The notes below the pieces were generated by a model that searched no databases, was not told where the DNA came from, and was given only the letters and a program-made list of their open reading frames with translations. From assembly GCA_004431415.1 (NCBI GenBank), contig QPMI01000437.1, positions 310,001 to 374,000 of the forward strand: a stretch of DNA of 64,000 nucleotides, given 5' to 3'. Within the stretch, counting starts at the first letter, position 1. Each line of letters starts with the position of its first letter. The translations under genes were made by a program, and so were the position numbers. This DNA is from Cyanophora paradoxa CCMP329. Taxonomy: Eukaryota; Plantae; Glaucophyta. Positions 1-64,000 of the stretch are shown piece after piece.

Positions 1-1
1 C

Positions 2-124
2 GCGCGGTCGGCCCCGACCGCGAGCTCGCAGGCGGCGCGCGTGGAGGCGTTCGAGGGCTCGCTCGGGGTGCGGGCGATGGCGGCCGGACTCGACTTCTCC
101 CTCGTACTCACCGACGAGCTCTAG
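2..124 (+). CDS. 3' end of a host RCC1/BLIP-II-like repeat protein (partial)
   Basis: Frame reads VEAFEGSLGVRAMAAGLDFSLVLTDEL* (TAG at 122-124), resembling the xxAAGxxFSLxLT end of an RCC1 repeat. Confidence 0.45.
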   Translation, partial: ARSAPTASSQAARVEAFEGSLGVRAMAAGLDFSLVLTDEL

Positions 125-434
125 GCTCGGATCGAAGCTTTAAATTTGGGGAGCTAGCGCTAGCGCTAGCAGATTTCTTTAAAGGCCCAGATTCTCATGA
201 ACCAAGCGCGAGCTCGATGGCGTTACGGTAGGCGTCGGTACCGGTATACCGGTCTACGTAGGCGTCGGTATACCGTATACGTAGCGCACCCTTGGTTCTT
301 TTCGAAAAGAATCCGCTCACCGGTACCCTGGATCCCGTATTCGAATCCCCAGGCGGCCCCATTATTCGCGACGACCATGCCGCGCGACGCCGGCGCCTCT
401 GTCGGCGTCCTAGAGATCGTTTGTACCAGAGGAG

Positions 435-3400
435 ATGCACAAGCGTCAGCGCAGCAGCTCGGCAGCCGCCGGCGTGGCGGCCGACGCCGACACACACGCG
501 AGCCGACGCGAGGCCGCCTCCGACGCCGCCGCCAAAGCAATGGTCGACCTGCAGCAGCTGTCCTCTGTGGCTAGCTTCGACTCGCTCCCAGACGAGCTCG
601 TGCGCCACGTCTTCTCCTTCGTCGACGCCGCGGAAGCCCTGCAGAAGCTGCCCGCCGTCTGCACACGCTTTCGGTGCAGCATTCCCGCGCTTATCACTTC
701 ATCCAAACGCGCCTGAACGCACGCGTGCGGCAGGGAGCTCTTGCCCGGAGTGCAGTGGGATTCGATCTCCCTGGCGTTCGACACCAGCGACGGGCCGCTC
801 GATTACGAGCGCGGGAACGTTTTCGAAGCGTGCGCGAACGCGGAGGGGCTTCTGCGGCTGCCGAAGGACGACGAGGACGCCCCGTCGGTGCGCTGAATTC
901 GAATTTCAAGCGCCCATCGCCTCGCGTGCGCCAGCGCCGACGCTGTGGCACGCGCAGCGGCCGTGGCGGCGGAGCATGCGGTTCTGGCGGCGGGCGATCG
1001 ACCGCGGACTCCTTGGCCCGCAGTCCTCTCTCGAGCTGGAGCTCCGCGGGCCCTCGGAGCTAGAGCTGCAGTTCGAGCTCGAGCCCAGCGCCGGCGCGGG
1101 CGAGCACCAGCACCAGCAGCAGCAACTGCTTCCGGTCGTCCTCGCGCACGGGCGGGAGCTCGTCCTCGCGGCGCACGGGCTGATGGGCCTCCTCGCCGCC
1201 GCCGCCCGCGCCTCCGCCGACTCCCTCACGTCCGCCCGCCGCTGCCCCTGACTTATTTATCTTACGGATTTGATGTCTCATCTCCGCGGGCCCTCGCAGG
1301 ACCCTTCGCTTGGTCGTCCGCAACCTTGGGCCTGCCGCCGCCTTCCTGGTCCGCCCCGCCCCTGAATCTAGCAAGAATGCAATAACATGAAGTCTTAACT
1401 CATGAAGTGTGAAAAAGAGAAGCCCGGCCCGGCCCGGCCCGGCCCGCGAGCATCCCCTCACGCAACGCGCAGAACGCCGCCGGGGACGCGGAGCTCGGCC
1501 GTGGCGACGCCGCCCGCGAGCGCGAATCCGAGGCCGGCCTCTGCTCAGAGGATCTCGCCCTCCGCGCCGCCGTCGCCCTCGCCCCGTGCCGGGTTCGAGC
1601 CCGCCCCCCCCCCCCCCCCCCCCCCCCGCACGCCTAGGCTCAGACGCAGACCGCCGACCCGGCCCGCTCCTCCCTGCCCGCTCCTCTACTAAAATTTTGC
1701 TAGATTCAAAGAATCATCTTCGAGAATTCTTAAACTTCAAGCTTATTGAGCGCCCCGGGGTTCGCGGCAGCGCCTGGAGACCTTCGACGCGTCATTCGTC
1801 TTCGGAACCGACGGGGACCGCGACGTCCCCGCCGCCCGCCCCGGCCCCCGCTGGGCCGCCGCCTTCGGTTCGCCCCCCCCCCCCCCCCCCCCCTCCTCCT
1901 CCCCCGCCTCCCCTGGCTCGTCCTTCACGGCTCATATAGTCGGGTCCGGCCGCAGGGGCCCTCGGCGGCTGCCTAAGGGACCTCGAGCTTCCCCAGGTGC
2001 GCAATTGCCAGACGAAGCTTCGAAAGGAAATAGCCTTAGTCGTTAAGAAACTCGTTCTTTAGCTGGATCTTTAGCTTGAGCTCAGAAGAAAGCTCAAAAC
2101 CCTGGAGGACGTGCCATCGAAAGCCATTAGGGCGTGCCATTAGGCCATTAGGCCATTTAGGTCGTAAAAGCTTTAGTCGTATAATCGTATAAGCCATTCA
2201 GACGTGCCTGAGGTTACTCTTAAGCTATGAATCTCGAGCTCGCGCCCCCGCAGAACATGGCGGTGGGGCCCGAGCAGGCGGCCGCCCTCGCGGAATCCCT
2301 CCCCCGCCTCTCCAGGTGCGCCCCTGATCCCCCGCCCCGCCCAGCAAGACTCTCTTTTAGAGTCTAGCAACAAATAGCGAGACTAGTCTCCAAGTACAAG
2401 AGAGGCTTGTAGACTACTTGCTTCTCCCCCGACCCCGACCCCGACCCCGCCCCGCCTCCTCTGACCCCACCCTCCAGGCTCTACGCCACGGTGGCGCCTC
2501 AAAAACCTTAAAAGACCTTTAAAGAACCTTTAATATAATATAATAGCGCCTCTCTCTTCTTCTTCTTCTTCTTCTTCTTCTTCTTCTTCTTCTTCTTCTT
2601 CGTCCTTTCTGACCCCGCCCCGCCCCCGCCCCCCTCCAGGCTCTACGCCACGCTGGCGGCCCCCGGCTGCGGGGCGACCCTGGCGGCCCTCGCCCGGCTC
2701 GCCTCCCTCGAGGACCTCGGCATCGCCACCTTGTCCGCCCCTTTGCTTATATATCTTAGAATCTTGCTAGAGCTTATATCTTAAAACTTATAACTACAAT
2801 CATCTTAGAATCTTGCTAGGCCTCGGCCTCGCCACCTTGTGCGCTCTCGAGCTTATTCTTATTAAAGTATCTTAGAACTTTGCTAGAGCTCACACAAACA
2901 AACCGTATACTTATGTTGCCTTCCCCGGGTAATAATGCCCGCCCGCCTTTCTCCGCTCGCTCGCCCCTCTTCGCCTTTGCCCTCTCTGATTCGCCCCGCC
3001 CAGCCCCGGGGAGGACGCGGAGCTGGTGGGCGCCGAGACCGGCCCTGGCTTCGCTGCCCTCGCCGCCGGCCCCGCCGGCCGCTCCCTCGTCCGCCTCTCC
3101 GCCGCCTGTGCGTAATGAAGCTCGGAGCCCTTAGATTGAATGGCTTCGAAAACTTATAAAGATCTAGAGCTTGAATTGGACGTTTGGTTGCGGATAATAG
3201 AGCCGTCCCACATTTTGAATCTTAGAGCTATTTGTTTGGAATCTAAGGGCGTCCTAAGCCCCTCGCTCCTCCCCGCGCCTGACCTCTCCGCGCAGGCTTC
3301 GGGCGCATCTCCCAGGCTGGCCTGGAGTCCCTCTTCTCGCTCCCCCGCCTCGCCTCCGCCTCCCTTCCCTTGGCCGAGCTAGGCGCCCGCCCCGCGGCGG

Positions 3401-4478
3401 CCCTCGCCCGCGCCCCGCGCCTCCGCTCCCTCCTCGCCCTCGTCCAGGCGCGTGACGTCACGGTCCCAGTCGCCCGCGTACCGATTCGATCGGCCGCTGA
3501 TTCGCGTACCCCCCGGGGCTGCAGGTCCGCCCGGACTCGGACGGCGGCGCCTCGACGTTCCGCGCCCTCTCCGCCGCCCTCGACGGGGTACGCCTTTTTC
3601 GCGATTCCCGAGTTCAAGCAGCCCCGACTGACGTACCCCCCTCCCCCGGCCAGATGCTCTCGCGCCCGTACCCCGAGCTTAGGCACGTATCCCTGGTCCT
3701 CAAGCCGCACCTCGGCATAAGCTGCAGGTCAGTACATAGAAAGCCCGCGCATGCGTACCCCTCCCGGGTCCTTGTCTCACGCGGCCGTACCCGTCCAGCG
3801 ATCCGGCGGGGCTCACGGAACGGGTCGACGTGGCCTCGGAGCCCCTCGCGAGCTTGATCCAGGCAGCGAGGGGTACCCTTTTTGAGCTTCGGTGCGTGTA
3901 CCCCCCCCCCTCCGCCCCCCACCCCGCCCTGCGGCTGAGCGCCGGCGCCGGCGGCAGTTACGAGCTGTGCGCGCGGCGGCCGCCCGGAGCGAGGGAACTC
4001 GCGGCGTGCGCCGCCTGCCCCAGCCTCCACCGCGTCATGTTCAGGTGAGCCGCCCCGCCCCGCCCTCCGCGACCAGCGGATCGAAGCTCAGACGCGAGTC
4101 GCGCCCGGCGCCGGTAGCCACGGGATGGAGGGGGAGGAGGACCTCCTGGGGTACGCCCCCTTCCCGTCGAAGCTGCGCCCCTCCTCCAAGTTCAAGGTAC
4201 CCCCTCCCCCCCCGAAAGAGCCGCCCAGGCCTGCACGGGCGCGCAGCGCGCCCGCTGGCTCACTTTGGCTGCCGTCTATCCCGCCAGATCGACATCGGAG
4301 CCGCGAGCGCCGGCCTGGCTGCCTACGCTCGCTCCGTTCTTTCCGGCTGGTGCGGCGCCGGCGTTACTGCGACGCCCCGCCCCCGCCCCGCCCCGCCCCG
4401 AGCCTGACCGTCTGCCCCCCCGCCTGCAGGTTCCCGAGCGCCGAGCTCTCTGCGAGGGCCGTCGAATCCGCCTTGTAG
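435..4478 (+). CDS. Host multi-exon F-box (+ degenerate LRR) protein
   Basis: First exon has the F-box signature FDSLPDELVRHVFSFVDAAEALQKLPAVCTRFR. Later exon fragments read like LRRs (AGLESLFSLPRLASASLPLAEL, ALARAPRLRSL). The last exon ends FPSAELSARAVESAL* at 4478. Exon structure is only partly resolved. Confidence 0.6.
2555..2601. repeat. (CTT)n microsatellite in an intron
   Basis: Direct reading of the CTT run. Confidence 0.95.
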
Positions 4479-5078
4479 CCTCGACGACGAGCCGAGCGGC
4501 ATGCCCAAGCCAACCGCTCGTGTGTCGGAGACTCAGAGCTCACGGCTTCCCCCCCCCCCCCCCCCCCCCCCCCTTCCCACCGGCCCCGCTCACCACCGGT
4601 ACCGCCACCACCACCATGGGCGTATATACCTCCTGGGCTGATATATGCAGTGATGTCTGTCCTGGCCCTTTCTTACCGCGCCCTCGCCCGATTGCGAGCC
4701 CCCTCTCGGCTCCCTTGCTAAGCTCCCTCGCCGATTCCCCCGCCCCCGTCCCGCCCTCGCGAATCGAGATCGGTCGTGAAGCCAACAGGCTACCGGTAGC
4801 TTGTGACTTCACAGCTACTATAGTAGCCTGGGACTCGGGCTGAGAGCTATCGGCCACCGACGGCCAGGCCGGGCCAGCCTGGGCCAGGGCCGCCAGGCTG
4901 CAGCCTGCAGGTTACCAGTACCTAGTTAATACGGTAATAATAATACCTACCTGGCAGCAGTTAGTGCCAGTTACCTGGTACGTACTACGTACAAAAGCGG
5001 CTGCAGCTGGCCGGCCCGGGCCCCGGGCCCCGGGGGCCCAGCAGGCCGGGGGCCCAGCAGGCCGGGAAAGAGGTTAGA

Positions 5079-5081
<3 letters not shown>

Positions 5082-5138
<57 letters not shown>
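5082..5138. repeat. (TA)n microsatellite
   Basis: Direct reading of the TA run. Confidence 0.95.
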
Positions 5139-5141
<3 letters not shown>

Positions 5142-5284
5142 AGTAGAACATAATATTAATACTTTTAATATCCAACCTCTTTAATATTTCCTGATTTACA
5201 GCTAGTAGTGGGGCCGGGCAGGTATACGGTATACCGCATACGTAAAAAAACATATACGGTATACGTTACATATACAGTGATATA

Positions 5285-5503
5285 CTGTAGATCCACCAAG
5301 TTAGGCGTCGCTTTTCATAGACGTTTGCCCACCCGTCGTGATAGACGTTCACAAAGATAGACGAGCTGCGCGGGTCGCTCCATACAAGCGTTACTATGGC
5401 ATACCCCCTTCAGGGACAGTTAGACGGGGATTAAGTTAGACGAATGGGTGAACTCGTCTATCCGCGCCTAACTTTGTCGGCGCCTAACTTAGTGGATTGA
5501 CAG
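5285..5503. mobile_element. 219-bp MITE, Tc1/mariner/pogo-type (TA-flanked)
   Basis: TA|CTGTAGATCCACCAAGTTAGGCG … CGCCTAACTTAGTGGATTGACAG|TA: 23-bp imperfect TIR (3 mismatches), TA on both sides, no ORF, internal TAGACG repeats. Confidence 0.7.
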
Positions 5504-6449
5504 TACTATGATACTATGATAATATAATGATATACCGTAGATTCGGCGTAGAACGCTTATAAGTTATATGCGCGCACTTAAATATAAGTAATGCGGTACC
5601 TATAATTAATGCGTTTTTCGCTGGCAACTTAAACGCATTAATTTAATTGGGACCACATTAATATCGAAACGCTAAGACACGGCTGTATGTACCCCCCTAC
5701 TGCAGCCAAACTTTTGAAAAAGCTTCAAAACGCATTAATTCGGCGCCGCATTATTATCAATACTAGGGGTACCGTCGACGTCGACGTCCGGGTCCAAAAA
5801 CGCATTATAATTTCTGGCGCATTAATTAAGTGTCACACCGACTCACACCGTCACACGGCGCCGGCCCGGCGGGAAACTTCGATCGGGTTTTTTTCCCGAG
5901 GTACCAGTGTACCGTACCACCTCTTTAATTATGCAGGTGCTAAGAGCGTGTTTTCGAGTACGTATACCAGCGACGTCGGGTAGCAGGTACACAGGTAGTA
6001 CTAATGGCAGTACCTCGACTCGGTCCTCGAGTCGATCGCGAGCTCGAGCTCGCCGCGGCCCGCGGGCCGCGGCCCGCCGCGGCGCGGCCCGCGGGTCGCC
6101 CGCCCGCGGCCGGGCCCGCCGCCCCGCCGGGCCCGGCGGCCGGCTCCGGGCCGACGCCCCGGGCCCGGCGCTGGGCCGGCGCCGCGGCGGCTCGGCCCCG
6201 GCCCCGGCCCGGCGGCGGCGGTAGCGCTAGCGGGACTCCGGGAGCTGCCGCAGACTCCGCAGTGCGGGAGTCAGCGGGACTTAGGGGCCAGTTAGGCCTA
6301 CCGGTAGGGCCCCCCAACTTACTAAGTTAGGGGCGAGTCCCGGGCCGCCGGCGCCGCTCGTCCCGAGTCGCGCTTAAAGTTGCGAGTCGCGCACGTTAGC
6401 TGTCTCGCAACGTTCGCGCACGCGACCTTCCGGACCGGAATTCAGCGAT

Positions 6450-8581
6450 CGTGTGCGTACGAAAGCGTGTTGCCGGTGCCGAAAGCTACAGTTTCAGAGC
6501 AATCCCGATATCGATCATCTAGATATGATGGGAGGCAGCCACAGCGTCCTCACCGTCTACGGCAAGGACGGCGCCGAGATTGCCACGAAAACGACCGCGC
6601 AGCCTGGCAGCTTTTCGGCGGAGGAGCTCGGAGAGCCATGCAGGTGATCATGAGTGCCATGCTAATGTTATGCTCGTCCTGCATGCGCGCCGCCGCGCCG
6701 CGGCGTGCACGGGCCGCTGAGCACTAGCTATACCATGCCCGCAGCTCAGCGGCTGCAGCGCATGCACTTTAATTTGCATGCATGCATGCGCATAAATTTA
6801 TATATAATCGTACGGCCCCGGTCCTGGCTCACACTAACTGCAGAGACTATCCGGGGGCGCGATCGTACATTTTGACGTGCGATGCAAACTCAGGGCTGAA
6901 GTGCGATGTAAGCTGTTTTTTTAAGTGCTGTACGCTATTTATATATCATAGTATAGCCATGCCAGGATCATCGGATCCTGGCTATAGCATTCAATGAATC
7001 CTTTTCTACTAGGCTAACTTTTCTCTCCTCGAAACAGAACTGGGAGGAGAAGAAATTGTGGTGCGTCATATAAATGCATGCGCGTATGCATATACATACT
7101 GCTTGATATGGCAGTATAATCTCCGAATTCTATGTCGACTCGTTTCGTTGCAGCTTAAATTAACATATTCACGCGCAGTCCTCATGATGCTAAAACGAAA
7201 GTGAGCGCCTACGGGAATGACTACGGCCGGAGCCCCAGCCCCATAGTCCGGGAATCCAAGGAAATTTCGCACTTCAAAGACGATACGATCGATTCGCTGC
7301 CGGAGGCCGACATTTGGGACGCTTGCAAGAACTTCGGCGTCATGTACGTGGGCATGGCGCCCGCGGTCGACGGCCAGCCGGGCCTCTCGATGGATGTCAC
7401 GCCATGGTGCGAGATCATCGTATTACGGAAACCCGAAATTTTAATGGTCAACCTCTTATAATCATGATCGATGCTGAATCGTGTGCGTGCTCGTGCGCAG
7501 CCCGCATGATGCGAGAACGAAATTGAGCTTCTATGGAAGCGGCTACGGGATCTCGGGCTCACACTCGGCGAGCCGGCGGGAGACCAGGGAAATCTCGCAT
7601 TTCAAAGACGCCACGATCGACTCGGTACCGAGCTCCGAGCTGTGGCATTTGTGCACGGAGTTCGGTGTCATGTACGTTGGCATGGAGCCTGCGGCCGAGG
7701 GCGCCGGCCAGCCGGGCCTCTCGATGGATGTGACACCCTGCTGGCCGTGGTGCGACCAGCTTGCAAACTCTGAGAGCAGCTGCAGATTACACTGCACACA
7801 TTCGAATTCAATGATTAACATGGCATCCTTATAATTAAATGACACTTTCCTGCAGCCCGAAAGGTCTCGCTTCGAAGTCGTGGGACGCGGAGGTGTTCGC
7901 GAACAAAGAGGATTGCGAGCAAGGTGCATTTCTGCGGTCTATCATAGTATATATGTGTATATATATATTATCACCACACCCTGCGGCATGCAATATTTAA
8001 TTCGCATCGCTGCACATGTACAGGAGCGCACACCGTCGCGACATTGCGCTTGTCGAAACCCTTCGTCCACGGTTCCAACAGCGACGGGACAAAGGAATTG
8101 ATGAGGAATCTTAGACTGCTCTGGACTCCGACAGACACCGAATCCGAAGCTCGCAATACTTTCTACGTGACTACTCGGGAGCTCCTTCAGCTATGCAAAG
8201 AGCGGGGCAAATTCTGCACAGAAGAAAGGGAGCTCGGCGTCGACAACCATTGCGCTCCCGTTGAACTGTGCGTGCGTGTAGAATTACGGAATTCGCCCGA
8301 GTACTGAATGCACATAGAATACAATCGTGTAGCGTACATGTGCAGAAAAGCTGACGGTTTCCGGACTTTGACGACGCAGATCGCAATCAAAAGAATTTAA
8401 GGTATCGATGGCGCCGGATGAGAAGAGCCAAGCCGCGATCGGATACGAACTCGTGGATCCGGAGCTCGAGGCTGAAAGCTTCGAATACGAAAGCGACGGC
8501 ATCGATCGTGAGTTCATCGTGAGCTCGGAGCGGGATGACGTGGTCGACATCGCGGCCATGGATTTCGACGCATGTCATTGA
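6450..8581 (+). CDS. Hypothetical multi-exon host gene with a tandemly duplicated exon
   Basis: Two related exons, EISHFKDDTIDSLPEADIWDACKNFGVMYVGMAPAVDGQPGLSMDVTPW (~7260-7408) and EISHFKDATIDSVPSSELWHLCTEFGVMYVGMEPAAEGAGQPGLSMDVTPCW (~7590-7745). Further coding-like segments at 8044-8270 and 8380-8581. Confidence 0.35.
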
Positions 8582-9895
8582 TCACGAAATTGATTATGAT
8601 TACTCAGAACTTTCTGCCCTATACCCACGTTTGTGAGTAGTCATTCCTTTTGTAGTTTATAGTTACGAAAGTAACTAGTTTGATTTGAACCCCAGCTGCA
8701 GCAAACTAGTTTCTTAACCATGCATATGGACCCACCGATGCATTTCTAGTACAAGTGATTTTCCATTAGTTTACTGTAATTTATACTTGCATTGCGCATA
8801 TGTATACGTACGTTACGCTCGCATTCCCTTCTGAATTAGTACTCGTCTTAAACAGCTTCGCTCATAATTGCTAGTTAGGCGCGTGACACATGACCTTCCA
8901 TGTTTGTGGGCGCTGCTCCGGCCGCGATAGATTTTGAGGTGCATATGTCTCATGATTTGTCAATTCGATTCTAGTATTTCGATGCAGTGTGCACGTGCAC
9001 GATCAAAAATTGAATCTCTCTGAGGCTCGAGCTGCGGCCGCCGGGCTGGCGGTCGACGTCGACGTCCTTGTATTAAAATACTATATATATATATATTATT
9101 GCACCTTTCACGCTCCGCCCCCGTCGCCCCCCAGCGCCCCGTGCACCCCGCTGCCCTCTAGCGCCCCGCGGGCGCCCCGCTGCCCTCTAGCTCTCCGCCG
9201 CCGTCGCCCTCCAGCTCTCCGCTCCCGTCGCCCTCCAGCGCCCCGTGCACGTGCACCCCGCCGCCCTCTAGCGCCCTGTCACGTGCACGGCCCCCCCTCC
9301 CCCCCAGCGCACTGCCGCTCCCTCGCGCCCCCCGCCGTCGCCCCCAAGGCCCGGCCCTCTAGATCTAGTGCCCCGCTCCCTGCACTTCTGCTCCCCTTAT
9401 ATGCTTCGAATTCGCCCCCGCTGTAGCTAGGTACCAAAATATGTAGCGCTATAGCTAGTCTTCGAATTCGACTCTCGATGCCGTGGAAGCGATAGCCTAG
9501 CTATAGCGCACAGCCGCCCTCCCGGCCTAGCCCTCCAATGACCCCCCCCACCCCCCCCCACCCCCCACACCCCCACCCTCCCCTCCCCACCCTCCCCACC
9601 CGTCCCCCGTCGACGTCCGCCCCCCCCCCCCCCCCCCCCCCCCGGGCCCCATGTCCACGTCACGGCTATAGCTATAGCTATAGCTAGGAAGCCCCGCGTC
9701 CCCCCCCCCCCCCCCACCCACCCACCCCCCCCCCCCACCCCCACGTCTCGCCCTCGATCGTGAGCTCTGCTGGACCGGGGCGCTATAATTAGATCTGCTG
9801 CCATGCCGGAATCAACTGCGACATTGCATGTCTGCCATGATGTAGAACGTTCACTAATGCATCGTGGCACGGGGCGGCGGGGCGGCGGGGCGGGG

Positions 9896-10810
9896 TCAGA
9901 GGGCGGTGGCGACGTCGGGGTTGCCCCCGGCCTCGAGCTCGACGACGCGGCGCCTCGCCTGGAAGTACAGTCGCTTCAGCTTCTCGTACTCCTCCCAGGG
10001 CACCGTCTGCAAGGCGCGGCCGCGGGCGCGGGGCGCGGGGCGCGGCGATGGTCAGGCCTTGGGAGCGCTCAAAAGACAGGATCAGGGCTCCTAAAATCCG
10101 AACGTTACGGACCTGGTTGAGCTCGCGGGTGAGCTTCCGGACCTCCTCCTCCAGCTGCTGCGTCCGCGGCTGCGCGCCATGCAAGAAATCAGCGCCCGTG
10201 CGCGCCGCGCGCGGCCTCGTCGACGGCCGAACCGCGCACACGTGCACCTCGAAATCGGGAGCGGGGTCGGGCGCTGATCGCGGCTCGCTTGCAATTGCGA
10301 GGCGCTCGATGGCGGCGCGTGCGGAGGAGTCGTCCGCGAAATCCACGCGGACGTGCACGCCGGCGCCCGGGCCACGGCCAGCCGCCCCTCGCTGAGACCT
10401 GCTGCCAGCGCTGCGCGCTCAGCTGCAGGCGAGCTCTATAGCTAGATCTGATGCTTCAGCCCTAGGCGCCGGCCTAAACGCGCGAGCGTGGAAACGCGCG
10501 CGCGCCAAGGCAGGCGAGGGACAGGAACAAGAAACACGCTCGCGCGCCGTTCACGTGCACCCGAGTTCTGCTGCTCGAGCTCCTCGCGCTCCTCCAGCTC
10601 GAACTCCTCGCGCTCTTCCTCCTCCAGGTCGACACGAGCGACGCCCCTCAACGACCGCAGCCTCCGCGCGAGCCCCTCCGCGTCCAACTGCGCTTCAGTG
10701 AGTTGCGCTCGCCGATGGAGAAACGCGCTCGTTGCCCGGAGGCGTAGAAACAGCAGCGGTGCCCGCGACGGCGGGGGTCGGAGGCTAAAATCAGGCGCTG
10801 AGCACACTTC
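9896..10810 (-). CDS. Hypothetical multi-exon host coiled-coil protein
   Basis: Exon-like segments LARRLRSLRGVARVDLEEEEREEFELEE, VHVRVDFADDSSARAAIERL, TQQLEEEVRKLTRELNQ, VPWEEYEKLKRLYFQARRRVVELE…* (stop at 9896-9898). Start not resolved. Confidence 0.35.
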
Positions 10811-11089
10811 GCGCCGCGAGACGCACGCCGGAGCTCTCCGCCGGGGTCCAGTCGATTGAAAGCGAGGACCGCGGCATCGCCTTTAGAGCGCCTTTAGAGC
10901 GCGGTTCTGTCCACCGGCCCGGGTACAGCGCCTTTAGAGCGCGGTTCTGTCCACCGGCCCGCGAGCGGACGGCCCGCGAGCAGAGTGACGGACAAATGAG
11001 CCGGTTCGAAGCCGCGCGGATATGCAACCGCACCGGGCGGCCCTTGACGTTTTCGCAGGTACTCGGGCACTTATGGAGAGGACGCGGGG

Positions 11090-14000
11090 ATGAACACGCC
11101 GCTGTACGGTAGCGTGCAACAGACATCGTCCTATCAACCGGCGGCAGCCCAGCCTGCCAGCCTGCAGGCGAATACGGCCCAGAACCAGCTGACGAGCTCA
11201 GGGCTGTTCAGCTTCAGCGGATCTTCTGTGCTGGAGCTTGCTCCGACGACCATCGGCGGCCGCGGGACGCGGAAGTGGGACTACGTGCGTTTGAGCCGGC
11301 CCTCGCTTCGCCGATCGATGCTAACGGCGCCCGCGGCAGGTTATCGTCTGGCCGTGCGTGTGCCTTCGATTTGACATCACCGACAGACTCGCTAACGAAC
11401 GGACGGACGGACAGCTATGGGGACACCAGCCCGCACGCCCCGACGCTCAAGAGAAACCGGTTAGCCCCGCCGGCGCTCCCGTGGCGTTCTGCCTGGTGAC
11501 GCGTCGCCTTTGCGTTCGCAGCAACGGCATTCTCCAGCGGCTGAAGGGGGCGGGCCTCGAGGTGAAGAAGGTCCTTAGCGCGAACCGCGATGAGGTTCGA
11601 GCGCCCGCCTCCCGCGCCGCCGCTGGCCGCCGTCCGACCCGCTCCCTCTCAGGTCTTCGTCAAGATCAGCGCATCACAGGAGAAGGTTAGAGGCCCCGCG
11701 CCGCCGTTCTTCGCAGCTCTCGTCGCTTTTCCCGCCGCCGGCCGCCGACGCGGGGCGGGGCCCCGGGGCGGCAGCTGGAGAAGATGGCGGAGGTGATGCG
11801 CCTCCAGATGCGCGTGAAGGACCAGCACGGCGGCGGCCACGCTGCCTTCACCAGCGAGCGCAAGGCCGAGTTCTTCGGCGCCGGCGAGCAGGCCCGTCCC
11901 TTTCCTTCCTTTCTTTCTTTCTTTCTTCGCGCTGGTTCCGACGCGGCTTCGTTCGCAGGGCCTCTTCCGCAGCGTCGAGCGCGCCCGCATCCTTCACTGG
12001 ACCATCGAGGCGCCCTGGAAGGACGGCGGTGCGGCCCGGCGCCGCACGCGGCGAGCGCGGCCGGCTCGGCTGACGCGCGCGGCGCAGGCGCGGAGCTGAA
12101 CATGCGGGATCTGAAGAGGGACGGGTACATCCGCAACTTCTTCCCCCTCCACGAGCCGAACGCGCGCATGAAGCTCCTCGAGACGTGGGCCTGGAAGTGG
12201 TACCCCCCTCCGCAGCCAGCCTCTCCCGCCCGCCCGCCCGCCCAACTTCCCGCCCGCAGGTACGCCCCGCAGCCGCTCGACGATATTCGGTAGGCCCCCC
12301 GGTCCTCCCTCTTCCCCCCCAGCCCTCCCCCCATCTCCTTCGCCCCCGCACGCTCGCTCACCTCTTCTCCCTCCCTCCCTCCCTCCCTCCCCCCCCCCCC
12401 CCCTTCATTCTAAAGCGAGTACTTGGGCGATAAAGTCGGTGCGCTCGTACTCCCCTCCCCTCCCCTCCCCGCCCCAGGCGAACGGCCCCGGTTCGAATCC
12501 CGGCGGCAGGGTTCTACTTCGCGTTCCTGGGCTTCTACACCAACTGGCTCGTCTACGCGGCCGCCCTCGGCCTCCCCGCGGCCGTCATCAAGTCCGCCCG
12601 CCCCGGCCTCCCGTCCCGCTTTCGCCGGCCGACGCTCGGGGCCCGGGCGGGCGGCAGGATGTTCAAGGGGGCGGACAACGGGTTCATCCCGCTGTACGCC
12701 GTGGCCCTCGTCATCATGATTACCGTCTTCCTCGAGATGTGGAAGCGCAAGCAGGCCGAGCTCGCCTTCGCCGTGCGCACGTACCCCCTCTCCCCCGGCT
12801 CTTCCCCCCCCCCTCGGCGGAACCTCCTGAGCTTCGTTCGCGCGCAGTGGGACAACTTGGACCACGATGAGCCGCCGGTGGAGCGCAAGGCATTCGACGG
12901 CCCGATGATCCGCAAGGGCGCGCCCCGCTCCGCCCCGCCAGGCTCCGCCAGGCTAGGCCCGTCCAACCGCCTGCCTGACGCACGCCGGGGCCGCCGGGCG
13001 CGCGCGCGCAGGCTTCTACAACGGGGACGGCGACTTCGTGTCGCTGGAGGCGCGGCAGTCGCTGTTCCCCCCAGAGGTTATTCCAGAGGCGAAGGTGGCG
13101 GACCAGAAGAACCGGCTCGTCTGGCTCGGCGTCTCCGCCGCGGCCGTCACCTTCGCCATCGCGCTGCTGCTCGTGGCGGCGCTGGGCCTCCTCTCCTTCA
13201 AGTTCGTCCTCTCGGCCAACTCGGAGGGCTTCGGCGCCTTCTTCGGGGGCGTCATCACCGCGCTCTTCATCGCCGTCCTCAACGCCCTCTACAAGCCCCT
13301 CGCCGTCAAGCTGACCGACCTCGAGAACCACCGCACGGAGAAGGGGTACGAGGACTCGATGATGGTGAAGGTCTTCCTCTTCCAGTTCGTCAACTCCTAC
13401 ATCTCCCGTGAGTCCCCTGCGGCTTCCTCAGCTTCGCCCGTCCGCTTAAGCGAAGCACGGCCGACCCCGCCGCAGTGTTCTTCATCGGCTTCGGCATGTC
13501 GGACGCGTCGCGGGGCCACGAGCTCGTCCTGTACGGCGTGAAGCAGCCGGCCTGCTACGGCTCCTGCATGAAGCACCTCAACCTGCACCTCGCCGCCCTC
13601 CTCATGTCCAACATCCTCATCTCCAAGGCCCGCCCCGCCCCGCCCCGCCCCCGAAGGCCGCTCGCTCTCGCTGACAGAGGCGCCCCCGCGCGCCCCGCCG
13701 CGCAGGTGCAGCAGCTGGTGTGGCCGTACGTCCGCACGCGCGTCATGTTCCAGATCAACACCCTCCGCCTCAACGCCTACCGCGTGCGCCGCCCCTGCCC
13801 CGAGCCCCGCGCGCCGCGCCGCCCCTCGAACCGGCCTGACCCCTCCGGCCGGCAGCGCCTGGGGCCGCGGTTCAACAAGCCGATCCCGGCGGAGCTGCAG
13901 AACACGGTGGCGCGGCAGCGGGCGGCGCTTGACCAGGCGCGGCAGCAGGCGGCGCCGGACCGGGCGCGGCAGGTGGCGGCTGGACCCCAGGTGGAGTCGA

Positions 14001-14890
14001 AGTGGGACGCGTTCGACGAGACGACCGTCTTCGACGACTACTGCGAGATGGCCATCCAGTTCGGATACGTCACCCTCTTCGGTCCGCGTACCCCTGTACC
14101 CCCCCCCGCTCCCTACCCTTCTCTTCTGACGCGGCGCGCGCGCTCGGCAGCGGCGGCGTTCCCGCTGGGGGCCGCACTTGCATTTATCAACAATGTGGTG
14201 GAGATCCGCACGGACGCGACGAAGCTGCTGACGACGACGCAGCGCCCCAACTACGCCCACGCCGCCTCCATCGGCAGCTGGTACCGCGTCCTCGAGGGCA
14301 TGGGCTACCTCGCCGTGATCACGAACCTGGCCCTCGTCGTCTTCACGAGCCACTCCCTCCAGGCCTGGTTCTCGGCCTCGCCCTTCTGGGTGACCGTCGT
14401 CGCCGCGCTGGTCGTCGAGCACGCCGTCTTCGCCACCAAGTGGCTCCTCGGCGAACTGATCCCAGATGTCCCCAAGCCCGTCCGCGTGGCCGTCGCGGAG
14501 CGCGAGTTCGCGGCCTCGGTCCGTGACAAGCTCGACGAGCTCGCCCGCCGGCAAAAGAAGGGCCTCGGGCCCGTCACGACGCCCCCGCCCAACCTCCTCA
14601 CCGAGGACGGCTCCGAGGACCGCGACCTCCAGTACGACTCGGACCAGGACTACGCCGGCGGCCGCACCTCCGCCGCCTCCACCTACGCCCCCGACGCCGC
14701 CGCCGCCGAGAGCGCCTACGGCTACAGCAACGGCTCGCCCTACGCCACCAACGCCGGCGGCCGGCCCTCCTTCTCCGCCCCCCAGGGCGGCGTCTACGAC
14801 AGCTACCAGCCGTCGGCCACCAACCAGCCCCCGGTCTACGGCAGCTACGCCCCGACCGCGGGCGGCCCCGGCGGCGCCGGCCGCTTCTAG
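11090..14890 (+). CDS. Host anoctamin / TMEM16-family Ca2+-activated chloride channel or scramblase (about 15 exons)
   Basis: Spliced exons give the family motifs [52 protein letters not shown]…KVFLFQFVNSY, FDDYCEMAIQFGYVTLF, AFPL…NNVVEIRTDATK…RP…IGSW and LAVITN. Stop at 14888-14890. Confidence 0.92.
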
Positions 14891-16247
14891 GCCGCTGCCC
14901 CGCCCGCCGCCCGGCCCGATTCGGGGCTCCTGTGCCCCGGGCCGCCGCCGCGGCTTCGAATTCGAGTTCAGATTAGATTTTCCATTTTCTTCAGAACCAA
15001 ACATGGCCCAATGTTATGTCTACTAGTTCATCAGCGAGTGTGTATTCTGATCACAATGTCATGATTAGGAGTTGTCACTTCAGGCTTTGCAGTCTCGCGC
15101 CAGGTACAAGGCGCGGCGCCGGCACCGGCGGGCGGCGTAGGGGCAGAGGTGCGTGAGGCGGCCGAGCTCGAGTTAGATGGGTGGAGGGCGCGGACTCGAG
15201 CTCGGGAAGGGGGATCTTGAGGGCGAGGGCGATCCTCAGGTGATCATGAGATGCTAGGGCAGGGGCCGGGCGGGAGGTTGCGGTCGAAAAAGCGGCGGGA
15301 CCGCGCGCGCGCGCGCGCGCGTATACGTAGGCGGCCGGGAGCACGAAGTCGAACCCGGGCGCCACCGGCCCGGCGCCCGGCCCGAGCTCGTGGAACCAGA
15401 ACGCGTACTAAAGGCGCGCGGGGTAGGGGCACCGCAAGCCTCCCGCCACGAAAACCCGCGCGGGCGTGTTCCGCCTGCGCTCGCAGCAGCGGCCGTGAGG
15501 CGAGCTCGACGCAGCGCGGCGAGAGCGCGCGGTCGGGGAGCCCGTCCAGCAGCGGGAAGCAGAGGATCGGACGGTCAGCAGCGGATGCATGATCCTCGGG
15601 AAGCAGAGGGGACCCGTCCGGGATTCATGATCAGCAGCGGGAAGCAGAGGACGGTCTGGGGTACGAGACAGTCCACTTCAGCAATGACGTCATTCTGCAT
15701 CATCTGTTTCGAATTCCGAATATTGCTGGTGCTGTTCCGAACTTTGAGGGGAGTACAGTAGTTTATCGACCGCGTCTGCTCCGGCCGCGGCCCCCGCGCG
15801 CCGCGGGCCCCGCGGCCGCGGCGCCGGCCGGGCCGGGCCGGCTGCCGAGTCGAGCCGGGGCCGGCGGCGCGGCGCGGCCGATCCGAAGCTTGCGAAGACG
15901 CTTGCAACCAGCACAGCAGAGAATTGAGCGCGCATGCTTGAGGCCGACGCAGACGCTAGCGCCAACTTGGCAAGCCCGACGCAGACGATAGCGCGCGGCC
16001 GCGGGGCGCCGGCGGAAATTAAAGATGCCCGCGATGGTGCGCATGCCCATGGCCACGGCTAGCGCTGCCCCGCGCGCGTTACGTTCGGCTGCGACGTCGA
16101 CACGACGTCCTTCTCTCACGCTCGTCTCCCCAGAGCTCCGCGCTGTTCGCCGAGGTCCCGGCGCTGGACTTCGAGGACGCGTCGACGTCCGTGGCCAGGC
16201 CGCCGCGGCCGCCGCAACCGCCGCCGCCGCCGCCTTCGCTGGATCGA

Positions 16248-19200
16248 ATGCAGGGCGCCGGCGACCCTTCTCAGAGTCATGCAGATCTCGAGGACAGCGA
16301 AGGCGACAGCACCTCGTTCGAGCGCGCCGCGCAGCGCGCGGCGTTGCAGTGCGCACACGCGCGTTCGTGGGAGACATCGTCTGCCGAGACGGAGCGCTCG
16401 CGGAGCCGCCGGGCGTCCGACGCGGCCGCGGCTGCGTACTCGCCCCGATCGGAATCCAACTGCAGGGCGCACGCCGTGCACGCGAGCTACCGGTCCCTGC
16501 TCCTCAGGTCCGAATTAGAACCGCTGTCAGGCCGCGCGCGCGCGGCGGGGCCATATGCATGCATATGGCCGGCTGCATGCATATGGCCAGTTCTGATCGC
16601 GGCCCCCGCGGCCGCCGCGGCGCAGCATCGCATCGTCCATCGAAGTCAAGCACGACCGGTGGTCCCTCCAGTTCGCCGGTACATGCCCGCGCCCCTAGCC
16701 CTCCGCGCCGGCGCGCGTCGGCAGTCATTAACTTGAGCGATGCACTTCGGTAGACAAGGACCTCGAGCGGCGCTTCAGGCGGTTTGTCGGGGAGCAGCGC
16801 CTGCCCCTGCAGCGCATGGTGCCGCTCGCGCCCCGCGGCCGCCCCTCGCGATCGTCGCTTTGCCCTATTTATATATATCCTCACAGGTTGCCCGTTCTAT
16901 TATCGTCCTCATGGCGGGTGCGTGCGCGTACACGCGCGCGCGCTGCGCATGCGGCCGGCCGCGCGCGCAATAGCCGATCCTCTCCTCGCCCCCTCTTTGA
17001 ATTGCAGGGCTCCTGTTCGTCCCGTTCCTATTCAAGGCCGACGACGGGGTCGACCCCGCCTCTCAGACCGTGGCCGCCGCAAACACGCTCGGTCCGCCAG
17101 CGTCAGCGCCGCGCGCTCCTTCGCTTAAGCTTTGACCTGCCTATGCATAGCTTCCGCGTGGCTGAACTCGTCTCTGCAGCCTTCCTCTTCGTCGTCACCG
17201 GAATCGAACAGCTCACCGACGCTCGCTTCTTTCGCGAGGCGCGTACCCCCACCCGCCCCGGCCCTACCCCCCCCCCGCCTCTACCCCCCCCCCTCCCGGC
17301 GTTTCTAAAGCACCTGAGCGCCACGTTGCTCCCGCGCACCACGTGCACTCCCCCCGCCCCTCCCCCGGCCACCTCCTCCCCGCAGGGCGAATCTCCGCCC
17401 CCCTACCCCTCATTTTCGTCACCCGTCAGTCTAACATCAATTAATTATATATAATGCCGCCCGCAGACCCGCCTCTTTCGCTTCCTCTTCCGCCGCCGGG
17501 ACCTCTACTTCGGCATGTGCGTGTACCCCTGCCCGTCGCCGTCTACCCCCTGCCGCCGACACGTACCCCCCTTTCCTTCCCCCCCCACCCATCCCCCGCC
17601 TTTTCTTTTCCCGGCAGGTGCCTTGTGGGCTTCTTCTTGGTCTTCAACCTATCGTTCGCCGTATACCTCTCCGCCAGCTCGCCCTGCGGCGATCCGAAGA
17701 CGGTGCGCCCGCGGCAACGTTGTCGGTTCTTTCGCATTCTCTGAGCGAAGCGGGCGCGCATGTACAGCGCCTTTTACCGGCCACGTTCTCTCCGCCCTGC
17801 ATCCTAACCCTCTGGGTCCAAGCGTGCGATCTTTTTTTAATCTCGAATTCCTGCACCCTCGCTCGAGCTCGAGCTCGCAATCGCTTATGAGGTTCGAATT
17901 CGAATTTCCGCAATTTCCAGGATGGTCGGCAGCGCCCCCATCCACCTGAACGCTCTGTGGGCGCGCCCGACCAACCCGCTCCGCCCTCCCGCTCTAGCTA
18001 TCCATGTCCTCGAAATTCTTGGACTCAAATTTGATCCCGATCAGAGCGTTTTCATGGTCGTGGCGTTCGGCGCCATGTTCGGCCCCTGCGCGCCTTCTCT
18101 CGTCGGCACCCTTCGGGCGAGCCCTGCCCGCTCTAATTTGATTCTAAATTAGTATCTCACGCCGAAGTTAAATCAGGCCGTCGCCTCTATCGTCGGCGCG
18201 CTTGCGATCTCCGTCTACACGGCCCACCGGTTCGTTCGTTCGTTCGATCGTTTGTGTCCGGCACGCATGCGACTTCGAATCTAGCTAGCCTAGTATACGT
18301 AGTAGATCTGTCTGACACTGGCGCTGCGGCCTGTTTCGCAGGCGCGAGACGGAGTCAAGATTCCTCGTGCGCTCGCCGATAATAATAAAGTTCCACTTAG
18401 CTATAGGCTTCCACTAAATCTTCCGCTAATATCGTTAACTTTAAGTCGAGAATCGTTAATTGTAAAGTTCCACCTAAGCTTTTGCTGGACTTCCTATCCA
18501 TCTGATCATGAAATCGAATCTTCGCCGCGCCGCAGTTCCTGGTGTTCGAGAGGGCGCGGCGCGCGGCGCGCCACGGCCTCGGGCCGGCCCGAGCGCCCCC
18601 CCTGAACGCTGGCGCCCTCCCAATGTCGACGGAACTGAGCTCCCCGACGCACGTCGCCTCGCCGTCGACGTCTGTACCGCTCTCCCCCGCGCTCTACGGC
18701 CTTGGCGCCGGCGGCGATCGCGAGGACGACGGCGAACGCGCGCCTTCGCCGCTCCCGCCGCCCCGCAGCTACAGGAGCCCGGCCGCGCCGCTCTCGCTGC
18801 GCAAGAGCAGCGACCCCGCGGCCGTGGCCAGACCGCCTCGCTCGGGCTCCCTATCGGGGCTCGAGACGTGGGTCCCGGTCGTGCCTGCCCCGCCCACTCT
18901 AGATCTGCTTCCGGAGATATCCATCGAAGCGGCGCCGCCGACGCCCCGGCGGGGCGACATCGAGCGCTCTCGGTCCTCATCGCCCCCGGTCTCCAATTGC
19001 AATTGCAACGGCGCCGGCGCCGCGTCCCCAACCGGCGGCGCCGGCGGATCAGGATCCTGTGACGCCCGGTTCGCCTACGTATTCGCGGCGCCGTCCAGCA
19101 ATTACAACTCGAGCGGCAATTGCAACTCGGGCTCGCGATCACCCTGTTCCTCCTCCGCGCTCTCCCCCCTCGGTCTCTCCAGCCTCCTCGTCGCAAACCG

Positions 19201-21244
19201 AAGCCTGATCGCGAGGAACGCGTACGGTTCCAGCTCGCCGGTGCGGAATCAAAGTAAAAGCGGCAGCTCCGAGTTGGCGAGTCTTCGAATTCGCTGACGC
19301 CTTCGAATTCGGTGCCCCTCGCAGTCCCCTCGCCCGCGCCACGGCAGCACCTCTTCGACGGTGTACCCCGACACGAGCGACGAGGAGGGGGAGGGGGGTG
19401 GGAGGTCCACGCCGGGCGCGGCCGGCGCGCGCGGGATCCTGCCCCGCCTCGGCTCGACCGACTCGATCCCGCTCTCCGCCTCGGGCGTCGAGCTGCTCGG
19501 CGCCGGCCCGCAGCCAGCGTCCCGCCGCGGCTCGGTCGCCGGCTCCGTCGAGGGCGCCGACAACGTGGACGACGTCGCCGGCGATCGCGACGCCGTCGGG
19601 ATCGACGGCAGAGCCGACGCGGACGACGGCGTCTCGTGGGCACCCTCAGACTGGCTCCGCAAGAGGCGCGCGCGGCCGGGCTCGCTTTAATTTCATGAAA
19701 ATTCCCCTGCAGCTGAAATGGACGCGCAGGTTTTCCCTGAAATTCCGCTCGCCCGTGGCAGAGTCGCTCTATCAGAACTGGTTTGTGGCGCGCAACGCGC
19801 GGCGGATGCAGTGGCAGGTAAACTCTAACTTAAGCAGCACTTTCTCTTCCATGAATCTTATCCGGCCTCTAACATATAAGAGCGCAGGCGATCGTCGGAG
19901 TTGTGGCCTACGCTCTGGCGGTCGTCCTGACGAACCGGCACGAGCGGGACCCGGGCGGGCCCTACGCCTCCAGCCGCCTCGCCCTCGCCATCGAGGGCGC
20001 CGCCGCCGCCGCGCTCCTCGCCCTTGTCGCCCTCTCTTTCGCGGGGCGGCGCTTCTACGAGGCACACTACCACCCCTACATGGGCGCGGGCCTCCTCCTC
20101 GCCCAGGTCGGCATACTGCGACGTTAACGTTTCTCTTTAAGCGTTGAAGTTTCTCTTAATTTGACGTTAACTAGTTTCTCTTGATTGGTTAAGCGTTAAG
20201 CGTCAGCAGGTTGCGTCGGCATATATACTGCAGCGTTAGCGTCTCTCTCAATTTTCCGCGCTAAGATGTAGCCTTGCAATTGCCTAACCCGAACGAATCG
20301 CGCAGATCGCCTTCGTGCTGGTCTCGCACATGTACCCCCTCTCGGAGACCGAGGTCTTCATGTCGCACCTCGGCGTGATTATGAACGGGCTGCTCGCGAC
20401 CGCCACCTTCCGCCTACGGTCCGAGTTTTAGAAAATGCTCCGAATCCGCATCCAGATGCGGTCACATTCTATTTTATAAACCGCTTCTTTTTAGCTTCTG
20501 GTGCTGCCTTGCCTTGTCGATCGCCCTTTTCTCCACGTACTTCCTCGTGTCGGCGCTCTGGGCGCCCAGCATCATCCCCGTCCTCTGGGTCGAGTTTGTC
20601 GGTGCGCGCCGTCAAGGCAGACACTAGAGCTGCGCAATGCGGCTCGTCCAACGTTAACTTAACGTTACCGGCCTCGAATTTAGGCGCGGCGTGCATGCTT
20701 CAACTGGCCATCGCTTACTCACTCGAGACCGAGATGCGAATCATGGTGCTCCGTATCCCGACTGCGAAGTTAGAAATAAGTAAATGGACTTTAGTCGGGC
20801 ATGTCCCCATTCTAGGCTAGGATAACATAAGAGAAGTTGCTACATATAAGATTTTCCGTCGATATAACATGCAGATCATGGTGCCCCGATTTAATATCCG
20901 GTTTCTCCTCCCCATTATAGGATGATAATATATAAGAAAAGTTGCTATATGTGAGATTTCCCGTCGGTTTCCTGCATGCAGCTGACTTCGACCCGTTTTA
21001 ATTAAACTCCCAGTTTCAAATGCTGGTGGATCCCTCCAGCGCGGAGTCGAACCCGGCGATCCGAAAGCTGCGCGAGACGGCGGAGTCCGGCGCGCAGGCG
21101 CGGGGTACCGTGGCCCCGCTAGAATTAGAAGAGGAAGAAGAAGAGAGGGAGGATGCGGACCTGACGGCGACGTACATCGACGTGCCGTACCGCTCCGTCC
21201 GCGACCTGCGCGTAATTCAACCACGCGTAATATATATAATGTAA
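16248..21244 (+). CDS. Hypothetical multi-exon host multi-pass membrane protein with a Ser/Pro-rich loop
   Basis: Two clusters of hydrophobic exons (e.g. VAELVSAAFLFVVTGI, LVGFFLVFNLSFAVYL; AYALAVVL, AAAALLALVALSF) flank a long low-complexity exon (18540-19820) that ends FSLKFRSPVAESLYQNWF. No catalytic domain recognised. Confidence 0.4.
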
Positions 21245-23012
21245 ACTTTACCGCTGTCGACTAGCATTTCAGTTGTAGATTTACTTTGCGCCGTTGTGGC
21301 TTTTTTTGAAAGTCTGCTGCATTCGTACACACTTGACAACAGTCCCCCGCTCCGGCGGCTCCACGCCTACCGGATACTGAGATGCTGACTGCAAGAGGAG
21401 ATAGATAACAAGAGTGCTACAGCTAGTAGTCGTGTCGAGCTAGTGCCTTAGCTGTAGTCTACCGAGTCGTCTCCAGAACATAATATGCGCCGGTCCTCTA
21501 GCAGTGAGCGCGGCAGAAAGATGTAGGCCCAGAAAACCGGAGCCCCGTTAGTTAGGGCCCGGATGAAAAACTGGTGGTCGCGCAGCAAGAGCCGCGCTCC
21601 TCAGCCGCCTCCACGGCGAGCGCTGAGTCCAGAGTCGCCGCCAGCCGCCGAGCTGCAGCGCCGCGCAGCGAGCCGCGCGTCAACATCGCGGGCAGCTGCA
21701 GCTGGGCTTTGCGCCGTTGTGGCGCATCTCCCTTTCCATACATATGGCGCCGGCCGACTTCAACCATGCGTAACATGTGTAGCCTTTAACGCTTCTGCAA
21801 GCTCGAGAAAGCCGGTTCTTAGAAAAGGGGCTCTTGACTTTTATTTAATTTGTACTTTGGAGTGACTCTCAGTGATTTGTTCAGCAGCCCATGTATATGG
21901 CCATGCATACGGTACCGATCGCAATCTATTTGAACCTTATAATTAGCTGCAGACTGCTCGCCGAATCCTATAGCCACCGCTACTTGTACATGGTCGGTGT
22001 TCGTATATGTAAATGTAGATGCCAAGTAGATGCAGATTTATACTAGTTTAGATGTAGATCCGGTCGTTGTTGACTCCGGATCCAGCTGTAATTATAAGTA
22101 CTCTTATGAATTTAAACCGTCATCTGTATTATAATAATAGTTATCCTGACGTGCGCGCTGTTTCCTGCAGCTGACTGTACAGGCGGGATCGCGACCTGCC
22201 CAGAATCCGTTTGCTTGCGAACTGCCGCGCCGGCGCCGCGCGGGAATTCGAAAGCGCGCGCGGGGAAATTCAAATTAAAGAGAGCCCGGCGCGGGATTCA
22301 TGCATATATATATGTGGACGCGCCGCGGAAGAGAATCGCCTCCTCGGGCCTCCGCGGCGAGTCCGCGCCCCTCGAGCTCCGCCTCGAGCTTACCCCGCCC
22401 TTTCAGCTTCGATTTCTCGCCGGCGACGCCCCTGAGGCTTCAAAGCCGACATGTCCCGCACGCGCAAGAGCTGCTCAGCGGCTGGCCGACCCGCATCTGC
22501 CGCTGTTGCACGCCCGCAGTTGCACCGTGTCGCACGTGCACTGGCTCATAAATTAGGCCTAGGAGATCGGCGTCCCATTTCGGGTCGCGGCTACAGCGAG
22601 TGTACATTTTCATGTGTGGCTACGATGATATATAGATGCCTAATGACTTGATTACCGACAGAAGCGAATTGCACGGATCCGGATATCGATGATATCGATC
22701 ATGTAAGATATCGATGATATCGATCATGTAAGATCATGATTAGTCTGTAACAATATGATTGGATCCGTAATAAAAAAAATAATAAGCATGAAAGTAATAA
22801 GCAATTGCAAAGAATTTGTGCACGTGAAAAGTGAATAGCGAAAATAAGGTCCTACACAGCGAGGTCCTAGTCATTGGATGGCGTTGTACTAGTTGTACAT
22901 GTGATGAAGGAGCTCGAGGGGGGCTCCGGGATATCCTGATGATGAGCGGATGACCGGAGATCTAGAGGGATAGTGGGCTGGGAGGGATTCCGGAGTTGCA
23001 GCTAGACAGATT

Positions 23013-25230
23013 CTATATATAGCTATAGCTATCTACTTGGATGGTGGCGGCAGCGTCTGTGGTGGAGCGGGATCCGAGCTCGAGGGGCGACTGCGCCCGC
23101 GGCCCGGCCCGTCGCGATCGTGCGCATGCAGGAGATCTGGACGGAGCGCTGGCGGTCTTGATCTTTTCATCTAGTCGGAGATCTGTATCTAGAGATTCGT
23201 TGGGCGGTGTGAAACTTCTACGCTGCGAATCGTTGAAGCGCGACTGCAGGGCGAGCGAGAGGCCGCCGCCGACGTCGAGGCCGTATCTTCCCCCCGCGGC
23301 GTTCGCGGCCGCGGCGCCCGCATGGCCCGCGGCCGCCGATCGCGACAGGCCAGTGGCGACGGAGAGCCGATCGATGTCCGCGTCCGCGTCCGCAGCGCTA
23401 GCGCTTCGGGCGTCCGCTTCGGGCGGCGTTGATGAGTGCGGGATGGCCGAGGGCGATCGGACGGGGTTTGTGTGGGGGGTGGATGGCCGTGAGCGCCGGT
23501 TGACGTCGACGTCGACGTCAAAGGGTGCCAGGGGCCCGATGAACACTGACGGTTGCGGCCGCAGATCCGGATGCGGATGCCGGTCGCTGGCGGTGAGCGC
23601 TGAACTCGAGTCCGAAGGACACATGTACAGCCATCGCGCGGCACGGCGCGCTTCCGATTCGTGGCTGGCCATGGAGCTCGAGATCGTGGAGGGGACCTGC
23701 GGGATCGCCAAATGGCCGATCTTGAATTCGTACGAGCGAAATTTCAGCTTAGCTTTAATAAAAGCAATCGCACATTGGATATCGACGGTCTTGTTGAGAA
23801 ACCGATCGCGATGGCGGGCTTGTGGGGGCTGGATGGGGCAGACTTCGGGGCGCCCCCGCGGCCATGGCCAGGGCCAGGGCGCCGGCCCAGTGCTCTTTTG
23901 GGCACGCCGTCGGCCGACCGAGACCGCGTGCGGCCCAAGCTGCTAGGTTTAGTGCTAGCGCTGCCTCCGTCGCTTTCGCCTTTGCGCGACCGAGACTCGA
24001 ATGCTGTCGACGAGGCCTTCGCATGCGGGGCAGCTGATCAGTCGAATTCGAGGGCTTTTATGGCACGAATGGACTCACTTTCGATGGCCTTCTGATGAAA
24101 ATGTCGACCGGTTTCGGGGGGACGGACACGAGGACGGTTTTAATGGGGCTGGATGGCTGCGACGCGAAAGATGCAAACGCGGCGGCTGCAAGCGCGCGGC
24201 TGGGCGCAGGCGCAGGCGCCCGCAGGGGTAGGAGGCTGTCGGCGGAGCGAGACCGGGTGCGGTCCAGGCTGCTGCTGCCGCCGTCCCTGGATGACCGCGA
24301 GCCGAGCTCGAGCACCACGACCGACTCGAGCAGAGGGGCGGGCGGCCACGTCGGGCGGCTGTGGCCATGGGACGCGTGCACGCACACGAAGCCCGCGGCC
24401 GCGGCCGGGGACCACGATCGCTTTCCTTCGGGTGCGTCCTTCGAATTCGCGACGCCGACCGCATTGATATTCAGAGGCGACCGCGGACCCGAATCCGCCT
24501 CCGCCTCGTAAGGCTCGCCGCCCTCGGGGACCCGCGCAAGCCAGCGCTTCCACGTCTGCTCCGTCCCGCATAATTATAAAGTGCGTCAGGCGATTGCGAA
24601 GAGAGGGGGGTATTTCTGGGGAATTTAGCGCGCCGGATTGCGTCGGGCGAATGCGAAGAAGACCAGAACGAGGAGCGCCCCGATCTGGTTGAAAGAAATG
24701 TCTGATTGGTATCTCCTATATTACACAATAAGAAATAGCGATGTCGAAGTCGCACCTGGACGGCGAATTCCGCAAGGGAGAGCACGTCCGCAATCGTATC
24801 CAGCAGGCTCGCCTGGCGAGCGGTCGCGAGCGGGGCGTTAGGACGAAAATGAAGGGAAAAGTGGGATCCGATCCGGGGGTGGGCCGACCCGCTCGACGCG
24901 AGAGACGCGCAGGAAGACCTCGTCGACGGCCATCGCGAGGCGAAACCCGACGGCCTCGCCCGCGCACTCCGCGTCCGACAGGGGCCGCGTCATCGAGCAG
25001 AGGTTCTGCCCGTACGGACAAATTTTTTTAAAGTCAGACGTGGTAGTTGTGATATCGATCGCGGGGAGGAGGCGTACAAAGGACGCGTCGGAGCGCTCGG
25101 CAGCGCGGTTGTCGGCGGGCCGGAGCGCCACGTCGTAGCGGGGCGAGCCATCCCTCTTGTCCTGCGATACGAGATACGAGCCTATAGTGAGGTCAAATTC
25201 AGCGCCGGCGGCTCAAGCTTGTGCTTGCCT
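23013..25230 (-). CDS. Low-complexity Ser/Ala/Arg-rich coding segment, possibly the cytoplasmic tail of the Cys-rich surface-protein gene
   Basis: Minus-strand ORF pieces (23013-23711 etc.) are collinear with and downstream of the TM exons at 26300-26930. Repeated motif SSLDRTRSRSAD / SSLGRTRSRSAD. Confidence 0.25.
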
Positions 25231-26244
25231 CGAAGTGGATGGGCATTAGCAAGATGGGGACCTGCCCCATCAAAATCAACGCATTAATCAAAGGAGCTCA
25301 AGTGCGAACAACTGAGGGCGAATTCGGACCGTCACGGGCCGTACGCCGCGGAAGACGGTGAACTGCGCGACAGCGCGCGGCGTGACGAGGCCCTCGACGG
25401 TCACGTGGTTCGGTACCTGATAAATGATCAGGGCACGCATATGTAAGCTTTTCTTAGATCTAGACGACCAAGCTGAGCTTTCTCTCTTGCTGTAAGCTTA
25501 AGCTTTCAAGAGTTCCGCGCACCCGAATCAGGTAGCTTGTCGCGACGGCGAAGGCGAGGCGGGCGACGAGGCGGAACTCGACGGCGGCCTCGGTCGCGGC
25601 CAGGCGGCAGTCCTCGCAGCGCCACGTCACCCTGCGGAGCCGATCCGAGGAAGTCAACTACGCGATCGGCATCGGCATCGGGCGAAAGCTGAAGGGCTCA
25701 CAGGCAGCTTCGCTGGGAAGCGTTGTAGCGCGCCTCTGCGACTGGCGCCGGCCCCGGCGGGGCGCCGTCTTCTTCGGGCCCCACGCCGCTCGTCAAGACG
25801 TACACTCCCGCTGCGAGCGCGATCGCGATGGCTTTTAATTAGAAGATCTAAGAGCGCTCTGGTCGTTCAAGCTAAGCGGGATATATAGGAGTTCGAGTCG
25901 AGTGCTGACCACGGCCGCCGGCCGTTGCGTTCCTTGTGCTGGCGCTGTTGGACGCGACCTTCTGCACTTCGCAAGGACCTGACGGAACGGCGCGCGAAGA
26001 AGCGTTACTTTCGCAACAGGCGCGAATCTCGAAACCAAACAATTCTTGCAAGGAGCGCGCCTGCGAAGCCGATGAAGGAGACGGAGAGTTCGAAGGCGCC
26101 GTGGATATCCCCGGCCGAGGGGGAGGACCCCGCGCTCAGGCTCTGCACGATCTGGTAGTTCGCGATCGCCTGCGATACAGAATTCGAAGAGCTCAGTACA
26201 GAAGGTGCTCTCGATTTCAAATTATGATAAGACGCTGCTAATCG

Positions 26245-29200
26245 CTACTCGCGGTCCAACGCTATATATAAATAACCGGTCGGACTGCGCACGTATTGCA
26301 GAACGACGTAGCCGACGGCGACGGCGGCGAGGGCCAGGCCGAGCAGCGCGAAGACCGAGCCCACAACCGACCGCGACCGCGTCGTCGAAGTCTGCTCGGG
26401 CGCCGAGTCCAATTCCGAATCGTGATCTTCCGAAGCCGCGCGCGCAATGCCGCTAGATCCGGATCCGGATCCGCAGCCGTAAATATCAGTCGAGCTCCTC
26501 GAGCTCGGGGCTCCAAGCTGCGCATGCAGCTGCCGCTGGCGCCTAGCCGCCTCCTCCTCCTCGATTTCCTCCGCGAGTACCTTGCGCCGTTCCGAGATGA
26601 AATCCCTGTAGAGAACGTCCAGCTTCCGCACCTGCCAAGAGCGTCGGAGCGGGGAGGGTCGCGGCAAGATCGAGGTCGTATAGCTGGCAGTTTCTACGGA
26701 CCCGGGAGCGCCGCTGCTGCATGACAGCCTCCGACTTGGATTTCGACGGGAACTGCACGCGCACGCGTACGGGCGCGCGAGCGCGCAGTCAGCGCATGTC
26801 GAAGAAGTGGAGGCTGTATACATGCGCCGAGAGAAAGATAGCAACCTTTACATAGAAGAACACGGCGGCGCCGACGAGGACTAAGAGGGCACCGACGCCA
26901 ACGACGAGGGCCGCGAGGGCGTAGTTCAGGCGCCGCGTCGCCGGCCCCTCGACCTTGATCTCCTGCTCGCGTGGCATAAGTGCAACGAAATACTTTTCTG
27001 ATTGAATGTATTGGGACGTTTACCGCTCGGGTCACGTTCGCACTGTTGGTGTCCAGTCTGACTGATTCCGTCCGGTACGAGACGCGCGTGTCGACGTCCG
27101 TCGCCGTCAACGCAGCGAAGAAGCCCTGCTGCAGCAGCCGCCGTACGCGTGCACGTGCCCGTCCGAGGCCGAGCGCTAGCGCTGAGGTCTGCGAGCTGGC
27201 TGTACCTCCGAAAGCCTCCGAGATGCTCTGCGCAATGACGGCGCGGAAATCCACCACCTCGACCGGCTCTGCCGTCGCGACCGGGCTGCGCGTCCGGGAA
27301 TTCGAGTTCGAATTCGAAATCGAGTCGCAATCGGGCCACTCGCGGATCGATATGTATTAAGGCGAATCCCAGAACGGACCAGAGCTGGGTGGATCGGCAG
27401 GCGAGGCAGGACGAGGCTGCTTCCGCGGGCGCGTAGAAACCGGGCGAGCTGCGGGCCGACATTATAAATCCGGCCCGACCCTGCGCTAAATAACGCAGAG
27501 CTTCGAATTCGGGAAGCCACGCACCAGGGAGTGCAGTAATCCTGGCTCGAGTTGCGCGCCGTCCCTGCGAGACGGGATCCACGATCAGTCGGGTGAACGG
27601 ACACAAATTAAAGCCCCCGAGCTTGCAAGCGTGTGTACACGTTAAAACGTTGCGACCTACCTTTCGCGCATGCAACGCACGCCGTCAGGGACTCGTCAGA
27701 CTGCGCAAAAACATGTTTCGATGAATCGAAAAACCATCCAGAGAATACGAACCACAGAGCCGACGCCGCAGTTCGAACACTCCGTTGATCCTGGAATCGA
27801 CGAGACGGAGTTGCCTGCATTCGACAAATCAAATCAGCACGGACGGCGAGGCGGCATTTAGATCGAAGCGGGGGCTCAAGGGAGGCGGGGCTCCAGGGGG
27901 GGGGGGGGGGGGGGGGGGGAACAGGAAAACGCACGAGGGCAGGTCAGGCACCACGTAAAGTTCCTCGAGACGGGGAGATACTGGGAGGCGGGGCACGGCT
28001 CGCAGGCGGTGCGCGTCGCATCGGCGACGTGGCCGTCCGGACAGCGCACGCAGGCGTCGTCTGTGCATGCACGAAAATTGCGAGTTCAACGAGTAATGCC
28101 TAACATAAGTGAAGTCATGATCATGATCAAGAGAGCACCTCCGGGTTTAGAATTCGAAATGGCACGGTGCGGGCAGAGAAGACACTTTCCACCCGCAGGG
28201 TAGCGGCCGCCCGGGCAAGCTGATCCGACGAACAGAGCGGGTGAGAAGGAGCGATGCAAGGAAAATTAATCTTTAAACCCGATTCCAAATGCGCGTAAAC
28301 TTGCCAGTGCAGTCGGCGCCATTCTCGCTTGGGACTTGGCCGGTAGGGCTGCAGCGAGAGATCGAAGTCAGCTGCAGGTGAGAACAAGCGAAAGTTACTA
28401 AACATAAGCTATCTATCTGGCTCTCGGGCCGGGGAAGCTCTTGAAATCCGCTGCTGGGCTAGCCATGGGCACCAGGAGCTGCAGGACTCGGAACCAAAGA
28501 AGCGGGAGACGCCCCCCCCCCGTGCACTTTAGGCAGCGTGTCACGCCGCTGTCGAAGGGGCGGAAGAATCCCTGAGCCGAAATAAGAAGTCGCGATTAGT
28601 TTAGGATAAGATGAAGGCGTAGGGATCGGCCGCGGGGGGGGGGGGGGGGGGGGGGGGCGGGGCGTACGGGGGGACAGGGGTAGCAGGTCTGCCCATCTGG
28701 TGAGGCCGTGAAGCCCCCAGCGCAAGAAGCGCACGCCCCCGCGGTGCCCTCGTTTTGAGCCACTGTTCCCGCGGGGCACTGCGAAATTAAAGAGCGCTGC
28801 ATAAGCTCCAGATAATCAAAACAATGCGAGAGCCAAATTGCAATGATCACTTTCTGACAATAGTTGGTGTTGTTCGCCATGTAGGAGCCTGAGATGAGTC
28901 AAAAATCACGGCGATCAATGACGCAGCTCAACGGCTGCAGCAGAAATACTTCGTTCACACCTTTTTCGCAGAGAATGCAGGCGCTTGCCCCGTCATTCGC
29001 ATATGAGCCAAGCGGGCAAGCGAGGCAGCTGTAGGCGGTACCAGCAGGCGCCCACGTGCCCTGAAAGTTGCGCCGCTAAATATAAGCAGGCGGAGCGGGC
29101 TCTCAGGCCAGGGGGGCTCTCAAGCTGCAAGGCAAACCGGAACGCAGGGGATGCAGACGCTCTGTGTTTGAGGCCTGAAAGTTCCGGCGGGGCAGGCCTT

Positions 29201-32025
29201 ACAGCTGGAGCTGAAAATGCGATCAGAGACAGCATTGAAGTTTCGATTAAGCTTAAGAATTGTTTCGGTAGCGCTTACCGTTCGTTGATTGCCAAATGCC
29301 CATCCGGACAGGGGGTACATTCGCTCGAGCCCGGCTGCTCAACGTTGAAATTGTCACGTGCACGTGGATTCGAAGCGAAACGGGTACCCAAATTAAAGAC
29401 CCGCACCTTGCTGACGAATCCTTCCGCACAGGTAACACACGTGCCGTTCCTCTCGCGCGTCCCCGCCCTGCAGATCGCGCAGCCGACGCGGTCCTTCGTT
29501 GACTCCGTTCCGCTTGGGCTGACGCTTCGCGTGAGCGCGAGAAACAGCCCTATATATAGCTAGGGGCGCCGCAAGCTCTGAAATTCAAAGATTTCAAAGA
29601 CGCGCACCATATGTCGCACTCTGCTCTTCCCGGCGCACTGGCAAAGCTGCCGAACAGGCACTGCGCAAGTGTGCGGATTTACTTTTGCAAGACGCCAACG
29701 CGATGAAACTCGAGAATCGAATCTCAGTTGTTTAAAGCGTCAATGGCGAGTGCTCACAAGTTGACATGTCGACATGTCATCGGAGCGAAAGGTGCCGGCG
29801 GCTGCGAATCGGATGTCAGCTTAAGCTTTCCAGCTCGGCGCGCGGGGGTCGGGACGGACGGCAAGCAGAGCAGCTTTGGCGGTCGGACGCGGCGACAAAT
29901 CCAGCGTGGCTGCAATGAACAACATGTAAGCGGTCATCTATAAGCAAACATGCGAACGCGGGCCGGGGGCACCAATCAAGGCACAGTGGGGTGCCGGCCT
30001 CGGGCGCGTACGTGTTGCCCACGCAGTCCCTGCACCGCCTCTCGTACTCGCCCATTCCTTTGGGACAGGCCCGGCACGAGGTGCGCTCCGGGTTTGGCGC
30101 GTGCCCAGGGTCGCACGCCGTGTAGTTCCGCGAGGCGGGGAGCGCCGCCGCTCCATCGGGCACCGGGGCGCACTCCGCCATCGATTCGTGTCGGTAGAAA
30201 CCGCCCAGACATGCTGCGAATCGATGTGTCCGGTGAGAAGAAATGTCCAAAATGCGAGATCGGCCGCGGAAATTCAAAGCGCGCGCACGGACGCAGGACT
30301 GGCCGTCGACCGCGGAGGTGTAGCCTTCCGGGCACTTCTGGCACTCCCAGCTCCCCGGCAAGCTCGCAACCGAGTTCAGGGGGCAGACTAGACACGCGTC
30401 TCCGGACTGGTACATCCCTGCGTCGCCGGCGCCGCTTTAAATTCTACTTTCGAACGAGTTCGCAACCGAAACTATTACCGCGACGGACCTGAGGGGCATG
30501 GCACGCAGAAGCTCCTGTCCGCGTTCGGGACAAATCCCGGGTCGCATTCCGTGAAGGTTGCGCTCCCCTCGCTGGCCGACGCGCGCGGCGGGACCGCCGT
30601 GCAGTGCGTCATAGATCCGTTGCGGAATGTGCCACTCGGGCACCTGCCGGCGATTGCGATTCAAGACATCATAACGATGCGAAACGCTTTATTCATGTCG
30701 CACCGCACGCAAGAAGCGCTGTCGAGAGCGGATACGGTCCCGTCCGCGCATGCAGAGCAGCCCGCGCTGGCCGACGCCGATGCGTGCGTGTTGAGCGGAC
30801 AGGCGACGCAGCGGTCTTCGAGCTGCATCAAACGAAAAGTATGCGCATGCGCATGCGCATGCAATGTTGAGAATTCGAAGGGTAGACAAAACAGATTATA
30901 GCTATAAATTCGTACCTGATACGAGCCCGTGGAGCAAGGCTGGCACTCGGACCGCAGCGCGTTCGGAATGTATCCCGGCAAGCACGGCGACCAGGTGGCG
31001 GCGGCGCCGGGCGAGACCGATCGGGGCGGAGCCAGCTGGCACGTGGCATTCTCGGCTGAGCGATACGAGCCTGTCGCGAGCGAGAGTAGTCATAAGCCAC
31101 CGGCGCCGATGAATTCGAAGCTTTACTTAAGTGTTCAACGATGCGCGGACCGACGCCACAAGGCAAACAGGTCTGCAGGTCGGACGAAGCGACGAATCCG
31201 AGGCCGCACGGGGTGCAGGCCGAGGAGGCCTCCTTAGGCGCCACGTGGTTGAGAGGACAGATCTCGCAGCTGTTGTTCCGCTTGTAGGAACCCTGGGCGA
31301 GTGTTGCGGTCACAAACAATGTTCTGTAGTTCAGCCTAGCTATAGCCGCCGCTGGCCATGGGCGCTTTGCACACCTTGCGGCAAGCGACGCATGCCCACC
31401 TCGGAAGATCAGGCACGAACCCCGCCGTGCAATTTGAGTAGGTGGCCGAACCCGGCTGGGCGACGCTGCGCGCAAAGCGCTCTCAGAACTGTGCGAATCC
31501 AATCCGATGATCGGAGCTTTGGGCGATCTTCGTATTCTTACCTGCCATCCGGGACAGAGATGCAGGTGGGATCTGAAGCGCTCCTGTACGTTCCACCCTG
31601 CTCCCCCCCGTCAGTGTACGAAGCAGAAACTCTAAGCAAACGGTGACGACTGAGACTCACTGGGCAGGGCAAGCAGGATTGTCTGGGAAGGGCGATCGAG
31701 AGTCAGACGATTACAATGCAAATTGATTCAAAGGGTCGCTGTATCCGCGACATCTTGATATTGCAGCACTAAATTTCAATAGCATTGATACAGCAAATTG
31801 CGAACCGATCGGCTGCCGAGACGTGCCCATCGGGGCAGCGTGTGCAAGATGTCTGCCCGGGCATCGCAGCAACGCTGTTGAGCGGGCACAGCAGGCAGTC
31901 CATGTTCGCCTGCAGCTGGTAGGCGCCCTGTGCATGTACAGGTGCGCCCCTCCGAATTAAGTTTGGGCATGACGCCAGCGAGGCGCGCGCTTGCACGTGC
32001 ACGCACCTTAGGGCACTGGTTGCAA
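26245..32025 (-). CDS. 3' part of a large host Cys-rich (GCC2_GCC3 / ephrin-receptor-like repeat) membrane protein gene interrupted by the virus
   Basis: Many exons with CxxCPxG/N repeats (CLVCPLNSVASLPGSWECQKCPEGYTSAVDGQSC; CLLCPLNSVAAMPGQTSCTRCPDG), followed by TM helices YALAALVVGVGALLVLVGAAVFFY and VVGSVFALLGLALAAVAVGYVV. The 3' end is uncertain and may extend to ~23000. Confidence 0.8.
32020..32025. repeat. Left target-site duplication TTGCAA
   Basis: Identical hexamer at 60585-60590. Keeping one copy restores the host reading frame. Confidence 0.9.
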
Positions 32026-32308
32026 ACACATAGTAAAATGCGGAGTTTTAACCCTCGGCTTATCTTAATTGATTTTGTTGATATATCTCGTATATTCTAT
32101 TTCAATCAATCGATAATCTGTGTATATCTTATCGAATATTCAATTATTTCGATTATTTTGTATTCTTTTCGATATTTTATCGTAAATTTCTCTTATTTTC
32201 CGATTAGTCTTACTGAGTCAATCGATAATCTGTATATATTTCCGAATAATATAACTGAATCTCAATTAGATCTTGCCTCTGGTTAAAACTCCGCATTTTA
32301 CTATGTGT
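32026..32308. other. Terminal fold-back hairpin (28-bp perfect stem, 227-nt T-rich partly paired loop)
   Basis: 32026-32053 ACACATAGTAAAATGCGGAGTTTTAACC is the exact reverse complement of 32281-32308. Confidence 0.9.
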
Positions 32309-33072
32309 GATTGGTCTAAAAGGTAATTGATTTAATCGATATTATATTCATGTACTTTCTCGATTAAATTTAATTAAATTTAATTCATTTAATCGGAAAT
32401 ATATCGCTAAACTCGATTAAGATCCATAAATGATTCATTTGTTTATATTAATAAATCGATCTCTTATTGAATTCAATCGTAATTATACATGAAACTTATA
32501 TGATTTTATCATTGTTTTGTTGAGTCTAAGGGGGGACCCTTAGAAAATTGGGTGTCACAGGTGTCACAGGTGTCACAGGTCAATCCCAAGGAAAGTCCTA
32601 GTGAGAAATTGATTTTTAAAATCCACGGGATAGACCTGTGACACCTGTGACACATACCATATTCAGTAAGGACCTCATATATTGTGAAAATCTCAGTGTT
32701 AGTTGGTGTTAAATCTTTCAGGCAGCATTTATTTGTCAGGCATTAAATCTATCGATTTTCATAAAGTATTTTATTTTGGCTAAGTCATTGTTTGGATTAA
32801 CAATGAAATTTCAATTTTATAAAAGTTTTCTAAAAAGGTGCCTGACAATGCCTGACATACTATATAAGTGCCTGACAACTATATTATAGTGCCTGACAAA
32901 CCATATATGGTAATACTATATGATATCTTCTACTTTCTCAGTGTTAGTTGGTGTAGTTGACTCAAAAAATGCATTTATACTCTGATTCATTGTTATTTCC
33001 TGTGAAATTTGAGTCAACTCAACCCACTTAGTCAACCCTTGCATTGAATTCGTAACAAAATCCATATACTAT
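32026..33072 (+). repeat. Left terminal inverted repeat (1,047 bp; imperfect extension to ~33157)
   Basis: Reverse complement of 59538-60584. I noticed only two mismatches (near 32867-32869). Begins 5'-ACACATAGTAAAATGCGGAG. Confidence 0.95.
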
Positions 33073-33430
33073 TACTACTTTTACGATTAATATGAGTCAA
33101 CCTTGAGTCCACTTTAATATAAATATTATATAATAGGGGGAATCAAGGGGAGATGCTTATAAACATATGAATTATTGAGCCTATGATACTTACATCGTCA
33201 GGCAGGCCTCGTTAAGAGGATTCCGAATCTGTTTTTGGTTTTGTCACATGATGAGTTGGTGAAGAGATACATGCATTTTAGTGTTTTGTATGTGGTTTAA
33301 TGATATGATGTCATAATGCATGGGTTTTCGTCAACAGTTAAATGAACAGTTAAGTGGACACCGTTTCACGATAAACGAGTAGACACTGCCTACTCCCAAC
33401 AGGTGTCCACTTAACTGTTCACTTAATTGT
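32525..33430. promoter_or_regulatory. Cluster of iteron-like inverted/direct repeat modules (putative origin or protein-binding region)
   Basis: Hairpin TCTAAGGG-GGGA-CCCTTAGA; GGTGTCACA x3 / TGTGACAC x2; TCAGGCA x2 / TGCCTGACA x4; AGTTGACTCAAA / TTTGAGTCAACT; 20-bp IR TGAACAGTTAAGTGGACACC. The repeats are seen directly; the function is inferred. Confidence 0.55.
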
Positions 33431-33910
33431 TCGCAATTTGCTTCATTGTCTTTCAATAGCTTTCCCGCATATCTTGTTTTCAATTGTTGTTGCAGTACAC
33501 TATTACAATAGTTGTCTCGTTAACTGTTCACTTATCTGTTCGCTGCGGAAAAAAGACGATGACGGACGTGTTATGTTACGAAATGATGTCATAATGACGA
33601 TGCATATGTATATGATATATATGACACACCATCGAACTCGGGAGATCATGACGATCACGGCGATATATATATGTTATGTGTTTATGATACATCATTATTA
33701 CATCATTATGATGCATCATTCCGAAATCTCGAAAAATCGATAATCGGCATCTTCAAACGCTTGTATCTCATCACCAGATTATCAAATCGCAACGTTCTGC
33801 ATATCGCTGTGAAGCGCTTGAAAAGATCTACAAGACAATGTGTATATCATATGCATATATGTATATCAGTCATACATATATTTGGAAAAAACGAGTTTTC
33901 GGCTAGCAAA

Positions 33911-35295
33911 CTAGCTAGTTTTGGTCCTCTCTCTTAGTGTTCTTTGAGGTTTAGGGGCTGTATATGACTCCTTAGTAGTCTGAAAGTCATTATACCATCT
34001 CTGGCTATTCACTTCTGAAAGTTTCTGTGTTCCTGCTATAGTGAGCTTTTTGAGTTCCCTGTTAACTTTCCCAGCCTTCTCCTTCCTAGCCTCTATCAAA
34101 GGCTTAACTGGGACTTCATTAGCAGCTTCTATGCCTTCTCTCCTTATAGCAGCATCAACCCTAGCTTCCTCTTTAGCTTGCTCTAAGGCATCCACTGTAG
34201 GGGCTTCCAGATACTCAACTGCATTCACAGGCAACAGCTCATGGAATGCAAACCTGTTATCTATGATCTCTCCAGTGGGACTCTTTAGCTTAAACTTAAA
34301 GCCTTCTCTACTATCAACAGTGTAAACCATCCTAGACCAATTGTTACCCTGTTTAGCAAAGGGGTTCTTCTCAACTTTCACTCTAACAAACATGCCAGGC
34401 TGCATGGTATCAAGGTAAGCTATTGATTTCTTGAATCTTTCATCTTCTAATCCCACTATATACCTATAATGATCCTCTGTAGTTTCACCTGGCTTCATCT
34501 TAGTAGCTGAGTGGACTGTATTATTGTAATTATACTCAATATCACCTAACACATCAAAGAATCTAGCTGTGTTATTAGCTATGCAGTAGTTTGTGATCAG
34601 TCTCTTAATCTGCTTGTTAAAGGCTTCAATTCGACCTTGGCTTCTGTGGTCAGCAGTTCCACTCACTTGGTGTTCTATGAATTTACTAGATAAATACTCC
34701 TGGAATATTCGATTTTGGAACTCACTTCCAGCATCTGATTGAACCTTTACTATTGGTCTTGCCACTCTCATCTCAAGCTGTTTAAATGCAGCCAATGTAG
34801 TGAGAGCTGATTTATCTCTTATAGGTATAATATACCCAGTTCTCAGTGTTGATTCCATTGCAGTCATAAATGTATCATAGCCATTGTTTTGTTTCTTATA
34901 AGCTGGGAAAAAGAGCAAATCAATCACATAGGTATCAAGGGGTTGCCTAATTGGGACCATGGGATCTCTCTTCCTAGATATAGCAGGTGCATTGATCTGA
35001 ACAACTTCTTGTTTTTATAGAACTCTTGCAACTGCTTATAGGATTCATCTGGTAACTCAGCCCTCATAGCTTGAAGCCCTTTATAACCAGTTCTCACATC
35101 ATAGAATCTCTTGGCAATCTTGTTGGTTTCTTTCACTGCAATAGCAACTGGGATCTCTACTGGGACAAGCTCTTTCATTTCAGACTTTTTGACAATTCGA
35201 GATTCCCCCTTTTCCTCCTTTGGAACTGTGATAGGCAGTAGGTTACCTTGTAGTTGCTCAGTGGTTCTCCTAACTATTCTTCCAGTTGCTGGCAT
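33911..35295 (-). CDS. Retroviral-type (rve, DDE) integrase; one -1 frameshift at ~35014
   Basis: Catalytic triad YVIDL / QSDAGSEF / GRIEAFNK, YNNTVHSATKMKP, and a Polinton-type C-terminal PGMFVRV…F.K…WS segment. ORF 34924-35295 joins 33911-34960 if one A is added to TATAAAAAC. Confidence 0.92.
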
Positions 35296-35298
35296 CTC

Positions 35299-38200
35299 TT
35301 AATTAAAAGGAACAGAATTAATACCATCTGGTAAGATGTATCTCTTTGCATCAAAGCAGTTTAGGGCAACCCTTCTACTCACAGTGTCTATTATTGTGTG
35401 ATCTGCCCTTCTTTTCTGCTTTGCAGTCACAGTCTTGCTGATACCTGCAAATAAACACTGTTTAAAATCATTAAATTGGAGTTCCTCAGTTGAAGTCCCA
35501 GAGAGCTTACTCCTCTCAATCTCAGCTGTTCTGAAACTGTAAACTTTGGCTCTCAGACCCACATACTCCAGTATAGCAGAACCTGGCATCTCATTTTTGT
35601 ATTTACCTGGGGTCATTCTTGAATCACCTCCAAGGTCCAAGGCATAAGATATATTCTCTATATCTTTTTGTAAGGTCTTAGATTCGATATATAGACAGAA
35701 GGAATCAGTATCATGGAATAGTAACTTTGCTTTTGTCCATTGGGACCTTACAGTATCATAGAAGAACTGGTAATTATGCAGTTTGGCTGCATCCAAAACA
35801 TAAGCCCCAATTGCAACAGGCTTATCTAGTTTCACATGCTTTGTGTAAAACTCAAAGGCAACTGCTTTTTCGTTTATGGGCTTGTTGATTTCACCAATGG
35901 AGAGGCTGCATATTTCATAAATAGTTTCTCACTGTTTGCAATCTTAACCACAGATCTACCTCTACATGATTCAATGCATTTCCCATAGATTGAATTATTC
36001 ATGAGCTTATAGAAATCAGCCTCAAATTTATTCACTGCTTTCCTTCTCATATCAGTGTTCAGCTCAATGTAGGGTTTCATTACAGGAGCCACAGTAAATG
36101 ATAGGACCCTGTGAACCTTCTTTAGTTTCATCCCTTTGTCCAACAGATACTGTAGAAGAGGCTCAGAAATCACATAGTTGGTCACAGAACCAAAGGTTGC
36201 AGTTAGCTTAGGGGTCTTATCAAGCTCTTCTCCTGAGAGATCTAATAGGCTCTTTTGATATTGTGATAATTCGGCATATTCTACTATTTTCTTGTTAATA
36301 ATTAGGGGGAAATCACTGTGGTCTAGATATAGCCTAATTGGGTAATCCAGATCAACTTCCAGGAAACTGGATCTGTTATCTTGTGGGTTGAATTCGGTCT
36401 CCCATCTAAAATCACCAACTGGAATTGGCTGACTCAAACAGTAGCCATACAAGTTGTTAGCATCAAACAGCATTATATGGGAGTTCTCACCATCAGCCTC
36501 AGCATACCTACAAGGCATTGTTGCAAAGCCACCCCTGATTCCCCTCTCAACAAATTCGTATTGCTCTACATCACTTATAAGCTCTATTTTTGCCTTGGTG
36601 GTCCTAAGCATAGCATCCCAAGATAACCCAGGTGCAGATACATAATGAACTGGGTCCAATCCATATACTGAGTGTGAAAGCCTTCTGAAAGCCTGGAATT
36701 TGCTCATTAACTCATCTACATCAGCAGCCCCAAAGTCCATAAAATTACTTGCATCAATGAACTTGTAAAGACCCCATTGCAATGAAAGGTATTGATCAAA
36801 GTTTTTCGAAAGGATTTCGATTCGCTTTTTATCACCCATGCCTGCTATTTTTCTGAAAATGAATGTCCCACAGTCATCCATTTGGTCAACAACCACTGCT
36901 ACTTTTGTTTGCTTTGAGATTCTCCTATGAAGATTGCAGTTTCTGCATGCAGGAGCAATGTAATTACCTGTGTGGTGATCATGATCCCTGCATTTGAAGT
37001 TTTCCTTGGTGAACCTCTCACTGCAAAGGTAACAGTGTTTGGTAGCTCTGTAAATTGCTTTCTGCTCATCTGTGAGTTCATTCATGGGAATATTGGTAAA
37101 CAGGAAGTCAATTAGCTCTCTTGCTTTGGATTCCAAGCATTCAAACAGACCTCCCATTGGATCCTGACCCTCAAATCGAAAATCTTGAACATCTTCCCCA
37201 GTGACTATTCTTATGTTGACTGCTGAGACTTCCCTCTTGGATTTCGATGCATCTATGGGGATGCTTCTATGTTCAATCTTGCAGTAAACCACAACAGGAA
37301 GCCAAACAGTTTTCCTTAGGTTTTTCAGTCCAAACTCTATGGTGGTCTCAGGTTTTGGTGTGATTCCCTTTGAGAGTCTCCAATCAATGCATCTATTTGA
37401 ATCCACATGAGCAGTTAGTTTAGCCTCAGACCTGAATCGAGATAAGCATGTATCACAGTAGTGTAACTTTTGATCCTTGGTTTTATCAAGGGCAACTCTG
37501 AGAAGTCTTGAAAGGGACATGATTGTAATATAGTGACCATTCCCTTCATCATCATGAATGAGCATGAGATTAATCTTTTGCTTTCTGCCTGGGTTGCTGG
37601 ATTGATGTAGGGGATATATAACATCTCGATCCATTCCAAATATGTTTATGCTGATGCCTGCATTTTGAGATTCGAATTTATCAATGATTTCAGCATCACA
37701 GGGAACAGGGAATGGGATGTTATCGAAATTGAGAGCCAGAGGATTGTATGTAGTTGGTGAGTATTTCCATTTGCGATATTGTGTTAGCTCACTTCTCTTG
37801 TGGAATTCACATCTTTCCTATGGATCCATGCCAAAACTGCATTTTCGAAGCAAGAATCATCAATATTTCGAATATTCACTGTGGCTCTCTTGGCTGCAAT
37901 TGAATCAGGTGTTTTAACATAGCAACCACCAGTTGGGGCATAACTCATAATAGCAACTCTGAGCATTTCGATTCTCTCCAATCGATAGCTATCAACAACA
38001 TTCATCTGCTCCTGACACATTTGGGCTGCTTTATTCAGCTCAGTTCGAATATTTCTCGATTTGGTTAATACAAAATAATCGCTGTAAATGTATTTCGATA
38101 TCCAAACCTGTGGATTGCTGACTTTTACGAACTTGCAGATAAACGATAAGCGAACTTTGATTGCCCTGAATTGATCTAGACTGTCTCTTAAACGTTTTGG

Positions 38201-38542
38201 TAGAGAGGTTGCAATTCTATCTAAATATTCAATCACATCAACAACAACTTCCCTTCTGGCTCTGTAAGTGAGCCAGCGATATAATTCATTCATTGCTGTA
38301 CCATCTTCTGCCTCTGGTTCTATTTGCCTCAGGCGATCGAGTTCATCAAGAGTTTCAACTTTATCATAGAGGTTATTGGCTTTTCTGGTTAATTTCGCTA
38401 AAGTGGGTCTGCCCCTTGAAATAAATCCGATTTCCCGGTCATATTCAGCCTCTGTAATTTCATGGGCTGCATACAGTGTTCCCAGTAATCCCATGAGTTC
38501 CCATTTCTTCTCTCTAATGAGTCTGTTGCTAATTCGGGGCAT
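35299..38542 (-). CDS. polB: Protein-primed family B DNA polymerase (Polinton-type), split by two -1 frameshifts (~37800, ~35882)
   Basis: Motif A LFDANNLYG, motif B KLMNNSIYGK, motif C HDTDS, GLRAKVY, YGLDPVHYVSAPGLSWDAML, an EndoVII-like Zn insert CYLC…DHDHHTG…ACRNCN, and N-terminal NIRNIDDSCF. The three ORFs are collinear. Confidence 0.92.
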
Positions 38543-38576
38543 AGTTCCTAACTTGTTCCTACTCTCAACAAATATT

Positions 38577-38894
38577 TTATTCTGAGATGTTCTGAACGCG
38601 ATTTTCTAGTTTCTTTCGCAATTTGGCTTTGTAATGCATTGGATTATGTGATCCATTTTTTGTCCATACATTTGGGTTTTTGTGATACTGTTTAAGGGCG
38701 TTAATTAAGTTTTTCTCTGTTTGTAATCGCAAACAATCAATATCTTTGGAGGAAAGCTGTGACATTTGATACCCATCACATTTGCTTTGGCATTTGATGA
38801 TTTTGTCTATAAGAGCTGGTATATCCTTCAAATCATCTTTATCGAAATGTTTGTTCTCAATCATTGAACTCATTCTGGTAGTCCAGCTTGTCAT
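38577..38894 (-). CDS. Viral hypothetical protein (105 aa)
   Basis: ATG-started ORF packed in tandem upstream of pPolB. No recognisable motif. Confidence 0.55.
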   Translation of the reverse strand: MTSWTTRMSSMIENKHFDKDDLKDIPALIDKIIKCQSKCDGYQMSQLSSKDIDCLRLQTEKNLINALKQYHKNPNVWTKNGSHNPMHYKAKLRKKLENRVQNISE

Positions 38895-38947
38895 TGTTGG
38901 TACTACTACTTATTATTATAAGAATATTATAATGTATTTGTTTTAAA

Positions 38948-39092
38948 TCGTCAGGCAGACTTCGATTGTCAGGCAGCTGATTCAGCCAACATTAAGAAAC
39001 TCTGTCACTTTTTCAAGTCAGTGTTTGAGAAAACTAATGAAACCATAAACTTATAAAAGTTAAATAGAAAGGTGCCTGACAGTGCCTGACAG
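38948..39092 (+). repeat. Degenerate internal copy of the TIR TGCCTGACA module (left-TIR orientation)
   Basis: GTCAGGCAG x2 … ~100 bp AT-rich … AAAGGTGCCTGACAGTGCCTGACA, matching 32717-32857. Confidence 0.8.
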
Positions 39093-39096
39093 CTTT

Positions 39097-41490
39097 TTAA
39101 CAATCATCATCATCCTCATCAATAAACTCTGTTGTATTTTCCGAAATCAGTTTTACACACTTGTAACCTCTATCATATACTTTTGAAGTTGCCTTTCTCA
39201 CTGCATATTTGTCATATTTGGCTCCCAACATCTCCATTACTCTCTTAACCCTGCTTGCAGACATATTGAGTTTCAAAGCTTTTAACTCCTCATCTACAGT
39301 TTTGCTTGACAGAGAATCAGAAGGATTTCCTGTAAATTCAAATCTGCTTTTTAGTATTTGAATTTCATCACCTGCATCCTCTCTGAAAGCAGCAGTATCA
39401 TTTGCCACCTTGCCACATATCTGGACTTTGTGGGATTTGTATGCTTGGAATACTGACCATTGGAAAGCATGAATGATTTCAGGGCGTTTAAGCAGATCAC
39501 TTTTAATATCTTCAGAAGCCAATCTATAGCATGGGAGCTTCATTTCATCCATTGTTTTCTGATCCACAAACTTGTGGGGATGCTGAAAGAAAACAAGAGT
39601 CTCAAGTGTATCAGATGGAGAAACAGGGGGCATATCATTCATGATCATCCAGAGCCTACTTTGGAGTCTTATATTTTGCTCATTTCCATATAGGATTCGA
39701 ATGCATTGAATATCACCACCAGATTCTTTCTTTTTAATCATATTGCCATTTATCTTGATACTTGGATTCGAAACATCAAACTTCATCTCTTGGGTAAATG
39801 TTAAACGGCGAAATTCACATGGTTTCATCCATTTTAGCTTTTTAGCCTCATCAGAATCTGAATGTTTGTCCATCAGGAAAGATTCTCCTCCAATAGTGTT
39901 TACATAACCACTCCCCCAAGTGTTCTCATTAAGATTGACATAAACTCCTTTTCCACAATTGCGCTCACCTGATGATAGTCCCCATTGTTTATCCTCTACT
40001 TTGCCTGCCATTGCTCTTGCTGTAAATTCGAGAGCAGTATTAATTGCATCTGCTCCAAACACAGGTTCAAGTATGTTTTCGTAGAGGATTTTTATATGCT
40101 CTTCTGACGGCTTGACTACATATCCTTGATCATCTACAAGTAAATCTCTTTCAATTCGAGTAGTGGAATATACGTTTTGACACTCTGCCCAAGGAGTAAG
40201 CTTTTTGGTTTCGAAATCATACACACCATTTTTATAACACAATTTTCCAAGAGATGAAGACCATAGGACATTATTCACAAACTCACTATCATTTGGCAGA
40301 AGAGCTTTTGTGGCTTTGATAACTTTTTGAGCGCCTGTTATATTTGCGGTATACTCTGTTAGACCTGTTAGACCCTCATGATATATCTTTGCTTGGAGGC
40401 ATTTTTTTAGGAACACATTTTCCACTTGATTGGCTTCCTCAGTCCAAAGGTTCTCATCTGTTTTGACAAATATACGACCATTGGATTGCTTGACATCATT
40501 TTTGATATCTTCAGCAAACAGAGTAGCAGCCTCATAGTCTGTAGAGCAAATTCGAAAATCGTTTGCTTTCAGAGAAGCTTCATCTGGAAGCTCGAAACCC
40601 TGATCCATAGGCTTAACAACTAAGCCTAATTTGTATCCTGTGGACTGCTGGATATAGTTCTCTGCATCTTTGAGAATATCAGTAAGTTTTTCCAGTGATA
40701 GATTAGGTGACTTTTCAATCATGCAGCCATCAAATACAAGAACACCAACAGTGAGTTTGATGGAGGTTAGATACTCACACAGAGCCATAAGAGCAATATT
40801 CTCAATCTGACAAAGAACCATGTTAACAGTAGAACCTAACACATTGTAGCCCTTCTTTCGCTTGCAAATAGCAAGGAAGTTGGTATTTTCTTTTAATTCA
40901 GCAATAGAAGCATGAATACCACCAATTTCTTGTTTAACCTTTTTAAAAGCCATTTCTTTGTGTAAATCGGGACACTCAATGCCTCCTCCTCCGTTAATCA
41001 CAGATAAGAAGGCGCACTTAATTTCTTCACGAGTAAGATCACACTTTTTGCTTAAATCACTAACGATTTTATCTCGATTGGCAACAAACTCAGCAAGGAA
41101 ATCACAGTTTATGTCATTTTTTTGGCAATACTGGACGAGTATCGATGGATGAGCATTTTTCATATCAATATCATAATACAAATCCCTTGCTAAGGTGTGT
41201 CTAAATTCCCGAGGCATACTCTGCATGCTTGCTTTTTTGTTTTTGATGTGTGAGAGAGTAGTGAAATATCTTCCAGTATGGTGTTTGCATTGATAGTATT
41301 TAACTTGAATGGTCCCATTTGAATGCAAGTCCTTCATATATTTCTTGAGGAGAGTCAAAGTAGCAGTAGAATCCACATCTGGTCTATAACTCAAACCCTC
41401 GAAATTATCGATTAAATACTTAAGAGTAGGGCGAGATACTTTTTCAATAAGAGTGATATCGAGATTGTTGGGTTTCTTTGAGCTAAACAT
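39097..41490 (-). CDS. TVpol-type (PolA-like) primase-polymerase fused to an SF3 (D5-like) helicase, 797 aa
   Basis: N-terminal GRYF…SMQSMPREFR, YYDIDMKNAHP, KCAFLSVINGG, LVFDGCMI. C-terminal NGVYDF, Walker A GERNCGKG, Walker B LTFTQE, sensor-1 WMIMND. Confidence 0.85.
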   Translation of the reverse strand: MFSSKKPNNLDITLIEKVSRPTLKYLIDNFEGLSYRPDVDSTATLTLLKKYMKDLHSNGTIQVKYYQCKHHTGRYFTTLSHIKNKKASMQSMPREFRHTLARDLYYDIDMKNAHPSILVQYCQKNDINCDFLAEFVANRDKIVSDLSKKCDLTREEIKCAFLSVINGGGGIECPDLHKEMAFKKVKQEIGGIHASIAELKENTNFLAICKRKKGYNVLGSTVNMVLCQIENIALMALCEYLTSIKLTVGVLVFDGCMIEKSPNLSLEKLTDILKDAENYIQQSTGYKLGLVVKPMDQGFELPDEASLKANDFRICSTDYEAATLFAEDIKNDVKQSNGRIFVKTDENLWTEEANQVENVFLKKCLQAKIYHEGLTGLTEYTANITGAQKVIKATKALLPNDSEFVNNVLWSSSLGKLCYKNGVYDFETKKLTPWAECQNVYSTTRIERDLLVDDQGYVVKPSEEHIKILYENILEPVFGADAINTALEFTARAMAGKVEDKQWGLSSGERNCGKGVYVNLNENTWGSGYVNTIGGESFLMDKHSDSDEAKKLKWMKPCEFRRLTFTQEMKFDVSNPSIKINGNMIKKKESGGDIQCIRILYGNEQNIRLQSRLWMIMNDMPPVSPSDTLETLVFFQHPHKFVDQKTMDEMKLPCYRLASEDIKSDLLKRPEIIHAFQWSVFQAYKSHKVQICGKVANDTAAFREDAGDEIQILKSRFEFTGNPSDSLSSKTVDEELKALKLNMSASRVKRVMEMLGAKYDKYAVRKATSKVYDRGYKCVKLISENTTEFIDEDDDDC

Positions 41491-41664
41491 TTTTCTTGAA
41501 CGTTTCTATATTAAGCAGATAAAATATTTTATCTGAAAATCCTTGTCATTTTTTGTTGCCAAACCTTTAAGTCCTTTTGGGTTGGCTTCGAATTATATCG
41601 ATTATTGGTAGTAGTGTATCAGTTTTTTTATGAATTCCCCATACAAAAATAATGAACCGGCATT

Positions 41665-41895
41665 TCAGTATTTCCGAGGACGACCTACAGGTCGACCTTC
41701 TGGGAAATTTGGGTCAATTGTGAGTTGCTTTTTATAGTAGTAATAGGCTAATGCCCTTTTGCGGCGAATTTCACGATATTCCTCATCCTCTTCATATCTT
41801 TTATTATAATAAATTTGGTTTGAGATCTTTTTCTTCATTGCAGAAGAGATCTTTTCAAAACTTTTGCTATCAGTTACAGTTTGATCAGTATCCAT
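41665..41895 (-). CDS. Small basic putative DNA-binding protein with an AT-hook
   Basis: KRYEEDEEYRE…ALAYYY.KK…GRPVGRPRKY. Paralogue of 42660-42905. Confidence 0.65.
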   Translation of the reverse strand: MDTDQTVTDSKSFEKISSAMKKKISNQIYYNKRYEEDEEYREIRRKRALAYYYYKKQLTIDPNFPEGRPVGRPRKY

Positions 41896-42019
41896 TTGGG
41901 TATCTCTTAACTATAACCGAGAAAAATGTTTTGTCAGATTTCAATATGCTTGATTTCCTTAAGTAGTTTATGATTCGTCATTTTTTGGTAACAGAGATAA
42001 TTCCTATACTGTTACCATA

Positions 42020-42212
42020 AATGGTTTGTCAGGCACTTTCAAATAGTTGTCAGGCACTAATATAGTATGTCAGGCATTGTCAGGCACCTTTTTAGAAAAC
42101 TTTTCTATAATGAAAATTTCATTGTTGATTCAAACAATGACATTGAGAATTGGAAACGTTTGTGAAAATCAATGTGTTTCCTGCCTGACAAACTTCTTGC
42201 TGCCTGACAACC
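42020..42212 (-). repeat. Internal copy of the TIR TGTCAGGCA module (right-TIR orientation)
   Basis: TGTCAGGCA x4 + CCTTTTTAGAAAACTTTT…CAAACAATGAC closely matches 59707-59826, followed by TGCCTGACA x2. Confidence 0.88.
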
Positions 42213-42282
42213 TTTCATCAACAAAAAATGATTGTGTAAACTGACTTAAAGATTTATCAGATATATTAATAAGAAAACAACA

Positions 42283-42582
42283 ATGGCTGCTCAAATTGCC
42301 AAAGGAATTCTTGCCGAAAAGATTGAAAAAGATACCCTCTGGAAAGATCATAAAGGATTAGTTGATGCTATTGTAGAGAGTAGTCTCCACTCAACAGGAA
42401 TAAATATTGGTCAGGCTGATAATAAGCGAAACAAGGAATTTCGACAGAAAGTAGAGAGAGATGTATTGGGCATGATAATAGACCCAAACTACCTCTCTTC
42501 AATTAACAAAAAAAATCATTCAAACACTGCCACAAGAAAACGACTCTTTAACAAATTAATGAGTCGTTCTACTTCATCTTAA
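42283..42582 (+). CDS. Viral hypothetical protein (99 aa)
   Basis: ATG in an A-rich context, followed by a hairpin at 42623-42639 between convergent genes. Confidence 0.6.
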   Translation: MAAQIAKGILAEKIEKDTLWKDHKGLVDAIVESSLHSTGINIGQADNKRNKEFRQKVERDVLGMIIDPNYLSSINKKNHSNTATRKRLFNKLMSRSTSS

Positions 42583-42659
42583 ACAATAAAGCCAATTCCT
42601 TTGTATATATTTTTATAGCTGCCTCAGTAGCATACTGAGACCGCTTTTTCTCAATTATC

Positions 42660-42905
42660 TTATAGACCTGGGGGTCCATTGCTACTTTCAGTTGGCAAAT
42701 AATATTTAATCGGTCTTCCTCTGGGTCTCTGCTCTTCTTTTTGGGCTTTTCTGCGATAATAGGATGCCAGGGCTTGCTGCTTTTTATACTCTCTATATGC
42801 TGGGTCCTCTCTATATCGTTTCTGCATTGCTAGAATGTGTCTTATAGAACCCTCAGTAACAGGTTCATCACTGGTAAACTCGATTAAACTAATAGTATCC
42901 TCCAT
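42660..42905 (-). CDS. Small basic putative DNA-binding protein with an AT-hook
   Basis: KRYREDPAYREYKKQQALASYYRRK…RPRGRPIKY. Paralogue of 41665-41895. Confidence 0.65.
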   Translation of the reverse strand: MEDTISLIEFTSDEPVTEGSIRHILAMQKRYREDPAYREYKKQQALASYYRRKAQKEEQRPRGRPIKYYLPTESSNGPPGL

Positions 42906-43161
42906 TTATATTCCCAGAGAAAACGTTTTCTGCTGGCAGAGAACTTCTCCTTGGATACTCCTGTTGCTCATCTGTATACTCTGTGGGGTCTGCTGGCATT
43001 GACTCCACAGAAACTGTAGACCTCCTTCTCTCTCTTGCTTCTGAGGCATTATCCTCATTATCTGACATCTCAAACTCCACTGTTGTCTCACAACATCCAC
43101 TGTGGCAATTGCTCACCACATGCAGACTGAACATCTCGAAGAACTTTCGTATTATGTCCAT
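42889..43161 (-). CDS. Viral hypothetical protein (90 aa, CHSGCC motif, acidic tail)
   Basis: ATG-started ORF in the tandem minus-strand gene block. Confidence 0.55.
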   Translation of the reverse strand: MDIIRKFFEMFSLHVVSNCHSGCCETTVEFEMSDNEDNASEARERRRSTVSVESMPADPTEYTDEQQEYPRRSSLPAENVFSGNINGGYY

Positions 43162-43183
43162 ATCTCTAATAAAACAGAGATAA

Positions 43184-43918
43184 TTAAAGCCAAACTCGTC
43201 TTTTATATACTGTTGGGGCTACTCCCTTTTCTACTTCAGCTTTGGTGGCACCAGGTTCAATAGTTCCCTTTTGGGTCTTTGTTTTCATTTCATCTACTGC
43301 CTGCTCATCGATTTGGGTCTCTTTCTTAGCAATAAACTGTTTATCTGGGACACCAGTAATACCCATTTTATAAACTTCCTTTCGAAGCATCTCCTTTAGC
43401 TTAGCTCTCTCTTTCTTCTCAGTAACATACTGCTCCAAGGCACTGGATTTGGCTTCCAAGTCTTTGAGTTTAGCAGTCATCTCATCCCATTGAGCCTTGG
43501 GAATTCGATGAATATTTTGAGTGGGAGCAGTCTTATATGTGACTTCACCAGCCATAGACTGGATTACCTTGTCTGATTCCTTACTAAGACCTTCACCTTT
43601 GCGAGCCAATGACAGATCTTGCAAGCCTAAACCTTTATCATCAGCAGCACCAATAATTCGCCTGGCACCCTCAGCAACAGCTTTCATTTTCGAAGCTTCA
43701 GGTGAGATGTTGAGTTGGTCACTGGTTGAAGCTTGTGGGGCTTTGTCATCGACTGATTCCTCATAGGCAGCATTAAGAGGGTCCTCTTCTTGCTGTGAGG
43801 GCTTTACCTCATTCATACCATTGAACTTCAGTGGATCTGTGTTAATGGATCCATTGTTTCCACCACCTGAATAGCCAACAGCCCCAGCTGGAATCCCTAT
43901 CTTTCGTTTGGGAGGCAT
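43184..43918 (-). CDS. Viral hypothetical coiled-coil protein (244 aa) with N-terminal PPKRK
   Basis: Long ORF directly downstream of the ATPase, with a charged helical middle region. Confidence 0.7.
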   Translation of the reverse strand: MPPKRKIGIPAGAVGYSGGGNNGSINTDPLKFNGMNEVKPSQQEEDPLNAAYEESVDDKAPQASTSDQLNISPEASKMKAVAEGARRIIGAADDKGLGLQDLSLARKGEGLSKESDKVIQSMAGEVTYKTAPTQNIHRIPKAQWDEMTAKLKDLEAKSSALEQYVTEKKERAKLKEMLRKEVYKMGITGVPDKQFIAKKETQIDEQAVDEMKTKTQKGTIEPGATKAEVEKGVAPTVYKRRVWL

Positions 43919-43946
43919 TGTATCTTTATTAGAATGAGAGATAATT

Positions 43947-44729
43947 TTATAAACCGCGTTTATATCGCATCAATTTATTGCTATGGACTTGGCTTTTCAC
44001 TTCTTTGGGGGCTTCCTCTTTTTCTGGTGGTTTCAGTTCATCCTCTTTCTTTTTTGGCTTCCTGTGGAAGCGAGGAAATGGGAAATCTTTCACAAGCTCA
44101 GCTTTATCTACATAGTATTTAACTGAGTAGTTTGCAGAGGACCAAATGATATATTGATAGGAGTGAACATACTCTTCAAACATCTTGTAGAAATCCTCTT
44201 TATTTCGCATTATATTGTATTCTTCCTCTATGGCTTCAAGTTCTTTGCGATTAGCAGCACTGAGAAAAATAGCATAGTCAGAATTAACTCGAATAGTCGA
44301 CGAGACTTTCCTTAGCTTTTGTGTGATGCAGATAATGGATATTTTCGAATGGCGACCTCTGGAATACAGAGATCCGATTATTTTATCCCTTGTGAGATCG
44401 ACTATCTCATTATCGATTAAATCATCTAAAACAACACACATGTGGTTGACAGGTACACCCTTTTCGATTTTCTCCTGCCTTTCATCCAAAAGCTTTGAAA
44501 TGTAACCGGCATCCCATTTACCAAGTTCTACTGTTGCAACCTCTCTCCAGAAATGATTGAAGCTGGTTCCACTCACAACTAATACAACATCAATCTTTTT
44601 GGCATCATGCAGTTGCTTCAACCAATACTTTACAGCTTCTGATTTACCAGTGGCAGACTTGCCAATTGCTAATACACGAAATGGTGGTTCTATCATTTCA
44701 CCAGCCACAAATTCATCCAAATCATTCAT
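43947..44729 (-). CDS. A32-like (FtsK/HerA) genome-packaging ATPase
   Basis: Walker A GKSATGKS, Walker B VVLDDL, arginine-finger segment SRGRHSKISIICITQ…IRVNSDY. Confidence 0.93.
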   Translation of the reverse strand: MNDLDEFVAGEMIEPPFRVLAIGKSATGKSEAVKYWLKQLHDAKKIDVVLVVSGTSFNHFWREVATVELGKWDAGYISKLLDERQEKIEKGVPVNHMCVVLDDLIDNEIVDLTRDKIIGSLYSRGRHSKISIICITQKLRKVSSTIRVNSDYAIFLSAANRKELEAIEEEYNIMRNKEDFYKMFEEYVHSYQYIIWSSANYSVKYYVDKAELVKDFPFPRFHRKPKKKEDELKPPEKEEAPKEVKSQVHSNKLMRYKRGL

Positions 44730-44789
44730 TGTTGTATATCTTTCTAAATAAAGACAGATAAAAATAATGAAATGTTACTGCTTATGGTT

Positions 44790-45719
44790 TTACAGGTTAG
44801 ATAGGAATCGTTTAATACAACCCTCAATATCTGTTTCGGTATATGGGATTCTTAGGAGTTTGATGTTATTAGCCTCACAGTACCGATTTTTAATTCCATC
44901 ACGAACTTGGGTATCTTCAAATGCCTTCTGACCTCCAAACTGTTCCACAGGTTTGAAATGCTGAACACCATCATATTCGATAGCGATTTTGAGAGATGGA
45001 ATATAAATATCAAATGGGAGAACTCTTTTATGCTTGCAATCAGGAAATCTGTGGGATATTGAGAAGTCCAAACCAATTTCTTTAAGGGCTGCTTGCACTT
45101 TCGTCTCACCAATCGATGATCTACATGACAAACAGCCATAACCATTGAGAAAATCACTTGGCGTTTTTTCGAATTCCATCTCGCACCTTTTGCATATTAA
45201 CTTGACCTTGGTTTTTGAATTGAAATACTCAACCTTTGAGAAATCATAGATATCACCATAAAGTTTAATTGCTCTTTCTGTAAACTTTTCAATCCCCATT
45301 TGCAACTTGTTTTTAATGCGATCCATTTTACATTTTGCATGTCCATCTCCTTGCATGTGTTTGTGTGGTTTTTGAGTGAAATACTCTTGACATTTCTTGC
45401 AGAAAATTGTTATTGGGTCTTCTCCCTTAATGTAAACAGATTCTGAATATTCATAAAGATCTCCATGCTTTTCAACCGCTCTTTTAACGAACTGTTCAGT
45501 TGTTAGTCTATTCGACATTCCCTTTTTAATATTCCCACAAGCTGGGCAACCAGTCCCAGCAATGTGACTATATGCAGCTTGCAAAAAAATATTGTTGCAA
45601 GTCCTGCAAATAATTGCGACTTTCTTTGTGATGCCCCCAAAGTCGACATTTGAGTAATCAAACTTATCACCATGAACTTTGATGGCTTTTGCAAGAAATG
45701 ACTCACGAGAATAAGACAT
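44790..45719 (-). CDS. Free-standing endonuclease: three Zn-ribbon (DUF723-like) repeats + Vsr/PD-(D/E)xK-like domain
   Basis: Repeats of F..KA…HGD.FDYS…KV.IIC..C…GC..C. C-terminal S.GE…LPFDIYI…AIEYDGVQHF…RD..KN.YC..NNI.LLRIPY. Confidence 0.8.
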   Translation of the reverse strand: MSYSRESFLAKAIKVHGDKFDYSNVDFGGITKKVAIICRTCNNIFLQAAYSHIAGTGCPACGNIKKGMSNRLTTEQFVKRAVEKHGDLYEYSESVYIKGEDPITIFCKKCQEYFTQKPHKHMQGDGHAKCKMDRIKNKLQMGIEKFTERAIKLYGDIYDFSKVEYFNSKTKVKLICKRCEMEFEKTPSDFLNGYGCLSCRSSIGETKVQAALKEIGLDFSISHRFPDCKHKRVLPFDIYIPSLKIAIEYDGVQHFKPVEQFGGQKAFEDTQVRDGIKNRYCEANNIKLLRIPYTETDIEGCIKRFLSNL

Positions 45720-45792
45720 TTTACTTTATAAAGGTTTCCAAAAATAAATAATCATTTTTTCTTTAAATGCCTTACTGTTTATCGTAAGGTTA

Positions 45793-47160
45793 TCAAAGAT
45801 TTATACGTCTTAAACCATCGCGATCCAAAATTATGAACGAATGCATGAGAGCGCGAACATTAACATCGATTACCTTATCTGAAGGCATGTAGAGGGTGAG
45901 GAATGAAGAGGAGGAATTTGTTAAATCAACATAACCAGACTGGGCAATATTTCGAATCGCCTTTTCTCCATCAAGGCAGAAAGGCAATCCTGAAAGGACA
46001 TAGCGATCAGCAACCTTATCCATGTTAGAGCATTTGAAGGCATCAGCAATTAGCTCAGCACCTTTGAGTAGGGAAATTGGCTCAGTGGCAAAAAGTCGCT
46101 GTCCATTTATTTCAGTTGTGAATGTTATCTCTTTGGAGTTGGCATAGGTCTTAAGAACACTGTGGGAGCCTGTGGATTTATCAACAGTTGCATTATCACG
46201 AACTGAAACAAGCAGAGCATAAACCAGTCCAGAGATTTGAGAGAGGTTAATTCGATTGGGTTGGGCATTGCCCTTGGCAGGGAAAGCACTAGCATCAACA
46301 AACCCAATGTCTAGAGCAGGAATAGCCATGCCAGTAGTCTTTACTTTTTCAATAACAGTAGCGAAAAGCTCATCAGAAACATTAATAGCATGCATGTAAA
46401 GGCGAGGAGAGGTAATTGTAATACCAGGGGTTGTTGCACCAAGACTGAAAGTGGTGATGTTTTGACCAACATGGGCAAGGGTTCCATCTGTGAAGTTTCC
46501 AAGACCATCATCGGCAGTTGCATCAACTGTTCCAACAGCAGTTGTGAGTTCACGACCACCATAGGAAGTTTCAACATAACCCTTCTCAGCATCCTTAAAC
46601 CAAACAGTAACAACCATTTCACCAGATAAAGCACCAAGGGGAAGGTAGTGATTTAGCCAAGGCACAGGAATTTCAACGAAAAATGAGCCACCAAGGCGGT
46701 TGGTTCCATGAGCAGGAATGCCATGAACCATGCCCATTGATCGCTTCTTTTTAGCTAGTTGATCCTCCGAATAATAGACCAGGGGGAAATGAGCAAGGAA
46801 ATCAGATGGAATATGGTAGGTGTAAGATCCATAGGTAATTTCAAGTCGCTGAACTAAAGCACCAACTGGGCGAGTGTATCCATTGCGAACTAGGTCAGTA
46901 TCACCAGCAAAAGTGATGGCTGGAAGGTCGAAAGCAAGTTCGAGTTTTCCACAGAAATTGTAGCGAGGTAGCTTGAAGGAAATGCGATTTCCAACATTAT
47001 TCTCAAAAGTATTGCTGGGATTCACAACAACTAGAACTGGCTTAGACTTGGATTCGAGACCAAGCATAAGGGAGTTATCCAGGAAAAAGGCTTTCGCCTC
47101 CTCTGGGGTTGTTAGGGCTTCTTTCAGCGAAAGTCTTTGAAGAGTGGAAGTGATATCCAT
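45793..47160 (-). CDS. Major capsid protein, double jelly-roll (about 455 aa; ATG at 47160)
   Basis: Size and position next to the ATPase and pentons. ISFKLPR…LELAFDLPAI, LVQRLEITYG and VEIPVPW…YLPLGAL…VVTVWF resemble NCLDV/PLV MCP N-terminal motifs. Confidence 0.8.
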   Translation of the reverse strand: MDITSTLQRLSLKEALTTPEEAKAFFLDNSLMLGLESKSKPVLVVVNPSNTFENNVGNRISFKLPRYNFCGKLELAFDLPAITFAGDTDLVRNGYTRPVGALVQRLEITYGSYTYHIPSDFLAHFPLVYYSEDQLAKKKRSMGMVHGIPAHGTNRLGGSFFVEIPVPWLNHYLPLGALSGEMVVTVWFKDAEKGYVETSYGGRELTTAVGTVDATADDGLGNFTDGTLAHVGQNITTFSLGATTPGITITSPRLYMHAINVSDELFATVIEKVKTTGMAIPALDIGFVDASAFPAKGNAQPNRINLSQISGLVYALLVSVRDNATVDKSTGSHSVLKTYANSKEITFTTEINGQRLFATEPISLLKGAELIADAFKCSNMDKVADRYVLSGLPFCLDGEKAIRNIAQSGYVDLTNSSSSFLTLYMPSDKVIDVNVRALMHSFIILDRDGLRRINL

Positions 47161-47213
47161 TATATTCTCTTTTATTATACTGCAACATAAAAAATCTACC
47201 AATGATCCTTAAT

Positions 47214-48224
47214 TTATGCGAAGCTTGTAATAACTGGATAGGAAGGGTGAAGCTGCGACATTCTCATCTTAAAGTATTCATAAACTGGGTCTCCTGCTGG
47301 CTCATCACCATAGCGAATTTCAAAGGTCAGATGAACAGGTTGACCCTCAAAATCAATTGGTTCATTTACAGCATTAACAATATCAACCGAGAAAGTGGAT
47401 AATCCAACCTTTTTGTTATAGTATTTATAAAGTGGATGAGCTTCTGTTGAATTGTAAACAACATGCTCACCATAGTCTTTATCAGGGACCACTATTTTGT
47501 GAAAGTAACCAGTCAGAAGACCATCCCCACATTGCACCAGATCACCCAGCTCCTTTACTCTCACAAACAAAACACTGTCCCTGGTCTTCTCAGGCTCAAA
47601 AGAAGATATAATGCCATTCACGCGACCACCAGTAAAGATTCCATCAGTGAGAGCATCATAGACCTGTGATTGGATTGGGGAGTTACCATATCTTCCAGGA
47701 TCAAGACCCAGCAGTCTAGCTGAACTCAACAGCTTTTGGATTGTTTGTTGGCTTGGGTTCACAGCTACTGAGAAAGCCAAGTAAAATGGTACTGCTGAGT
47801 GGAATATAATTCGTTTCAGTGATTCATCCCATTTGCAGCGAATGGATGGTTGGGGATTTCTGCCTTCGAATTTAGAGTTAATTACATTCACAAGTTGCTG
47901 GTGGCTTTGGATGGGGGTGTTTCGACTTATAATGAATTGTTTCCATTGTTCATAGTCAGCAGCTGGGCGAACTGTTGGAATTCCTGAGCTTCCAGCTCCA
48001 GGAGTTTGTTCAGAATAATAAATGCTAAATGCATTGTCAACTGTCACATCTCCAACTTTGGTTTCACCACTCACCATAGGGATGCTGTTATAAAATTCGG
48101 CTGAGACCAGTCTCACAGCCCTCACATTCTCATAACTACTGGGGAGTCTAGCCACAAAGCTTGATGTGGGACCATCACCAGAGATTGTATTAAATGAGCT
48201 AACCTCGATGTAATCCACAGGCAT
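47214..48224 (-). CDS. Minor capsid (penton) protein 1
   Basis: IEVSS…F…LP…NV.AVRLVSAEFYNS N-terminus; LFVRVKEL…LSTFSVDIVN…IDFEG…LTFEI C-terminus. Immediately upstream of the MCP. Confidence 0.75.
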   Translation of the reverse strand: MPVDYIEVSSFNTISGDGPTSSFVARLPSSYENVRAVRLVSAEFYNSIPMVSGETKVGDVTVDNAFSIYYSEQTPGAGSSGIPTVRPAADYEQWKQFIISRNTPIQSHQQLVNVINSKFEGRNPQPSIRCKWDESLKRIIFHSAVPFYLAFSVAVNPSQQTIQKLLSSARLLGLDPGRYGNSPIQSQVYDALTDGIFTGGRVNGIISSFEPEKTRDSVLFVRVKELGDLVQCGDGLLTGYFHKIVVPDKDYGEHVVYNSTEAHPLYKYYNKKVGLSTFSVDIVNAVNEPIDFEGQPVHLTFEIRYGDEPAGDPVYEYFKMRMSQLHPSYPVITSFA

Positions 48225-48253
48225 TCTTCTTTTATCTATATTTATATATTAAA

Positions 48254-49186
48254 ATGAACCGGCTCGTTAATATTGATAGCAGGGATAGAAGCCAAGGACA
48301 AAATGAAAACTCTTACAGGGTCACCCTCACAACTCCAGTAGAGAGACCAAGGGAATGTAGGGTTCTCTATGCAGAGATTCCAAACAGTATCTATAACAGT
48401 GTGGGAACTGATCATCTAACAGTTCAGTTTAATTACCAAGATGGTTCATATAACCAAGTGATCACACAACAAGTGTATCCCCTTCCCAGTGGCTACATCA
48501 ATCAGGGTCATTTTGGGGTCACACACCCTTATAATTATGGGCTGAACTATTCAAGCTTCCAAACTATTGCAGGCAAAACAGTAGCTTTTGAGTTCAAGAT
48601 ATTCTACAACCCAACAACCTATAAAGTGGAGTTTTACAGTAACCATGAGTTTCGTTTTATTGCAAGCAACCAGAGAATAGGAAAGCTTTTGGGTGTAAGT
48701 TCTACTGAATACACCACTGGGTATTATAGCACTCCTCCTGTTGGTGGATCTCCCTATCGACCTGAGAACCTTTTAAAGTATGATGGCAAACCTATTACAC
48801 CTGATCACCCAGCATGGGGAATCACCTTCTCAGGACCCAGACTCTCCTCTAAGCCCTTGCAATATTATTTTGACAGCAGGAAGATGTCTGATATGAATGC
48901 TGAGCAGTATCTGTACATGCATATTAAAGAGCTGTCCCCCTTTGCCAGCAGACACAATATAATTCCAAAATCGCAACCACAAAATCAGGGAGCTATCCTT
49001 AGATTGCAATTGAGTAAGGATATAGGGGGCTATGTTTACCATAGTGGTGAGCATGCAGAATTTATTCAAATCAATGACAGAAACCTGGTGATAAGGGAAC
49101 TCACAGTTGAATTTAAAGATTACTTTGGTGAACTGATTGATATGAATGGAATCGATAATTCTTTTCAGTTGGAGTTTATCGAATAA
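48254..49186 (+). CDS. Minor capsid (penton) protein 2
   Basis: VNIDSRDR…YRVTL…LYAEIPNSIYN; YLYMHIKEL…LTVEFKDYFGELIDMNGIDNSFQLEF. Confidence 0.8.
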   Translation: MNRLVNIDSRDRSQGQNENSYRVTLTTPVERPRECRVLYAEIPNSIYNSVGTDHLTVQFNYQDGSYNQVITQQVYPLPSGYINQGHFGVTHPYNYGLNYSSFQTIAGKTVAFEFKIFYNPTTYKVEFYSNHEFRFIASNQRIGKLLGVSSTEYTTGYYSTPPVGGSPYRPENLLKYDGKPITPDHPAWGITFSGPRLSSKPLQYYFDSRKMSDMNAEQYLYMHIKELSPFASRHNIIPKSQPQNQGAILRLQLSKDIGGYVYHSGEHAEFIQINDRNLVIRELTVEFKDYFGELIDMNGIDNSFQLEFIE

Positions 49187-50731
49187 AGGCACCTGTAAAG
49201 TCAACTCTCATTGTGGGAGCATTCACATACACAAGGGGATAAATGCGAATATATCTTATTCTCAGAGAATAACCTATGTAAAAAGCATCCTTGATGCTGA
49301 GAGGGAACCCACTCAATAGAGCCACATCACCAGAGTTGTGAGCATTGTTAATGTTCTCACAGACATATATTTTGTTTTGCCCATCTGATCGAATAAAAGA
49401 CCAGTTGATCCCATCAGTGGATGTTGCCACATTGAAAGTCTTAATAAAAGCATTGGTGTCCCCTGATCCATAGGCAATCACAGAGGAGAGTTCAAAAGTA
49501 TATGGAAAAGCAACTTGAAGGTATTCAGTGGGGGTTTCCCATATCTGCTCAGGAGCATAGGCTCCAGCTTCCCAGCCAAATGCTGAAGGTCTAGCCATGA
49601 AAGGCTCTTTACCAGTCACAGAGGATGAGGCAGTGAAGGCATCATCTGCAAGCTGATACCAATTAGCATCTAAAGGAGGTGACTCTGTGAGAGTGGATGA
49701 GATGTAAGCCTTTGTAGGGTTCTTTAGTTCATAGTTTGCTACTAGTAGGCTGCAAAGCTTATTAATCATATCATTGTTTGCTGCAATGTATGTTTCAGTG
49801 AATGCTAGCATATCTGGGATTTTAGAAGTGTCATCCAGAGAGCTTACTATATGATTTGGAAGAGGGACTGATAGCCTATAGTATCTCCCATAATCCTGAT
49901 CATAGTTGTATGGTAACAACTCCTCCATCTTATCAAGGGCAGAAAGCTCACTTGCAGCCATGAGCATGTTAATCAATGGGCTTCCATCTGTTGAGGCAAT
50001 CCATGAGAGAATTCCCCAGCTGTTTACAGTCTCATAAGCATAACCCACATAATCAGACTCTAAATGTGGGTCCACCTCTCCACAAGAGATACTTATTACT
50101 ATAATGTCATCATCATCACTGTAAATCTTCTTTGCATGGCTGTAACCACACACACTGGGATTATTGTTTCCCGAAATGGCACCATCAATGAGACAGACAT
50201 ATACCCCCCGATTGAAATCAACAATGCTTACAGGAGAGAAATATGTAGGAGCAGCAGAGGTAGCCCTAGCAGCAATCTTACAAGGCAGAAAGTTGTAATT
50301 GTTATCATTTGTGATAAATATTGGTTTCATATTCTGAGTATCAAAGGATGTGATCACAATGTCCTTTAGGGAATCCTGTATTAGTGATTCCCCAGTAACT
50401 GAATTGATTGCAGTCTCCAAGGGTCCCACATCATACTTTGTATTAAATAGGGCATTTTCGATTATATTTCGAGGATTTGCGAAAATCAAGGGCAGTTGGG
50501 CTAGGTAAATGTTGTGTAAATCGTTTGCTGTGAGTTTAGGTTCACCTGGTTTATCAGGATGCCTTATATTCAAACCTATTGCAATGATCCCACCAGTGGA
50601 AGTTCCACTCACAAGATCCACAAGATCGATTATTCTCCTGCCAGTTCGATTTTCGATTTCTTTTAGCAGCCTGGTTATGATAATGCCCCTTGCACCCCGC
50701 CAGAAAGACTTAAAACGACCTTGAGAGGCAT
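49176..50731 (-). CDS. Patatin-like phospholipase fused to an F5/8 type C (discoidin) domain; -1 frameshift at ~50696
   Basis: MPLKVVLSLSGGGARG (restored by one extra G), GTSTG, ARATSAAPTYF, IDGA. C-terminal FTASS…W…EYLQV…F.VATSTDGINW…RYIRIYP…MRVDFTG. Confidence 0.88.
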
Positions 50732-50774
50732 CTTTTACTTATCAGGAATTTTATAAATCCATATAGTAAAAGCC

Positions 50775-53700
50775 ATGAGCTTCAATTACCCACCAAATCT
50801 AGAAACCATTCAAGATGATAATGCAAGCAGCACCAAGCATGTGAACTTTGATAATATTAAAGTAAAGGGTTCAGTTTCAATTGACCACAGCTCTGATAAT
50901 TCATCAAAGACTCAATCAAGGGAGCATGCTTTATCTGTGAATCAAACCGATCCAGATAAAGAGGAGGTCAGTGTTGCTTTTAGTTTGGGTAATGTGAAAG
51001 CAAACCAAGTGGCAGAGATCAAAGCAACAAGAAGGAGACCTAGGAAACTAAAAACCAGTGGCACCCATCCAGATATACCTTCCAGGTTCGATAGTGGTCG
51101 ATTGATTTTCAATGTTCAAGATGAGCAGGGCAAACAGAACACAGCTTTGCGAATTTACAATGAGGGCAGCACTGCAAAAGCTGAGGTCCCCAAGTATTGC
51201 AAGTGGGTCCCATTGCCAACACAAATCAGGTCTCCTACACAAATGATGTATACCCCAAGGATATTACATATGACTTTGCGAGGAATGAGCCTTTTGGGTT
51301 TTTTACTCCAAAAGATGTCCATCAAAAAAAGCCATCAATTACAATCAACAGTAGCCCCAGTCAACCAGTAGCAATCCATTTACACCCTGATTTAGTCGAA
51401 ATGGATAGGCACCTTTTGCCTTTGTATAGCAATGTGAAAGACCTTGGAATTCGAACCAGGCAATGGCGAAATATCCATGGCAGCAATGTGTATGCAAATG
51501 GAGAGAAGCTTGTAAGTGAGAAAACTCTAAGGGAAATCATTGAGCATTATGGTCCCAATGGACCTACTGTCCCATTCCCTATTCCATTTCCCAATGGACC
51601 ACCCGATTTAACACCAAAGAAGCAACCTGGAAGAGAATACACAGCAACTGAAGATGTAGCCTTTGGGCAGCATATTGTAAGTTGGGAGCAAGTTCGCAAT
51701 AAACCTATAATTGAACCAAGAAAGCAAATAGATGAGCAGTATTTACCTCCTGAAATCGATATATTAGAGCTTGAAGAATATCAATTCGTTCCAGATGAGG
51801 AAGAGTATTTACCAGATGGTTTTGACCCACAAGAGTATGAGTATGATCAATTTGACCCCAATGAGGAGGAGATACTACCAGATGGCTTAGATCCACAAGA
51901 GTTTGAGTATGAGCAGAACTATGAACCTGATGAGGAGTATTTGCCAGATGGGCATGATCCACCAGCTGTTGATTATGAGCAACCTTATGAACCCCATGAG
52001 GAATTACTACCAGATGGATTTCGACCTGAGATCTGGGAGTTCTTTCCTGATTATGAACAAATTAATAATAAACCTGCAAAGTATCCCCCAGAGGATCACA
52101 ATCATGATTGGGATGAGATCTTAGGCAAACCTCAAAAGTATCCACCAGAGGATCACAGGCATGATTGGGGTGATATTGATGGAATACCAGAAGAATTTCC
52201 ACCAAGCAAACATGAACATATTTGGGATGAGATTAATGACCAACCAGAGTTTGCAAAAGTGGAGCCTTTGGCAACCCTAGGGGTTTCTCTTTACCAGACT
52301 TGCAATGTCCCTGAAAGGATCTTTTTGAATGAACACTATGTACATGTGAATGGGACACTTGCGAATTCAGGTATGAGAGGACCACTTCATATTAGGACAT
52401 TACCAGGCTCTTTTGAAACCCCACCAGAACCAGGAGCAACCATACCAAATATCTTTGTGTCAAGCTACATGGAGGTTGACATACCCACAGATACTTTTAG
52501 AGTTCCAACAGACCCAGCAACCTACCAAAATTACAATGCAGCTATACAGGTTCATGTTGCAGATGTGAGCAGTCTGGATGGATCAAGACCAATGATAGTT
52601 TTCAGTCGAGATAAATACTCCTACATTCCCATAGTGGGAACTGCAAATGATAATTATGGAAGGGCAGAACTTGCATGGATAAAAACGAATTATGGTGGGG
52701 TTCTGGAATCCAATCAGAGGATGGCTGCAAAAAACATACACAACGAGAATATATCAAGAGTGGTCACAGAGGATTACCTTACTGCTGTAATACTTGTAAA
52801 TTTCGTAACTCTTGCTATGCTTGGAGATTATGTAACAAAACCTGAACTTGCAGATGAATTATCAAAATATCTTCCGCTTGTTGGTGGGACAATCACAGGA
52901 AATCTAAGAGTCAATAGTAATATTTACAGCAGCAATATTGAGACCAGCAATCTTAAAGTAATTGAAACTCTCACAATTGGTCCAAGTAATTTGCACACAC
53001 TGAATCAGATTATCAGGGAATATTATCCCATCACATCATCTTATGATCCCGCCTTAAATATTTCAAATTGCATTTTTGCATGGAAAGCCTCAGGAACAGA
53101 TGGACAATCAGCCACAGGAACAACCGTTTATAGTCGAATATCATCAATCATACCATCTCTTCCTGTCGTTGGAAATCCCTATTACTCCACCGGGATAAAC
53201 AACCAAATGAGTTTGACAATTGGAGCAGATGCCGGTTTTGCTTTGTATTCGTATGTATCAAGAACTATTGATTACTCAAATGGATTAACCTTTTTCTTTG
53301 TGGGAAGATATGGAAGAGCTACAAGTGGGAATGATGTCCATTTTAGATGTGACAAAACAACAACTCCAAATAGACGTATTTCCTATGGAGCAAATACTTG
53401 GGCATCACTTGGTATCAGTTCATTTATAATCAATGCCGTAGGTCAAACAAAACCTTCGTTCAATGTTTCAACATTTGCAAATCAATGGTATTATTCCGAC
53501 CAAACAATAACATCAGACAGCTACACAGTAGGATTTAATGGAATTGATATAGGAACGATCACAGGAACAAATTATTTACCTGATTCGGTAGTTAATTTAT
53601 TTGGAATAGGTTACCTCAATGGTGGTAGCATTTGTGAAATCATTGTTTTCAACAGAGCATTAACGGCAGAAGAAAAACAGAACGTCAGGTATTACATCCA

Positions 53701-56500
53701 GCAAATGTATGGTTTCCCTATAACTCAACCTCTTTCAACATCTATTGCGTTAAAGATCACATCACCTGAAACAATAATAGATAATCTCACTGTTATTAGT
53801 AAAGCAAACCTTCCAAACTATCCTACAAATGATGTGGTTCAAAATTGGATACGAAACCATACACACACCAAAGGTCAAATAACAGATTTCGCACACAAGC
53901 ATTTATGGGAGGATATCACGAATCCACCATTAACCTTTCCGCCTGATATTCACACTCATGATTATACCCAGATTACCAACTGCAATCACAGACACCCATG
54001 GAGCGAAATTGATCAACAACCAGTATTTGCACAATTGAATGCAATCGGAAATATTTTTAATGGAGTTACACTTTACCAATCCAGTAATACAGCTGAAAGG
54101 TTATATTTGAATGATCATTATGTCAGCCTCAATGGGACTTTTACAGGTCAAACAGGCACCCCCATGGTGGGAACTCTTGCAGTAAGATTACCCAGGGATC
54201 CTATTGTAAATGGAGCCTATGATGGAGATTTTAATGTTAGTGTGACTGATACTTTCCCCAGTATCTATGTAACGAATTATCACCCAGGAGAAACAGGACA
54301 AGAAGAGAATTTTTCAGCAGCAATTCAAGTAAATGTAACAGATCAAAGCGCATATGATGGAGCAAGACCTAAAATAGTTTTCACAAGGGAGAAAGTTGTA
54401 AACTACCTTCCTGTTGCGGGACAACCCACAGATGATCACGGAAAATGTGAGATGGCGTGGATAAAAACGTTATCAGGTGGCGCCTTAGAAGTCAATCAGA
54501 GAATGGCGGCGAAAAACTTACACAATACCACCCTTTCCGGTGTTGTTACAGATGATTATTTAGAAAACAAAGATTATGTTACAAATACAGAATTACAATT
54601 AGCTGTTACAGATTTTGTTACAGATACCGATTTAACGGCGGCACTTGCTAATTATCTACCTCTAACAGGTGGAACTGTAACAGGTACTGTGAATGCTACC
54701 ACTTTACAAATTGGCGGAACCACAATACCAAAAGGTTACGATTTCGACCAATTAGATGTGGTCTCATCAGATAGAAGCCCGAATAATTGGACTGTTACAG
54801 GATGGATACCAAGAACCGGACAAACAGGATGTTATACAACACCAGCAAATGATGAAGATTGCAGCGGTTGTTGGATGAGGTGGGTTGTTCCGACAGGTAT
54901 GAAATCGTTTTATATTCAGCACATGCCTTGGGGTAATTGTAGATATTTCGATATCTACGGGCAAACTGTTAATGGATATCAACATTTCTTAAAGCGTGTA
55001 AATGCTTATCAAGTAATTCAGGAAGTTAATCAAGGTGGAACACACAATTGTATTTTGTTTGTCTCTATTAATTGCGAATTCTACAAATATATTTATGTTC
55101 AAGGTCGAAAAGGTCGCATTCATCTTACGGGGGTTTTCGGTTGGAGTAGACAAAGAGCAATGGATAATGAGGTTGGTATGATCTCTTGGGATAATATTTT
55201 TAGTAAACCATCATTTTATTCAGCCGCAGACCTTCCACAAACAGCGACATGGCCAACAAATACATGGTTAAAATCAACCGACACTGTTCCGCGAATTTGG
55301 TTTGGAAATGGTGATTGCACATATATTCGAGGTTATGGAAATAGTGGTGGTGTTTCAATTGAATTCAGAGACTCAGCAGATGGAGCAATATTAAAGTCTT
55401 ATAACAATGGTAACTTTTGGGTGAAAAACACTATTACAGCGACCACTATTAATGCTACAACAGATCTTCAAATAAATGGTAATGCTGTTCCAAAGTTTCA
55501 CACAGCAGATAAAACAAAAGGAGGTATTGAATTTAATAGATGTTCTTATGGCGATTGGACATGGGCGTGGAGTTCAGCATGGGATCCACATTATAATTAT
55601 GGTTCATATGTTCATAATAATCAAACGGATGATCAAACTTCTACCGCTTGGATTGACTTCGATATTCCAGAAGGATATCACACAGGAACAGCGTTTTTAA
55701 CTTATCTACCTTGGACTAACTCACGAATTTTTGAAATTTGGGGACTGAATCGACAAGGGAATGAAGTTTTTATTACATCAGTGAATAGTTATCAACCATA
55801 CGCCACATCGCCTGATGGTAACCACAGTGGTGTAAATAATGTTCCGATACATCTTGGTAATCGATTTCTCACAATTCGAATTAGACCAAAGATTGGAAGA
55901 GTTCACATTATGGGTATAAGTTACATGAAAATATGGGTAGGAAATAGTTATGGTGGTCACACCGGCTATATTCATTGGAATAATGTTTATAGTAAACCAA
56001 ATATCTTAACAGGAACTGTGGGGACTTGGTTTAATTCCAGTGATGGATATAATCGAATTCATTTCGGTAACAATGATTCTACATATTTGAAAGGAAGAGG
56101 AACTTATCCAATAAGATTTCGAAATGAATTAGATTCTAATATTTGTTGGATCGATCATGACGGGCGGATGTGGATAAACAATTATTTAACACAAGGAAGT
56201 GACAGAAGATACAAAACCGATATTAAAAAGATAACCGGCGCTCTTTCAGCAATTGAAAAATTGGAAGGAGTGAGTTTTAAACGAATTGGGAGTGAAAAAG
56301 ACGGAACAAAATTAGGTTTAATTGCGCAAGATGTAGAAAAGGTAATACCAGAAATTGTAAGTGTCACAAAAGAAGATGGTTACCTTTCTCTCGAATACAC
56401 GGGTTTAATTCCAGTTCTCATTGAAGCTGTGAAGGAGTTGTCCCAAAAATGCAAAGATCTACAGGATCAAATAGACCAAATTAAAAATGTCAAAGTATAA
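50775..56500 (+). CDS. Giant fibre/spike protein (about 1,900 aa) with phage tail-fibre repeats and a C-terminal peptidase S74 chaperone; -1 frameshift at ~51190
   Basis: HxHxWxxIxxKP repeats, YLPLxGGTxTG x2, a LamG-like segment (EIIVFNRALT), and C-terminal SDRRYKTDI…GLIAQDVEKVIPEIV…Y..LIPVLIEAVKEL. ORF 50775-51371 joins 51197-56500 with one extra C. Confidence 0.85.
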
Positions 56501-56503
56501 TAA

Positions 56504-56809
56504 ATGGCGACCTATCCTCTTGGTGGAACCACCTATTCTACTGAGCCTGTTGCGCTTTCTTTTGATACAATCACCCTTGTAAACGCATTACAAACAGTTG
56601 AAAAAACGATTCAGCAAACTAACAAGCTCTCACCAGTTGTCAATGAGTATAAAAACCTCTTGGTTAATGTCCTTGCTCAAGCTGCATATGGTGACCCTGT
56701 TGCTAAATACACTGAGTGTGATAACAACATTAAAGCAATGACATCCAACCTGCAAGTTCTTTCAACTGTTTACCAATCCCTTGGATCGAATTTAATCACT
56801 TTGGCTTGA
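56504..56809 (+). CDS. Viral hypothetical protein (101 aa)
   Basis: ATG 3 nt after the fibre stop codon. Predicted helical. Confidence 0.65.
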   Translation: MATYPLGGTTYSTEPVALSFDTITLVNALQTVEKTIQQTNKLSPVVNEYKNLLVNVLAQAAYGDPVAKYTECDNNIKAMTSNLQVLSTVYQSLGSNLITLA

Positions 56810-56848
56810 TTGCAGTTTATTTTTCTTTCCTTCTTAGTAAAAGAAGCA

Positions 56849-57724
56849 ATGGGTGAATATAATCGAGTTCAACTGCCTATATATTCCCTTGGATCCCCTG
56901 CAATGCATTTTCGCCAGCATGAAGTAAATGATGAGGTTCGTGGTTTAGAATCCACAGAGAGACCCAATTCCAATGGCAACTCCTTTGATAAAAATTCGAT
57001 TATTCGAGTTAAAGAGCTGAGAGCTGATAAGAATTCTGGTGTGGTTAAAACAACTCGACTTCTTGTCACAAATGCTAACTTTTTCCAGCCTACCAATGGA
57101 GGTCCTGATGCTTACAGTGTTGATCTGAAAGCCCTTGATTTCGATAAGAATTCTGCTGCTGTAACTGTGAGATCAGGAGGAGCATTTATTGGTGGTGGCT
57201 GCAGAGTTTCAGGTCAGCTATCTTCATCTGTTTCCTACAATGATGTCCCAGATACTCTCGAACAAAATGTGGAGAACCCACAACGAATTCGTTTCTACAC
57301 ACCTGTTGCACAGCAACCTTTTTTGCATTTCTATGTTGCATCCTCTGTAACTCTTGAGAATTCGGAATTAGTTTCCATTACAGGAACTGATCGAGTAAGA
57401 AGAAATATTCCTCTTCCCACTGCAATGCTTTCCATGTGTAGAGCCAATAATAATCAACCAGGACACAACTACTTATTCTTTGTTCAAGCTTCGAACCATT
57501 TTGGCAGAGGATATTGTGTTTATAACAATTTGACATTTACCTATGATCTGTTTGTCACTGAGGTTGGAGTATACAATACTATGATTATGGGACTGAGAAC
57601 AGATATAGCAGCTGTATCAGCACTTCGTGGGGTAAATGTTGCTGATATATTCACAACAGGATTTTACCAAGAATTAGATGTAATTGATGACCCAACCCAT
57701 AAAAGATATATCCCTTTAATGTAA
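56849..57724 (+). CDS. Putative virion structural protein, paralogue A
   Basis: Shares ELR.DKN.G.VKTT.LLVTNANF and SGGA.IG.G.RV.G with the next gene. ATG at 56849. Confidence 0.7.
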   Translation: MGEYNRVQLPIYSLGSPAMHFRQHEVNDEVRGLESTERPNSNGNSFDKNSIIRVKELRADKNSGVVKTTRLLVTNANFFQPTNGGPDAYSVDLKALDFDKNSAAVTVRSGGAFIGGGCRVSGQLSSSVSYNDVPDTLEQNVENPQRIRFYTPVAQQPFLHFYVASSVTLENSELVSITGTDRVRRNIPLPTAMLSMCRANNNQPGHNYLFFVQASNHFGRGYCVYNNLTFTYDLFVTEVGVYNTMIMGLRTDIAAVSALRGVNVADIFTTGFYQELDVIDDPTHKRYIPLM

Positions 57725-57725
57725 A

Positions 57726-58558
57726 ATGGCTGAGCAACCCCACTTGAACGAATTATTACACCTCAACTATCATTAGCTGCCCCAGCAAACCATGTTTTAC
57801 AGCATGCTACTTTTGATGATGTAGAGGGTCTCCAATCAACAGAGGTCCAACCTACAATGAACACCTTTGGTTCCACCCATAAACTGAGATTACAGGAACT
57901 CAGATGTGATAAAAATAATGGAATAGTTAAGACAACTAAGCTACTTGTTACCAATGCAAACTTTTCTGCTCATTATGGAGACCCAGATAGCTATGGAGAT
58001 CCTCTTTCTACTTATTCTTTTGAATCTAGGTCGGGAGCTATTAACTGCAAATCGGGGGGAGCTTATATTGGTGATGGTCTTAGGGTTGGTGGGGCTGTTG
58101 GAGCGCCTCTATTTGTGAATGATCAACCCAATCCCATTGATCCCAACACAAGAATTCGAACCTATGTCCCCAGCATGAATGCCCCCTATATAATCAAGAT
58201 ATTCCCCATTGTTGTAAATGAACAAACAGCAGTAGTAGATTCTCTTGTTGAGATTGGTGACCACTACAAGGTAGTTGTGGATATTCCACCAGATGTTTAT
58301 GCTGTATGTCAAGTGGAGGGTGGAACTCCTAATTTTGCAGTTGTGATCACCCCATATGATAATTTCGGAATTGCTTATCATGGAGTCAATTTCGGTTTGG
58401 AAGACTATCAGTTTCTTGTGAGAGCCACCAAGTTTGGTATCTACAAGTGTGTGATGTTTGCAGAGAGAACCGATTTTATTGCAAAGCAGAATACCTATGC
58501 TGAATACTATGGGACAAATCGATATTTTCCCATTTTTGGGCAGGATACTGCTCCATAA
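57726..58558 (+). CDS. Putative virion structural protein, paralogue B; -1 frameshift at CCCC 57738-57741
   Basis: Adding one C gives MAEQPPLERIITPQLSLAAPANHVLQH…DDVEGLQSTE, which aligns with the paralogue A N-terminus (SLGSPAMHFRQH…DEVRGLESTE). Confidence 0.7.
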
Positions 58559-58580
58559 GAATATTGGTTATATATAGAGT

Positions 58581-58853
58581 ATGGATAGTAAAACAAAAAA
58601 GTTTATTGATGCTGCTATGACAGTTCATGGTAAAGATAAATTCGATTACAGTGAGACACATTACATCAAAGCTCAAGAGAAAGTATCTGTGAGATGTTTG
58701 CAGTGTAATAAAGTGATCCTTACCTATCCCTTTAATCATGTGAAGGGATCAGGTTGTAGGGAATGCAACAAAAAGCATTCTCAGGCTTACAGGAAAAGGG
58801 CTACTTCATCAATCAAAGTAGAGTACAGGGATATTTGCATTAGGTTCGATTAG
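58581..58853 (+). CDS. Single Zn-ribbon (DUF723-like) domain protein, no nuclease domain
   Basis: FIDAAMTVHGKDKFDYSETHY…KVSVRCLQC…HVKGSGCREC, the same repeat unit as in 44790-45719. Confidence 0.7.
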   Translation: MDSKTKKFIDAAMTVHGKDKFDYSETHYIKAQEKVSVRCLQCNKVILTYPFNHVKGSGCRECNKKHSQAYRKRATSSIKVEYRDICIRFD

Positions 58854-58882
58854 GATTAATTAATTTTTCTAAGGTATTCTTA

Positions 58883-59281
58883 ATGGAGACTAAATACAGA
58901 GGCTTTCATGTAATGCTTGATTACAAGGCTAAAACAGCTATAGCAACAGGTTATGAGCATGTTAGCTTCCTAGGTAATTGGATTATGGGAACCCTTGAAC
59001 AAGCAGTATTGAGACAAGGTATTAGGATTGTTCATAAGCATTGTGAGATATTTGATGGCAAACTATCACCTCCTGGTTTTGCATTGGTTCTGCTATTAGA
59101 TGAAAGCCATTGCACAGCTCATTGTTATTCCAATGAAGGCATGTTAGCAATTGATATATTCAGTTGTGGTAAAGAAGCTCAGCATAAAACACAAGCAGTT
59201 GCAGATGAGATCGATAAAACAATGAATTTCCTCACATTTGAGAAGACTGAGAGACATAAACATGATAGATTCCCGTTTTGA
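58883..59281 (+). CDS. speD: S-adenosylmethionine decarboxylase proenzyme homologue (short, prokaryotic-type, pyruvoyl-dependent)
   Basis: G.HVMLDY N-terminus, PPGFALVLLLDESHCTAHCY..EG..AIDIFSCG with an intact E-S-H autocleavage site. Confidence 0.88.
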   Translation: METKYRGFHVMLDYKAKTAIATGYEHVSFLGNWIMGTLEQAVLRQGIRIVHKHCEIFDGKLSPPGFALVLLLDESHCTAHCYSNEGMLAIDIFSCGKEAQHKTQAVADEIDKTMNFLTFEKTERHKHDRFPF

Positions 59282-59537
59282 TAGGTTTATATAATGATAA
59301 TCAGGGTAATTTACCTTTTTTATTACAAAAGCTTTCTACAATGATTATTTTCCGGATTCCGGTCATTCTTTACGATAGAAATTCTACTGTATGATGTAGC
59401 CGAAATATGAATGCACCCTACATTAAGCAATGTCAAATAATTAGAATAATGTTCGATTTCCTTACACTAAAACCTCAGCATCTGCCCTAGATTCCCCCTA
59501 TAATTAAAGTGGAATCAAGGTTGACTCATATTAATCG

Positions 59538-60584
59538 ATAGTATATGGATTTTGTTACGAATTCAATGCAAGGGTTGACTAAGTGGGTTGAGTTGACTCA
59601 AATTTCACAGGAAATAACAATGAATCAGAGTATAAATGCATTTTTTGAGTCAACTACACCAACTAACACTGAGAAAGTAGAAGATATCATATAGTATTAC
59701 CATATATGGTTTGTCAGGCACTATAATATAGTTGTCAGGCAGTAATATAGTATGTCAGGCATTGTCAGGCACCTTTTTAGAAAACTTTTATAAAATTGAA
59801 ATTTCATTGTTAATCCAAACAATGACTTAGCCAAAATAAAATACTTTATGAAAATCGATAGATTTAATGCCTGACAAATAAATGCTGCCTGAAAGATTTA
59901 ACACCAACTAACACTGAGATTTTCACAATATATGAGGTCCTTACTGAATATGGTATGTGTCACAGGTGTCACAGGTCTATCCCGTGGATTTTAAAAATCA
60001 ATTTCTCACTAGGACTTTCCTTGGGATTGACCTGTGACACCTGTGACACCTGTGACACCCAATTTTCTAAGGGTCCCCCCTTAGACTCAACAAAACAATG
60101 ATAAAATCATATAAGTTTCATGTATAATTACGATTGAATTCAATAAGAGATCGATTTATTAATATAAACAAATGAATCATTTATGGATCTTAATCGAGTT
60201 TAGCGATATATTTCCGATTAAATGAATTAAATTTAATTAAATTTAATCGAGAAAGTACATGAATATAATATCGATTAAATCAATTACCTTTTAGACCAAT
60301 CACACATAGTAAAATGCGGAGTTTTAACCAGAGGCAAGATCTAATTGAGATTCAGTTATATTATTCGGAAATATATACAGATTATCGATTGACTCAGTAA
60401 GACTAATCGGAAAATAAGAGAAATTTACGATAAAATATCGAAAAGAATACAAAATAATCGAAATAATTGAATATTCGATAAGATATACACAGATTATCGA
60501 TTGATTGAAATAGAATATACGAGATATATCAACAAAATCAATTAAGATAAGCCGAGGGTTAAAACTCCGCATTTTACTATGTGT
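59538..60584 (-). repeat. Right terminal inverted repeat (1,047 bp; imperfect extension to ~59477)
   Basis: Reverse complement of 32026-33072. Includes the same hairpin (stems 60302-60329 and 60557-60584). Confidence 0.95.
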
Positions 60585-60590
60585 TTGCAA
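60585..60590. repeat. Right target-site duplication TTGCAA
   Basis: Matches 32020-32025. Confidence 0.9.
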
Positions 60591-63500
60591 TCGGCGCGGG
60601 CGCTGTCGGGGACGGTCCCGTTGGGGCAGCGGGTCGGAGAAGACGCCCCGGAGGGCGCCACGGTGCCCGGAGGCACGGCCTCGCACGTCGGCATACCCTC
60701 CGCCCGGTACGTCCCTGCCATGTTATATATAATTAATATGAATGTTATGAGTCCTGAAAACGTGATGTAGATGGAGCTCAGTTTGATTTCTCACCGGTGG
60801 GGCACTGCAAGCAGAGCCTGCCATCCGATGCTGCCGCTTCGCCTGCGGCGCACGGCGTGCAGTTGGCCGCGCCCTCAATCGGAGCCACCCAGTTGTTGGG
60901 GCACGGCGAGCACTGAAGGCACGTTAAGCTTGAAGACGAATCGAGAAGGCGCAATCCAATCTCAAGTTCAGAGCGTGCACGTACCTCTCCTTCACGATCG
61001 GGTTTCTCGTACGTTCCAGGGCTGCATCTCACGCACTGTTTTCTCTCAAGAGAGCTGATTTCTCCCGGGGGACACTTGGCGCAAGAGTCGCCTCTGGGAG
61101 AAGCGTAGTCCGTGCCGCACGTGACGCATTCGCCGTCGACAACGCTCGAACCGGGCCGGCACGTTTCGCAGCCGTCCTGCTCTGCCGTCGACAGCTGGTC
61201 CTGCGCAAGTGCAGGTGGGAATATCAGTTGTGTGGGAAGCGTGCGGATATCTGTGGACGGGAAATAAATGATTGACCGCGGGGCACGTCGAACAAGGCCC
61301 GGCGCCCGAAAGTCCCCTCGAGAGAGTATTGACCCGGCGGACACCTGCGCCATACAATAAGCATCCGTCGCGCGAAGGCAGAATGGAAAGAGCGTCGAGT
61401 TCAAAGCGCACGGCGTGCAGGGGCTAAAAGCAGAGGGCTGGTGGTAGCCCGCCGCGCAGGGTACGCATGCGGTCCTCGCCAGATTCGGGTACTCCCCAGC
61501 TGGGCCTGGAGCGGGCCATCAGCTTTAGATACTAAATATTCTACGATACGATCAGATAAGCTGCCGTGCGTACTGTGCGCCACAACGTTAAACATTGCGC
61601 TTCATTCGCTTAGACGGGGCAGCACTGTACCTGATTTGGAGGGCACATAAGGCATGTAGACGCCCTGGGCTGTGCAAGGTACGTGCCCGCTACGCAGGAG
61701 TAACACGCTGACCGGGCGTCAGACATCGCAGAAATGAAACAAAAATGCTCGCGCTCACCGAAAGCGGAGCCATCCATGACGGTGAATTTGTTCGGCGCGC
61801 AGGGGGTACACGGCATCCCGTCCTCCGTCGAGTACGTGTGCTGGGGACAGTCTGGAGAGGCGTGCCGTCGTGAGCGCGCAGCTGAAACAAGCGCGAAACG
61901 AGGGCGACGGGAGTCGGATTCGAACCGTAGCAGGTAGCGGAGCCGGTGTTCGAGCCCGTGCCTTTGGTGCAGGGGAGGCAGGCGACGGCGCCAGGCGGGC
62001 TGTAGGAACCGGCGGGGCATCTGCAAGATAGCGAGAGAATTTGAATTTGATACCGCCGCCGTCCGACGGACACTCAAGTGAAGCGAAGCGGAAATGAATA
62101 AAGAAGCGGCGCACTCGTCAGCGTCCTCGTCGAGAAGCAGTCCCGCCTTGGAGGATGCCCGACCTGGTTGCAAGCGAATCGCGTCACGCACAGAAATGAA
62201 ACGGCTATAGCTGACCCGTTTGTGCTCGGACGCACCGGCTGGCAGAGGGACACACAAGTCCACGCTGTTCGCAGAGCTGCTGAACACCGCAGCCTGCAAC
62301 GGAGGGTTTGAAAGAATAAAAAATGAATTTGCGGACAACGAGGTTTTCGCGGCAACCTCATGATTCCAGCGTTGTCCGGGAGAGCACCCCGTGTGGAGCT
62401 TGATTATTGTGATGGGATCGGAAACGATGAACACGATCTGCGAGCGTGCATCGGCGCGCGCTTTGCAGGAAACTTCCGAGTTGTACATCGCGACTGGCGA
62501 ACCCATGGCAGCTCCGCGAACGTGGCGTTTCGATCTGCATCGAACATGCGCCCGGAAGAGTAGTCGTCCACGACCATTGCACTGCGAGAATACCAGAATC
62601 GTTAGGCGGCAACGTTAATGCGCAGATCGGATCATGGTCATACGCATGAAAGAATTTAAATGAACCTTAGCACATTGGCTGGAAAGTCCGGTACGAGAAC
62701 GCTGAACGCGACGCTGGCATTGTTAAAAGAGGCTCCGTCGACGCCTGCCAGGCGCAGGAGGCGGGAGGCGGGGGCCCGCTCGCTCTGGCGGCCCATGCGC
62801 TTCGAGTGGATGAAGCGCGGCCGCCGCGAGTCCGCAGCAAAGGCGAAGACGCGCGTGTTCGTCGAGGTGTGGACCTACACACGCACACGCGCAAGATACC
62901 ACTTAATATTAGACTTTGACAGATCTAGACACTCTTGACGGACCTCCTGTACGATGAAGAGAACGCCGTCCTTGTACACAGCGGCGGCCACGCTCGTCCA
63001 ATCGCTCCGCGATCCCGTCCACCCGGTGGAACCGTAGATCCGCACCTCGCCGTCCACGGCGCCCGCCATGCCGCTCCGGTAGCTGTCCGGCTTGGCCAGG
63101 CGGACGACCCGATCGCCCGTGACGTAGAAGGCGTAGCGCCCGTTCGGCGGATCCACGAGGCGCCCTTCCAAGTACTGCGCATGCCCCAGAGCGTTTCAAA
63201 CTCGCTGTGAAGTACAAGGGCAAGGCAACAGCACATCCTCGGGGCGCACCCCGTAGCCCGAGCCAGCGTGCAGGGGCCGTTCGTTTTGGACCTGCGCGCG
63301 GGTCGCAGATGAGGAGCGGTCTTGGCTGCAGTTATCGTCATTACGTAAGCGAGGTCCAGACGCAGTGATATTCGAACAAAATCCAGCTCGACATCAGGCT
63401 TTACATTAGCCAAGCAATTATATATAATTAGATGCGCACGATCCAGTGGTCGGCCAGCGGTAGCGTATCAGTGCGGAGGATCCGCGGGGCCGAGTGGACG

Positions 63501-63983
63501 ACGACGCCCGTGCGATACTTGTTTCCCGGGGCCCGCGCGGGCTTCTCAGTGAACGACGACGGGTCGACAGCCCACGTCAGAGCCTGGAATAATTCACTCG
63601 GGCGTCACCGTTGAGCCCAGTAAGAATACATAACACGCCCAATTACGCACGGCAGTAACGTGAACGATGGGAAGACTGGTGCAGACGCCCCCAAGCAAAG
63701 CCCCAGGGCACGCCGCCGTCGGAAACAACGGCAGGCGAACTATAGCGTGGTAGAGCAGAGGCCCGCCCTCTTCCACGCGTCCGTCCGCGCGCACCGCCTG
63801 CAGGGAAGCCCCGGGGGGGAACGAGTCCGCGAAGAAGGCGCCGCCGGCCTCGGGCCACGGGACCGACGGGTAGACGGATCTGGCCGTAGGCGAGTACTCG
63901 GCCGGATCCGGCGCAAGCGCCGTGAAGTTTAATTTCAGCAGGGCGACTCCGAAAGCGAGGGAGCAGGCTTTCAGAAGGGGCAC
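60585..63983 (-). CDS. 5' part of the Cys-rich surface-protein gene interrupted by the virus
   Basis: Signal-peptide-like MPLLKACSLAFGVALL at 63983 (linkage to the downstream exons is inferred). Cys-repeat exons (CPAGSYSPPGAVACLPCTKG; CSPCPNNWVAPIEGAANCTPCAAG). The exon GTYRAEGMPTCEAVPPG…CPNGTVPDSARAD runs into the TSD. Confidence 0.75.
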
Positions 63984-64000
63984 AACCGCCGGACCGCCGC

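Follow-up and report, generated by a model that had tools for sequence, protein, structure and literature searches.

Within the window analysed, a 64,000-nt stretch of Cyanophora paradoxa DNA, an element of 28,559 bp (28.6 kb) with termini ACAC...GTGT occupies positions 32026-60584. Its terminal inverted repeats (TIRs) of 1,047 nt (left, 32026-33072, plus strand; right, 59538-60584, minus strand) differ by 2 mismatches and no gap, and a palindromic target-site duplication, TTGCAA, lies at 32020-32025 and again at 60585-60590, confirming both features as given in the preliminary description. Genome length and TIRs fall within the 14-40 kb, TIR-bounded format of Polinton-like viruses (PLVs). The insertion site is a host exon, the frame of which runs on across the duplication, and GC content is 38% in the element versus 62% and 60% in the flanks. 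Each junction was found with 0 differences in contigs of three public runs (X1, X3, X6), and the insertion of this PLV into the chromosome is likely recent. The left TIR contains GTGTCACAG and TGTCAGGCA repeat modules, and an inverted copy of the terminus bounds its first 283 nt. Sub-terminal modules recur inside the element, as a copy of the TGTCAGGCA module at 38950-39091 in the orientation of the left TIR, and as a copy at 42002-42210 that is oriented like the right TIR (90% over 140 nt).

The left part carries the integration and replication genes. An rve (DDE) integrase (33911-35295, minus strand) has its catalytic D, D and E, and a frame break at 35011 separates the N-terminal part from the core; its Pfam match (E 1.6e-4) is under the family's curated cut-off, and it aligns at 27% over 302 aa with the integrase of locus L083. 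The adjoining protein-primed family B polymerase, pPolB (35299-38542, minus strand; PF03175, E 7.5e-14), lies in three frames owing to breaks at 35877-80 and 37801. Polymerase motifs A, B and C are present, as are an HNH-like insert and an N-terminal part predicted to comprise a terminal-protein and vOTU region, with the Cys and His of the predicted vOTU protease kept. Next comes a variable segment with a 105-aa ORF lacking a family match (38577-38894, minus strand) and a 797-aa open frame (39097-41490, minus strand) encoding a fusion of a PolA-type polymerase (TVpol) to an SF3 helicase. The fusion has 93 relatives and matches a PHROG primase (E 4e-9), which bears out the TVpol-helicase of the preliminary description; the PolA label is presumed from motifs. 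Two paralogous basic proteins (76 aa, 41665-41895, and 81 aa, 42660-42905, both minus strand; 43% identity over 53 aa) bear what we take to be an AT-hook-like motif. A 99-aa ORF (42283-42582, plus strand) and two ORFs of 90 and 244 aa (42889-43918, minus strand) have no family match.

Morphogenesis genes follow. A packaging ATPase of the A32 type (43947-44729, minus strand; PF04665, E 6.8e-11) has Walker A and B motifs and is 84% identical, motifs kept, to a sibling; its best profile matches among the loci compared, in which there was no named Aquintoviricetes reference set, are weak (E 4e-14 and above). The major capsid protein (MCP; 45793-47160, minus strand) was recognized through ESM Atlas, with a score of 0.98 to clusters having Capsid_N in 12-83% of members (recognition 1802, below the tool's 2300 mark), and through a poor structural model (pLDDT 44) that matched the PBCV-1 capsid in Foldseek (E 3.4e-7) and gave Z 11.7 in VIA (rmsd 5.1, 144 aligned). 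On that low-confidence model the MCP would have the double jelly-roll of Polinton-like viruses; its best fold matches are NCLDV capsids, with no solved PLV capsid among the matches listed. A listed MCP homolog, P0001, has an HHpred value of 98.5% to an iridovirus MCP (Bellas 2023, PMC10120064, Table S2). The MCP of the element has no Pfam family, while the virophage L016 matches Sputnik_MCP at 3.8e-29, so that no virophage-type MCP was found; its own profile matched 0 of 182 loci, and pattern scans, which reach close relatives only, came back empty for the MCP in both IMG/VR and the JGI metagenome contigs, and for the ATPase in IMG/VR.

Two minor capsid (penton) candidates, at 47214-48224 (minus strand; profile E 2.1e-5) and 48254-49186 (plus strand; E 6.4e-14), stand clear of the next best match of the profile search (0.07); the seed ORFs of that profile were picked by position and by what we take to be the characteristic motif, and neither candidate has a sequence match in PDB. 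The two pentons proposed earlier thus hold as candidates, and minor capsid protein and A32-like ATPase accord with PLV membership. A protease profile built from 28 viral ORFs matched 13 of 22 pPolB-bearing viral loci used as a control, and none of 583 stop-to-stop ORFs of at least 25 aa (best E 0.2). Neither the adenain/Ulp1-like protease of Maverick-Polintons nor the maturation cysteine protease of virophages was found; the earlier statement that no protease is visible stands only for the capsid maturation enzyme, the Cys and His of a predicted vOTU protease being kept in pPolB. General Pfam and PHROG profiles gave no match to HUH endonuclease, Mriya48 or VLTF2/3 among the ORFs scanned.

The accessory genes include a homing-type endonuclease with Zn-finger repeats (44790-45719, minus strand; PHROG 559, E 5.7e-72), which is low-copy at 1.5-2.4x flank depth, and a 90-aa Zn-finger module (58581-58853, plus strand) related to its N-terminus. 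A patatin phospholipase fused to an F5/8 (discoidin) domain (49176-50738, minus strand; patatin E 1e-15) has a break near its start at 50694. The large fibre-like protein (50775-56500, plus strand; break at 51187) ends in a Peptidase_S74 chaperone (E 1.3e-15), and its middle part (52873-54040) is low-copy and varies among copies. Beyond it on the plus strand lie a 101-aa ORF (56504-56809) without family match, two tandem paralogous ORFs (56849-58558), which share 34% identity, match no family and are broken at 57695 and 57737, and an S-adenosylmethionine decarboxylase-like gene (AdoMetDC; 58883-59281, E 2.9e-11). Among 156 glaucophyte elements, 66 hold the AdoMetDC family according to Table S6 of Bulzu 2025 (PMC12220804).

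The gene set identifies an endogenous, adenain-less PLV with rve, pPolB and TVpol-helicase, and the replication, integration and morphogenesis genes attributed to it (rve, pPolB, MCP, A32 ATPase, pentons, TVpol-helicase) were recovered as listed. The element is one of many copies of an already catalogued PLV family in C. paradoxa; within the analysis it is the capsid relatives, and no genes of the flanks, that point to this alga as the most likely host. Summed depth in three core bins is 181-546x flank, a measure of depth and not of copy number, and single core contigs reach 23-95x. For C. paradoxa, Tables S2 and S4 of Bellas 2023 (PMC10120064) list 272 + 94 = 366 MCP hits, which fall into clusters 21 and 29, both marked 'new' and without a group name; P0001, listed there as MCP, is 59-61% alike to the MCP of the element, and another listed MCP is, by eye, about 85% alike over its first 79 residues. 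Host-group totals in the Glaucocystophyceae row of Table S6 of Bulzu 2025 (PMC12220804) give 0 proteases and 85 rve in the 156 elements, and helicases of the D5_N (40), PIF1 (34), PriCT_2 (15) and TVpol-S3H (6) types; as these are not per-element counts, the pairing of pPolB with a helicase copy by copy is not derivable from them. The published elements share rve, pPolB, A32, lipase, S74 fibre, AdoMetDC, lack of protease and few TVpol-S3H, whereas the parts of Bellas 2023 and Bulzu 2025 consulted make no mention of exonuclease loss, of a helicase slot between repeats or of the TIR structure. In the literature searched, no paper was found that treats these glaucophyte elements beyond tables and passing remarks.

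For the 'undescribed lineage' proposed in the preliminary description, the gene combination (156 glaucophyte elements, Bulzu 2025), the MCP family (Bellas 2023) and two-replicase genomes with repeats around the second replicase (Barth et al. 2026) are already on record. In the searches made, the capsid has no relative outside its own family and belongs to no named group found; neither a Mavpol nor a GKS1 label stands on clusters 21 and 29 in Table S4 of Bellas 2023 (PMC10120064). In genome size (20-30 kb), in having TVpol or pPolB, and in its lipase, the element resembles the Nucleocytoviricota-like PLVs of the Zephyrvirus cluster, the capsid module of which is NCLDV-related, as that of the element may be, but no endogenous examples of these are reported and Cyanophora is unmentioned in the main text (Bellas and Sommaruga, bioRxiv 10.64898/2026.06.19.733378). 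With Maverick-Polintons and Gosseviruses (Polintoviricetes) it shares TIRs, a lipase, and the characteristic pPolB, rve integrase and 6-bp duplication, both genes being frame-broken as assembled and ordered as in loci L081-L084 (31-38% identity); unlike them, it has no adenain-like protease, its exonuclease is eroded, and its MCP has no relative in those loci.

In the eroded exonuclease of pPolB, Exo I and Exo II are gone, together with about 105 residues (sites near 37286 and 36887, gap near 36735). Exo II is kept in 35 of 35 related pPolB ORFs and Exo I, by the pattern used, in 32 of the 35; these are the ORFs, out of 102 loci, in which a single frame takes in both motif A and the HNH motif. 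The spacing is 174 aa in the element versus 273-310 aa in the related ORFs. None of the contigs listed bridges the gap near 36735, so the loss holds for the assembled copy and may or may not extend to the family. It is not among the features noted in the preliminary description. A parallel exists in mavirus and the EMALEs (Virophaviricetes), which likewise are AT-rich inserts with TIRs in a GC-rich protist. The pPolB of mavirus, encoded with rve, keeps just an exonuclease remnant alongside a separate SF3 helicase, and exonuclease loss and helicase gain were proposed to be mutually compensatory (Krupovic 2024). By analogy, exonuclease loss and helicase in the element would parallel that exchange, although the element lacks the virophage-type MCP and maturation protease, has a polinton-like pPolB that contains an HNH insert, and carries its helicase as a fusion to PolA.

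The helicase gene beside pPolB is likely swappable. The PolA-SF3 segment is bracketed by the mutually inverted internal copies of the TIR sub-repeat, and the TVpol contigs have a depth of 3.7-7.6x flank versus tens to hundreds for the core genes. Contig ends are loose at 38563 and 42586, where other copies continue with different sequence; no contig holds the plain empty site that a 38563-42586 join would represent. Among 182 related loci, the flanks of which reach 10 kb at most and are often short, none has TVpol together with pPolB. A doubtful alternative sees in the segment a selfish replicase, mobile in its own right and lodged inside the virus, that uses the sub-repeat copies as its ends and takes no part in pPolB replication. 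The low-copy, inverted-repeat-bounded arrangement would suit this, as would the fact that the closest PolA-SF3 relatives (30-36%) are carried by viruses of unrelated kinds; these include L016, a virophage whose capsid is of the Sputnik type, and L001, a contig of 234 kb. Moreover, multi-replicase polisuviruses have been described in which repeats distinct from the TIRs flank a second replicase (PolA or AEP), one example (EVE_QPMI01_83) coming from the C. paradoxa set; there the second replicase was read as a mobile passenger and movement of replicases between viruses was proposed, in a text from which the word exonuclease is absent (Barth et al. 2026, bioRxiv 10.64898/2026.10.13.758929). Against it, other copies hold other sequence where an empty site might be sought, no integrase is encoded in the segment, and the similarity of the inner repeats to each other is limited to 77% over 56 nt.

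With the slot read as exchangeable, the account that seems reasonably probable is that of a likely recent insertion by a member of a multi-copy PLV family, the pPolB of which, without exonuclease motifs, likely relies on the helicase in the adjacent slot. The rve integrase would insert the linear genome, and at the ends of the TIRs pPolB would use as primer a terminal-protein domain freed by its own vOTU protease. Unwinding of the template would fall to the helicase (PolA-SF3 here; in other copies D5-type SF3 or PIF1-type), a role already proposed in mavirus. Packaging of DNA by the A32 ATPase would fill a double-jelly-roll capsid that has two pentons and undergoes no adenain maturation step. 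Fibre and patatin lipase may serve entry. Once integrated, copies are likely kept silent through CpG methylation by the host: the observed/expected CpG ratio is 0.42 in the element and 0.05 in rve versus 1.2 in the flanks, a value of at most 0.45 being found in 3 of 84 viral loci, and CpG methylation by C. paradoxa falls on repeats and virus-derived genes.

Because the existence and gene content of such elements are on record, the element alone is ordinary; the replication module is the point of interest, together with a capsid that has no place in current frameworks. A broader proposal is offered tentatively: in a glaucophyte-restricted lineage, with a possibly NCLDV-related, unplaced capsid, a polinton-type pPolB may have given up proofreading, in an event separate from those in mavirus and the pPolB-S1H viruses, and come to depend on a helicase cassette exchanged via TIR-derived repeats. 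If so, a shift from pPolB to polymerase-helicase replication is caught in one genome, and one cultured alga holds hundreds of potentially active copies. Many copies in an axenic culture, an eroded exonuclease and several helicase types at one slot would allow copy-by-copy tests of compensation between exonuclease loss and helicase gain (Krupovic 2024) and of replicase mobility (Barth 2026).

As assembled, the element is not the probably intact one first described: seven single-base breaks (35011, 35877-80, 37801, 50694, 51187, 57695, 57737) cut six genes, namely integrase, pPolB, lipase, fibre and the two tandem ORFs. At all seven, sibling contigs differ from the window by a single-base gap; six lie in runs of at least three, five of these in G/C runs, which make up 387 of 1,572 runs (p about 0.004). 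Since they fall mostly at homopolymers and sibling contigs lack them, the breaks are, judged from sequence, probably assembly errors, artefacts of a kind documented in Bellas 2023 (PMC10120064). The public-run data are contigs, from which rare variants are dropped (the window's own substitutions are also missing there in the low-copy segment), so sibling forms cannot display this copy free of breaks. It is possible, if disfavoured, that the breaks are real and the copy, defective in integrase, polymerase, lipase and fibre, was inserted by proteins from sibling copies. All seven are present in the sequence, replication slippage also prefers homopolymers, a polymerase without exonuclease would be error-prone, and the flanks align with contigs over 1,050 and 1,440 nt free of gaps. 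Yet all seven gaps have the same sign, mostly in short G/C runs; at 37801, 51187 and 57737 the whole depth of at least one run carries the alternative form; MCP, ATPase, pentons and TVpol have no in-frame stop; and the TIRs, as noted, are nearly identical and gap-free.

That the family now spreads inside the genome only, as a self-synthesising transposon with its capsid module unused, is improbable. The strong CpG loss in the core genes suggests that they have long been exposed to methylation by the host. This, with the lack of close MCP and ATPase relatives in the metagenome scans, favours confinement, but the MCP, penton and ATPase frames are open, the ATPase motifs are conserved between siblings, and fibre middle parts differ among copies as receptor-binding parts do. 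Finally, since no contig spans the element and similar copies are many, the set of genes inside it could have been pieced together in assembly from more than one sibling. Such a mosaic is very unlikely given that both junctions are exact with one shared duplication, that TVpol-S3H occurs in 6 of the 156 published elements, and that an X6 contig (42200-42619) extends 33 nt past the variable segment at its right end.

The element spans positions 32026-60584 of the window (28,559 bp), starts with ACAC, stops with GTGT and is flanked at both ends by TTGCAA. Its terminal inverted repeats (TIRs) are 1,047 nt long and differ from each other at 2 positions, and its GC content is 38%, versus 62% and 60% in the flanking host DNA. 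Both junctions are crossed with 0 differences by contigs of three public sequencing runs, X1, X3 and X6 (2012, 2024 and 2019), one of which may be the source of the window itself, and the depth of the junction contigs (17-128) equals that of the flanks. The TIRs and target site duplication of the preliminary description are thus borne out. The element sits within a coding exon of a Cys-rich host gene, and the reading frame of this gene resumes across the TTGCAA duplication. Given the junction contigs and the continuity of the host frame, contamination or a false join was rejected; the element is real. Because the TIRs are near-identical, the sequence points to a likely recent insertion. An empty allele was not evident in the three runs, where flank-to-TIR junction contigs were unbroken on the flank side.

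The interrupted gene lies on the - strand at 31780-32025 and 60585-61520 and has Cys-rich repeats with weak NCD3G / ephrin-receptor-like matches; its frame reaches the duplication on the right and resumes on the left, where a GT-AG intron follows. Another host gene, with short GC-rich introns (about 11600-14900, + strand), resembles, we presume, anoctamin/TMEM16. Within the element, each TIR has an outer stretch of 283 nt (32026-32308 and 60302-60584) that closes with an inverted copy of the element terminus (81% over 47 nt, with the outermost 27 nt identical), forming a mini-element or hairpin-capable unit. No gene is assigned to the roughly 800 nt (33100-33900) that separate the integrase stop from the left TIR, and a sibling joint skips 286 nt there.

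Under a broad definition, the element is a Polinton-like virus. It encodes an rve integrase with the catalytic D, D and E present; a protein-primed PolB (pPolB; 35299-38542, - strand), which is 31-38% identical to that of four related viral loci (L081-L084) with the same pPolB/rve order; a PolA-type polymerase fused to an SF3 helicase (TVpol, or PolA-SF3; 39097-41490, - strand), with 93 relatives and motifs conserved in the TVpol alignment; an A32 ATPase; a homing-type nuclease; a major capsid protein (MCP; 45793-47160, - strand); two minor capsid (penton) candidates, each with profile matches and with no BLAST likeness between them; a patatin-discoidin fusion; a fibre with an S74 chaperone; two paralogs of no assigned family, for one of which (57734-58558) the Atlas gave only leads scoring below 0.9; and AdoMetDC. 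The PolA label is our assumption; the TVpol profile had no match in the PDB. A profile built from 28 adenain-like ORFs matched 13 of 22 control loci and none of the element's 583 ORFs (best E 0.2), and a Cys-protease pattern scan of the element gave 5 matches, none with an upstream His motif. The combination first described, rve, pPolB, TVpol-helicase and two penton candidates with no adenain-like protease, stands. A canonical Maverick was rejected on the adenain-like protease search, and a virophage on the capsid and protease tests. At its N-terminus pPolB still has one Cys and one His corresponding to those of the vOTU protease reported in Krupovic 2024 (PMC11161782); this part is a putative vOTU protease, assigned by motif, not fold.

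The exonuclease of pPolB is eroded. In an alignment with four relatives, polymerase motifs A and B are retained, motif C lying in the third pPolB piece; Exo I reads YCKIE where the relatives have YADFE, Exo II reads DQMDDCG where they have HNLKGYD, and about 105 residues before Exo III are absent. From 102 pPolB loci, 35 ORFs were taken that carry the HNH motif in frame with motif A and have sufficient upstream sequence, leaving out loci that were partial, split or missed by the patterns. Exo II is kept in all 35 and Exo I in 32, and the spacing is 273-310 residues in them, versus 174 in the window's pPolB. Because the changes are many while the TIRs are 99.8% identical, they cannot, as judged from the alignment, be read errors or decay of the present copy. 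Contigs of siblings (other copies of the same family) at 90% identity or more cover the exonuclease region at core depth, so the loss is likely shared across the family; none of the contigs listed bridges the exonuclease gap. The pPolB of mavirus has only an exonuclease remnant and is accompanied by a separate SF3 helicase, and helicase gain was proposed to accompany exonuclease loss (Krupovic 2024); with its eroded exonuclease and separate helicase, the element likely replicates similarly. Literature searches found no publication on exonuclease loss in glaucophyte elements.

Summed contig depth in three core bins is 181-546x flank, which is not a copy number, and single core contigs reach 23-95x; the family probably has tens to hundreds of copies, in agreement with the published count. 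Long single contigs run across the PolA-SF3 gene at 3.7-7.6x flank, nuclease contigs stand at 1.5-2.4x and the fibre middle at 2.2-4.5x. Sibling copies depart from the window sequence at 38563 and 42586, two positions that no run contig joins. On either side of the helicase gene lies an internal copy of the TGTCAGGCA module found in the TIRs, the two copies being inverted to each other. We read the region as a slot whose content is probably exchangeable. TVpol and pPolB occur together in 0 of 182 related loci, and the pairing is therefore uncommon in free relatives. The PolA-SF3 segment could also be a selfish nested replicase, a rather doubtful proposal that is compatible with the other readings; two-replicase genomes in which repeats bracket the second replicase have been described (Barth 2026, bioRxiv 10.64898/2026.10.13.758929).

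Two small basic paralogs with an AT-hook-like motif, one inside the variable segment (41665-41895) and one just outside it (42660-42905), are candidate binders of the TGTCAGGCA repeats. An IMG/VR virophage contig (L016) carries a TVpol-SF3 31% alike to that of the window and, at 2590-5908, two tandem ORFs that start with identical residues, the first a Sputnik-type MCP. Parts of the fibre middle (52873-54040 and 54639-56339) are low-copy or divergent among siblings, and fibre joints in siblings skip 986 and 2,330 nt, a modular variation. Two further runs, X17 and X18, gave 8 and 18 sibling-copy contigs over the TIR, rve, pPolB, patatin, fibre start and 56.8-59.3 kb, and none over the host flanks; guessed to be RNA, they may be DNA because the TIRs are covered, and nothing is inferred from them.

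Seven single-base breaks interrupt the genes as assembled: in rve (35011), pPolB (35877-80 and 37801), patatin (50694), fibre (51187) and the paralogs (57695 and 57737). At every one of these sites a single-base gap separates sibling contigs from the window (among the indels listed). Six of the seven lie in runs of at least three, five of these six being G/C, and the seventh in a run of two; G/C runs are 387 of 1,572 runs (p about 0.004 for the enrichment of breaks there). Such a distribution is typical of consensus errors made by long reads in repeats. False frameshifts have been documented in such elements (Bellas 2023, PMC10120064), and the breaks are probably assembly or read errors. Contigs drop rare variants, and even substitutions that the window has in the low-copy segment are missing from them, so they cannot clear the window's own copy. 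The element was therefore not confirmed as "probably intact", and a defective copy with real breaks, its proteins supplied in trans, retains a minor share of the probability.

Three lines of evidence make the MCP a probable identification: Atlas neighbours scoring 0.97-0.98, 12-83% of whose members carry Capsid_N; structural matches to double-jelly-roll capsids, PBCV-1 among them, obtained with a poor predicted model (pLDDT 44, from a three-row alignment; the single sequence gave 35); and the annotation published for the homolog P0001. The MCP has no match in Pfam, PHROG or PDB sequences. The only MCP relatives found were P0001 (59-61%; a Cyanophora paradoxa protein per EukProt) and P0002 (35-36%; a Logan protein), from searches giving 1 match among 5.8 billion and 2 among 1.84 billion representatives; the ATPase search gave 1 match. 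Word or pattern scans found no MCP relatives in IMG/VR, JGI metagenomes or PDB sequences and no ATPase relatives in IMG/VR, absences that are weak evidence because such scans require shared words or patterns. That the exonuclease-helicase coupling and the unplaced capsid both hold across the family is a tentative proposition.

Such elements are on record. In Bellas 2023, P0001 and a sibling nearer to the window's protein appear as MCPs, and the C. paradoxa total of 366 MCP hits is divided between cluster 21 (272) and cluster 29 (94), each marked "new" and lacking a group name. Table S6 of Bulzu 2025 (PMC12220804) gives, for 156 glaucophyte elements, no proteases, 85 rve, 49 PF03175, 139 A32, 89 lipases, 37 S74, 66 AdoMetDC, 40 D5_N, 34 PIF1 and 6 TVpol-S3H; the PLV MCP profiles of that study scored in just 2 of the 156. 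Adintovirus-like proteins were reported in C. paradoxa contigs (Starrett 2021, PMC8502044). Since Bellas 2023, Bulzu 2025 and Barth 2026 tabulate or describe such elements, the "chimeric gene set" of the preliminary description is not new; of its "undescribed lineage", what holds is a capsid lineage without a name in the portions of the literature examined. Cyanophora is absent from the main text of Bellas and Sommaruga 2026 (bioRxiv 10.64898/2026.06.19.733378), whose profile set may place the capsid.

From the observed ends, duplication, gene set, motif loss and depth pattern, we infer the remaining steps of a mechanism. The rve would integrate the element; pPolB would copy it from the TIR ends by protein priming, its terminal-protein domain freed by the vOTU, while the helicase of the slot would unwind the template; A32 would package the DNA into a capsid with two pentons and the fibre, and the lipase would aid entry. 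A family that lives as a transposon only, integrating without those packaging and entry steps, is unlikely. An assembly mosaic as the source of the inner gene combination is improbable.

Integrated copies would be silenced by CpG methylation, which in C. paradoxa has been reported for repeats and for genes of viral origin; giant-virus insertions were reported in this alga as well (Sarre 2025, PMC12344493). CpG observed/expected is 0.42 in the element (0.05 in rve) versus 1.2 in the flanks; in 84 viral loci the median is 0.78, with 3 of 84 at or below 0.45. Within the element the ratio is 0.91 in the TIR (32026-33072) versus 0.05 in rve and 0.27 in pPolB (33911-38542), and the TIRs may escape methylation or retain CpG sites.

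Follow-up and report, generated by a model that had tools for sequence, protein, structure and literature searches.

A nested inverted repeat at the ends of a Polinton-like element of Cyanophora paradoxa keeps almost only one orientation among integrated copies

The ends of a Polinton-like element in the genome of Cyanophora paradoxa are formed by a 283-bp unit in which the terminal 28 bp recur as an inverted copy behind a T-rich spacer, and across the integrated copies of the element's family this spacer sits almost only one way round. How integrated Polinton-like viruses (PLVs) and virophages start their replication and leave the chromosome is unsolved. Perfect short palindromes cannot reveal whether a terminal loop is inverted during copying, whereas an asymmetric 227-nt loop present in dozens of copies can. 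The one-way reading narrows the mechanisms available to the family; it also places the predicted nick sites to the base, points to a candidate origin and makes a high-copy system available in culture.

Results

The 283-bp unit is the end of a Polinton-like element

We analysed a window of 64,000 nucleotides (64 kb) from C. paradoxa CCMP329. The window contains a Polinton-like element of 28,559 bp (about 28.6 kb; 32026-60584) between two copies of TTGCAA, and the host flanks diverge outside this 6-bp duplication. The element is AT-rich, with a G+C content of about 0.31-0.44 inside and mostly 0.5-0.7 outside. The following features define its ends.

32020..32025, no strand: left target-site duplication TTGCAA (itself palindromic); the same 6-mer is at 60585-60590
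32026..33072, plus strand: left terminal inverted repeat (TIR), 1,047 bp, with 2 mismatches to the right TIR
32026..32053, plus strand: outer 28-bp arm, which is the left terminus and starts with an AC dinucleotide repeat; host-junction contigs fan out here in four runs
32054..32280, plus strand: T-rich spacer of 227 nt, a degenerate palindrome with CG-centred motifs mirrored about 32167
32281..32308, minus strand: inner inverted copy of the 28-bp arm, followed across the family by the inner TIR without host DNA
59538..60584, minus strand: right TIR with the 283-bp unit at 60302-60584, oriented relative to the end as on the left
60585..60590, no strand: right target-site duplication, matching the 6-mer at 32020..32025

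Since the target duplication lies directly outside it, the 283-bp unit is the true end of the element. The original prediction, that the terminal 28 bp recur as a perfect inverted copy after 227 nt at both ends, is exact: the right-end arms (60302-60329 and 60557-60584) are perfectly complementary and lie 227 nt apart, as on the left. Allowing up to six substitutions, we found no further match to the 28-bp arm elsewhere in the 64-kb window. The two ends are two copies of one TIR and do not provide independent evidence for the nested repeat; being just 2 mismatches apart, these copies are young. Similarity between the TIRs extends for about 80 bp beyond an 11-bp indel past the 1,047 bp. Together with an rve integrase, a protein-primed DNA polymerase (pPolB) and an A32 ATPase, the long TIRs and the 6-bp duplication link the element to the Polinton/Maverick type and support its description as Polinton-like.

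Several other features lie near the termini or elsewhere in the window. A perfect 20-bp inverted repeat with a 39-nt gap (33343-33421) sits just outside the left TIR, and in contigs from the sequencing runs a joint near 33397-33500 leads back by about 100 bp. Part of the TIR (32784-32923) with the motif TGCCTGACA recurs between genes at 42002-42141 and 39036-39091 (90% and 80% identity) and is a candidate viral promoter. Outside the element, a host gene lies in pieces at 12659-14890; judging by its motifs, we take it to resemble an anoctamin.

The spacer keeps one orientation across the family

Half or more of the words of 30500-40400 are contained in 20 of 22 public sequencing runs, four of which (X1, X4, X10 and X17) we examined. 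These are assembled short-read contigs from one organism, possibly the source of the window; they probably represent one strain lineage rather than independent ones, all their data come from integrated copies, and copies other than that of the window are read through them. From the lengths and breaks of the records we took them to be paths of 31-letter words; words of this length span the 28-nt arm, so that the two orientations are distinguishable. The records considered are the 32 of 220 listed, and contigs drop rare variants. Depth over the host flank was 69.2 (X1), 114.6 (X4), 16.7 (X10) and 36.9 (X17), and over the terminal unit it was in the thousands. Division of these depths gives about 55 (X1), 79 (X4), 193 (X10) and 89 (X17) ends, a rough guide to copy number. 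The element belongs to a family of roughly 50-190 ends per run, and the unit is family-wide.

In the orientation of the window, the inner TIR (GA...) comes directly after the 3' end of the spacer and the arm; had the end been flipped, or were the unit a free MITE or a solo scar, host DNA would stand there instead. If flipped and unflipped ends occurred 1:1, about three eighths of the depth after the inner arm should go to a base other than G. In X1, an unbroken record runs to 32310 at depth 3787, the sole alternative over 32276-32279 is a 6.9-deep variant, and flipped host junctions account for 0 of a depth of 3794 among the records listed. The X10 path is likewise unbroken to 32309 at 3220 and continues at 3500 with one 6-deep side word; here flipped host junctions make up 0 of 3220, no other listed record covers 32279, and the word G + arm + GA has a depth of 250 against a total of 178 for the three listed host exits, which leaves a gap of 72 (2%) as the upper bound for flipped inner junctions in that run. 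Depth in X17 is 3297, 3300, 3300 and 3329 successively across the inner arm. At most 16.4 of 3297 is added there from 32279, less than half of a single copy (36.9) and similar to the neighbouring side words (5 and 9), that is, at the level of errors. In X4, 9010.6 starts at 32279 against 9000 before it, and 11,100 ends at 32310, where the next record is unlisted; by arithmetic only, this fits a path that is mostly unflipped, with a few percent flipped at most.

The same run holds one 60-nt record at a depth of 49.7 that has the sequence of a flipped inner junction: the start of the spacer, reversed, leads into the arm, with one substitution near 32284, and on into six inner-TIR bases. Its depth equals 0.55% of that around it, or 0.43 of a single copy, and the record is absent from X1, X10 and X17, which run unbroken at this position. 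With depth at 9000-fold, an error bubble combining words of the outer and inner ends could account for it, as could a host flank whose first six bases happen to be the same, or a rare real inversion.

Host junctions are kept in the graphs, as long host contigs occur at single-copy depth (12-81) and 47-56 records per run fit two places. A flip at a single locus should therefore have shown, at least where the host DNA starts with A, C or T. The junctions fan out solely from the outer-arm side, and both ends of the window copy share their orientation relative to the end. In summary, the spacer sits almost only one way round across the integrated copies of the family. The original prediction of parvovirus- or poxvirus-type termini failed in this main test: a loop occurring in both orientations had been foreseen, either as flip/flop isomers or as an invertible end cassette, and flipped junctions are nearly absent among the integrated copies of all four runs.

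Nor is the unit a MITE dispersed in the host, an outcome that had been named as contrary to the original prediction, as the contigs listed continue from the inner arm into the TIR only. Nine bases inward of the inner arm, at 32318, about one third of the depth leaves the window sequence in X1, X17 and X4, and further depth leaves at 32319-32323. Differences among copies within the inner arm itself are not found among the listed records, at a sensitivity of about one tenth of the ends and with depths summed. The unit is common to copies whose inner TIRs differ in sequence. It is 2.4- to 4.6-fold deeper than the inner TIR, an excess that fits inner-TIR variants that do not align to the window copy.

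In the established models, AAV terminal resolution and symmetric resolution of a poxvirus junction would by their geometry invert the loop in half of the ends, and so would fold-back end patching with later nicking and the opening of a circle with one palindromic junction. Because the family's integrated ends keep one orientation, cycles that invert the loop (AAV resolution, poxvirus junction resolution, circle-junction opening) are unlikely for this family. Opening of a one-junction circle is also disfavoured by the shared orientation of the two window ends.

The unit is predicted to fold back through its 28-bp stem

Against the 28 bp observed, perfect inverted arms in 300 shuffled TIRs reached a mean maximum of 10 bp per shuffle and at most 15. 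The stem continues imperfectly to 47 nt at 81%, and the pairing score of its proximal 20+20 nt was equalled by 46 of 3000 shuffles. As had been suggested as a check, we folded 32026-32308 as single-stranded DNA; the two strands reach -45.4 and -50.2 kcal/mol, far better than their shuffles (z of -9.7 and -10.5, 0 of 200 shuffles each). When the terminus is placed in silico at the end of a 675-nt single strand, all 28 stem pairs form with a probability of at least 0.91, so that the snap-back expected of a single-stranded 3' end is indeed predicted. The spacer by itself has just a slight folding advantage over shuffled sequence (2 and 3 of 100), and the strong fold comes from the 28-bp stem. As a duplex the unit has an energy of -328 kcal/mol, far more stable than the two hairpins (-45 and -50).

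The spacer consists of 106 T, 61 A, 36 C and 24 G (26% G+C) and is as T-rich as described at the outset (106 of 227 nt). Its CG-centred motifs form four mirror pairs to within 2 nt (32089/32243, 32111/32223, 32133/32201 and 32150/32181), a number reached by 8 of 5000 shuffles. This symmetry is owed in part to the regular spacing of the motifs, and we do not take it as proof of pairing. Motifs of the same kind, CG-centred, mostly self-complementary and about 20-22 bp apart, run on past the inner arm to 32478. Because the array continues in this way, self-complementarity is equally high in the spacer and in the 227 nt inward of the inner arm (2 of 1000 shuffles for each). The spacer can accordingly be read as a phased array of candidate binding sites as well as a hairpin arm. 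Its partial self-complementarity, a further point of the original prediction, holds as a loose palindrome but is equalled by the adjoining sequence. The 16-mer that had been noticed twice is present at 32106 and 32218, but T at 32220 takes most of the contig depth in all four runs, so that the second copy is a minority form; the commonest allele at 32220 adds one pair to the fold. Four variants in the run contigs lie within the spacer.

An 82-codon hydrophobic frame (32038-32286) begins within the outer arm and has its stop codon in the inner one. We rejected it as a gene: it has no homolog, and a common one-base insertion at 32061 breaks it in three of the four runs. An open frame through the spacer arises in 54 of 3000 shuffles.

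The element encodes two replication modules

33911..35295, minus strand: integrase of retroviral (rve) type, split over two overlapping frames; sub-threshold Pfam rve match, E 1.6e-4
35299..38542, minus strand: pPolB, in three frames in the window copy; Pfam DNA_pol_B_2 E 7.5e-14
39097..41490, minus strand: primase-helicase of 797 aa in an open frame, D5/SF3-type helicase; PHROG DNA primase E 4e-9
43947..44729, minus strand: A32-type packaging ATPase; Pfam Pox_A32 E 6.8e-11
45793..47160, minus strand: major capsid protein candidate; 59% to a Cyanophora paradoxa protein, the sole homolog found

The two integrase pieces match a 463-aa relative, P0122, at 78% and 63%, and P0122 has a PHROG transposase match. 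The pPolB contains motifs A, B and C (DTDS), the N-terminal layout of Polinton enzymes and a vOTU-type Cys motif as in its homologs. Within the first 400 residues, 41 of 120 homologs carry an SG[W/F] motif, where the window copy has D-S-Y; the structure model of the N-terminal piece (pLDDT 40.6) is too poor to use. Passages of a preprint on Polinton enzymes describe terminal-protein and vOTU domains at the pPolB N-terminus (bioRxiv 10.1101/2024.03.18.585575). An endonuclease VII-like insert in the pPolB has a Pfam E of 1.7e-4 (21.9 bits against a cutoff of 23.6) and is common among the homologs. The integrase is interrupted by one frameshift and the pPolB by two, though the TIRs differ by two bases only; this reflects either assembly error in a high-copy repeat or decay.

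The primase-helicase is 32% identical to a virophage protein with a D5_N match, and its N-terminus is, from its motifs, presumably PolA-like. Two replication modules thus adjoin at 35299-41490, a pPolB most similar to animal Polinton enzymes (about 40%) and a primase-helicase closest to that of a virophage (30-32%). The product of 45793..47160 is probably the major capsid protein; its model (pLDDT 33.5) is too poor to use, with no significant fold match and capsid proteins solely among the non-significant ones, and it has no Pfam or PDB sequence match. Sequence searches of the PDB returned nothing. Of the 52 ORFs we scanned 27 with Pfam, among which there was no match to an Ulp1-type maturation protease and none to a Rep/NS1-type HUH nickase, a remote form of which such a scan could miss. 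The Ulp1-type protease is a Polinton feature that is absent from many PLVs. The remaining genes include zinc-finger proteins, fibre-like genes and an AdoMet decarboxylase. The S-adenosylmethionine decarboxylase gene lies at 58883-59281, and 49176-58558 encodes a protein with a discoidin domain as well as a fibre-like protein of 1699 aa whose tail is an S74 chaperone.

Facing 9-mer arrays form a candidate internal origin

32551..32653, no strand: facing tandem 9-mer arrays, three copies followed by two inverted; the right-end counterpart is at 59957-60059

Within the window scanned, such facing 9-mers are confined to positions 0.5-0.6 kb from the two ends, and their arrangement suggests a candidate internal origin for the primase-helicase. 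The same design occurs in 4 of 12 viral loci that encode this primase-helicase and in 0 of 116 unrelated loci, which were unmatched in composition; one of the four shares the GTGTC core. In these loci (L001 333-457, L120 12136-12235, L122 197-267, and L128 862-1003 and 12587-12730) the arrays are tandem 9-10-mers 30-110 bp apart, and L128 carries the module twice, inverted. We propose facing arrays as candidate replication origins of virophages and PLVs.

The terminal unit has no divergent relative in the contigs searched

Searches for relatives with preserved ends, made with the capsid candidate and the integrase in viral contigs and with the integrase in metagenome contigs, gave no confirmed locus. 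A 20-nt terminal motif had 0 viral matches. A 16-nt motif matched 116 metagenome loci, none of which exceeded 22 of the 28 bases, had an inverted copy within 700 bp or coded for element proteins. The 12 viral loci with the primase-helicase, whose ends may not be true ends, show no such terminal unit. Altogether, no divergent relative carrying the 283-bp unit was found in the viral and metagenome contigs searched, and Rfam had 0 matches in 31900-33900.

Discussion

Since loop-inverting cycles are unlikely for this family, a mode of copying that leaves the ends unchanged is favoured. We see about an even chance that the free form is a linear duplex copied from end to end by protein priming, with the fold-back serving as an end-recognition or end-repair structure and no hairpin being transferred and inverted. 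In such a cycle, unwinding by the primase-helicase would begin at the facing 9-mer arrays, some 0.55 kb from the end, and initiation at such an internal origin would expose the last few hundred bases as a single strand. The 28-bp arms could then pair and mark the end, and the terminal-protein part of the pPolB would prime on the terminal ACAC repeat. A shortened 3' tip might be restored with the inner arm as template, as the fold-back palindrome of Streptomyces does, and under such repair the arms would stay identical while the loop kept its orientation. Finally, the integrase would insert the ends with a 6-bp duplication.

Short terminal repeats suit slide-back priming. Protein priming is supported here by the encoded pPolB and by a terminus that consists of a short tandem repeat. 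Maverick ends are likewise described as short tandem repeats, (AGT)2, (AG)3 and (AC)3A, in passages of PMC8097293, and fold-back repair, internal initiation and protein-primed end patching are shown for Streptomyces telomeres in PMC5449611. Other observations count against protein-primed copying. The paired 3'-OH on a perfect 28-bp stem is predicted to be a ready primer, and the model needs it to remain without far extension. The pPolB of the window copy is broken twice and has D-S-Y in the place of S-G-W, so that its terminal-protein function is putative; the intact enzyme is the primase-helicase, of a class tied to palindromic ends in Halocafeteria; and X4 has its one record of a flipped inner junction. 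A structural role of arm pairing, as opposed to duplex binding sites, is also putative.

It is possible, though unlikely, that the 3' end does snap back and prime synthesis by the primase-helicase enzyme or the pPolB, with orientation preserved by asymmetric resolution or by integration of one isomer. The strong predicted snap-back and the open primase-helicase frame beside a broken pPolB are in keeping with hairpin priming, as is the flipped-type record of X4, which is missing from the other three runs. No Rep/NS1-type nickase turned up among the 27 ORFs scanned, and selection by the integrase is hard to picture, since the isomers share their terminal 28 bp; to our knowledge, this is more than a retroviral-type integrase reads. 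Some parvovirus termini occur in one form only, according to passages of PMC8242256, and the terminal palindromes of Halocafeteria accompany non-pPolB replication genes according to bioRxiv 10.64898/2026.07.28.741278.

We consider it rather improbable that single-strand structure is irrelevant, the symmetry being one of inverted protein-binding sites round a phased array in the duplex, or a relic of a hairpin-ended ancestor or of a fold-back accident. Both the motif array and the self-complementarity extend beyond the inner arm, and in copies as young as these, with TIRs 2 mismatches apart, exact arms need no selection for pairing. Accidental annealing is also named as an alternative in passages of the Halocafeteria preprint (bioRxiv 10.64898/2026.07.28.741278). 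On the other side stand the perfect 28-bp stem that ends exactly at the terminus, its partly paired extension (46/3000) and the additional pair contributed by the commonest allele at 32220, but inverted duplex sites would fit these equally.

A long shot is that the unit acts as an exit device: one strand would be nicked 5' of the outer arm (32025/32026), the opposite strand 5' of the inner arm (32308/32309), at a distance of 283 nt, whereupon the hairpins would part and fill-in would free the virus. With similarly low probability, the primase-helicase would open the end from the origin 0.55 kb inside and the hairpin bases would lie exactly at the virus-host border; the cutting nuclease would perhaps be the endonuclease VII-like insert of the pPolB. 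The same sequence is present at both nick sites, the geometry predicts one orientation and a blunt rebuilt end, and the spacer is poor in G+C. The insert itself falls below the Pfam cutoff, and inserts of its kind, which recur widely in pPolB homologs, are not known to be linked to such ends. Parting of the hairpins would require opening by a helicase, given the far greater stability of the duplex, and empty sites that retain the unit (a non-G base after the inner arm) are found at single-copy depth in none of X1, X10 and X17. If true, this reading would answer how such proviruses leave the chromosome, which passages of PMC8547959 treat as an open question.

A telomere of AAV or poxvirus type with flip and flop about equal, or an invertible end cassette, is very improbable. 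The shape of the unit and the X4 record (60 nt, at 49.7 against 9000) speak for it, but X1, X10 and X17 lack the record, which may be an error bubble, and the three eighths of non-G depth expected compare with 0/3220 (X10), 0/3794 (X1) and at most 16.4/3297 (X17). Short inverted ends, AT-richness and the raised depth of the unit lend hardly any credibility to an independent MITE or a solo scar from recombination between the arms, as contigs enter the TIR and never host DNA after the inner arm, the depth excess fits inner-TIR variants, and both are refuted at the single-copy level in X1 and X10.

The closest parallels come from Halocafeteria seosinensis, in which terminal palindromes are described for endogenous virophages (subtypes 1, 2, 5 and 6) and for PLV subtype 4, in a 2026 preprint that proposes hairpin priming and draws the comparison with parvoviruses and poxviruses (bioRxiv 10.64898/2026.07.28.741278). 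As in our element, the inverted repeat lies at the tip of the TIR, adjoining the target duplication, in integrated rve-type elements. The Halocafeteria palindromes are short (52 nt in subtype 5), whereas here 28-bp arms enclose 227 nt; as the screen described there allows gaps of up to 10 nt, an end with a 227-nt loop would be missed. The palindromic elements of that preprint mostly carry non-pPolB genes, unlike the combination of pPolB and primase-helicase found here, and the words flip and orientation do not occur in its main text.

With Polintons/Mavericks and pPolB-bearing PLVs the element shares its TIRs, 6-bp duplication, rve integrase, pPolB, A32 ATPase and short terminal tandem repeat. 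Unlike Polintons/Mavericks, it has a nested inverted copy of the terminus and a second replication enzyme, no Ulp1 protease in the ORFs scanned, and a capsid protein that is a candidate only. The AAV ITR and the telomeres of poxviruses and ASFV are terminal imperfect palindromes that give a 3' primer, and poxvirus loops are AT-rich and mismatched. Our unit resembles them as an imperfect terminal palindrome with a possible, in silico predicted 3' primer, and resembles poxvirus loops in being AT-rich and mismatched; it differs in that flip/flop is not seen among integrated ends, T-shaped arms are lacking, no Rep/NS1 protein was found in the ORFs scanned, and the loop is much longer and looser. 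Poxvirus and ASFV genomes also have covalently closed ends in virions and a Holliday-junction resolvase, for which the below-cutoff endonuclease VII-like insert of the pPolB is a possible counterpart here. By analogy, it is also like the Streptomyces telomeres with Tap/Tpg, for which passages of PMC5449611 describe an internal origin, a folding terminal single strand of a few hundred nucleotides, protein priming, fold-back repair and one orientation. Host and proteins are unrelated, one long-loop stem stands in place of packed short palindromes, and the steps proposed here are drawn by analogy with that source.

In the literature searched as full text, which includes few subscription papers, we found no long-loop nested terminal repeat and no orientation test in a PLV; the words palindrome and hairpin are absent from the main texts of Bellas 2023 (PMC10120064) and of the cryptophyte PLV paper (PMC12220804). 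Palindromic ends of PLVs and virophages and the idea of hairpin priming are thus already in print, in bioRxiv 10.64898/2026.07.28.741278, whereas the 227-nt loop, its association with a pPolB and its fixed orientation are new here.

Follow-up and report, generated by a model that had tools for sequence, protein, structure and literature searches.

Endogenous Polinton-like viruses (PLVs) of protists are the closest described systems. With those covered in the available part of PMC12220804, the element examined here shares its size, terminal inverted repeats (TIRs), a 6-bp target-site duplication (TSD), an rve integrase, a protein-primed DNA polymerase B (pPolB) and an A32 ATPase, as well as a double jelly-roll capsid, an S74-chaperone fibre and a GC content below that of the host. 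According to the same part of that source, glaucophyte PLVs carry F5/8-patatin proteins, and PLV Dam methylases have been proposed as a shield against giant-virus restriction. The portion of its main text at hand makes no mention of CpG, and methyl, restriction and CpG are likewise unmentioned in 10.1101/2025.10.09.676808. A search mostly of non-subscription literature returned no prior report of CpG depletion in PLVs or of palindrome avoidance in PLVs or virophages. Restriction-modification (R-M) has been cited as a proposed anti-virophage agent, with an Acanthamoeba system giving no support (PMC7253447, in its available part).

A Polinton-like virus in Cyanophora paradoxa

The element is 28.6 kb long and spans 32026-60584 of the window, a 64,000-nucleotide stretch of the genome of the glaucophyte Cyanophora paradoxa; its GC content is 39% versus 62% in the host flanks. 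It is a PLV, with a jelly-roll major capsid protein (MCP), an A32 ATPase, TIRs plus TSD, pPolB and a probable primase-helicase (see the table; in motif codes, V is not T and B is not A). The predicted MCP structure (pLDDT 67.6) matches the PBCV-1 capsid in Foldseek (E 9e-19) and the protein is 59% identical to P0001; comparison of its profile with other capsid candidates was negative. The protein at 39097..41490 has no Pfam or PHROG match, and its probable identity comes from Atlas feature matches (0.99) with clusters in which 15-38% of the members carry D5_N. Two minor capsid (penton) candidates (47214-48224 and 48254-49186) also lack Pfam or PHROG matches. In the present copy pPolB lies in three frame-shifted pieces (37784-38542, 35874-37793 and 35305-35874, by tblastn with four intact relatives). 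The AdoMetDC-family protein retains an intact DESH motif and, judged from its sequence, is a putative decarboxylase. A virophage (Lavidaviridae-type) assignment was rejected, as neither a virophage-type MCP (Sputnik_MCP) nor a maturation protease was matched by Pfam in the 25 element ORFs, and the Sputnik MCP ranks only 49th among Foldseek matches to the element MCP. Pfam likewise found no DNA methyltransferase among these 25 ORFs. Viral contigs scanned with one protein at a time (MCP, ATPase or AdoMetDC) yielded no relatives, and none of 10 element proteins was present, by identity, in the protein collection.

Features of the element, with positions in the window
Feature	Position	Strand	Remarks
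Target-site duplication TTGCAA, 6 bp	left copy 32020..32025, right copy 60585-60590		
Left terminal inverted repeat, 1047 nt	32026..33072	+	contains 5 ATCGAT, 10 TCGA, 3 VCGB
Non-coding spacer	33073..33910		CpG retained: 34 sites, VCGB o/e 0.71
rve-type integrase, 349 aa	33911..34960	-	Pfam rve E 1.6e-4, weak: below curated cut-off
Protein-primed DNA polymerase B (pPolB)	35299..38542	-	Pfam DNA_pol_B_2 E 7.5e-14
Probable D5-like primase-helicase, 797 aa	39097..41490	-	family depth low over segment
A32-like packaging ATPase	43947..44729	-	Pfam Pox_A32 E 6.8e-11
Double jelly-roll MCP, 455 aa	45793..47160	-	
Patatin-like + F5/8 type C fusion	49176..50330	-	Pfam F5_F8_type_C E 3.9e-7, Patatin E 8.7e-4
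Fibre-like protein, 1699 aa, S74 chaperone at C-terminus	51401..56500	+	
AdoMetDC-family putative pyruvoyl decarboxylase, 132 aa	58883..59281	+	Pfam AdoMet_dc E 2.9e-11
Right terminal inverted repeat	59538..60584	-	

Flank-dependent CpG loss

The original prediction described CpG depletion that spares TCG and CGA contexts, and the counts confirm it. The integrase region of about 1.4 kb had been said to hold three CpGs, all in TTCGA; 33911-35300 holds exactly these, at 34632, 34710 and 35198, versus about 57 expected from composition, and the observed/expected ratio (o/e) of CpG in the integrase gene is 0.05. The 37 CpGs of 33911-38542 comprise 20 TCGA, 15 half-sites (5' T or 3' A alone) and 2 with neither flank; the probability of at least 20/37 falling in TCGA is 4e-12, assuming independent flanks. 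Nearly all pPolB CpGs are indeed in TCG or CGA, and both of the exceptions that had been singled out are real (ACGT at 38193, CCGG at 38436). CpG o/e is 0.20 in 33911-38542, 0.39 over the inner element (33073..59537) and 1.21 in the host flanks, which were rightly called CpG-rich. The pattern extends beyond 33911-38542 to the whole element, the inner part of which has 112 TCGA, 190 TCGB and 87 VCGB.

ATCGAT is, as claimed, abundant in the TIR ends, with 5 copies per 1047-nt TIR versus 16 in 26.5 kb inside; it is about 8-fold denser in the TIR, where 4/5 copies lie 112-120 nt apart within a local repeat. This density and regular spacing, and the 2:1 preference for TCGA over ACGT in the host flanks as well, would fit an unbiased CpG loss with TCGA/ATCGAT selected as a protein-binding motif, the alternative form being a bias introduced by a polymerase or repair system that belongs to the element. 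However, the sparing is seen at silent coding sites, in all frames and with half-sites included, and TCGA is spared in 1/139 surveyed loci, most of which carry the same polymerase family or an A32 ATPase. We regard an explanation of either form as improbable.

Codon usage (Arg CGA, Ser TCG) together with 39% GC might in principle create the pattern as a side effect, given that CGA is the commonest CGN codon (69/129) and that TpA avoidance favours CGN after T. Yet the bias persists through 150 synonymous shuffles of the 25 ORFs: TCGA stands at 97 versus 96.1 expected, TCGB at 156 versus 264.9 and VCGB at 71 versus 228.5. Where a silent C/T site precedes G, TCGA contexts retain C in 41/172 cases and VCGB contexts in 35/548 (p = 2e-9). 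Shuffles and silent junctions together refute the codon-usage explanation, whose remaining probability we take to be negligible. The sparing of TCGA is itself partial, C being kept at 0.24 versus 0.40 in a control without a following G.

The flank rule is graded: protection rises with each 5' T, the two flanks act independently, and TCGA as a unit adds nothing. The fitted terms are -2.65 for CG, +1.17 for each TCG strand and -0.04 for an extra TCGA effect, with further flank terms of +0.71±0.18 (WT-C), +0.85±0.18 (G-AW) and -0.62±0.23 (A-C). An apparent strand asymmetry in the rule disappeared in a model that also covered two-fold sites and the -2 base. The independence of the flanks removes the proposal of a defence that ignores TCGA as such. 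It also bears on a shielding of TCGA as a unit, in which a presumed TCGA adenine methyltransferase, here called TaqI-like, would block CG methylation or cutting. TCGA is the one CpG class at expectation, and in 18/64 relatives TCGA is itself a hole (a near-absent site), so TCGA enzymes probably exist there. But half-sites are intermediate, the TCGA-specific term is that same -0.04, the -2 and +2 bases have an effect, and Pfam identified no such enzyme among the element ORFs; this shield is thus very improbable.

Missing palindromes along the element and among its relatives

A second pattern, which had gone unnoticed in the original prediction, is the near-absence of short palindromes of restriction-site type. 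The inner element has raw counts of 0 GDGCHC, 2 GGCC (one at 33205, in the spacer), 10 GTAC, 41 GCAC/GTGC and 48 CTNNAG. With codons controlled, GDGCHC is found 0 times versus 21.9±4.2 expected (the lowest of 150 shuffles being 12), GGCC once versus 27 and GTAC 8 times versus 59. The host flanks hold 178 copies of GDGCHC, and its neighbour GAGCGC is retained in the element (5 versus 3.0 expected from shuffles). These palindromic sites lie far below codon-controlled expectation, a sign of restriction-site avoidance. Among replacement products for GGCC, GTAC, GDGCHC and CTNNAG, GGTC alone is raised (+0.24, pseudo-p 0.04), which is unconvincing over about 40 tests.

Along the element, CpG loss and palindrome loss are uncoupled. 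For the core, a part of the fibre gene (52801-56300) and the spacer, VCGB o/e is 0.08, 0.68 and 0.71, respectively, and the corresponding values for GGCC+GTAC+GCAC are 0.20, 0.30 and 0.29; the fibre gene part retains CpG while the restriction-like motifs are still missing. CpG loss follows the depth of the family in host runs (rho -0.50 and -0.49), a relation not shown by the restriction-like motifs (rho -0.02 and 0.07), over 27/30 bins with 3 TIR/spacer bins excluded, the bins being non-independent and depth not being copy number.

Palindrome holes are found in 62/64 loci (57 clusters) of the small A32-ATPase virus group, in 18/73 pPolB relatives of at least 4 kb, and in 0/20 simulated sequences. 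The CG-centred palindromes ACGT, CGCG, CCGG and GCGC are holes in some relatives. The virophage locus L018, one of these 18 pPolB relatives and identified by its Sputnik MCP, has GATC at 0/58, GGCC at 0/13 and GTAC at 1/18. In L012, a Maverick-type relative that is also poor in CpG, TCGA is not spared. Among 87 ORFs of at least 120 aa from 12/18 hole-bearing loci there is one methyltransferase match (in L018), and none among 82 of the 114 listed ORFs of 13 hole-free loci. An association of AdoMetDC with holes (8/11 loci) was rejected, since holes occur in 2/2 AdoMetDC-positive and 38/38 AdoMetDC-negative loci of at least 10 kb. The suggested role of AdoMetDC against methylation is similarly unsupported, AdoMetDC-bearing relatives having a CpG o/e of 0.71-0.80 and depleted TCGA.

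Proposed host methylation and helper restriction, and known systems

We infer that the holes at GDGCHC, GGCC and GTAC record restriction enzymes of a helper giant virus and, with about an even chance, that the CpG loss records flank-biased CG methylation by the host; the account joining these two footprints we likewise hold to be evenly balanced. The host DNMT would methylate the integrated element at CpG, but poorly at sites with a 5' T or a 3' A, with W-T-CG-A-W as the spared context; methylatable CpGs might then vanish over many cycles through deamination and through selection for copies that escape silencing. On reactivation the element would replicate alongside a giant virus with type II R-M systems and, having no recognisable methyltransferase of its own, would survive by missing the sites. 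The earlier idea of a helper-virus defence thus gains support from the non-CpG motifs, though not as a defence that ignores TCGA as a unit. C. paradoxa has DNMT1 and DNMT3, 32% mCG with methylated repeats and viral genes, non-CG methylation at background level, no matches to N6/N4 methyltransferases, and endogenous giant-virus regions (PMC12344493). Its known methylome is therefore not the source of the non-CG holes.

Of the proposed CG methyltransferase with deamination, a pressure on CpG that varies with the flanking bases is real and the methyltransferase plausible, but deamination is without positive support. CA/TG terms in the fitted models are +0.08 and +0.11±0.07; CA/TG stands at 0.00 and -0.21±0.12 versus +0.32 and +0.25 predicted, with a baseline scatter over 52 relatives that exceeds the predicted effect. 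Variants among copies, from contigs that drop rare ones, include 1 CpG transition in a set of 21 rows that spans 21 CpG sites and, among 40 of 2215 variant rows, 1/8 C>T/G>A changes at CpG. The left and right TIRs differ by 2 mismatches, of which 0/2 are CpG transitions. Further, TTCGAA, TTCGAT, ATCGAA and ATCGAT fall in an above-average bin for mouse DNMT1, for which C is a disfavoured base at -2 (PMC7381644); the element, in contrast, depletes CNTCG more strongly. This mismatch, the lack of an excess of deamination products or of CpG transitions in these weak tests, the unspared TCGA of L012 and host flanks that are not CpG-poor count against the methylation half.

The mismatch also favours a helper giant virus as the maker of the CpG layer too, working in the virus factory through either a CG methyltransferase with a flank bias or an enzyme of degenerate specificity that cuts or nicks at CG. 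The remaining holes already implicate helper enzymes, some relatives have the CG-centred holes noted above, and neither a product excess nor CpG transitions appear among integrated copies, both tests being weak. Against this, the roughly 8-fold variation of CpG loss along the element has no counterpart in the holes, the most depleted classes are non-palindromic (ACGG 0.03 and ACGC 0.07 in the core), and a general CpG o/e below 0.44 is found in 0/64 free relatives of the A32-ATPase group. We consider such a helper origin of the CpG layer possible but rather doubtful.

If the two-footprint account is true, there should be a giant virus of glaucophytes that has GGCC, GDGCHC and GTAC systems, together with a host DNMT that spares WTCGAW, a flank preference of a protist CG methyltransferase that would be unreported. 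More broadly, it is a toss-up whether PLVs and virophages carry a negative print of the restriction arsenals of their helper giant viruses, R-M being a widespread anti-satellite defence and missing palindromes predicting the dependence on, and identity of, the helper. The holes, readable from sequence alone, name testable sites by which satellites could be matched to helpers, and bear on the dependence of most PLVs on a giant-virus helper and on a possible use of restriction enzymes by giant viruses against satellites.

The proposed CpG layer resembles the CG methylation of protist viral insertions by DNMT1/DNMT3 (PMC12344493), the available main text of which neither mentions TCG nor gives a flank analysis for C. 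paradoxa. DNMT flank preferences can reach about 100-fold, although WTCGAW is not spared in the mouse DNMT1 ranking (PMC7381644), unlike in the element. In pandoraviruses, as far as the available part of 10.1101/712018 goes, AGCT was likewise purged from a eukaryotic virus with no preferred replacement; there a single motif of a giant virus was concerned, and R-M was rejected as the cause after being tested, whereas here several motifs are lost from a satellite-sized virus. That case warns that holes may arise without restriction. The PLVs in the accessible part of PMC12220804 differ in their Dam-type methylases, the present element being without one and instead without the sites. With restriction-site avoidance in phages and with the R-M of chloroviruses and marseilleviruses (PMC7253447 and PMC4081073, each in its available part) it shares near-zero type II palindromes that vary among relatives; unlike in the phage case, it is a small virus of eukaryotes that avoids the sites, presumably because of a co-infecting giant virus.

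The inserted element and its family

The host DNA of the window, 62% GC and CpG-rich, is interrupted by a 28.6-kb insertion of 39% GC, bounded by terminal inverted repeats (TIRs) of 1047 nt with two mismatches and by a 6-bp target-site duplication, TTGCAA. The insertion is a Polinton-like virus (PLV), whose 455-aa ORF is, by its modelled fold, a double jelly-roll capsid protein. A glaucophyte is the probable host: the one homolog found for this protein (59%) is named tig00020904_g15213, which is built like the contig-based gene identifiers of Cyanophora paradoxa (10.1101/674762), and F5/8-patatin proteins have been reported mainly from Rhizaria and glaucophyte PLVs (PMC12220804).

In public host runs the element family is multi-copy and variable, with 2215 variant places in 20 kb. 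Depth in one such run, X5, which does not give copy number, is 17,000-43,000 across most genes versus 500-900 across the helicase segment; the internal TIR-like copies flanking this segment may mark a swapped module. The two related DUF4379 ORFs are probably homing-endonuclease-like, and the spaced AATCGAT motifs of the TIR are possible protein-binding or origin elements.

Features of the element, its surroundings and two related loci
Feature	Coordinates	Remark
Host flanks	1-32019; 60591-64000	
Polinton-like virus	32026-60584	
Hairpin-forming arms	32026-32072/32262-32308	same TIR stretch as AATCGAT motifs
AATCGAT motifs	32109-32455	four, spaced 112-120 nt, within local repeat
Left spacer	33073-33910	
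Integrase and pPolB region	33911-38542	
Internal TIR-like sequence	39036-39091; 42002-42141	80-90% alike
DUF4379 treble-clef zinc-finger ORF, longer	44790-45719	in low-depth segment
CpG-keeping part of fibre gene	52801-56300	
DUF4379 treble-clef zinc-finger ORF, shorter	58581-58853	
rve integrase		element-encoded
pPolB		element-encoded; three frame-shifted pieces in window copy
A32 ATPase		element-encoded
Patatin-F5/8 fusion		element-encoded
S74 fibre		element-encoded
AdoMetDC-family protein		element-encoded; DESH motif intact
L018, two segments of locus with D12-class adenine methyltransferase	333-1103; 13596-15302	virophage locus
L001, Tet/JBP-like oxygenase match	5283-6047	pPolB/rve element; E 2e-7, below cut-off

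Palindrome holes in the element and its relatives

Forward selection over 3122 motifs chose CG, GTRC, CGAH (positive), GGCC and CTNNAG, with GRGCYC entering later, behind two weaker motifs. Against synonymous shuffles, the 25 ORFs of the element have GDGCHC 0 times (21.9 expected), GGCC once (27.4), GTAC 8 times (58.7), GCAC/GTGC 34 times (88.1) and CTNNAG 44 times (93.9), and GAGCGC, which GDGCHC does not cover, is retained. GGCC is the HaeIII site, GTAC that of RsaI/CviQI and GDGCHC that of Bsp1286I/SduI. No palindrome hole was found in the host flanks; these are enriched in many palindromic 4-mers (TATA, AGCT, TGCA, GTAC, TCGA), including motifs that the element avoids.

A fixed test of 384 palindromes (observed/expected at most 0.2, Poisson p <1e-4) was applied to three sets. 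Among 73 pPolB relatives it detected holes in 18 (two being one sequence); among 64 loci of a group of small viruses with an A32 ATPase (57 clusters at 95%), in 62; and among 20 simulated sequences, in none. The 62 hole-bearing loci of the A32-ATPase group each lack several palindromes, most frequently GATC (38), GTAC (25), GGCC (22), CTAG (18), TCGA (18), CATG (17) and TGCA (16), and the sets vary from locus to locus even among close relatives; CTNNAG, for instance, is 0/21 in L176. The group, made up of L123-L183, L108, L110 and L117, also has holes at AGCT, GTNNAC, TGNNCA and AAATTT. The hole-bearing L018, a virophage judged by its MCP, has a D12-class adenine methyltransferase, yet its GATC count is 0/58, with GGCC and GTAC missing too. 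The Tet/JBP-like protein of L001 is a possible base-modifying enzyme. These restriction-like holes, which a literature search of limited coverage did not find reported, outweigh the CpG loss described next in both strength and generality.

Context-dependent CpG loss

The CpG counts of the original prediction all hold: 33911-35300 has three CpGs, each in TTCGA, where ~57 are expected, and the 37 CpGs of the integrase and pPolB region comprise 20 in TCGA, 15 in half-sites and two with neither flank. The bias survives codon-preserving shuffles of 25 ORFs (TCGA 97 vs 96.1 expected, TCGB 0.59, VCGB 0.31; V, not T; B, not A), and at silent sites before G, C is retained at 41/172 in TCGA contexts versus 35/548 in VCGB. 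In a conditional-logit model fitted to codon choice, CG carries a weight of -2.65, every TCG strand adds +1.17 and the term specific to TCGA is -0.04; the flank effect is symmetric and extends two bases (+0.71 for WT preceding C, +0.85 for AW following G, -0.62 for A preceding C). The spared context is therefore a graded W-T-CG-A-W; the flank dependence of the predicted TCG/CGA sparing stands, whereas a four-base TCGA site does not.

This CpG loss is a real, unusual compositional feature in a known kind of element. TCGA of at least 0.9 with VCGB of at most 0.3 recurs in one of 139 related loci of at least 4 kb, shorter loci being omitted (29 of the first 102, plus L155). That locus, L076, is a 4.2-kb, 24%-GC contig of pPolB/integrase type with a similar trend in small numbers (10 TCGA, 3 VCGB). 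The Maverick-type L012 has CpG at 0.14 of expectation without TCGA sparing, and GGCC at 0/15.

An anti-methylation role for AdoMetDC had also been proposed. Judged from its sequence, the gene is real, and related genes occur in other small A32-ATPase viruses. The four bearers tested have CpG of 0.71-0.80 with TCGA depleted, and the holes are universal in this group with or without the gene. A link between AdoMetDC and the CpG pattern, as cause or as consequence, is unsupported. One 16-kb viral contig with AdoMetDC, a deoxynucleoside kinase and a fibre lacks ACGT (0/43), TCGA (0/58), GTAC (0/35) and CANTG (0/54).

Two layers and their candidate causes

VCGB observed/expected ranges from 0.08 in the core to 0.68 in a stretch of the fibre gene and 0.71 in the left spacer, whereas restriction-like 4-mers stay at 0.20-0.30 across all three. 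CpG loss is deepest where family depth is high (rho about -0.5, 27 non-independent bins); the holes follow no such trend over these bins. Since CpG-rich islands would not persist under a nuclease, and CpG is at least 0.44 in all 64 free A32-ATPase-group relatives, two processes are indicated. In our reading, cutting exerted the strong selection that left the holes, and a slower process tied to residence in this host caused the CpG loss.

For the TCGA-sparing loss, the candidate cause that we hold at about even confidence is flank-biased host methylation of the integrated element, which would slowly erode CpG, because C. paradoxa has DNMT1, DNMT3, 32% mCG and methylated viral genes (PMC12344493). 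Against methylation with deamination, the predicted TG/CA excess did not show in the fitted weights, which are near zero, though relatives scatter beyond the predicted +0.3. With rare variants dropped, CpG hypermutability among copies did not appear either: 21 variant rows over 21 CpG sites, their contexts assigned by eye from the sequence, include one transition, and of eight C>T/G>A changes among the 40 of 2215 rows listed, one is a CpG transition. Mouse DNMT1, moreover, prefers the hexamers that the element spares (PMC7381644). A CG enzyme encoded by the helper is a serious, though less probable, rival to host methylation.

For the holes, we think it fairly probable that a helper giant virus is responsible, through restriction enzymes that would select against element copies with cut sites. 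The C. paradoxa genome has giant-virus insertions, and its study places non-CG methylation at background and reports no N6/N4 methyltransferase (PMC12344493). Giant viruses carry restriction-modification, for which an anti-virophage use was proposed and is unsupported in Acanthamoeba (PMC7253447). GTAC enzymes and chlorovirus restriction enzymes are documented, with no GDGCHC in the accessible part of that source (PMC4081073). For the AGCT hole of pandoraviruses, by comparison, restriction was rejected, which counsels caution in the restriction reading here (10.1101/712018).

What the first reader, a model, noticed from the sequence alone, without database searches (positions are those of the whole stretch)
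58883..59281. A small integrating virus carrying an S-adenosylmethionine decarboxylase homologue
Seen: a SpeD-like ORF with an intact ESH site as the last gene before the right TIR, with no spermidine synthase partner in the element. Known: AdoMetDC converts SAM to dcSAM, which cannot donate methyl groups and feeds polyamine synthesis; some SpeD homologues decarboxylate arginine or ornithine instead; such genes are known from large phages and giant viruses. Inference: in a 28-kb integrating virus it could drain SAM to counter host methylation silencing (analogous to phage SAM lyases) or boost polyamines for DNA packaging.
Basis: partly seen in the sequence, partly recalled or inferred. Interest (0 to 1): 0.82.

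Follow-up and report, generated by a model that had tools for sequence, protein, structure and literature searches.

The report
Polinton-like virus with arginine decarboxylase
A 28.6-kb virus inserted in a eukaryote's genome carries a small decarboxylase gene that likely turns arginine into the polyamine precursor agmatine rather than draining the methyl donor SAM, and related genes sit in several other small DNA viruses, likely swapped with giant viruses.

Summary
ORF 58883-59281 is an intact class 1b SpeD-fold gene, the last before the right TIR of a 28,559-bp integrated Polinton-like virus, with no spermidine synthase in the element. The interpretation mostly fails. The protein misses the AdoMetDC equivalog cut-off and lacks the proline reported to mark true AdoMetDCs. 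It groups with the marine group II archaeal lineage whose members were shown to be pyruvoyl-dependent arginine decarboxylases (SpeDA; PMC10407285). That lineage sits beside or fused to SpeY and agmatinase genes, not spermidine synthase. It most likely makes agmatine from arginine (about 0.78); draining SAM against methylation is unlikely (about 0.03). What remains new is the carrier. Its nearest relatives with known context are giant-virus genes, and a separate branch of the family occurs sporadically in other Polinton-like viruses (4 of 80 loci of one capsid clade, the 4 being query seeds). One PLV origin is rejected (AU p 2e-5). My searches found no paper reporting a polyamine enzyme in these viruses. 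An earlier scan note (e1-347807) read a speDA-speY pair in another genome the same way; none concerned a virus. Activity and expression are untested.

The parts
58883..59281 (+). SpeD-fold pyruvoyl decarboxylase proenzyme, 132 aa, SpeDA (arginine decarboxylase) lineage
   Evidence: Pfam PF02675, fold, tree, motif census
59102..59110 (+). E74-S75-H76; predicted self-cleavage between E74 and S75, giving a 74-aa (8.4 kDa) and a 58-aa (6.7 kDa) pyruvoyl chain
   Evidence: alignment to T. maritima, sizes; cleavage itself inferred
59120..59131 (+). H80-C-Y-S: catalytic His kept, Ser83 in place of the Pro of canonical H-T-W-P
32026..60584 (.). Integrated Polinton-like virus, 28,559 bp, 38% GC
   Evidence: sibling contigs end at the same terminal base with another flank (tables 7 and 8)
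32026..33072 (.). Left TIR, 1047 nt, with an internal hairpin at 32026-32308
59538..60584 (.). Right TIR
32020..32025 (.). Left copy of the 6-bp target-site duplication
60585..60590 (.). Right copy of the 6-bp target-site duplication
33911..35295 (-). rve-type integrase, in two frames in this assembly
   Evidence: PF00665 E 1.6e-4, below cut-off; ORFs
35299..38542 (-). Protein-primed DNA polymerase B region, in three frames in this assembly
   Evidence: PF03175 E 7.5e-14 in the middle piece only; that the outer pieces belong to it is inferred from position
39097..41490 (-). Primase-helicase-like protein, 797 aa
   Evidence: no Pfam hit; 30% identical over 406 aa, E 9e-40, to the Prim-Pol/PriCT-2 protein of L007
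43947..44729 (-). A32-like packaging ATPase
   Evidence: PF04665 E 6.8e-11
45793..47160 (-). Likely double-jelly-roll major capsid protein, 455 aa
   Evidence: ESM Atlas features 0.97-0.98 to viral clusters bearing Capsid_N on 12-83% of members (a lead); 59% identical to EukProt gene model P0200; single-sequence fold failed
49176..50738 (-). Patatin-like phospholipase with F5/8 type C domain
   Evidence: PF01734 E 1e-15, PF00754
51401..56500 (+). 1699-aa fibre-like protein with C-terminal Peptidase_S74 chaperone
   Evidence: PF13884 E 1.3e-15

Best explanation
The gene sits intact in an integrated Polinton-like virus and encodes a SpeD-fold proenzyme that is predicted to cleave itself at E74-S75, form a pyruvoyl cofactor and likely decarboxylate L-arginine to agmatine, which host enzymes would turn into putrescine and longer polyamines during viral replication. 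Shown: ORF, fold, catalytic residues, loss of the canonical proline, placement with the marine group II SpeDA lineage, nearest contextualised relatives in giant viruses, recurrence in other PLVs. Inferred: self-cleavage; arginine as substrate (about 0.78); a host route from agmatine to putrescine; the benefit to the virus (translation via spermidine and eIF5A, or DNA condensation); acquisition by exchange with a co-infecting giant virus.
For: (1) PMC10407285 (parts 1-4 of 7 and supplement read): purified SpeD homologues of marine group II/III archaea, Poseidoniales, Gimesia, Nannochloropsis and Tribonema form one clade and act on arginine, not ornithine or lysine; the two archaeal ones did not restore spermidine to an E. 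coli speD mutant. SpeDA proteins lack a proline kept in true AdoMetDCs. (2) The 80 best of 392 confirmed genome loci are all archaeal MAGs with Poseidoniales/MGII-type or unranked euryarchaeal titles, 40-57% identical. Of these, 78 of 80 have a deoxyhypusine-synthase-like (SpeY) gene in the locus, 14 of them fused; 34 of 80 have an agmatinase-like gene; 0 of 80 have a speE match. (3) 5 of 5 such genomes hold one SpeD-family gene and 0 of 5 a spermidine synthase; the control rang in 10 of 14 genomes. (4) Proline is absent at that site in the query and in all 137 of the 150 best index-free hits that have a readable motif; it is present in 9 of 10 canonical references. (5) NCBIfam AdoMetDC equivalog: 44.7 bits against a cut-off of 75.65. 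(6) All 40 hits over 200 aa were scanned: DHS 5, arginase family 1, PQ-loop 5, NNMT-like 4, SET 2, spermidine synthase 0. That PQ-loop proteins carry cationic amino acids is recalled, not from a call. (7) Careful tree: the query lies in a 99/93 group with giant-virus genes L098 and L099, inside an 89/94 group with MGII; canonical SpeDs are split off at 100/100. (8) dN/dS is 0.08-0.12 in the 3 of 6 PLV pairs that are not saturated, and 0.08 for L098/L099.
Against: No assay. None of the biochemically validated SpeDA sequences is itself in my tree; the link runs through MGII orthology and gene order. The node joining query and MGII is 89/94, below the star threshold, on 126 columns, and ingroup rows were chosen by likeness to the query. 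The proline is not absolute: phiYS40, a validated AdoMetDC, has Ile there, and I inferred which proline the paper means because its Fig. 8 was not visible. SpeD enzymes switch substrate repeatedly, and the query is only 40-57% identical to MGII proteins. NNMT-like and SET methyltransferase fusions (6 of 40) tie some relatives to SAM chemistry. A host agmatinase route was not checked because no genome is held, and the paper notes SpeDA is useful only where such a route exists.
Confidence: 0.66

Rival explanations
1. It is a true AdoMetDC that supplies dcSAM to the host's spermidine synthase and so raises spermidine.
For: Same fold and catalytic triad. Two algal giant viruses encode validated class 1b AdoMetDCs (PMC9992855). 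A host enzyme could stand in for the missing partner. phiYS40 shows the proline can be lost.
Against: Equivalog cut-off missed. 100/100 split from canonical SpeDs on a long branch. Phage SpeDs match at only E 1e-4 to 1e-2. No speE near or fused to any relative examined. The paper names no viral AdoMetDC in the MGII clade.
Confidence: 0.09
2. One reading: it drains SAM to dcSAM and so blunts host DNA-methylation silencing of the provirus.
For: A motive may exist: the element interior has CpG o/e 0.39 with TpG 1.19 and CpA 1.33, against CpG 1.21 in the left flank and 0.71-1.06 in four free PLV-like contigs, the pattern expected after methylation and deamination.
Against: It needs SAM as substrate, which the evidence disfavours. 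The CpG loss shows that the gene did not spare the family from that signature. Relatives sit in archaea and giant viruses, the archaeal ones in polyamine gene clusters. SAM lyases match the model only at background level, E 6e-3 or worse.
Confidence: 0.03
3. It decarboxylates ornithine or lysine (SpeDC-like, or mixed), making putrescine or cadaverine directly with no need for a host agmatinase.
For: A lone gene in a small virus would profit most from a one-step route (argued in PMC10407285). One phage enzyme used both Arg and Orn.
Against: None of the four SpeDC marker residues (Gln, Thr, Phe, Tyr) is present when the query is read against the SpeDC domains printed in the supplement (positions inferred). 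Validated members of the MGII clade showed no Orn or Lys activity.
Confidence: 0.07
4. It is an arginine decarboxylase, but its use is to act against a co-infecting giant virus or to reshape the host, by depleting arginine or piling up agmatine, not to feed polyamine synthesis.
For: No downstream enzyme was found in the window, in 15 viral loci or in 80 PLV loci. Several characterised PLVs replicate only with giant viruses (passages of bioRxiv 10.64898/2026.10.13.758929).
Against: Giant viruses carry the same gene, which points to a pro-viral use. SpeDA enzymes are slow (kcat under 0.6 per s).
Confidence: 0.1
5. It is a passenger with no function in this virus.
For: It lies at the genome end, and integrase and polymerase frames are broken in this assembly.
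Against: The frame is intact with all 10 columns invariant across 61 relatives. GC (37%) and GC3 (28%) match the element, so it is long resident. Many sibling contigs lie on the ORF, and two loose ends of divergent contigs keep the frame with mostly synonymous changes, read by eye.
Confidence: 0.05

Closest known systems
SpeDA pyruvoyl-dependent arginine decarboxylases of the marine group II archaea / Gimesia / Nannochloropsis / Tribonema clade (PMC10407285)
   Same: Class 1b fold, S/H/C triad, no canonical proline, 40-57% identity to MGII proteins, no spermidine synthase partner.
   Different: Stands alone in a 28.6-kb eukaryotic virus, with no speY or speB neighbour; activity untested.
[quoted passage not shown]
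   Same: A small prokaryote-type SpeD used as an auxiliary metabolic gene.
   Different: The eukaryotic-virus SpeDs tested there were true AdoMetDCs of giant viruses, and the ADC/ODC types were in phages. The word polinton does not occur in its main text or supplement.
Endogenous Polinton-like viruses of protist genomes (PMC10120064, passages)
   Same: 15-30 kb, TIRs, GC contrast, MCP, pPolB or primase-helicase, rve integrase.
   Different: No decarboxylase is mentioned in its main text; the capsid clade was not assigned here.
Auxiliary metabolic genes of marine PLVs (bioRxiv 10.64898/2026.05.28.728513, passages)
   Same: PLVs do carry metabolic accessory genes (glycosyltransferases, RNR, lipases).
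Chlorovirus PBCV-1 arginine decarboxylase (PMC9992855)
   Same: A eukaryotic virus making agmatine from arginine.
   Different: PLP-dependent, ODC-derived fold with a virus-encoded downstream pathway; unrelated protein.

Membership tests
Class 1b SpeD-fold pyruvoyl decarboxylases | PF02675 domain and fold | tested here: met
Class 1b SpeD-fold pyruvoyl decarboxylases | Ser, His, Cys equivalent to T. maritima S63, H68, C83 | tested here: met
   S75, H80, C95
Class 1b SpeD-fold pyruvoyl decarboxylases | Autocatalytic cleavage | not testable with these tools
   needs expression
Bona fide AdoMetDC (SpeD) | NCBIfam TIGR03330 equivalog cut-off | tested here: not met
   44.7 against 75.65 bits
Bona fide AdoMetDC (SpeD) | Conserved proline after the catalytic His | tested here: not met
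   Ser83; position inferred from the paper's text; phiYS40 is an exception
Bona fide AdoMetDC (SpeD) | Spermidine synthase partner | tested here: inconclusive
   none in the element or beside relatives; the host genome could supply one and is not held
SpeDA arginine decarboxylase, MGII/stramenopile clade | Groups with MGII SpeD homologues, apart from AdoMetDCs | tested here: met
   (89/94 and 100/100); validated accessions themselves not in the tree
SpeDA arginine decarboxylase, MGII/stramenopile clade | Relatives in speY/speB context, without speE | tested here: met
   78 of 80, 34 of 80 and 0 of 80 loci
SpeDA arginine decarboxylase, MGII/stramenopile clade | Arginine-specific activity | not testable with these tools
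   needs assay
SpeDC ornithine decarboxylase | Four marker residues Gln, Thr, Phe, Tyr | tested here: not met
   0 of 4, against the supplement alignment; positions inferred
Polinton-like virus / polisuvirus | TIRs and target-site duplication | tested here: met
Polinton-like virus / polisuvirus | Packaging ATPase, replicase and integrase | tested here: met
   (A32 and pPolB over cut-off; rve below cut-off)
Polinton-like virus / polisuvirus | Double-jelly-roll major capsid protein | tested here: inconclusive
   language-model match 0.98; no Pfam hit; model unusable at pLDDT 35
Polinton-like virus / polisuvirus | Minor capsid (penton) protein | not tested
   candidates by position 47214-48224 and 48254-49186, no Pfam hit
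Classical Polinton/Maverick | Cysteine (adenain-like) maturation protease (feature recalled) | tested here: not met
   none among 24 ORFs by Pfam at E 0.01; a divergent one could be missed
Polinton-like virus / polisuvirus | Virion formation | not testable with these tools
   needs induction and microscopy

The most novel reading that the evidence does not exclude
Small Polinton-like viruses have more than once taken a pyruvoyl arginine decarboxylase from the giant viruses they co-infect with, and use it to steer the arginine-agmatine-polyamine pool of the shared cell. It would be the first polyamine enzyme of any polisuvirus, the first SpeDA of eukaryotic viruses, and a metabolic front in PLV versus giant-virus conflict.
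Probability: 0.35. Interest if true: 0.7.

Novelty: new variant of a known kind. Interest (0 to 1): 0.47.

Why it matters
The enzyme family is known, but the carrier is not. Polyamine genes have been taken as a mark of large viruses with heavy translational demands (PMC9992855), so finding one under purifying selection in 18-29 kb viruses asks why such small genomes pay for it. The interleaving of PLV and giant-virus copies is sequence evidence for shared cells, which bears on the open question of how most PLVs replicate. The result also warns that genes labelled S-adenosylmethionine decarboxylase in viral data sets may be arginine decarboxylases. One 132-aa protein and published E. coli assays settle the substrate.

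Tried and rejected
No whole genome is held, so host polyamine genes, copy number and empty sites were not checked, and the host species is not determined. Expression: no RNA holder listed on record. Two runs only guessed to be RNA have contigs over the ORF that differ from this copy; contigs cannot show transcription, so I draw nothing from them. Summed contig depth (about 15,000-22,000 over the ORF against 110 on the flank) is not a copy number; I take only 'many related copies'. The window's capsid found no relative in viral contigs and 1 protein among 7,997 scored candidates. HHalign on alignments of only 2-4 rows did not link it to the L007-clade capsid, nor that to the 451-aa ORF of L001, so L001 and L010 are PLV-like by gene content only. 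The capsid fold without an alignment failed. Cluster look-ups gave no accessions, so validated SpeDA proteins could not be matched; pelagiphage HTVC201P was not among the listed rows of three phage searches. The ribose-binding role of T. maritima Glu72 (Asn84 here) is recalled, a paper search for it found nothing, and 69 of 78 MGII proteins keep Glu/Asp there, so I dropped that argument. Literature searches: 'polinton-like'+'adenosylmethionine decarboxylase' 0 papers; 'polinton-like viruses'+'polyamine' 0; 'virophage'+'adenosylmethionine decarboxylase' 2, neither about it by listing (one checked); one search gave 39 papers, 20 listed, one checked by passages. The library lacks most subscription papers, and bioRxiv supplements were closed. 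Three of 6 PLV dN/dS pairs were saturated. No complex prediction was run.

Full report
Observation. The ORF at 58883-59281 (+) is real and intact: 132 aa, Pfam AdoMet_dc E 2.9e-11, a model at pLDDT 95 whose best solved matches are class 1b AdoMetDC proenzymes, and S75, H80 and C95 in the places of T. maritima S63, H68 and C83. It is the last gene before the right TIR. Its GC (37%) and GC3 (28%) match the element, not the host, so it is not a recent capture from the host.

The element. It runs from 32026 to 60584, with 1047-nt TIRs and a perfect 6-bp duplication, at 38% GC in a 60-62% GC eukaryotic contig with intron-split genes (anoctamin, cysteine-rich repeats). It encodes an rve integrase (weak hit), pPolB, a primase-helicase-like protein, an A32 ATPase, a likely double-jelly-roll capsid, a patatin and a fibre with an S74 chaperone. 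No protease was found. Short-read contigs confirm both junctions and show many diverged siblings in the same species, one with the same terminus in another flank. Integrase and polymerase frames are broken in this assembly; sibling contigs differ by single-base indels in those genes, so assembly error or decay of this copy cannot be told apart. It works like an endogenous Polinton-like virus as described in PMC10120064 (passages); its class is unassigned.

Which enzyme. PMC10407285 (parts 1-4 of 7 and the supplement; figures not visible) shows that SpeD homologues without spermidine synthase are often arginine (SpeDA) or ornithine (SpeDC) decarboxylases. One well-supported SpeDA clade holds marine group II archaea, Gimesia, Solirubrobacter and two stramenopile algae. 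Four lines put the query there.

First, nearest prokaryotic relatives: the best 80 of 392 confirmed genome loci are all archaeal MAGs of MGII type or unranked euryarchaea (the scan patterns came from the query's own alignment, which favours this clade). 78 of 80 have a SpeY-like gene, 14 as fusions; 34 of 80 have an agmatinase-like gene; none has speE. This is the speB-speDA-speY order of the validated enzymes. Five such genomes (completeness not given) have one SpeD each and no spermidine synthase. SpeY proteins are now known to couple agmatine (PMC13625781, passages).

Second, motif: the query has H-C-Y-S for canonical H-T-W-P. An index-free search of 1.84 billion representatives gave 305 hits; of the best 150, 137 had a readable motif and none had the proline, against 9 of 10 canonical references. 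The exception, phiYS40, is a validated AdoMetDC, so the marker is strong but not absolute. The SpeDC markers are absent. The AdoMetDC equivalog cut-off is missed by 31 bits.

Third, fusions: all 40 of the 150 hits over 200 aa were scanned. Partners were DHS (5), PQ-loop (5), NNMT-like methyltransferase (4), SET (2) and arginase family (1); spermidine synthase did not occur. The methyltransferase fusions are the one hint toward SAM.

Fourth, trees: a quick tree of 113 rows and a careful mixture-model tree of 52 hand-picked rows, without the three longest canonical branches, both set canonical SpeDs apart (100/100 in the careful tree) and place the query with MGII (89/94). No validated SpeDA sequence could be included.

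Where it came from. The query's starred group (99/93) holds five other proteins. The two with known context, L098 and L099 (52% and 49% identity), are giant-virus contigs: NCLDV capsid, ERV1, RNase III and D5 helicase in L098, D5 helicase and the same neighbours in L099. The sister rows P0001, P0002 and P0027 have no context. The direction of transfer is not shown.

Other PLVs. Of 11 IMG/VR loci found with the query's alignment, L006, L007 and L008, plus L191, are one PLV clade with A32 ATPase and a jelly-roll-like capsid. L001 and L010 are PLV-like by gene content only. L002 and L003 are giant-virus MAGs, L005, L009 and L011 probably giant viruses, and L004 a phage. The PLV genes form a separate branch mixed with giant-virus genes; holding all seven PLV rows together is rejected (AU p 2e-5; the group was named after I had seen the quick tree). 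They are under purifying selection where dS is measurable. They are sporadic: among the best 80 of 111 loci with that capsid, 4 carry the gene (2 of 25 with 15 kb or more fetched), and these 4 were the seeds, so the share is an upper-leaning figure; none has speE, SpeY or agmatinase. That branch has about 80 close clusters in metagenomes, of unknown carriers, and its substrate is less certain than the query's.

Mechanism. Most likely the proenzyme cleaves at E74-S75, the pyruvoyl chain decarboxylates arginine, and host enzymes take agmatine on to putrescine and spermidine, as proposed for pelagiphage SpeDA (PMC9992855, parts 1-4 of 7 read). Cleavage, substrate, host route and benefit are all inferred. 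Substrate odds: arginine about 0.78 with a few points for an inactive gene, SAM about 0.12, ornithine or lysine about 0.07. The anti-methylation reading needs SAM and gets about 0.03. The element's CpG depletion (0.39) suggests the family has been methylated, which gives a motive but also shows no protection.

Novelty. The carrier is new as far as my searches reach; supplements of the bioRxiv PLV surveys, which I could not see, may list the domain.

Noticed in passing
window 31990-32025 and 60585-60739 (- strand): The element appears to have inserted into a coding exon of a host cysteine-rich repeat gene: the frame is open and Cys-rich up to the duplication on one side and continues on the other.
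   Followed up: partly
window 33100-59500: CpG depletion (o/e 0.39) with TpG and CpA excess in the element interior, not in the TIR (0.91) or host flank (1.21); suggests targeted methylation of this virus family.
   Followed up: partly
window 38900-42200: Far fewer sibling contigs lie on the primase-helicase region than on the rest of the left half, and it is bounded by a partial TIR-like repeat at 42002-42141; it may be a swapped-in replication module beside pPolB.
   Followed up: no
window 56849-58558: Two tandem paralogous ORFs of unknown function (33% identical) just upstream of the decarboxylase; sibling contigs differ by indels near their boundary.
   Followed up: no
window 44790-45719 and 58581-58853: DUF4379 zinc-finger repeat proteins; the long one is 40% identical to a protein of giant-virus MAG L002, a second sign of gene traffic with giant viruses.
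   Followed up: no
window 32026-32308 and 60302-60584: Each TIR begins with an imperfect 283-nt hairpin (47-nt arms, 81% complementary).
   Followed up: no
proteins P0040, P0065, P0083, P0142; P0034, P0038, P0058, P0071, P0172; P0055, P0088: Fusions of the SpeDA-like domain with an NNMT-like methyltransferase (two also with DHS), with PQ-loop membrane domains, or with SET domains; possible pathways to methylated polyamines or transport-coupled decarboxylation.
   Followed up: no
proteins P0026, P0174: Close relatives with KSH in place of ESH, one as a tandem duplicate.
   Followed up: no
L010:12574-13176; L191:645-1010; L001:9502-10092: PLV-like contigs that carry the decarboxylase also carry a deoxynucleoside kinase, a SET-domain protein or a LicD protein.
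   Followed up: no
L179:1-637: In Croceibacter phage P2559S the validated AdoMetDC overlaps a methyltransferase-domain gene.
   Followed up: no
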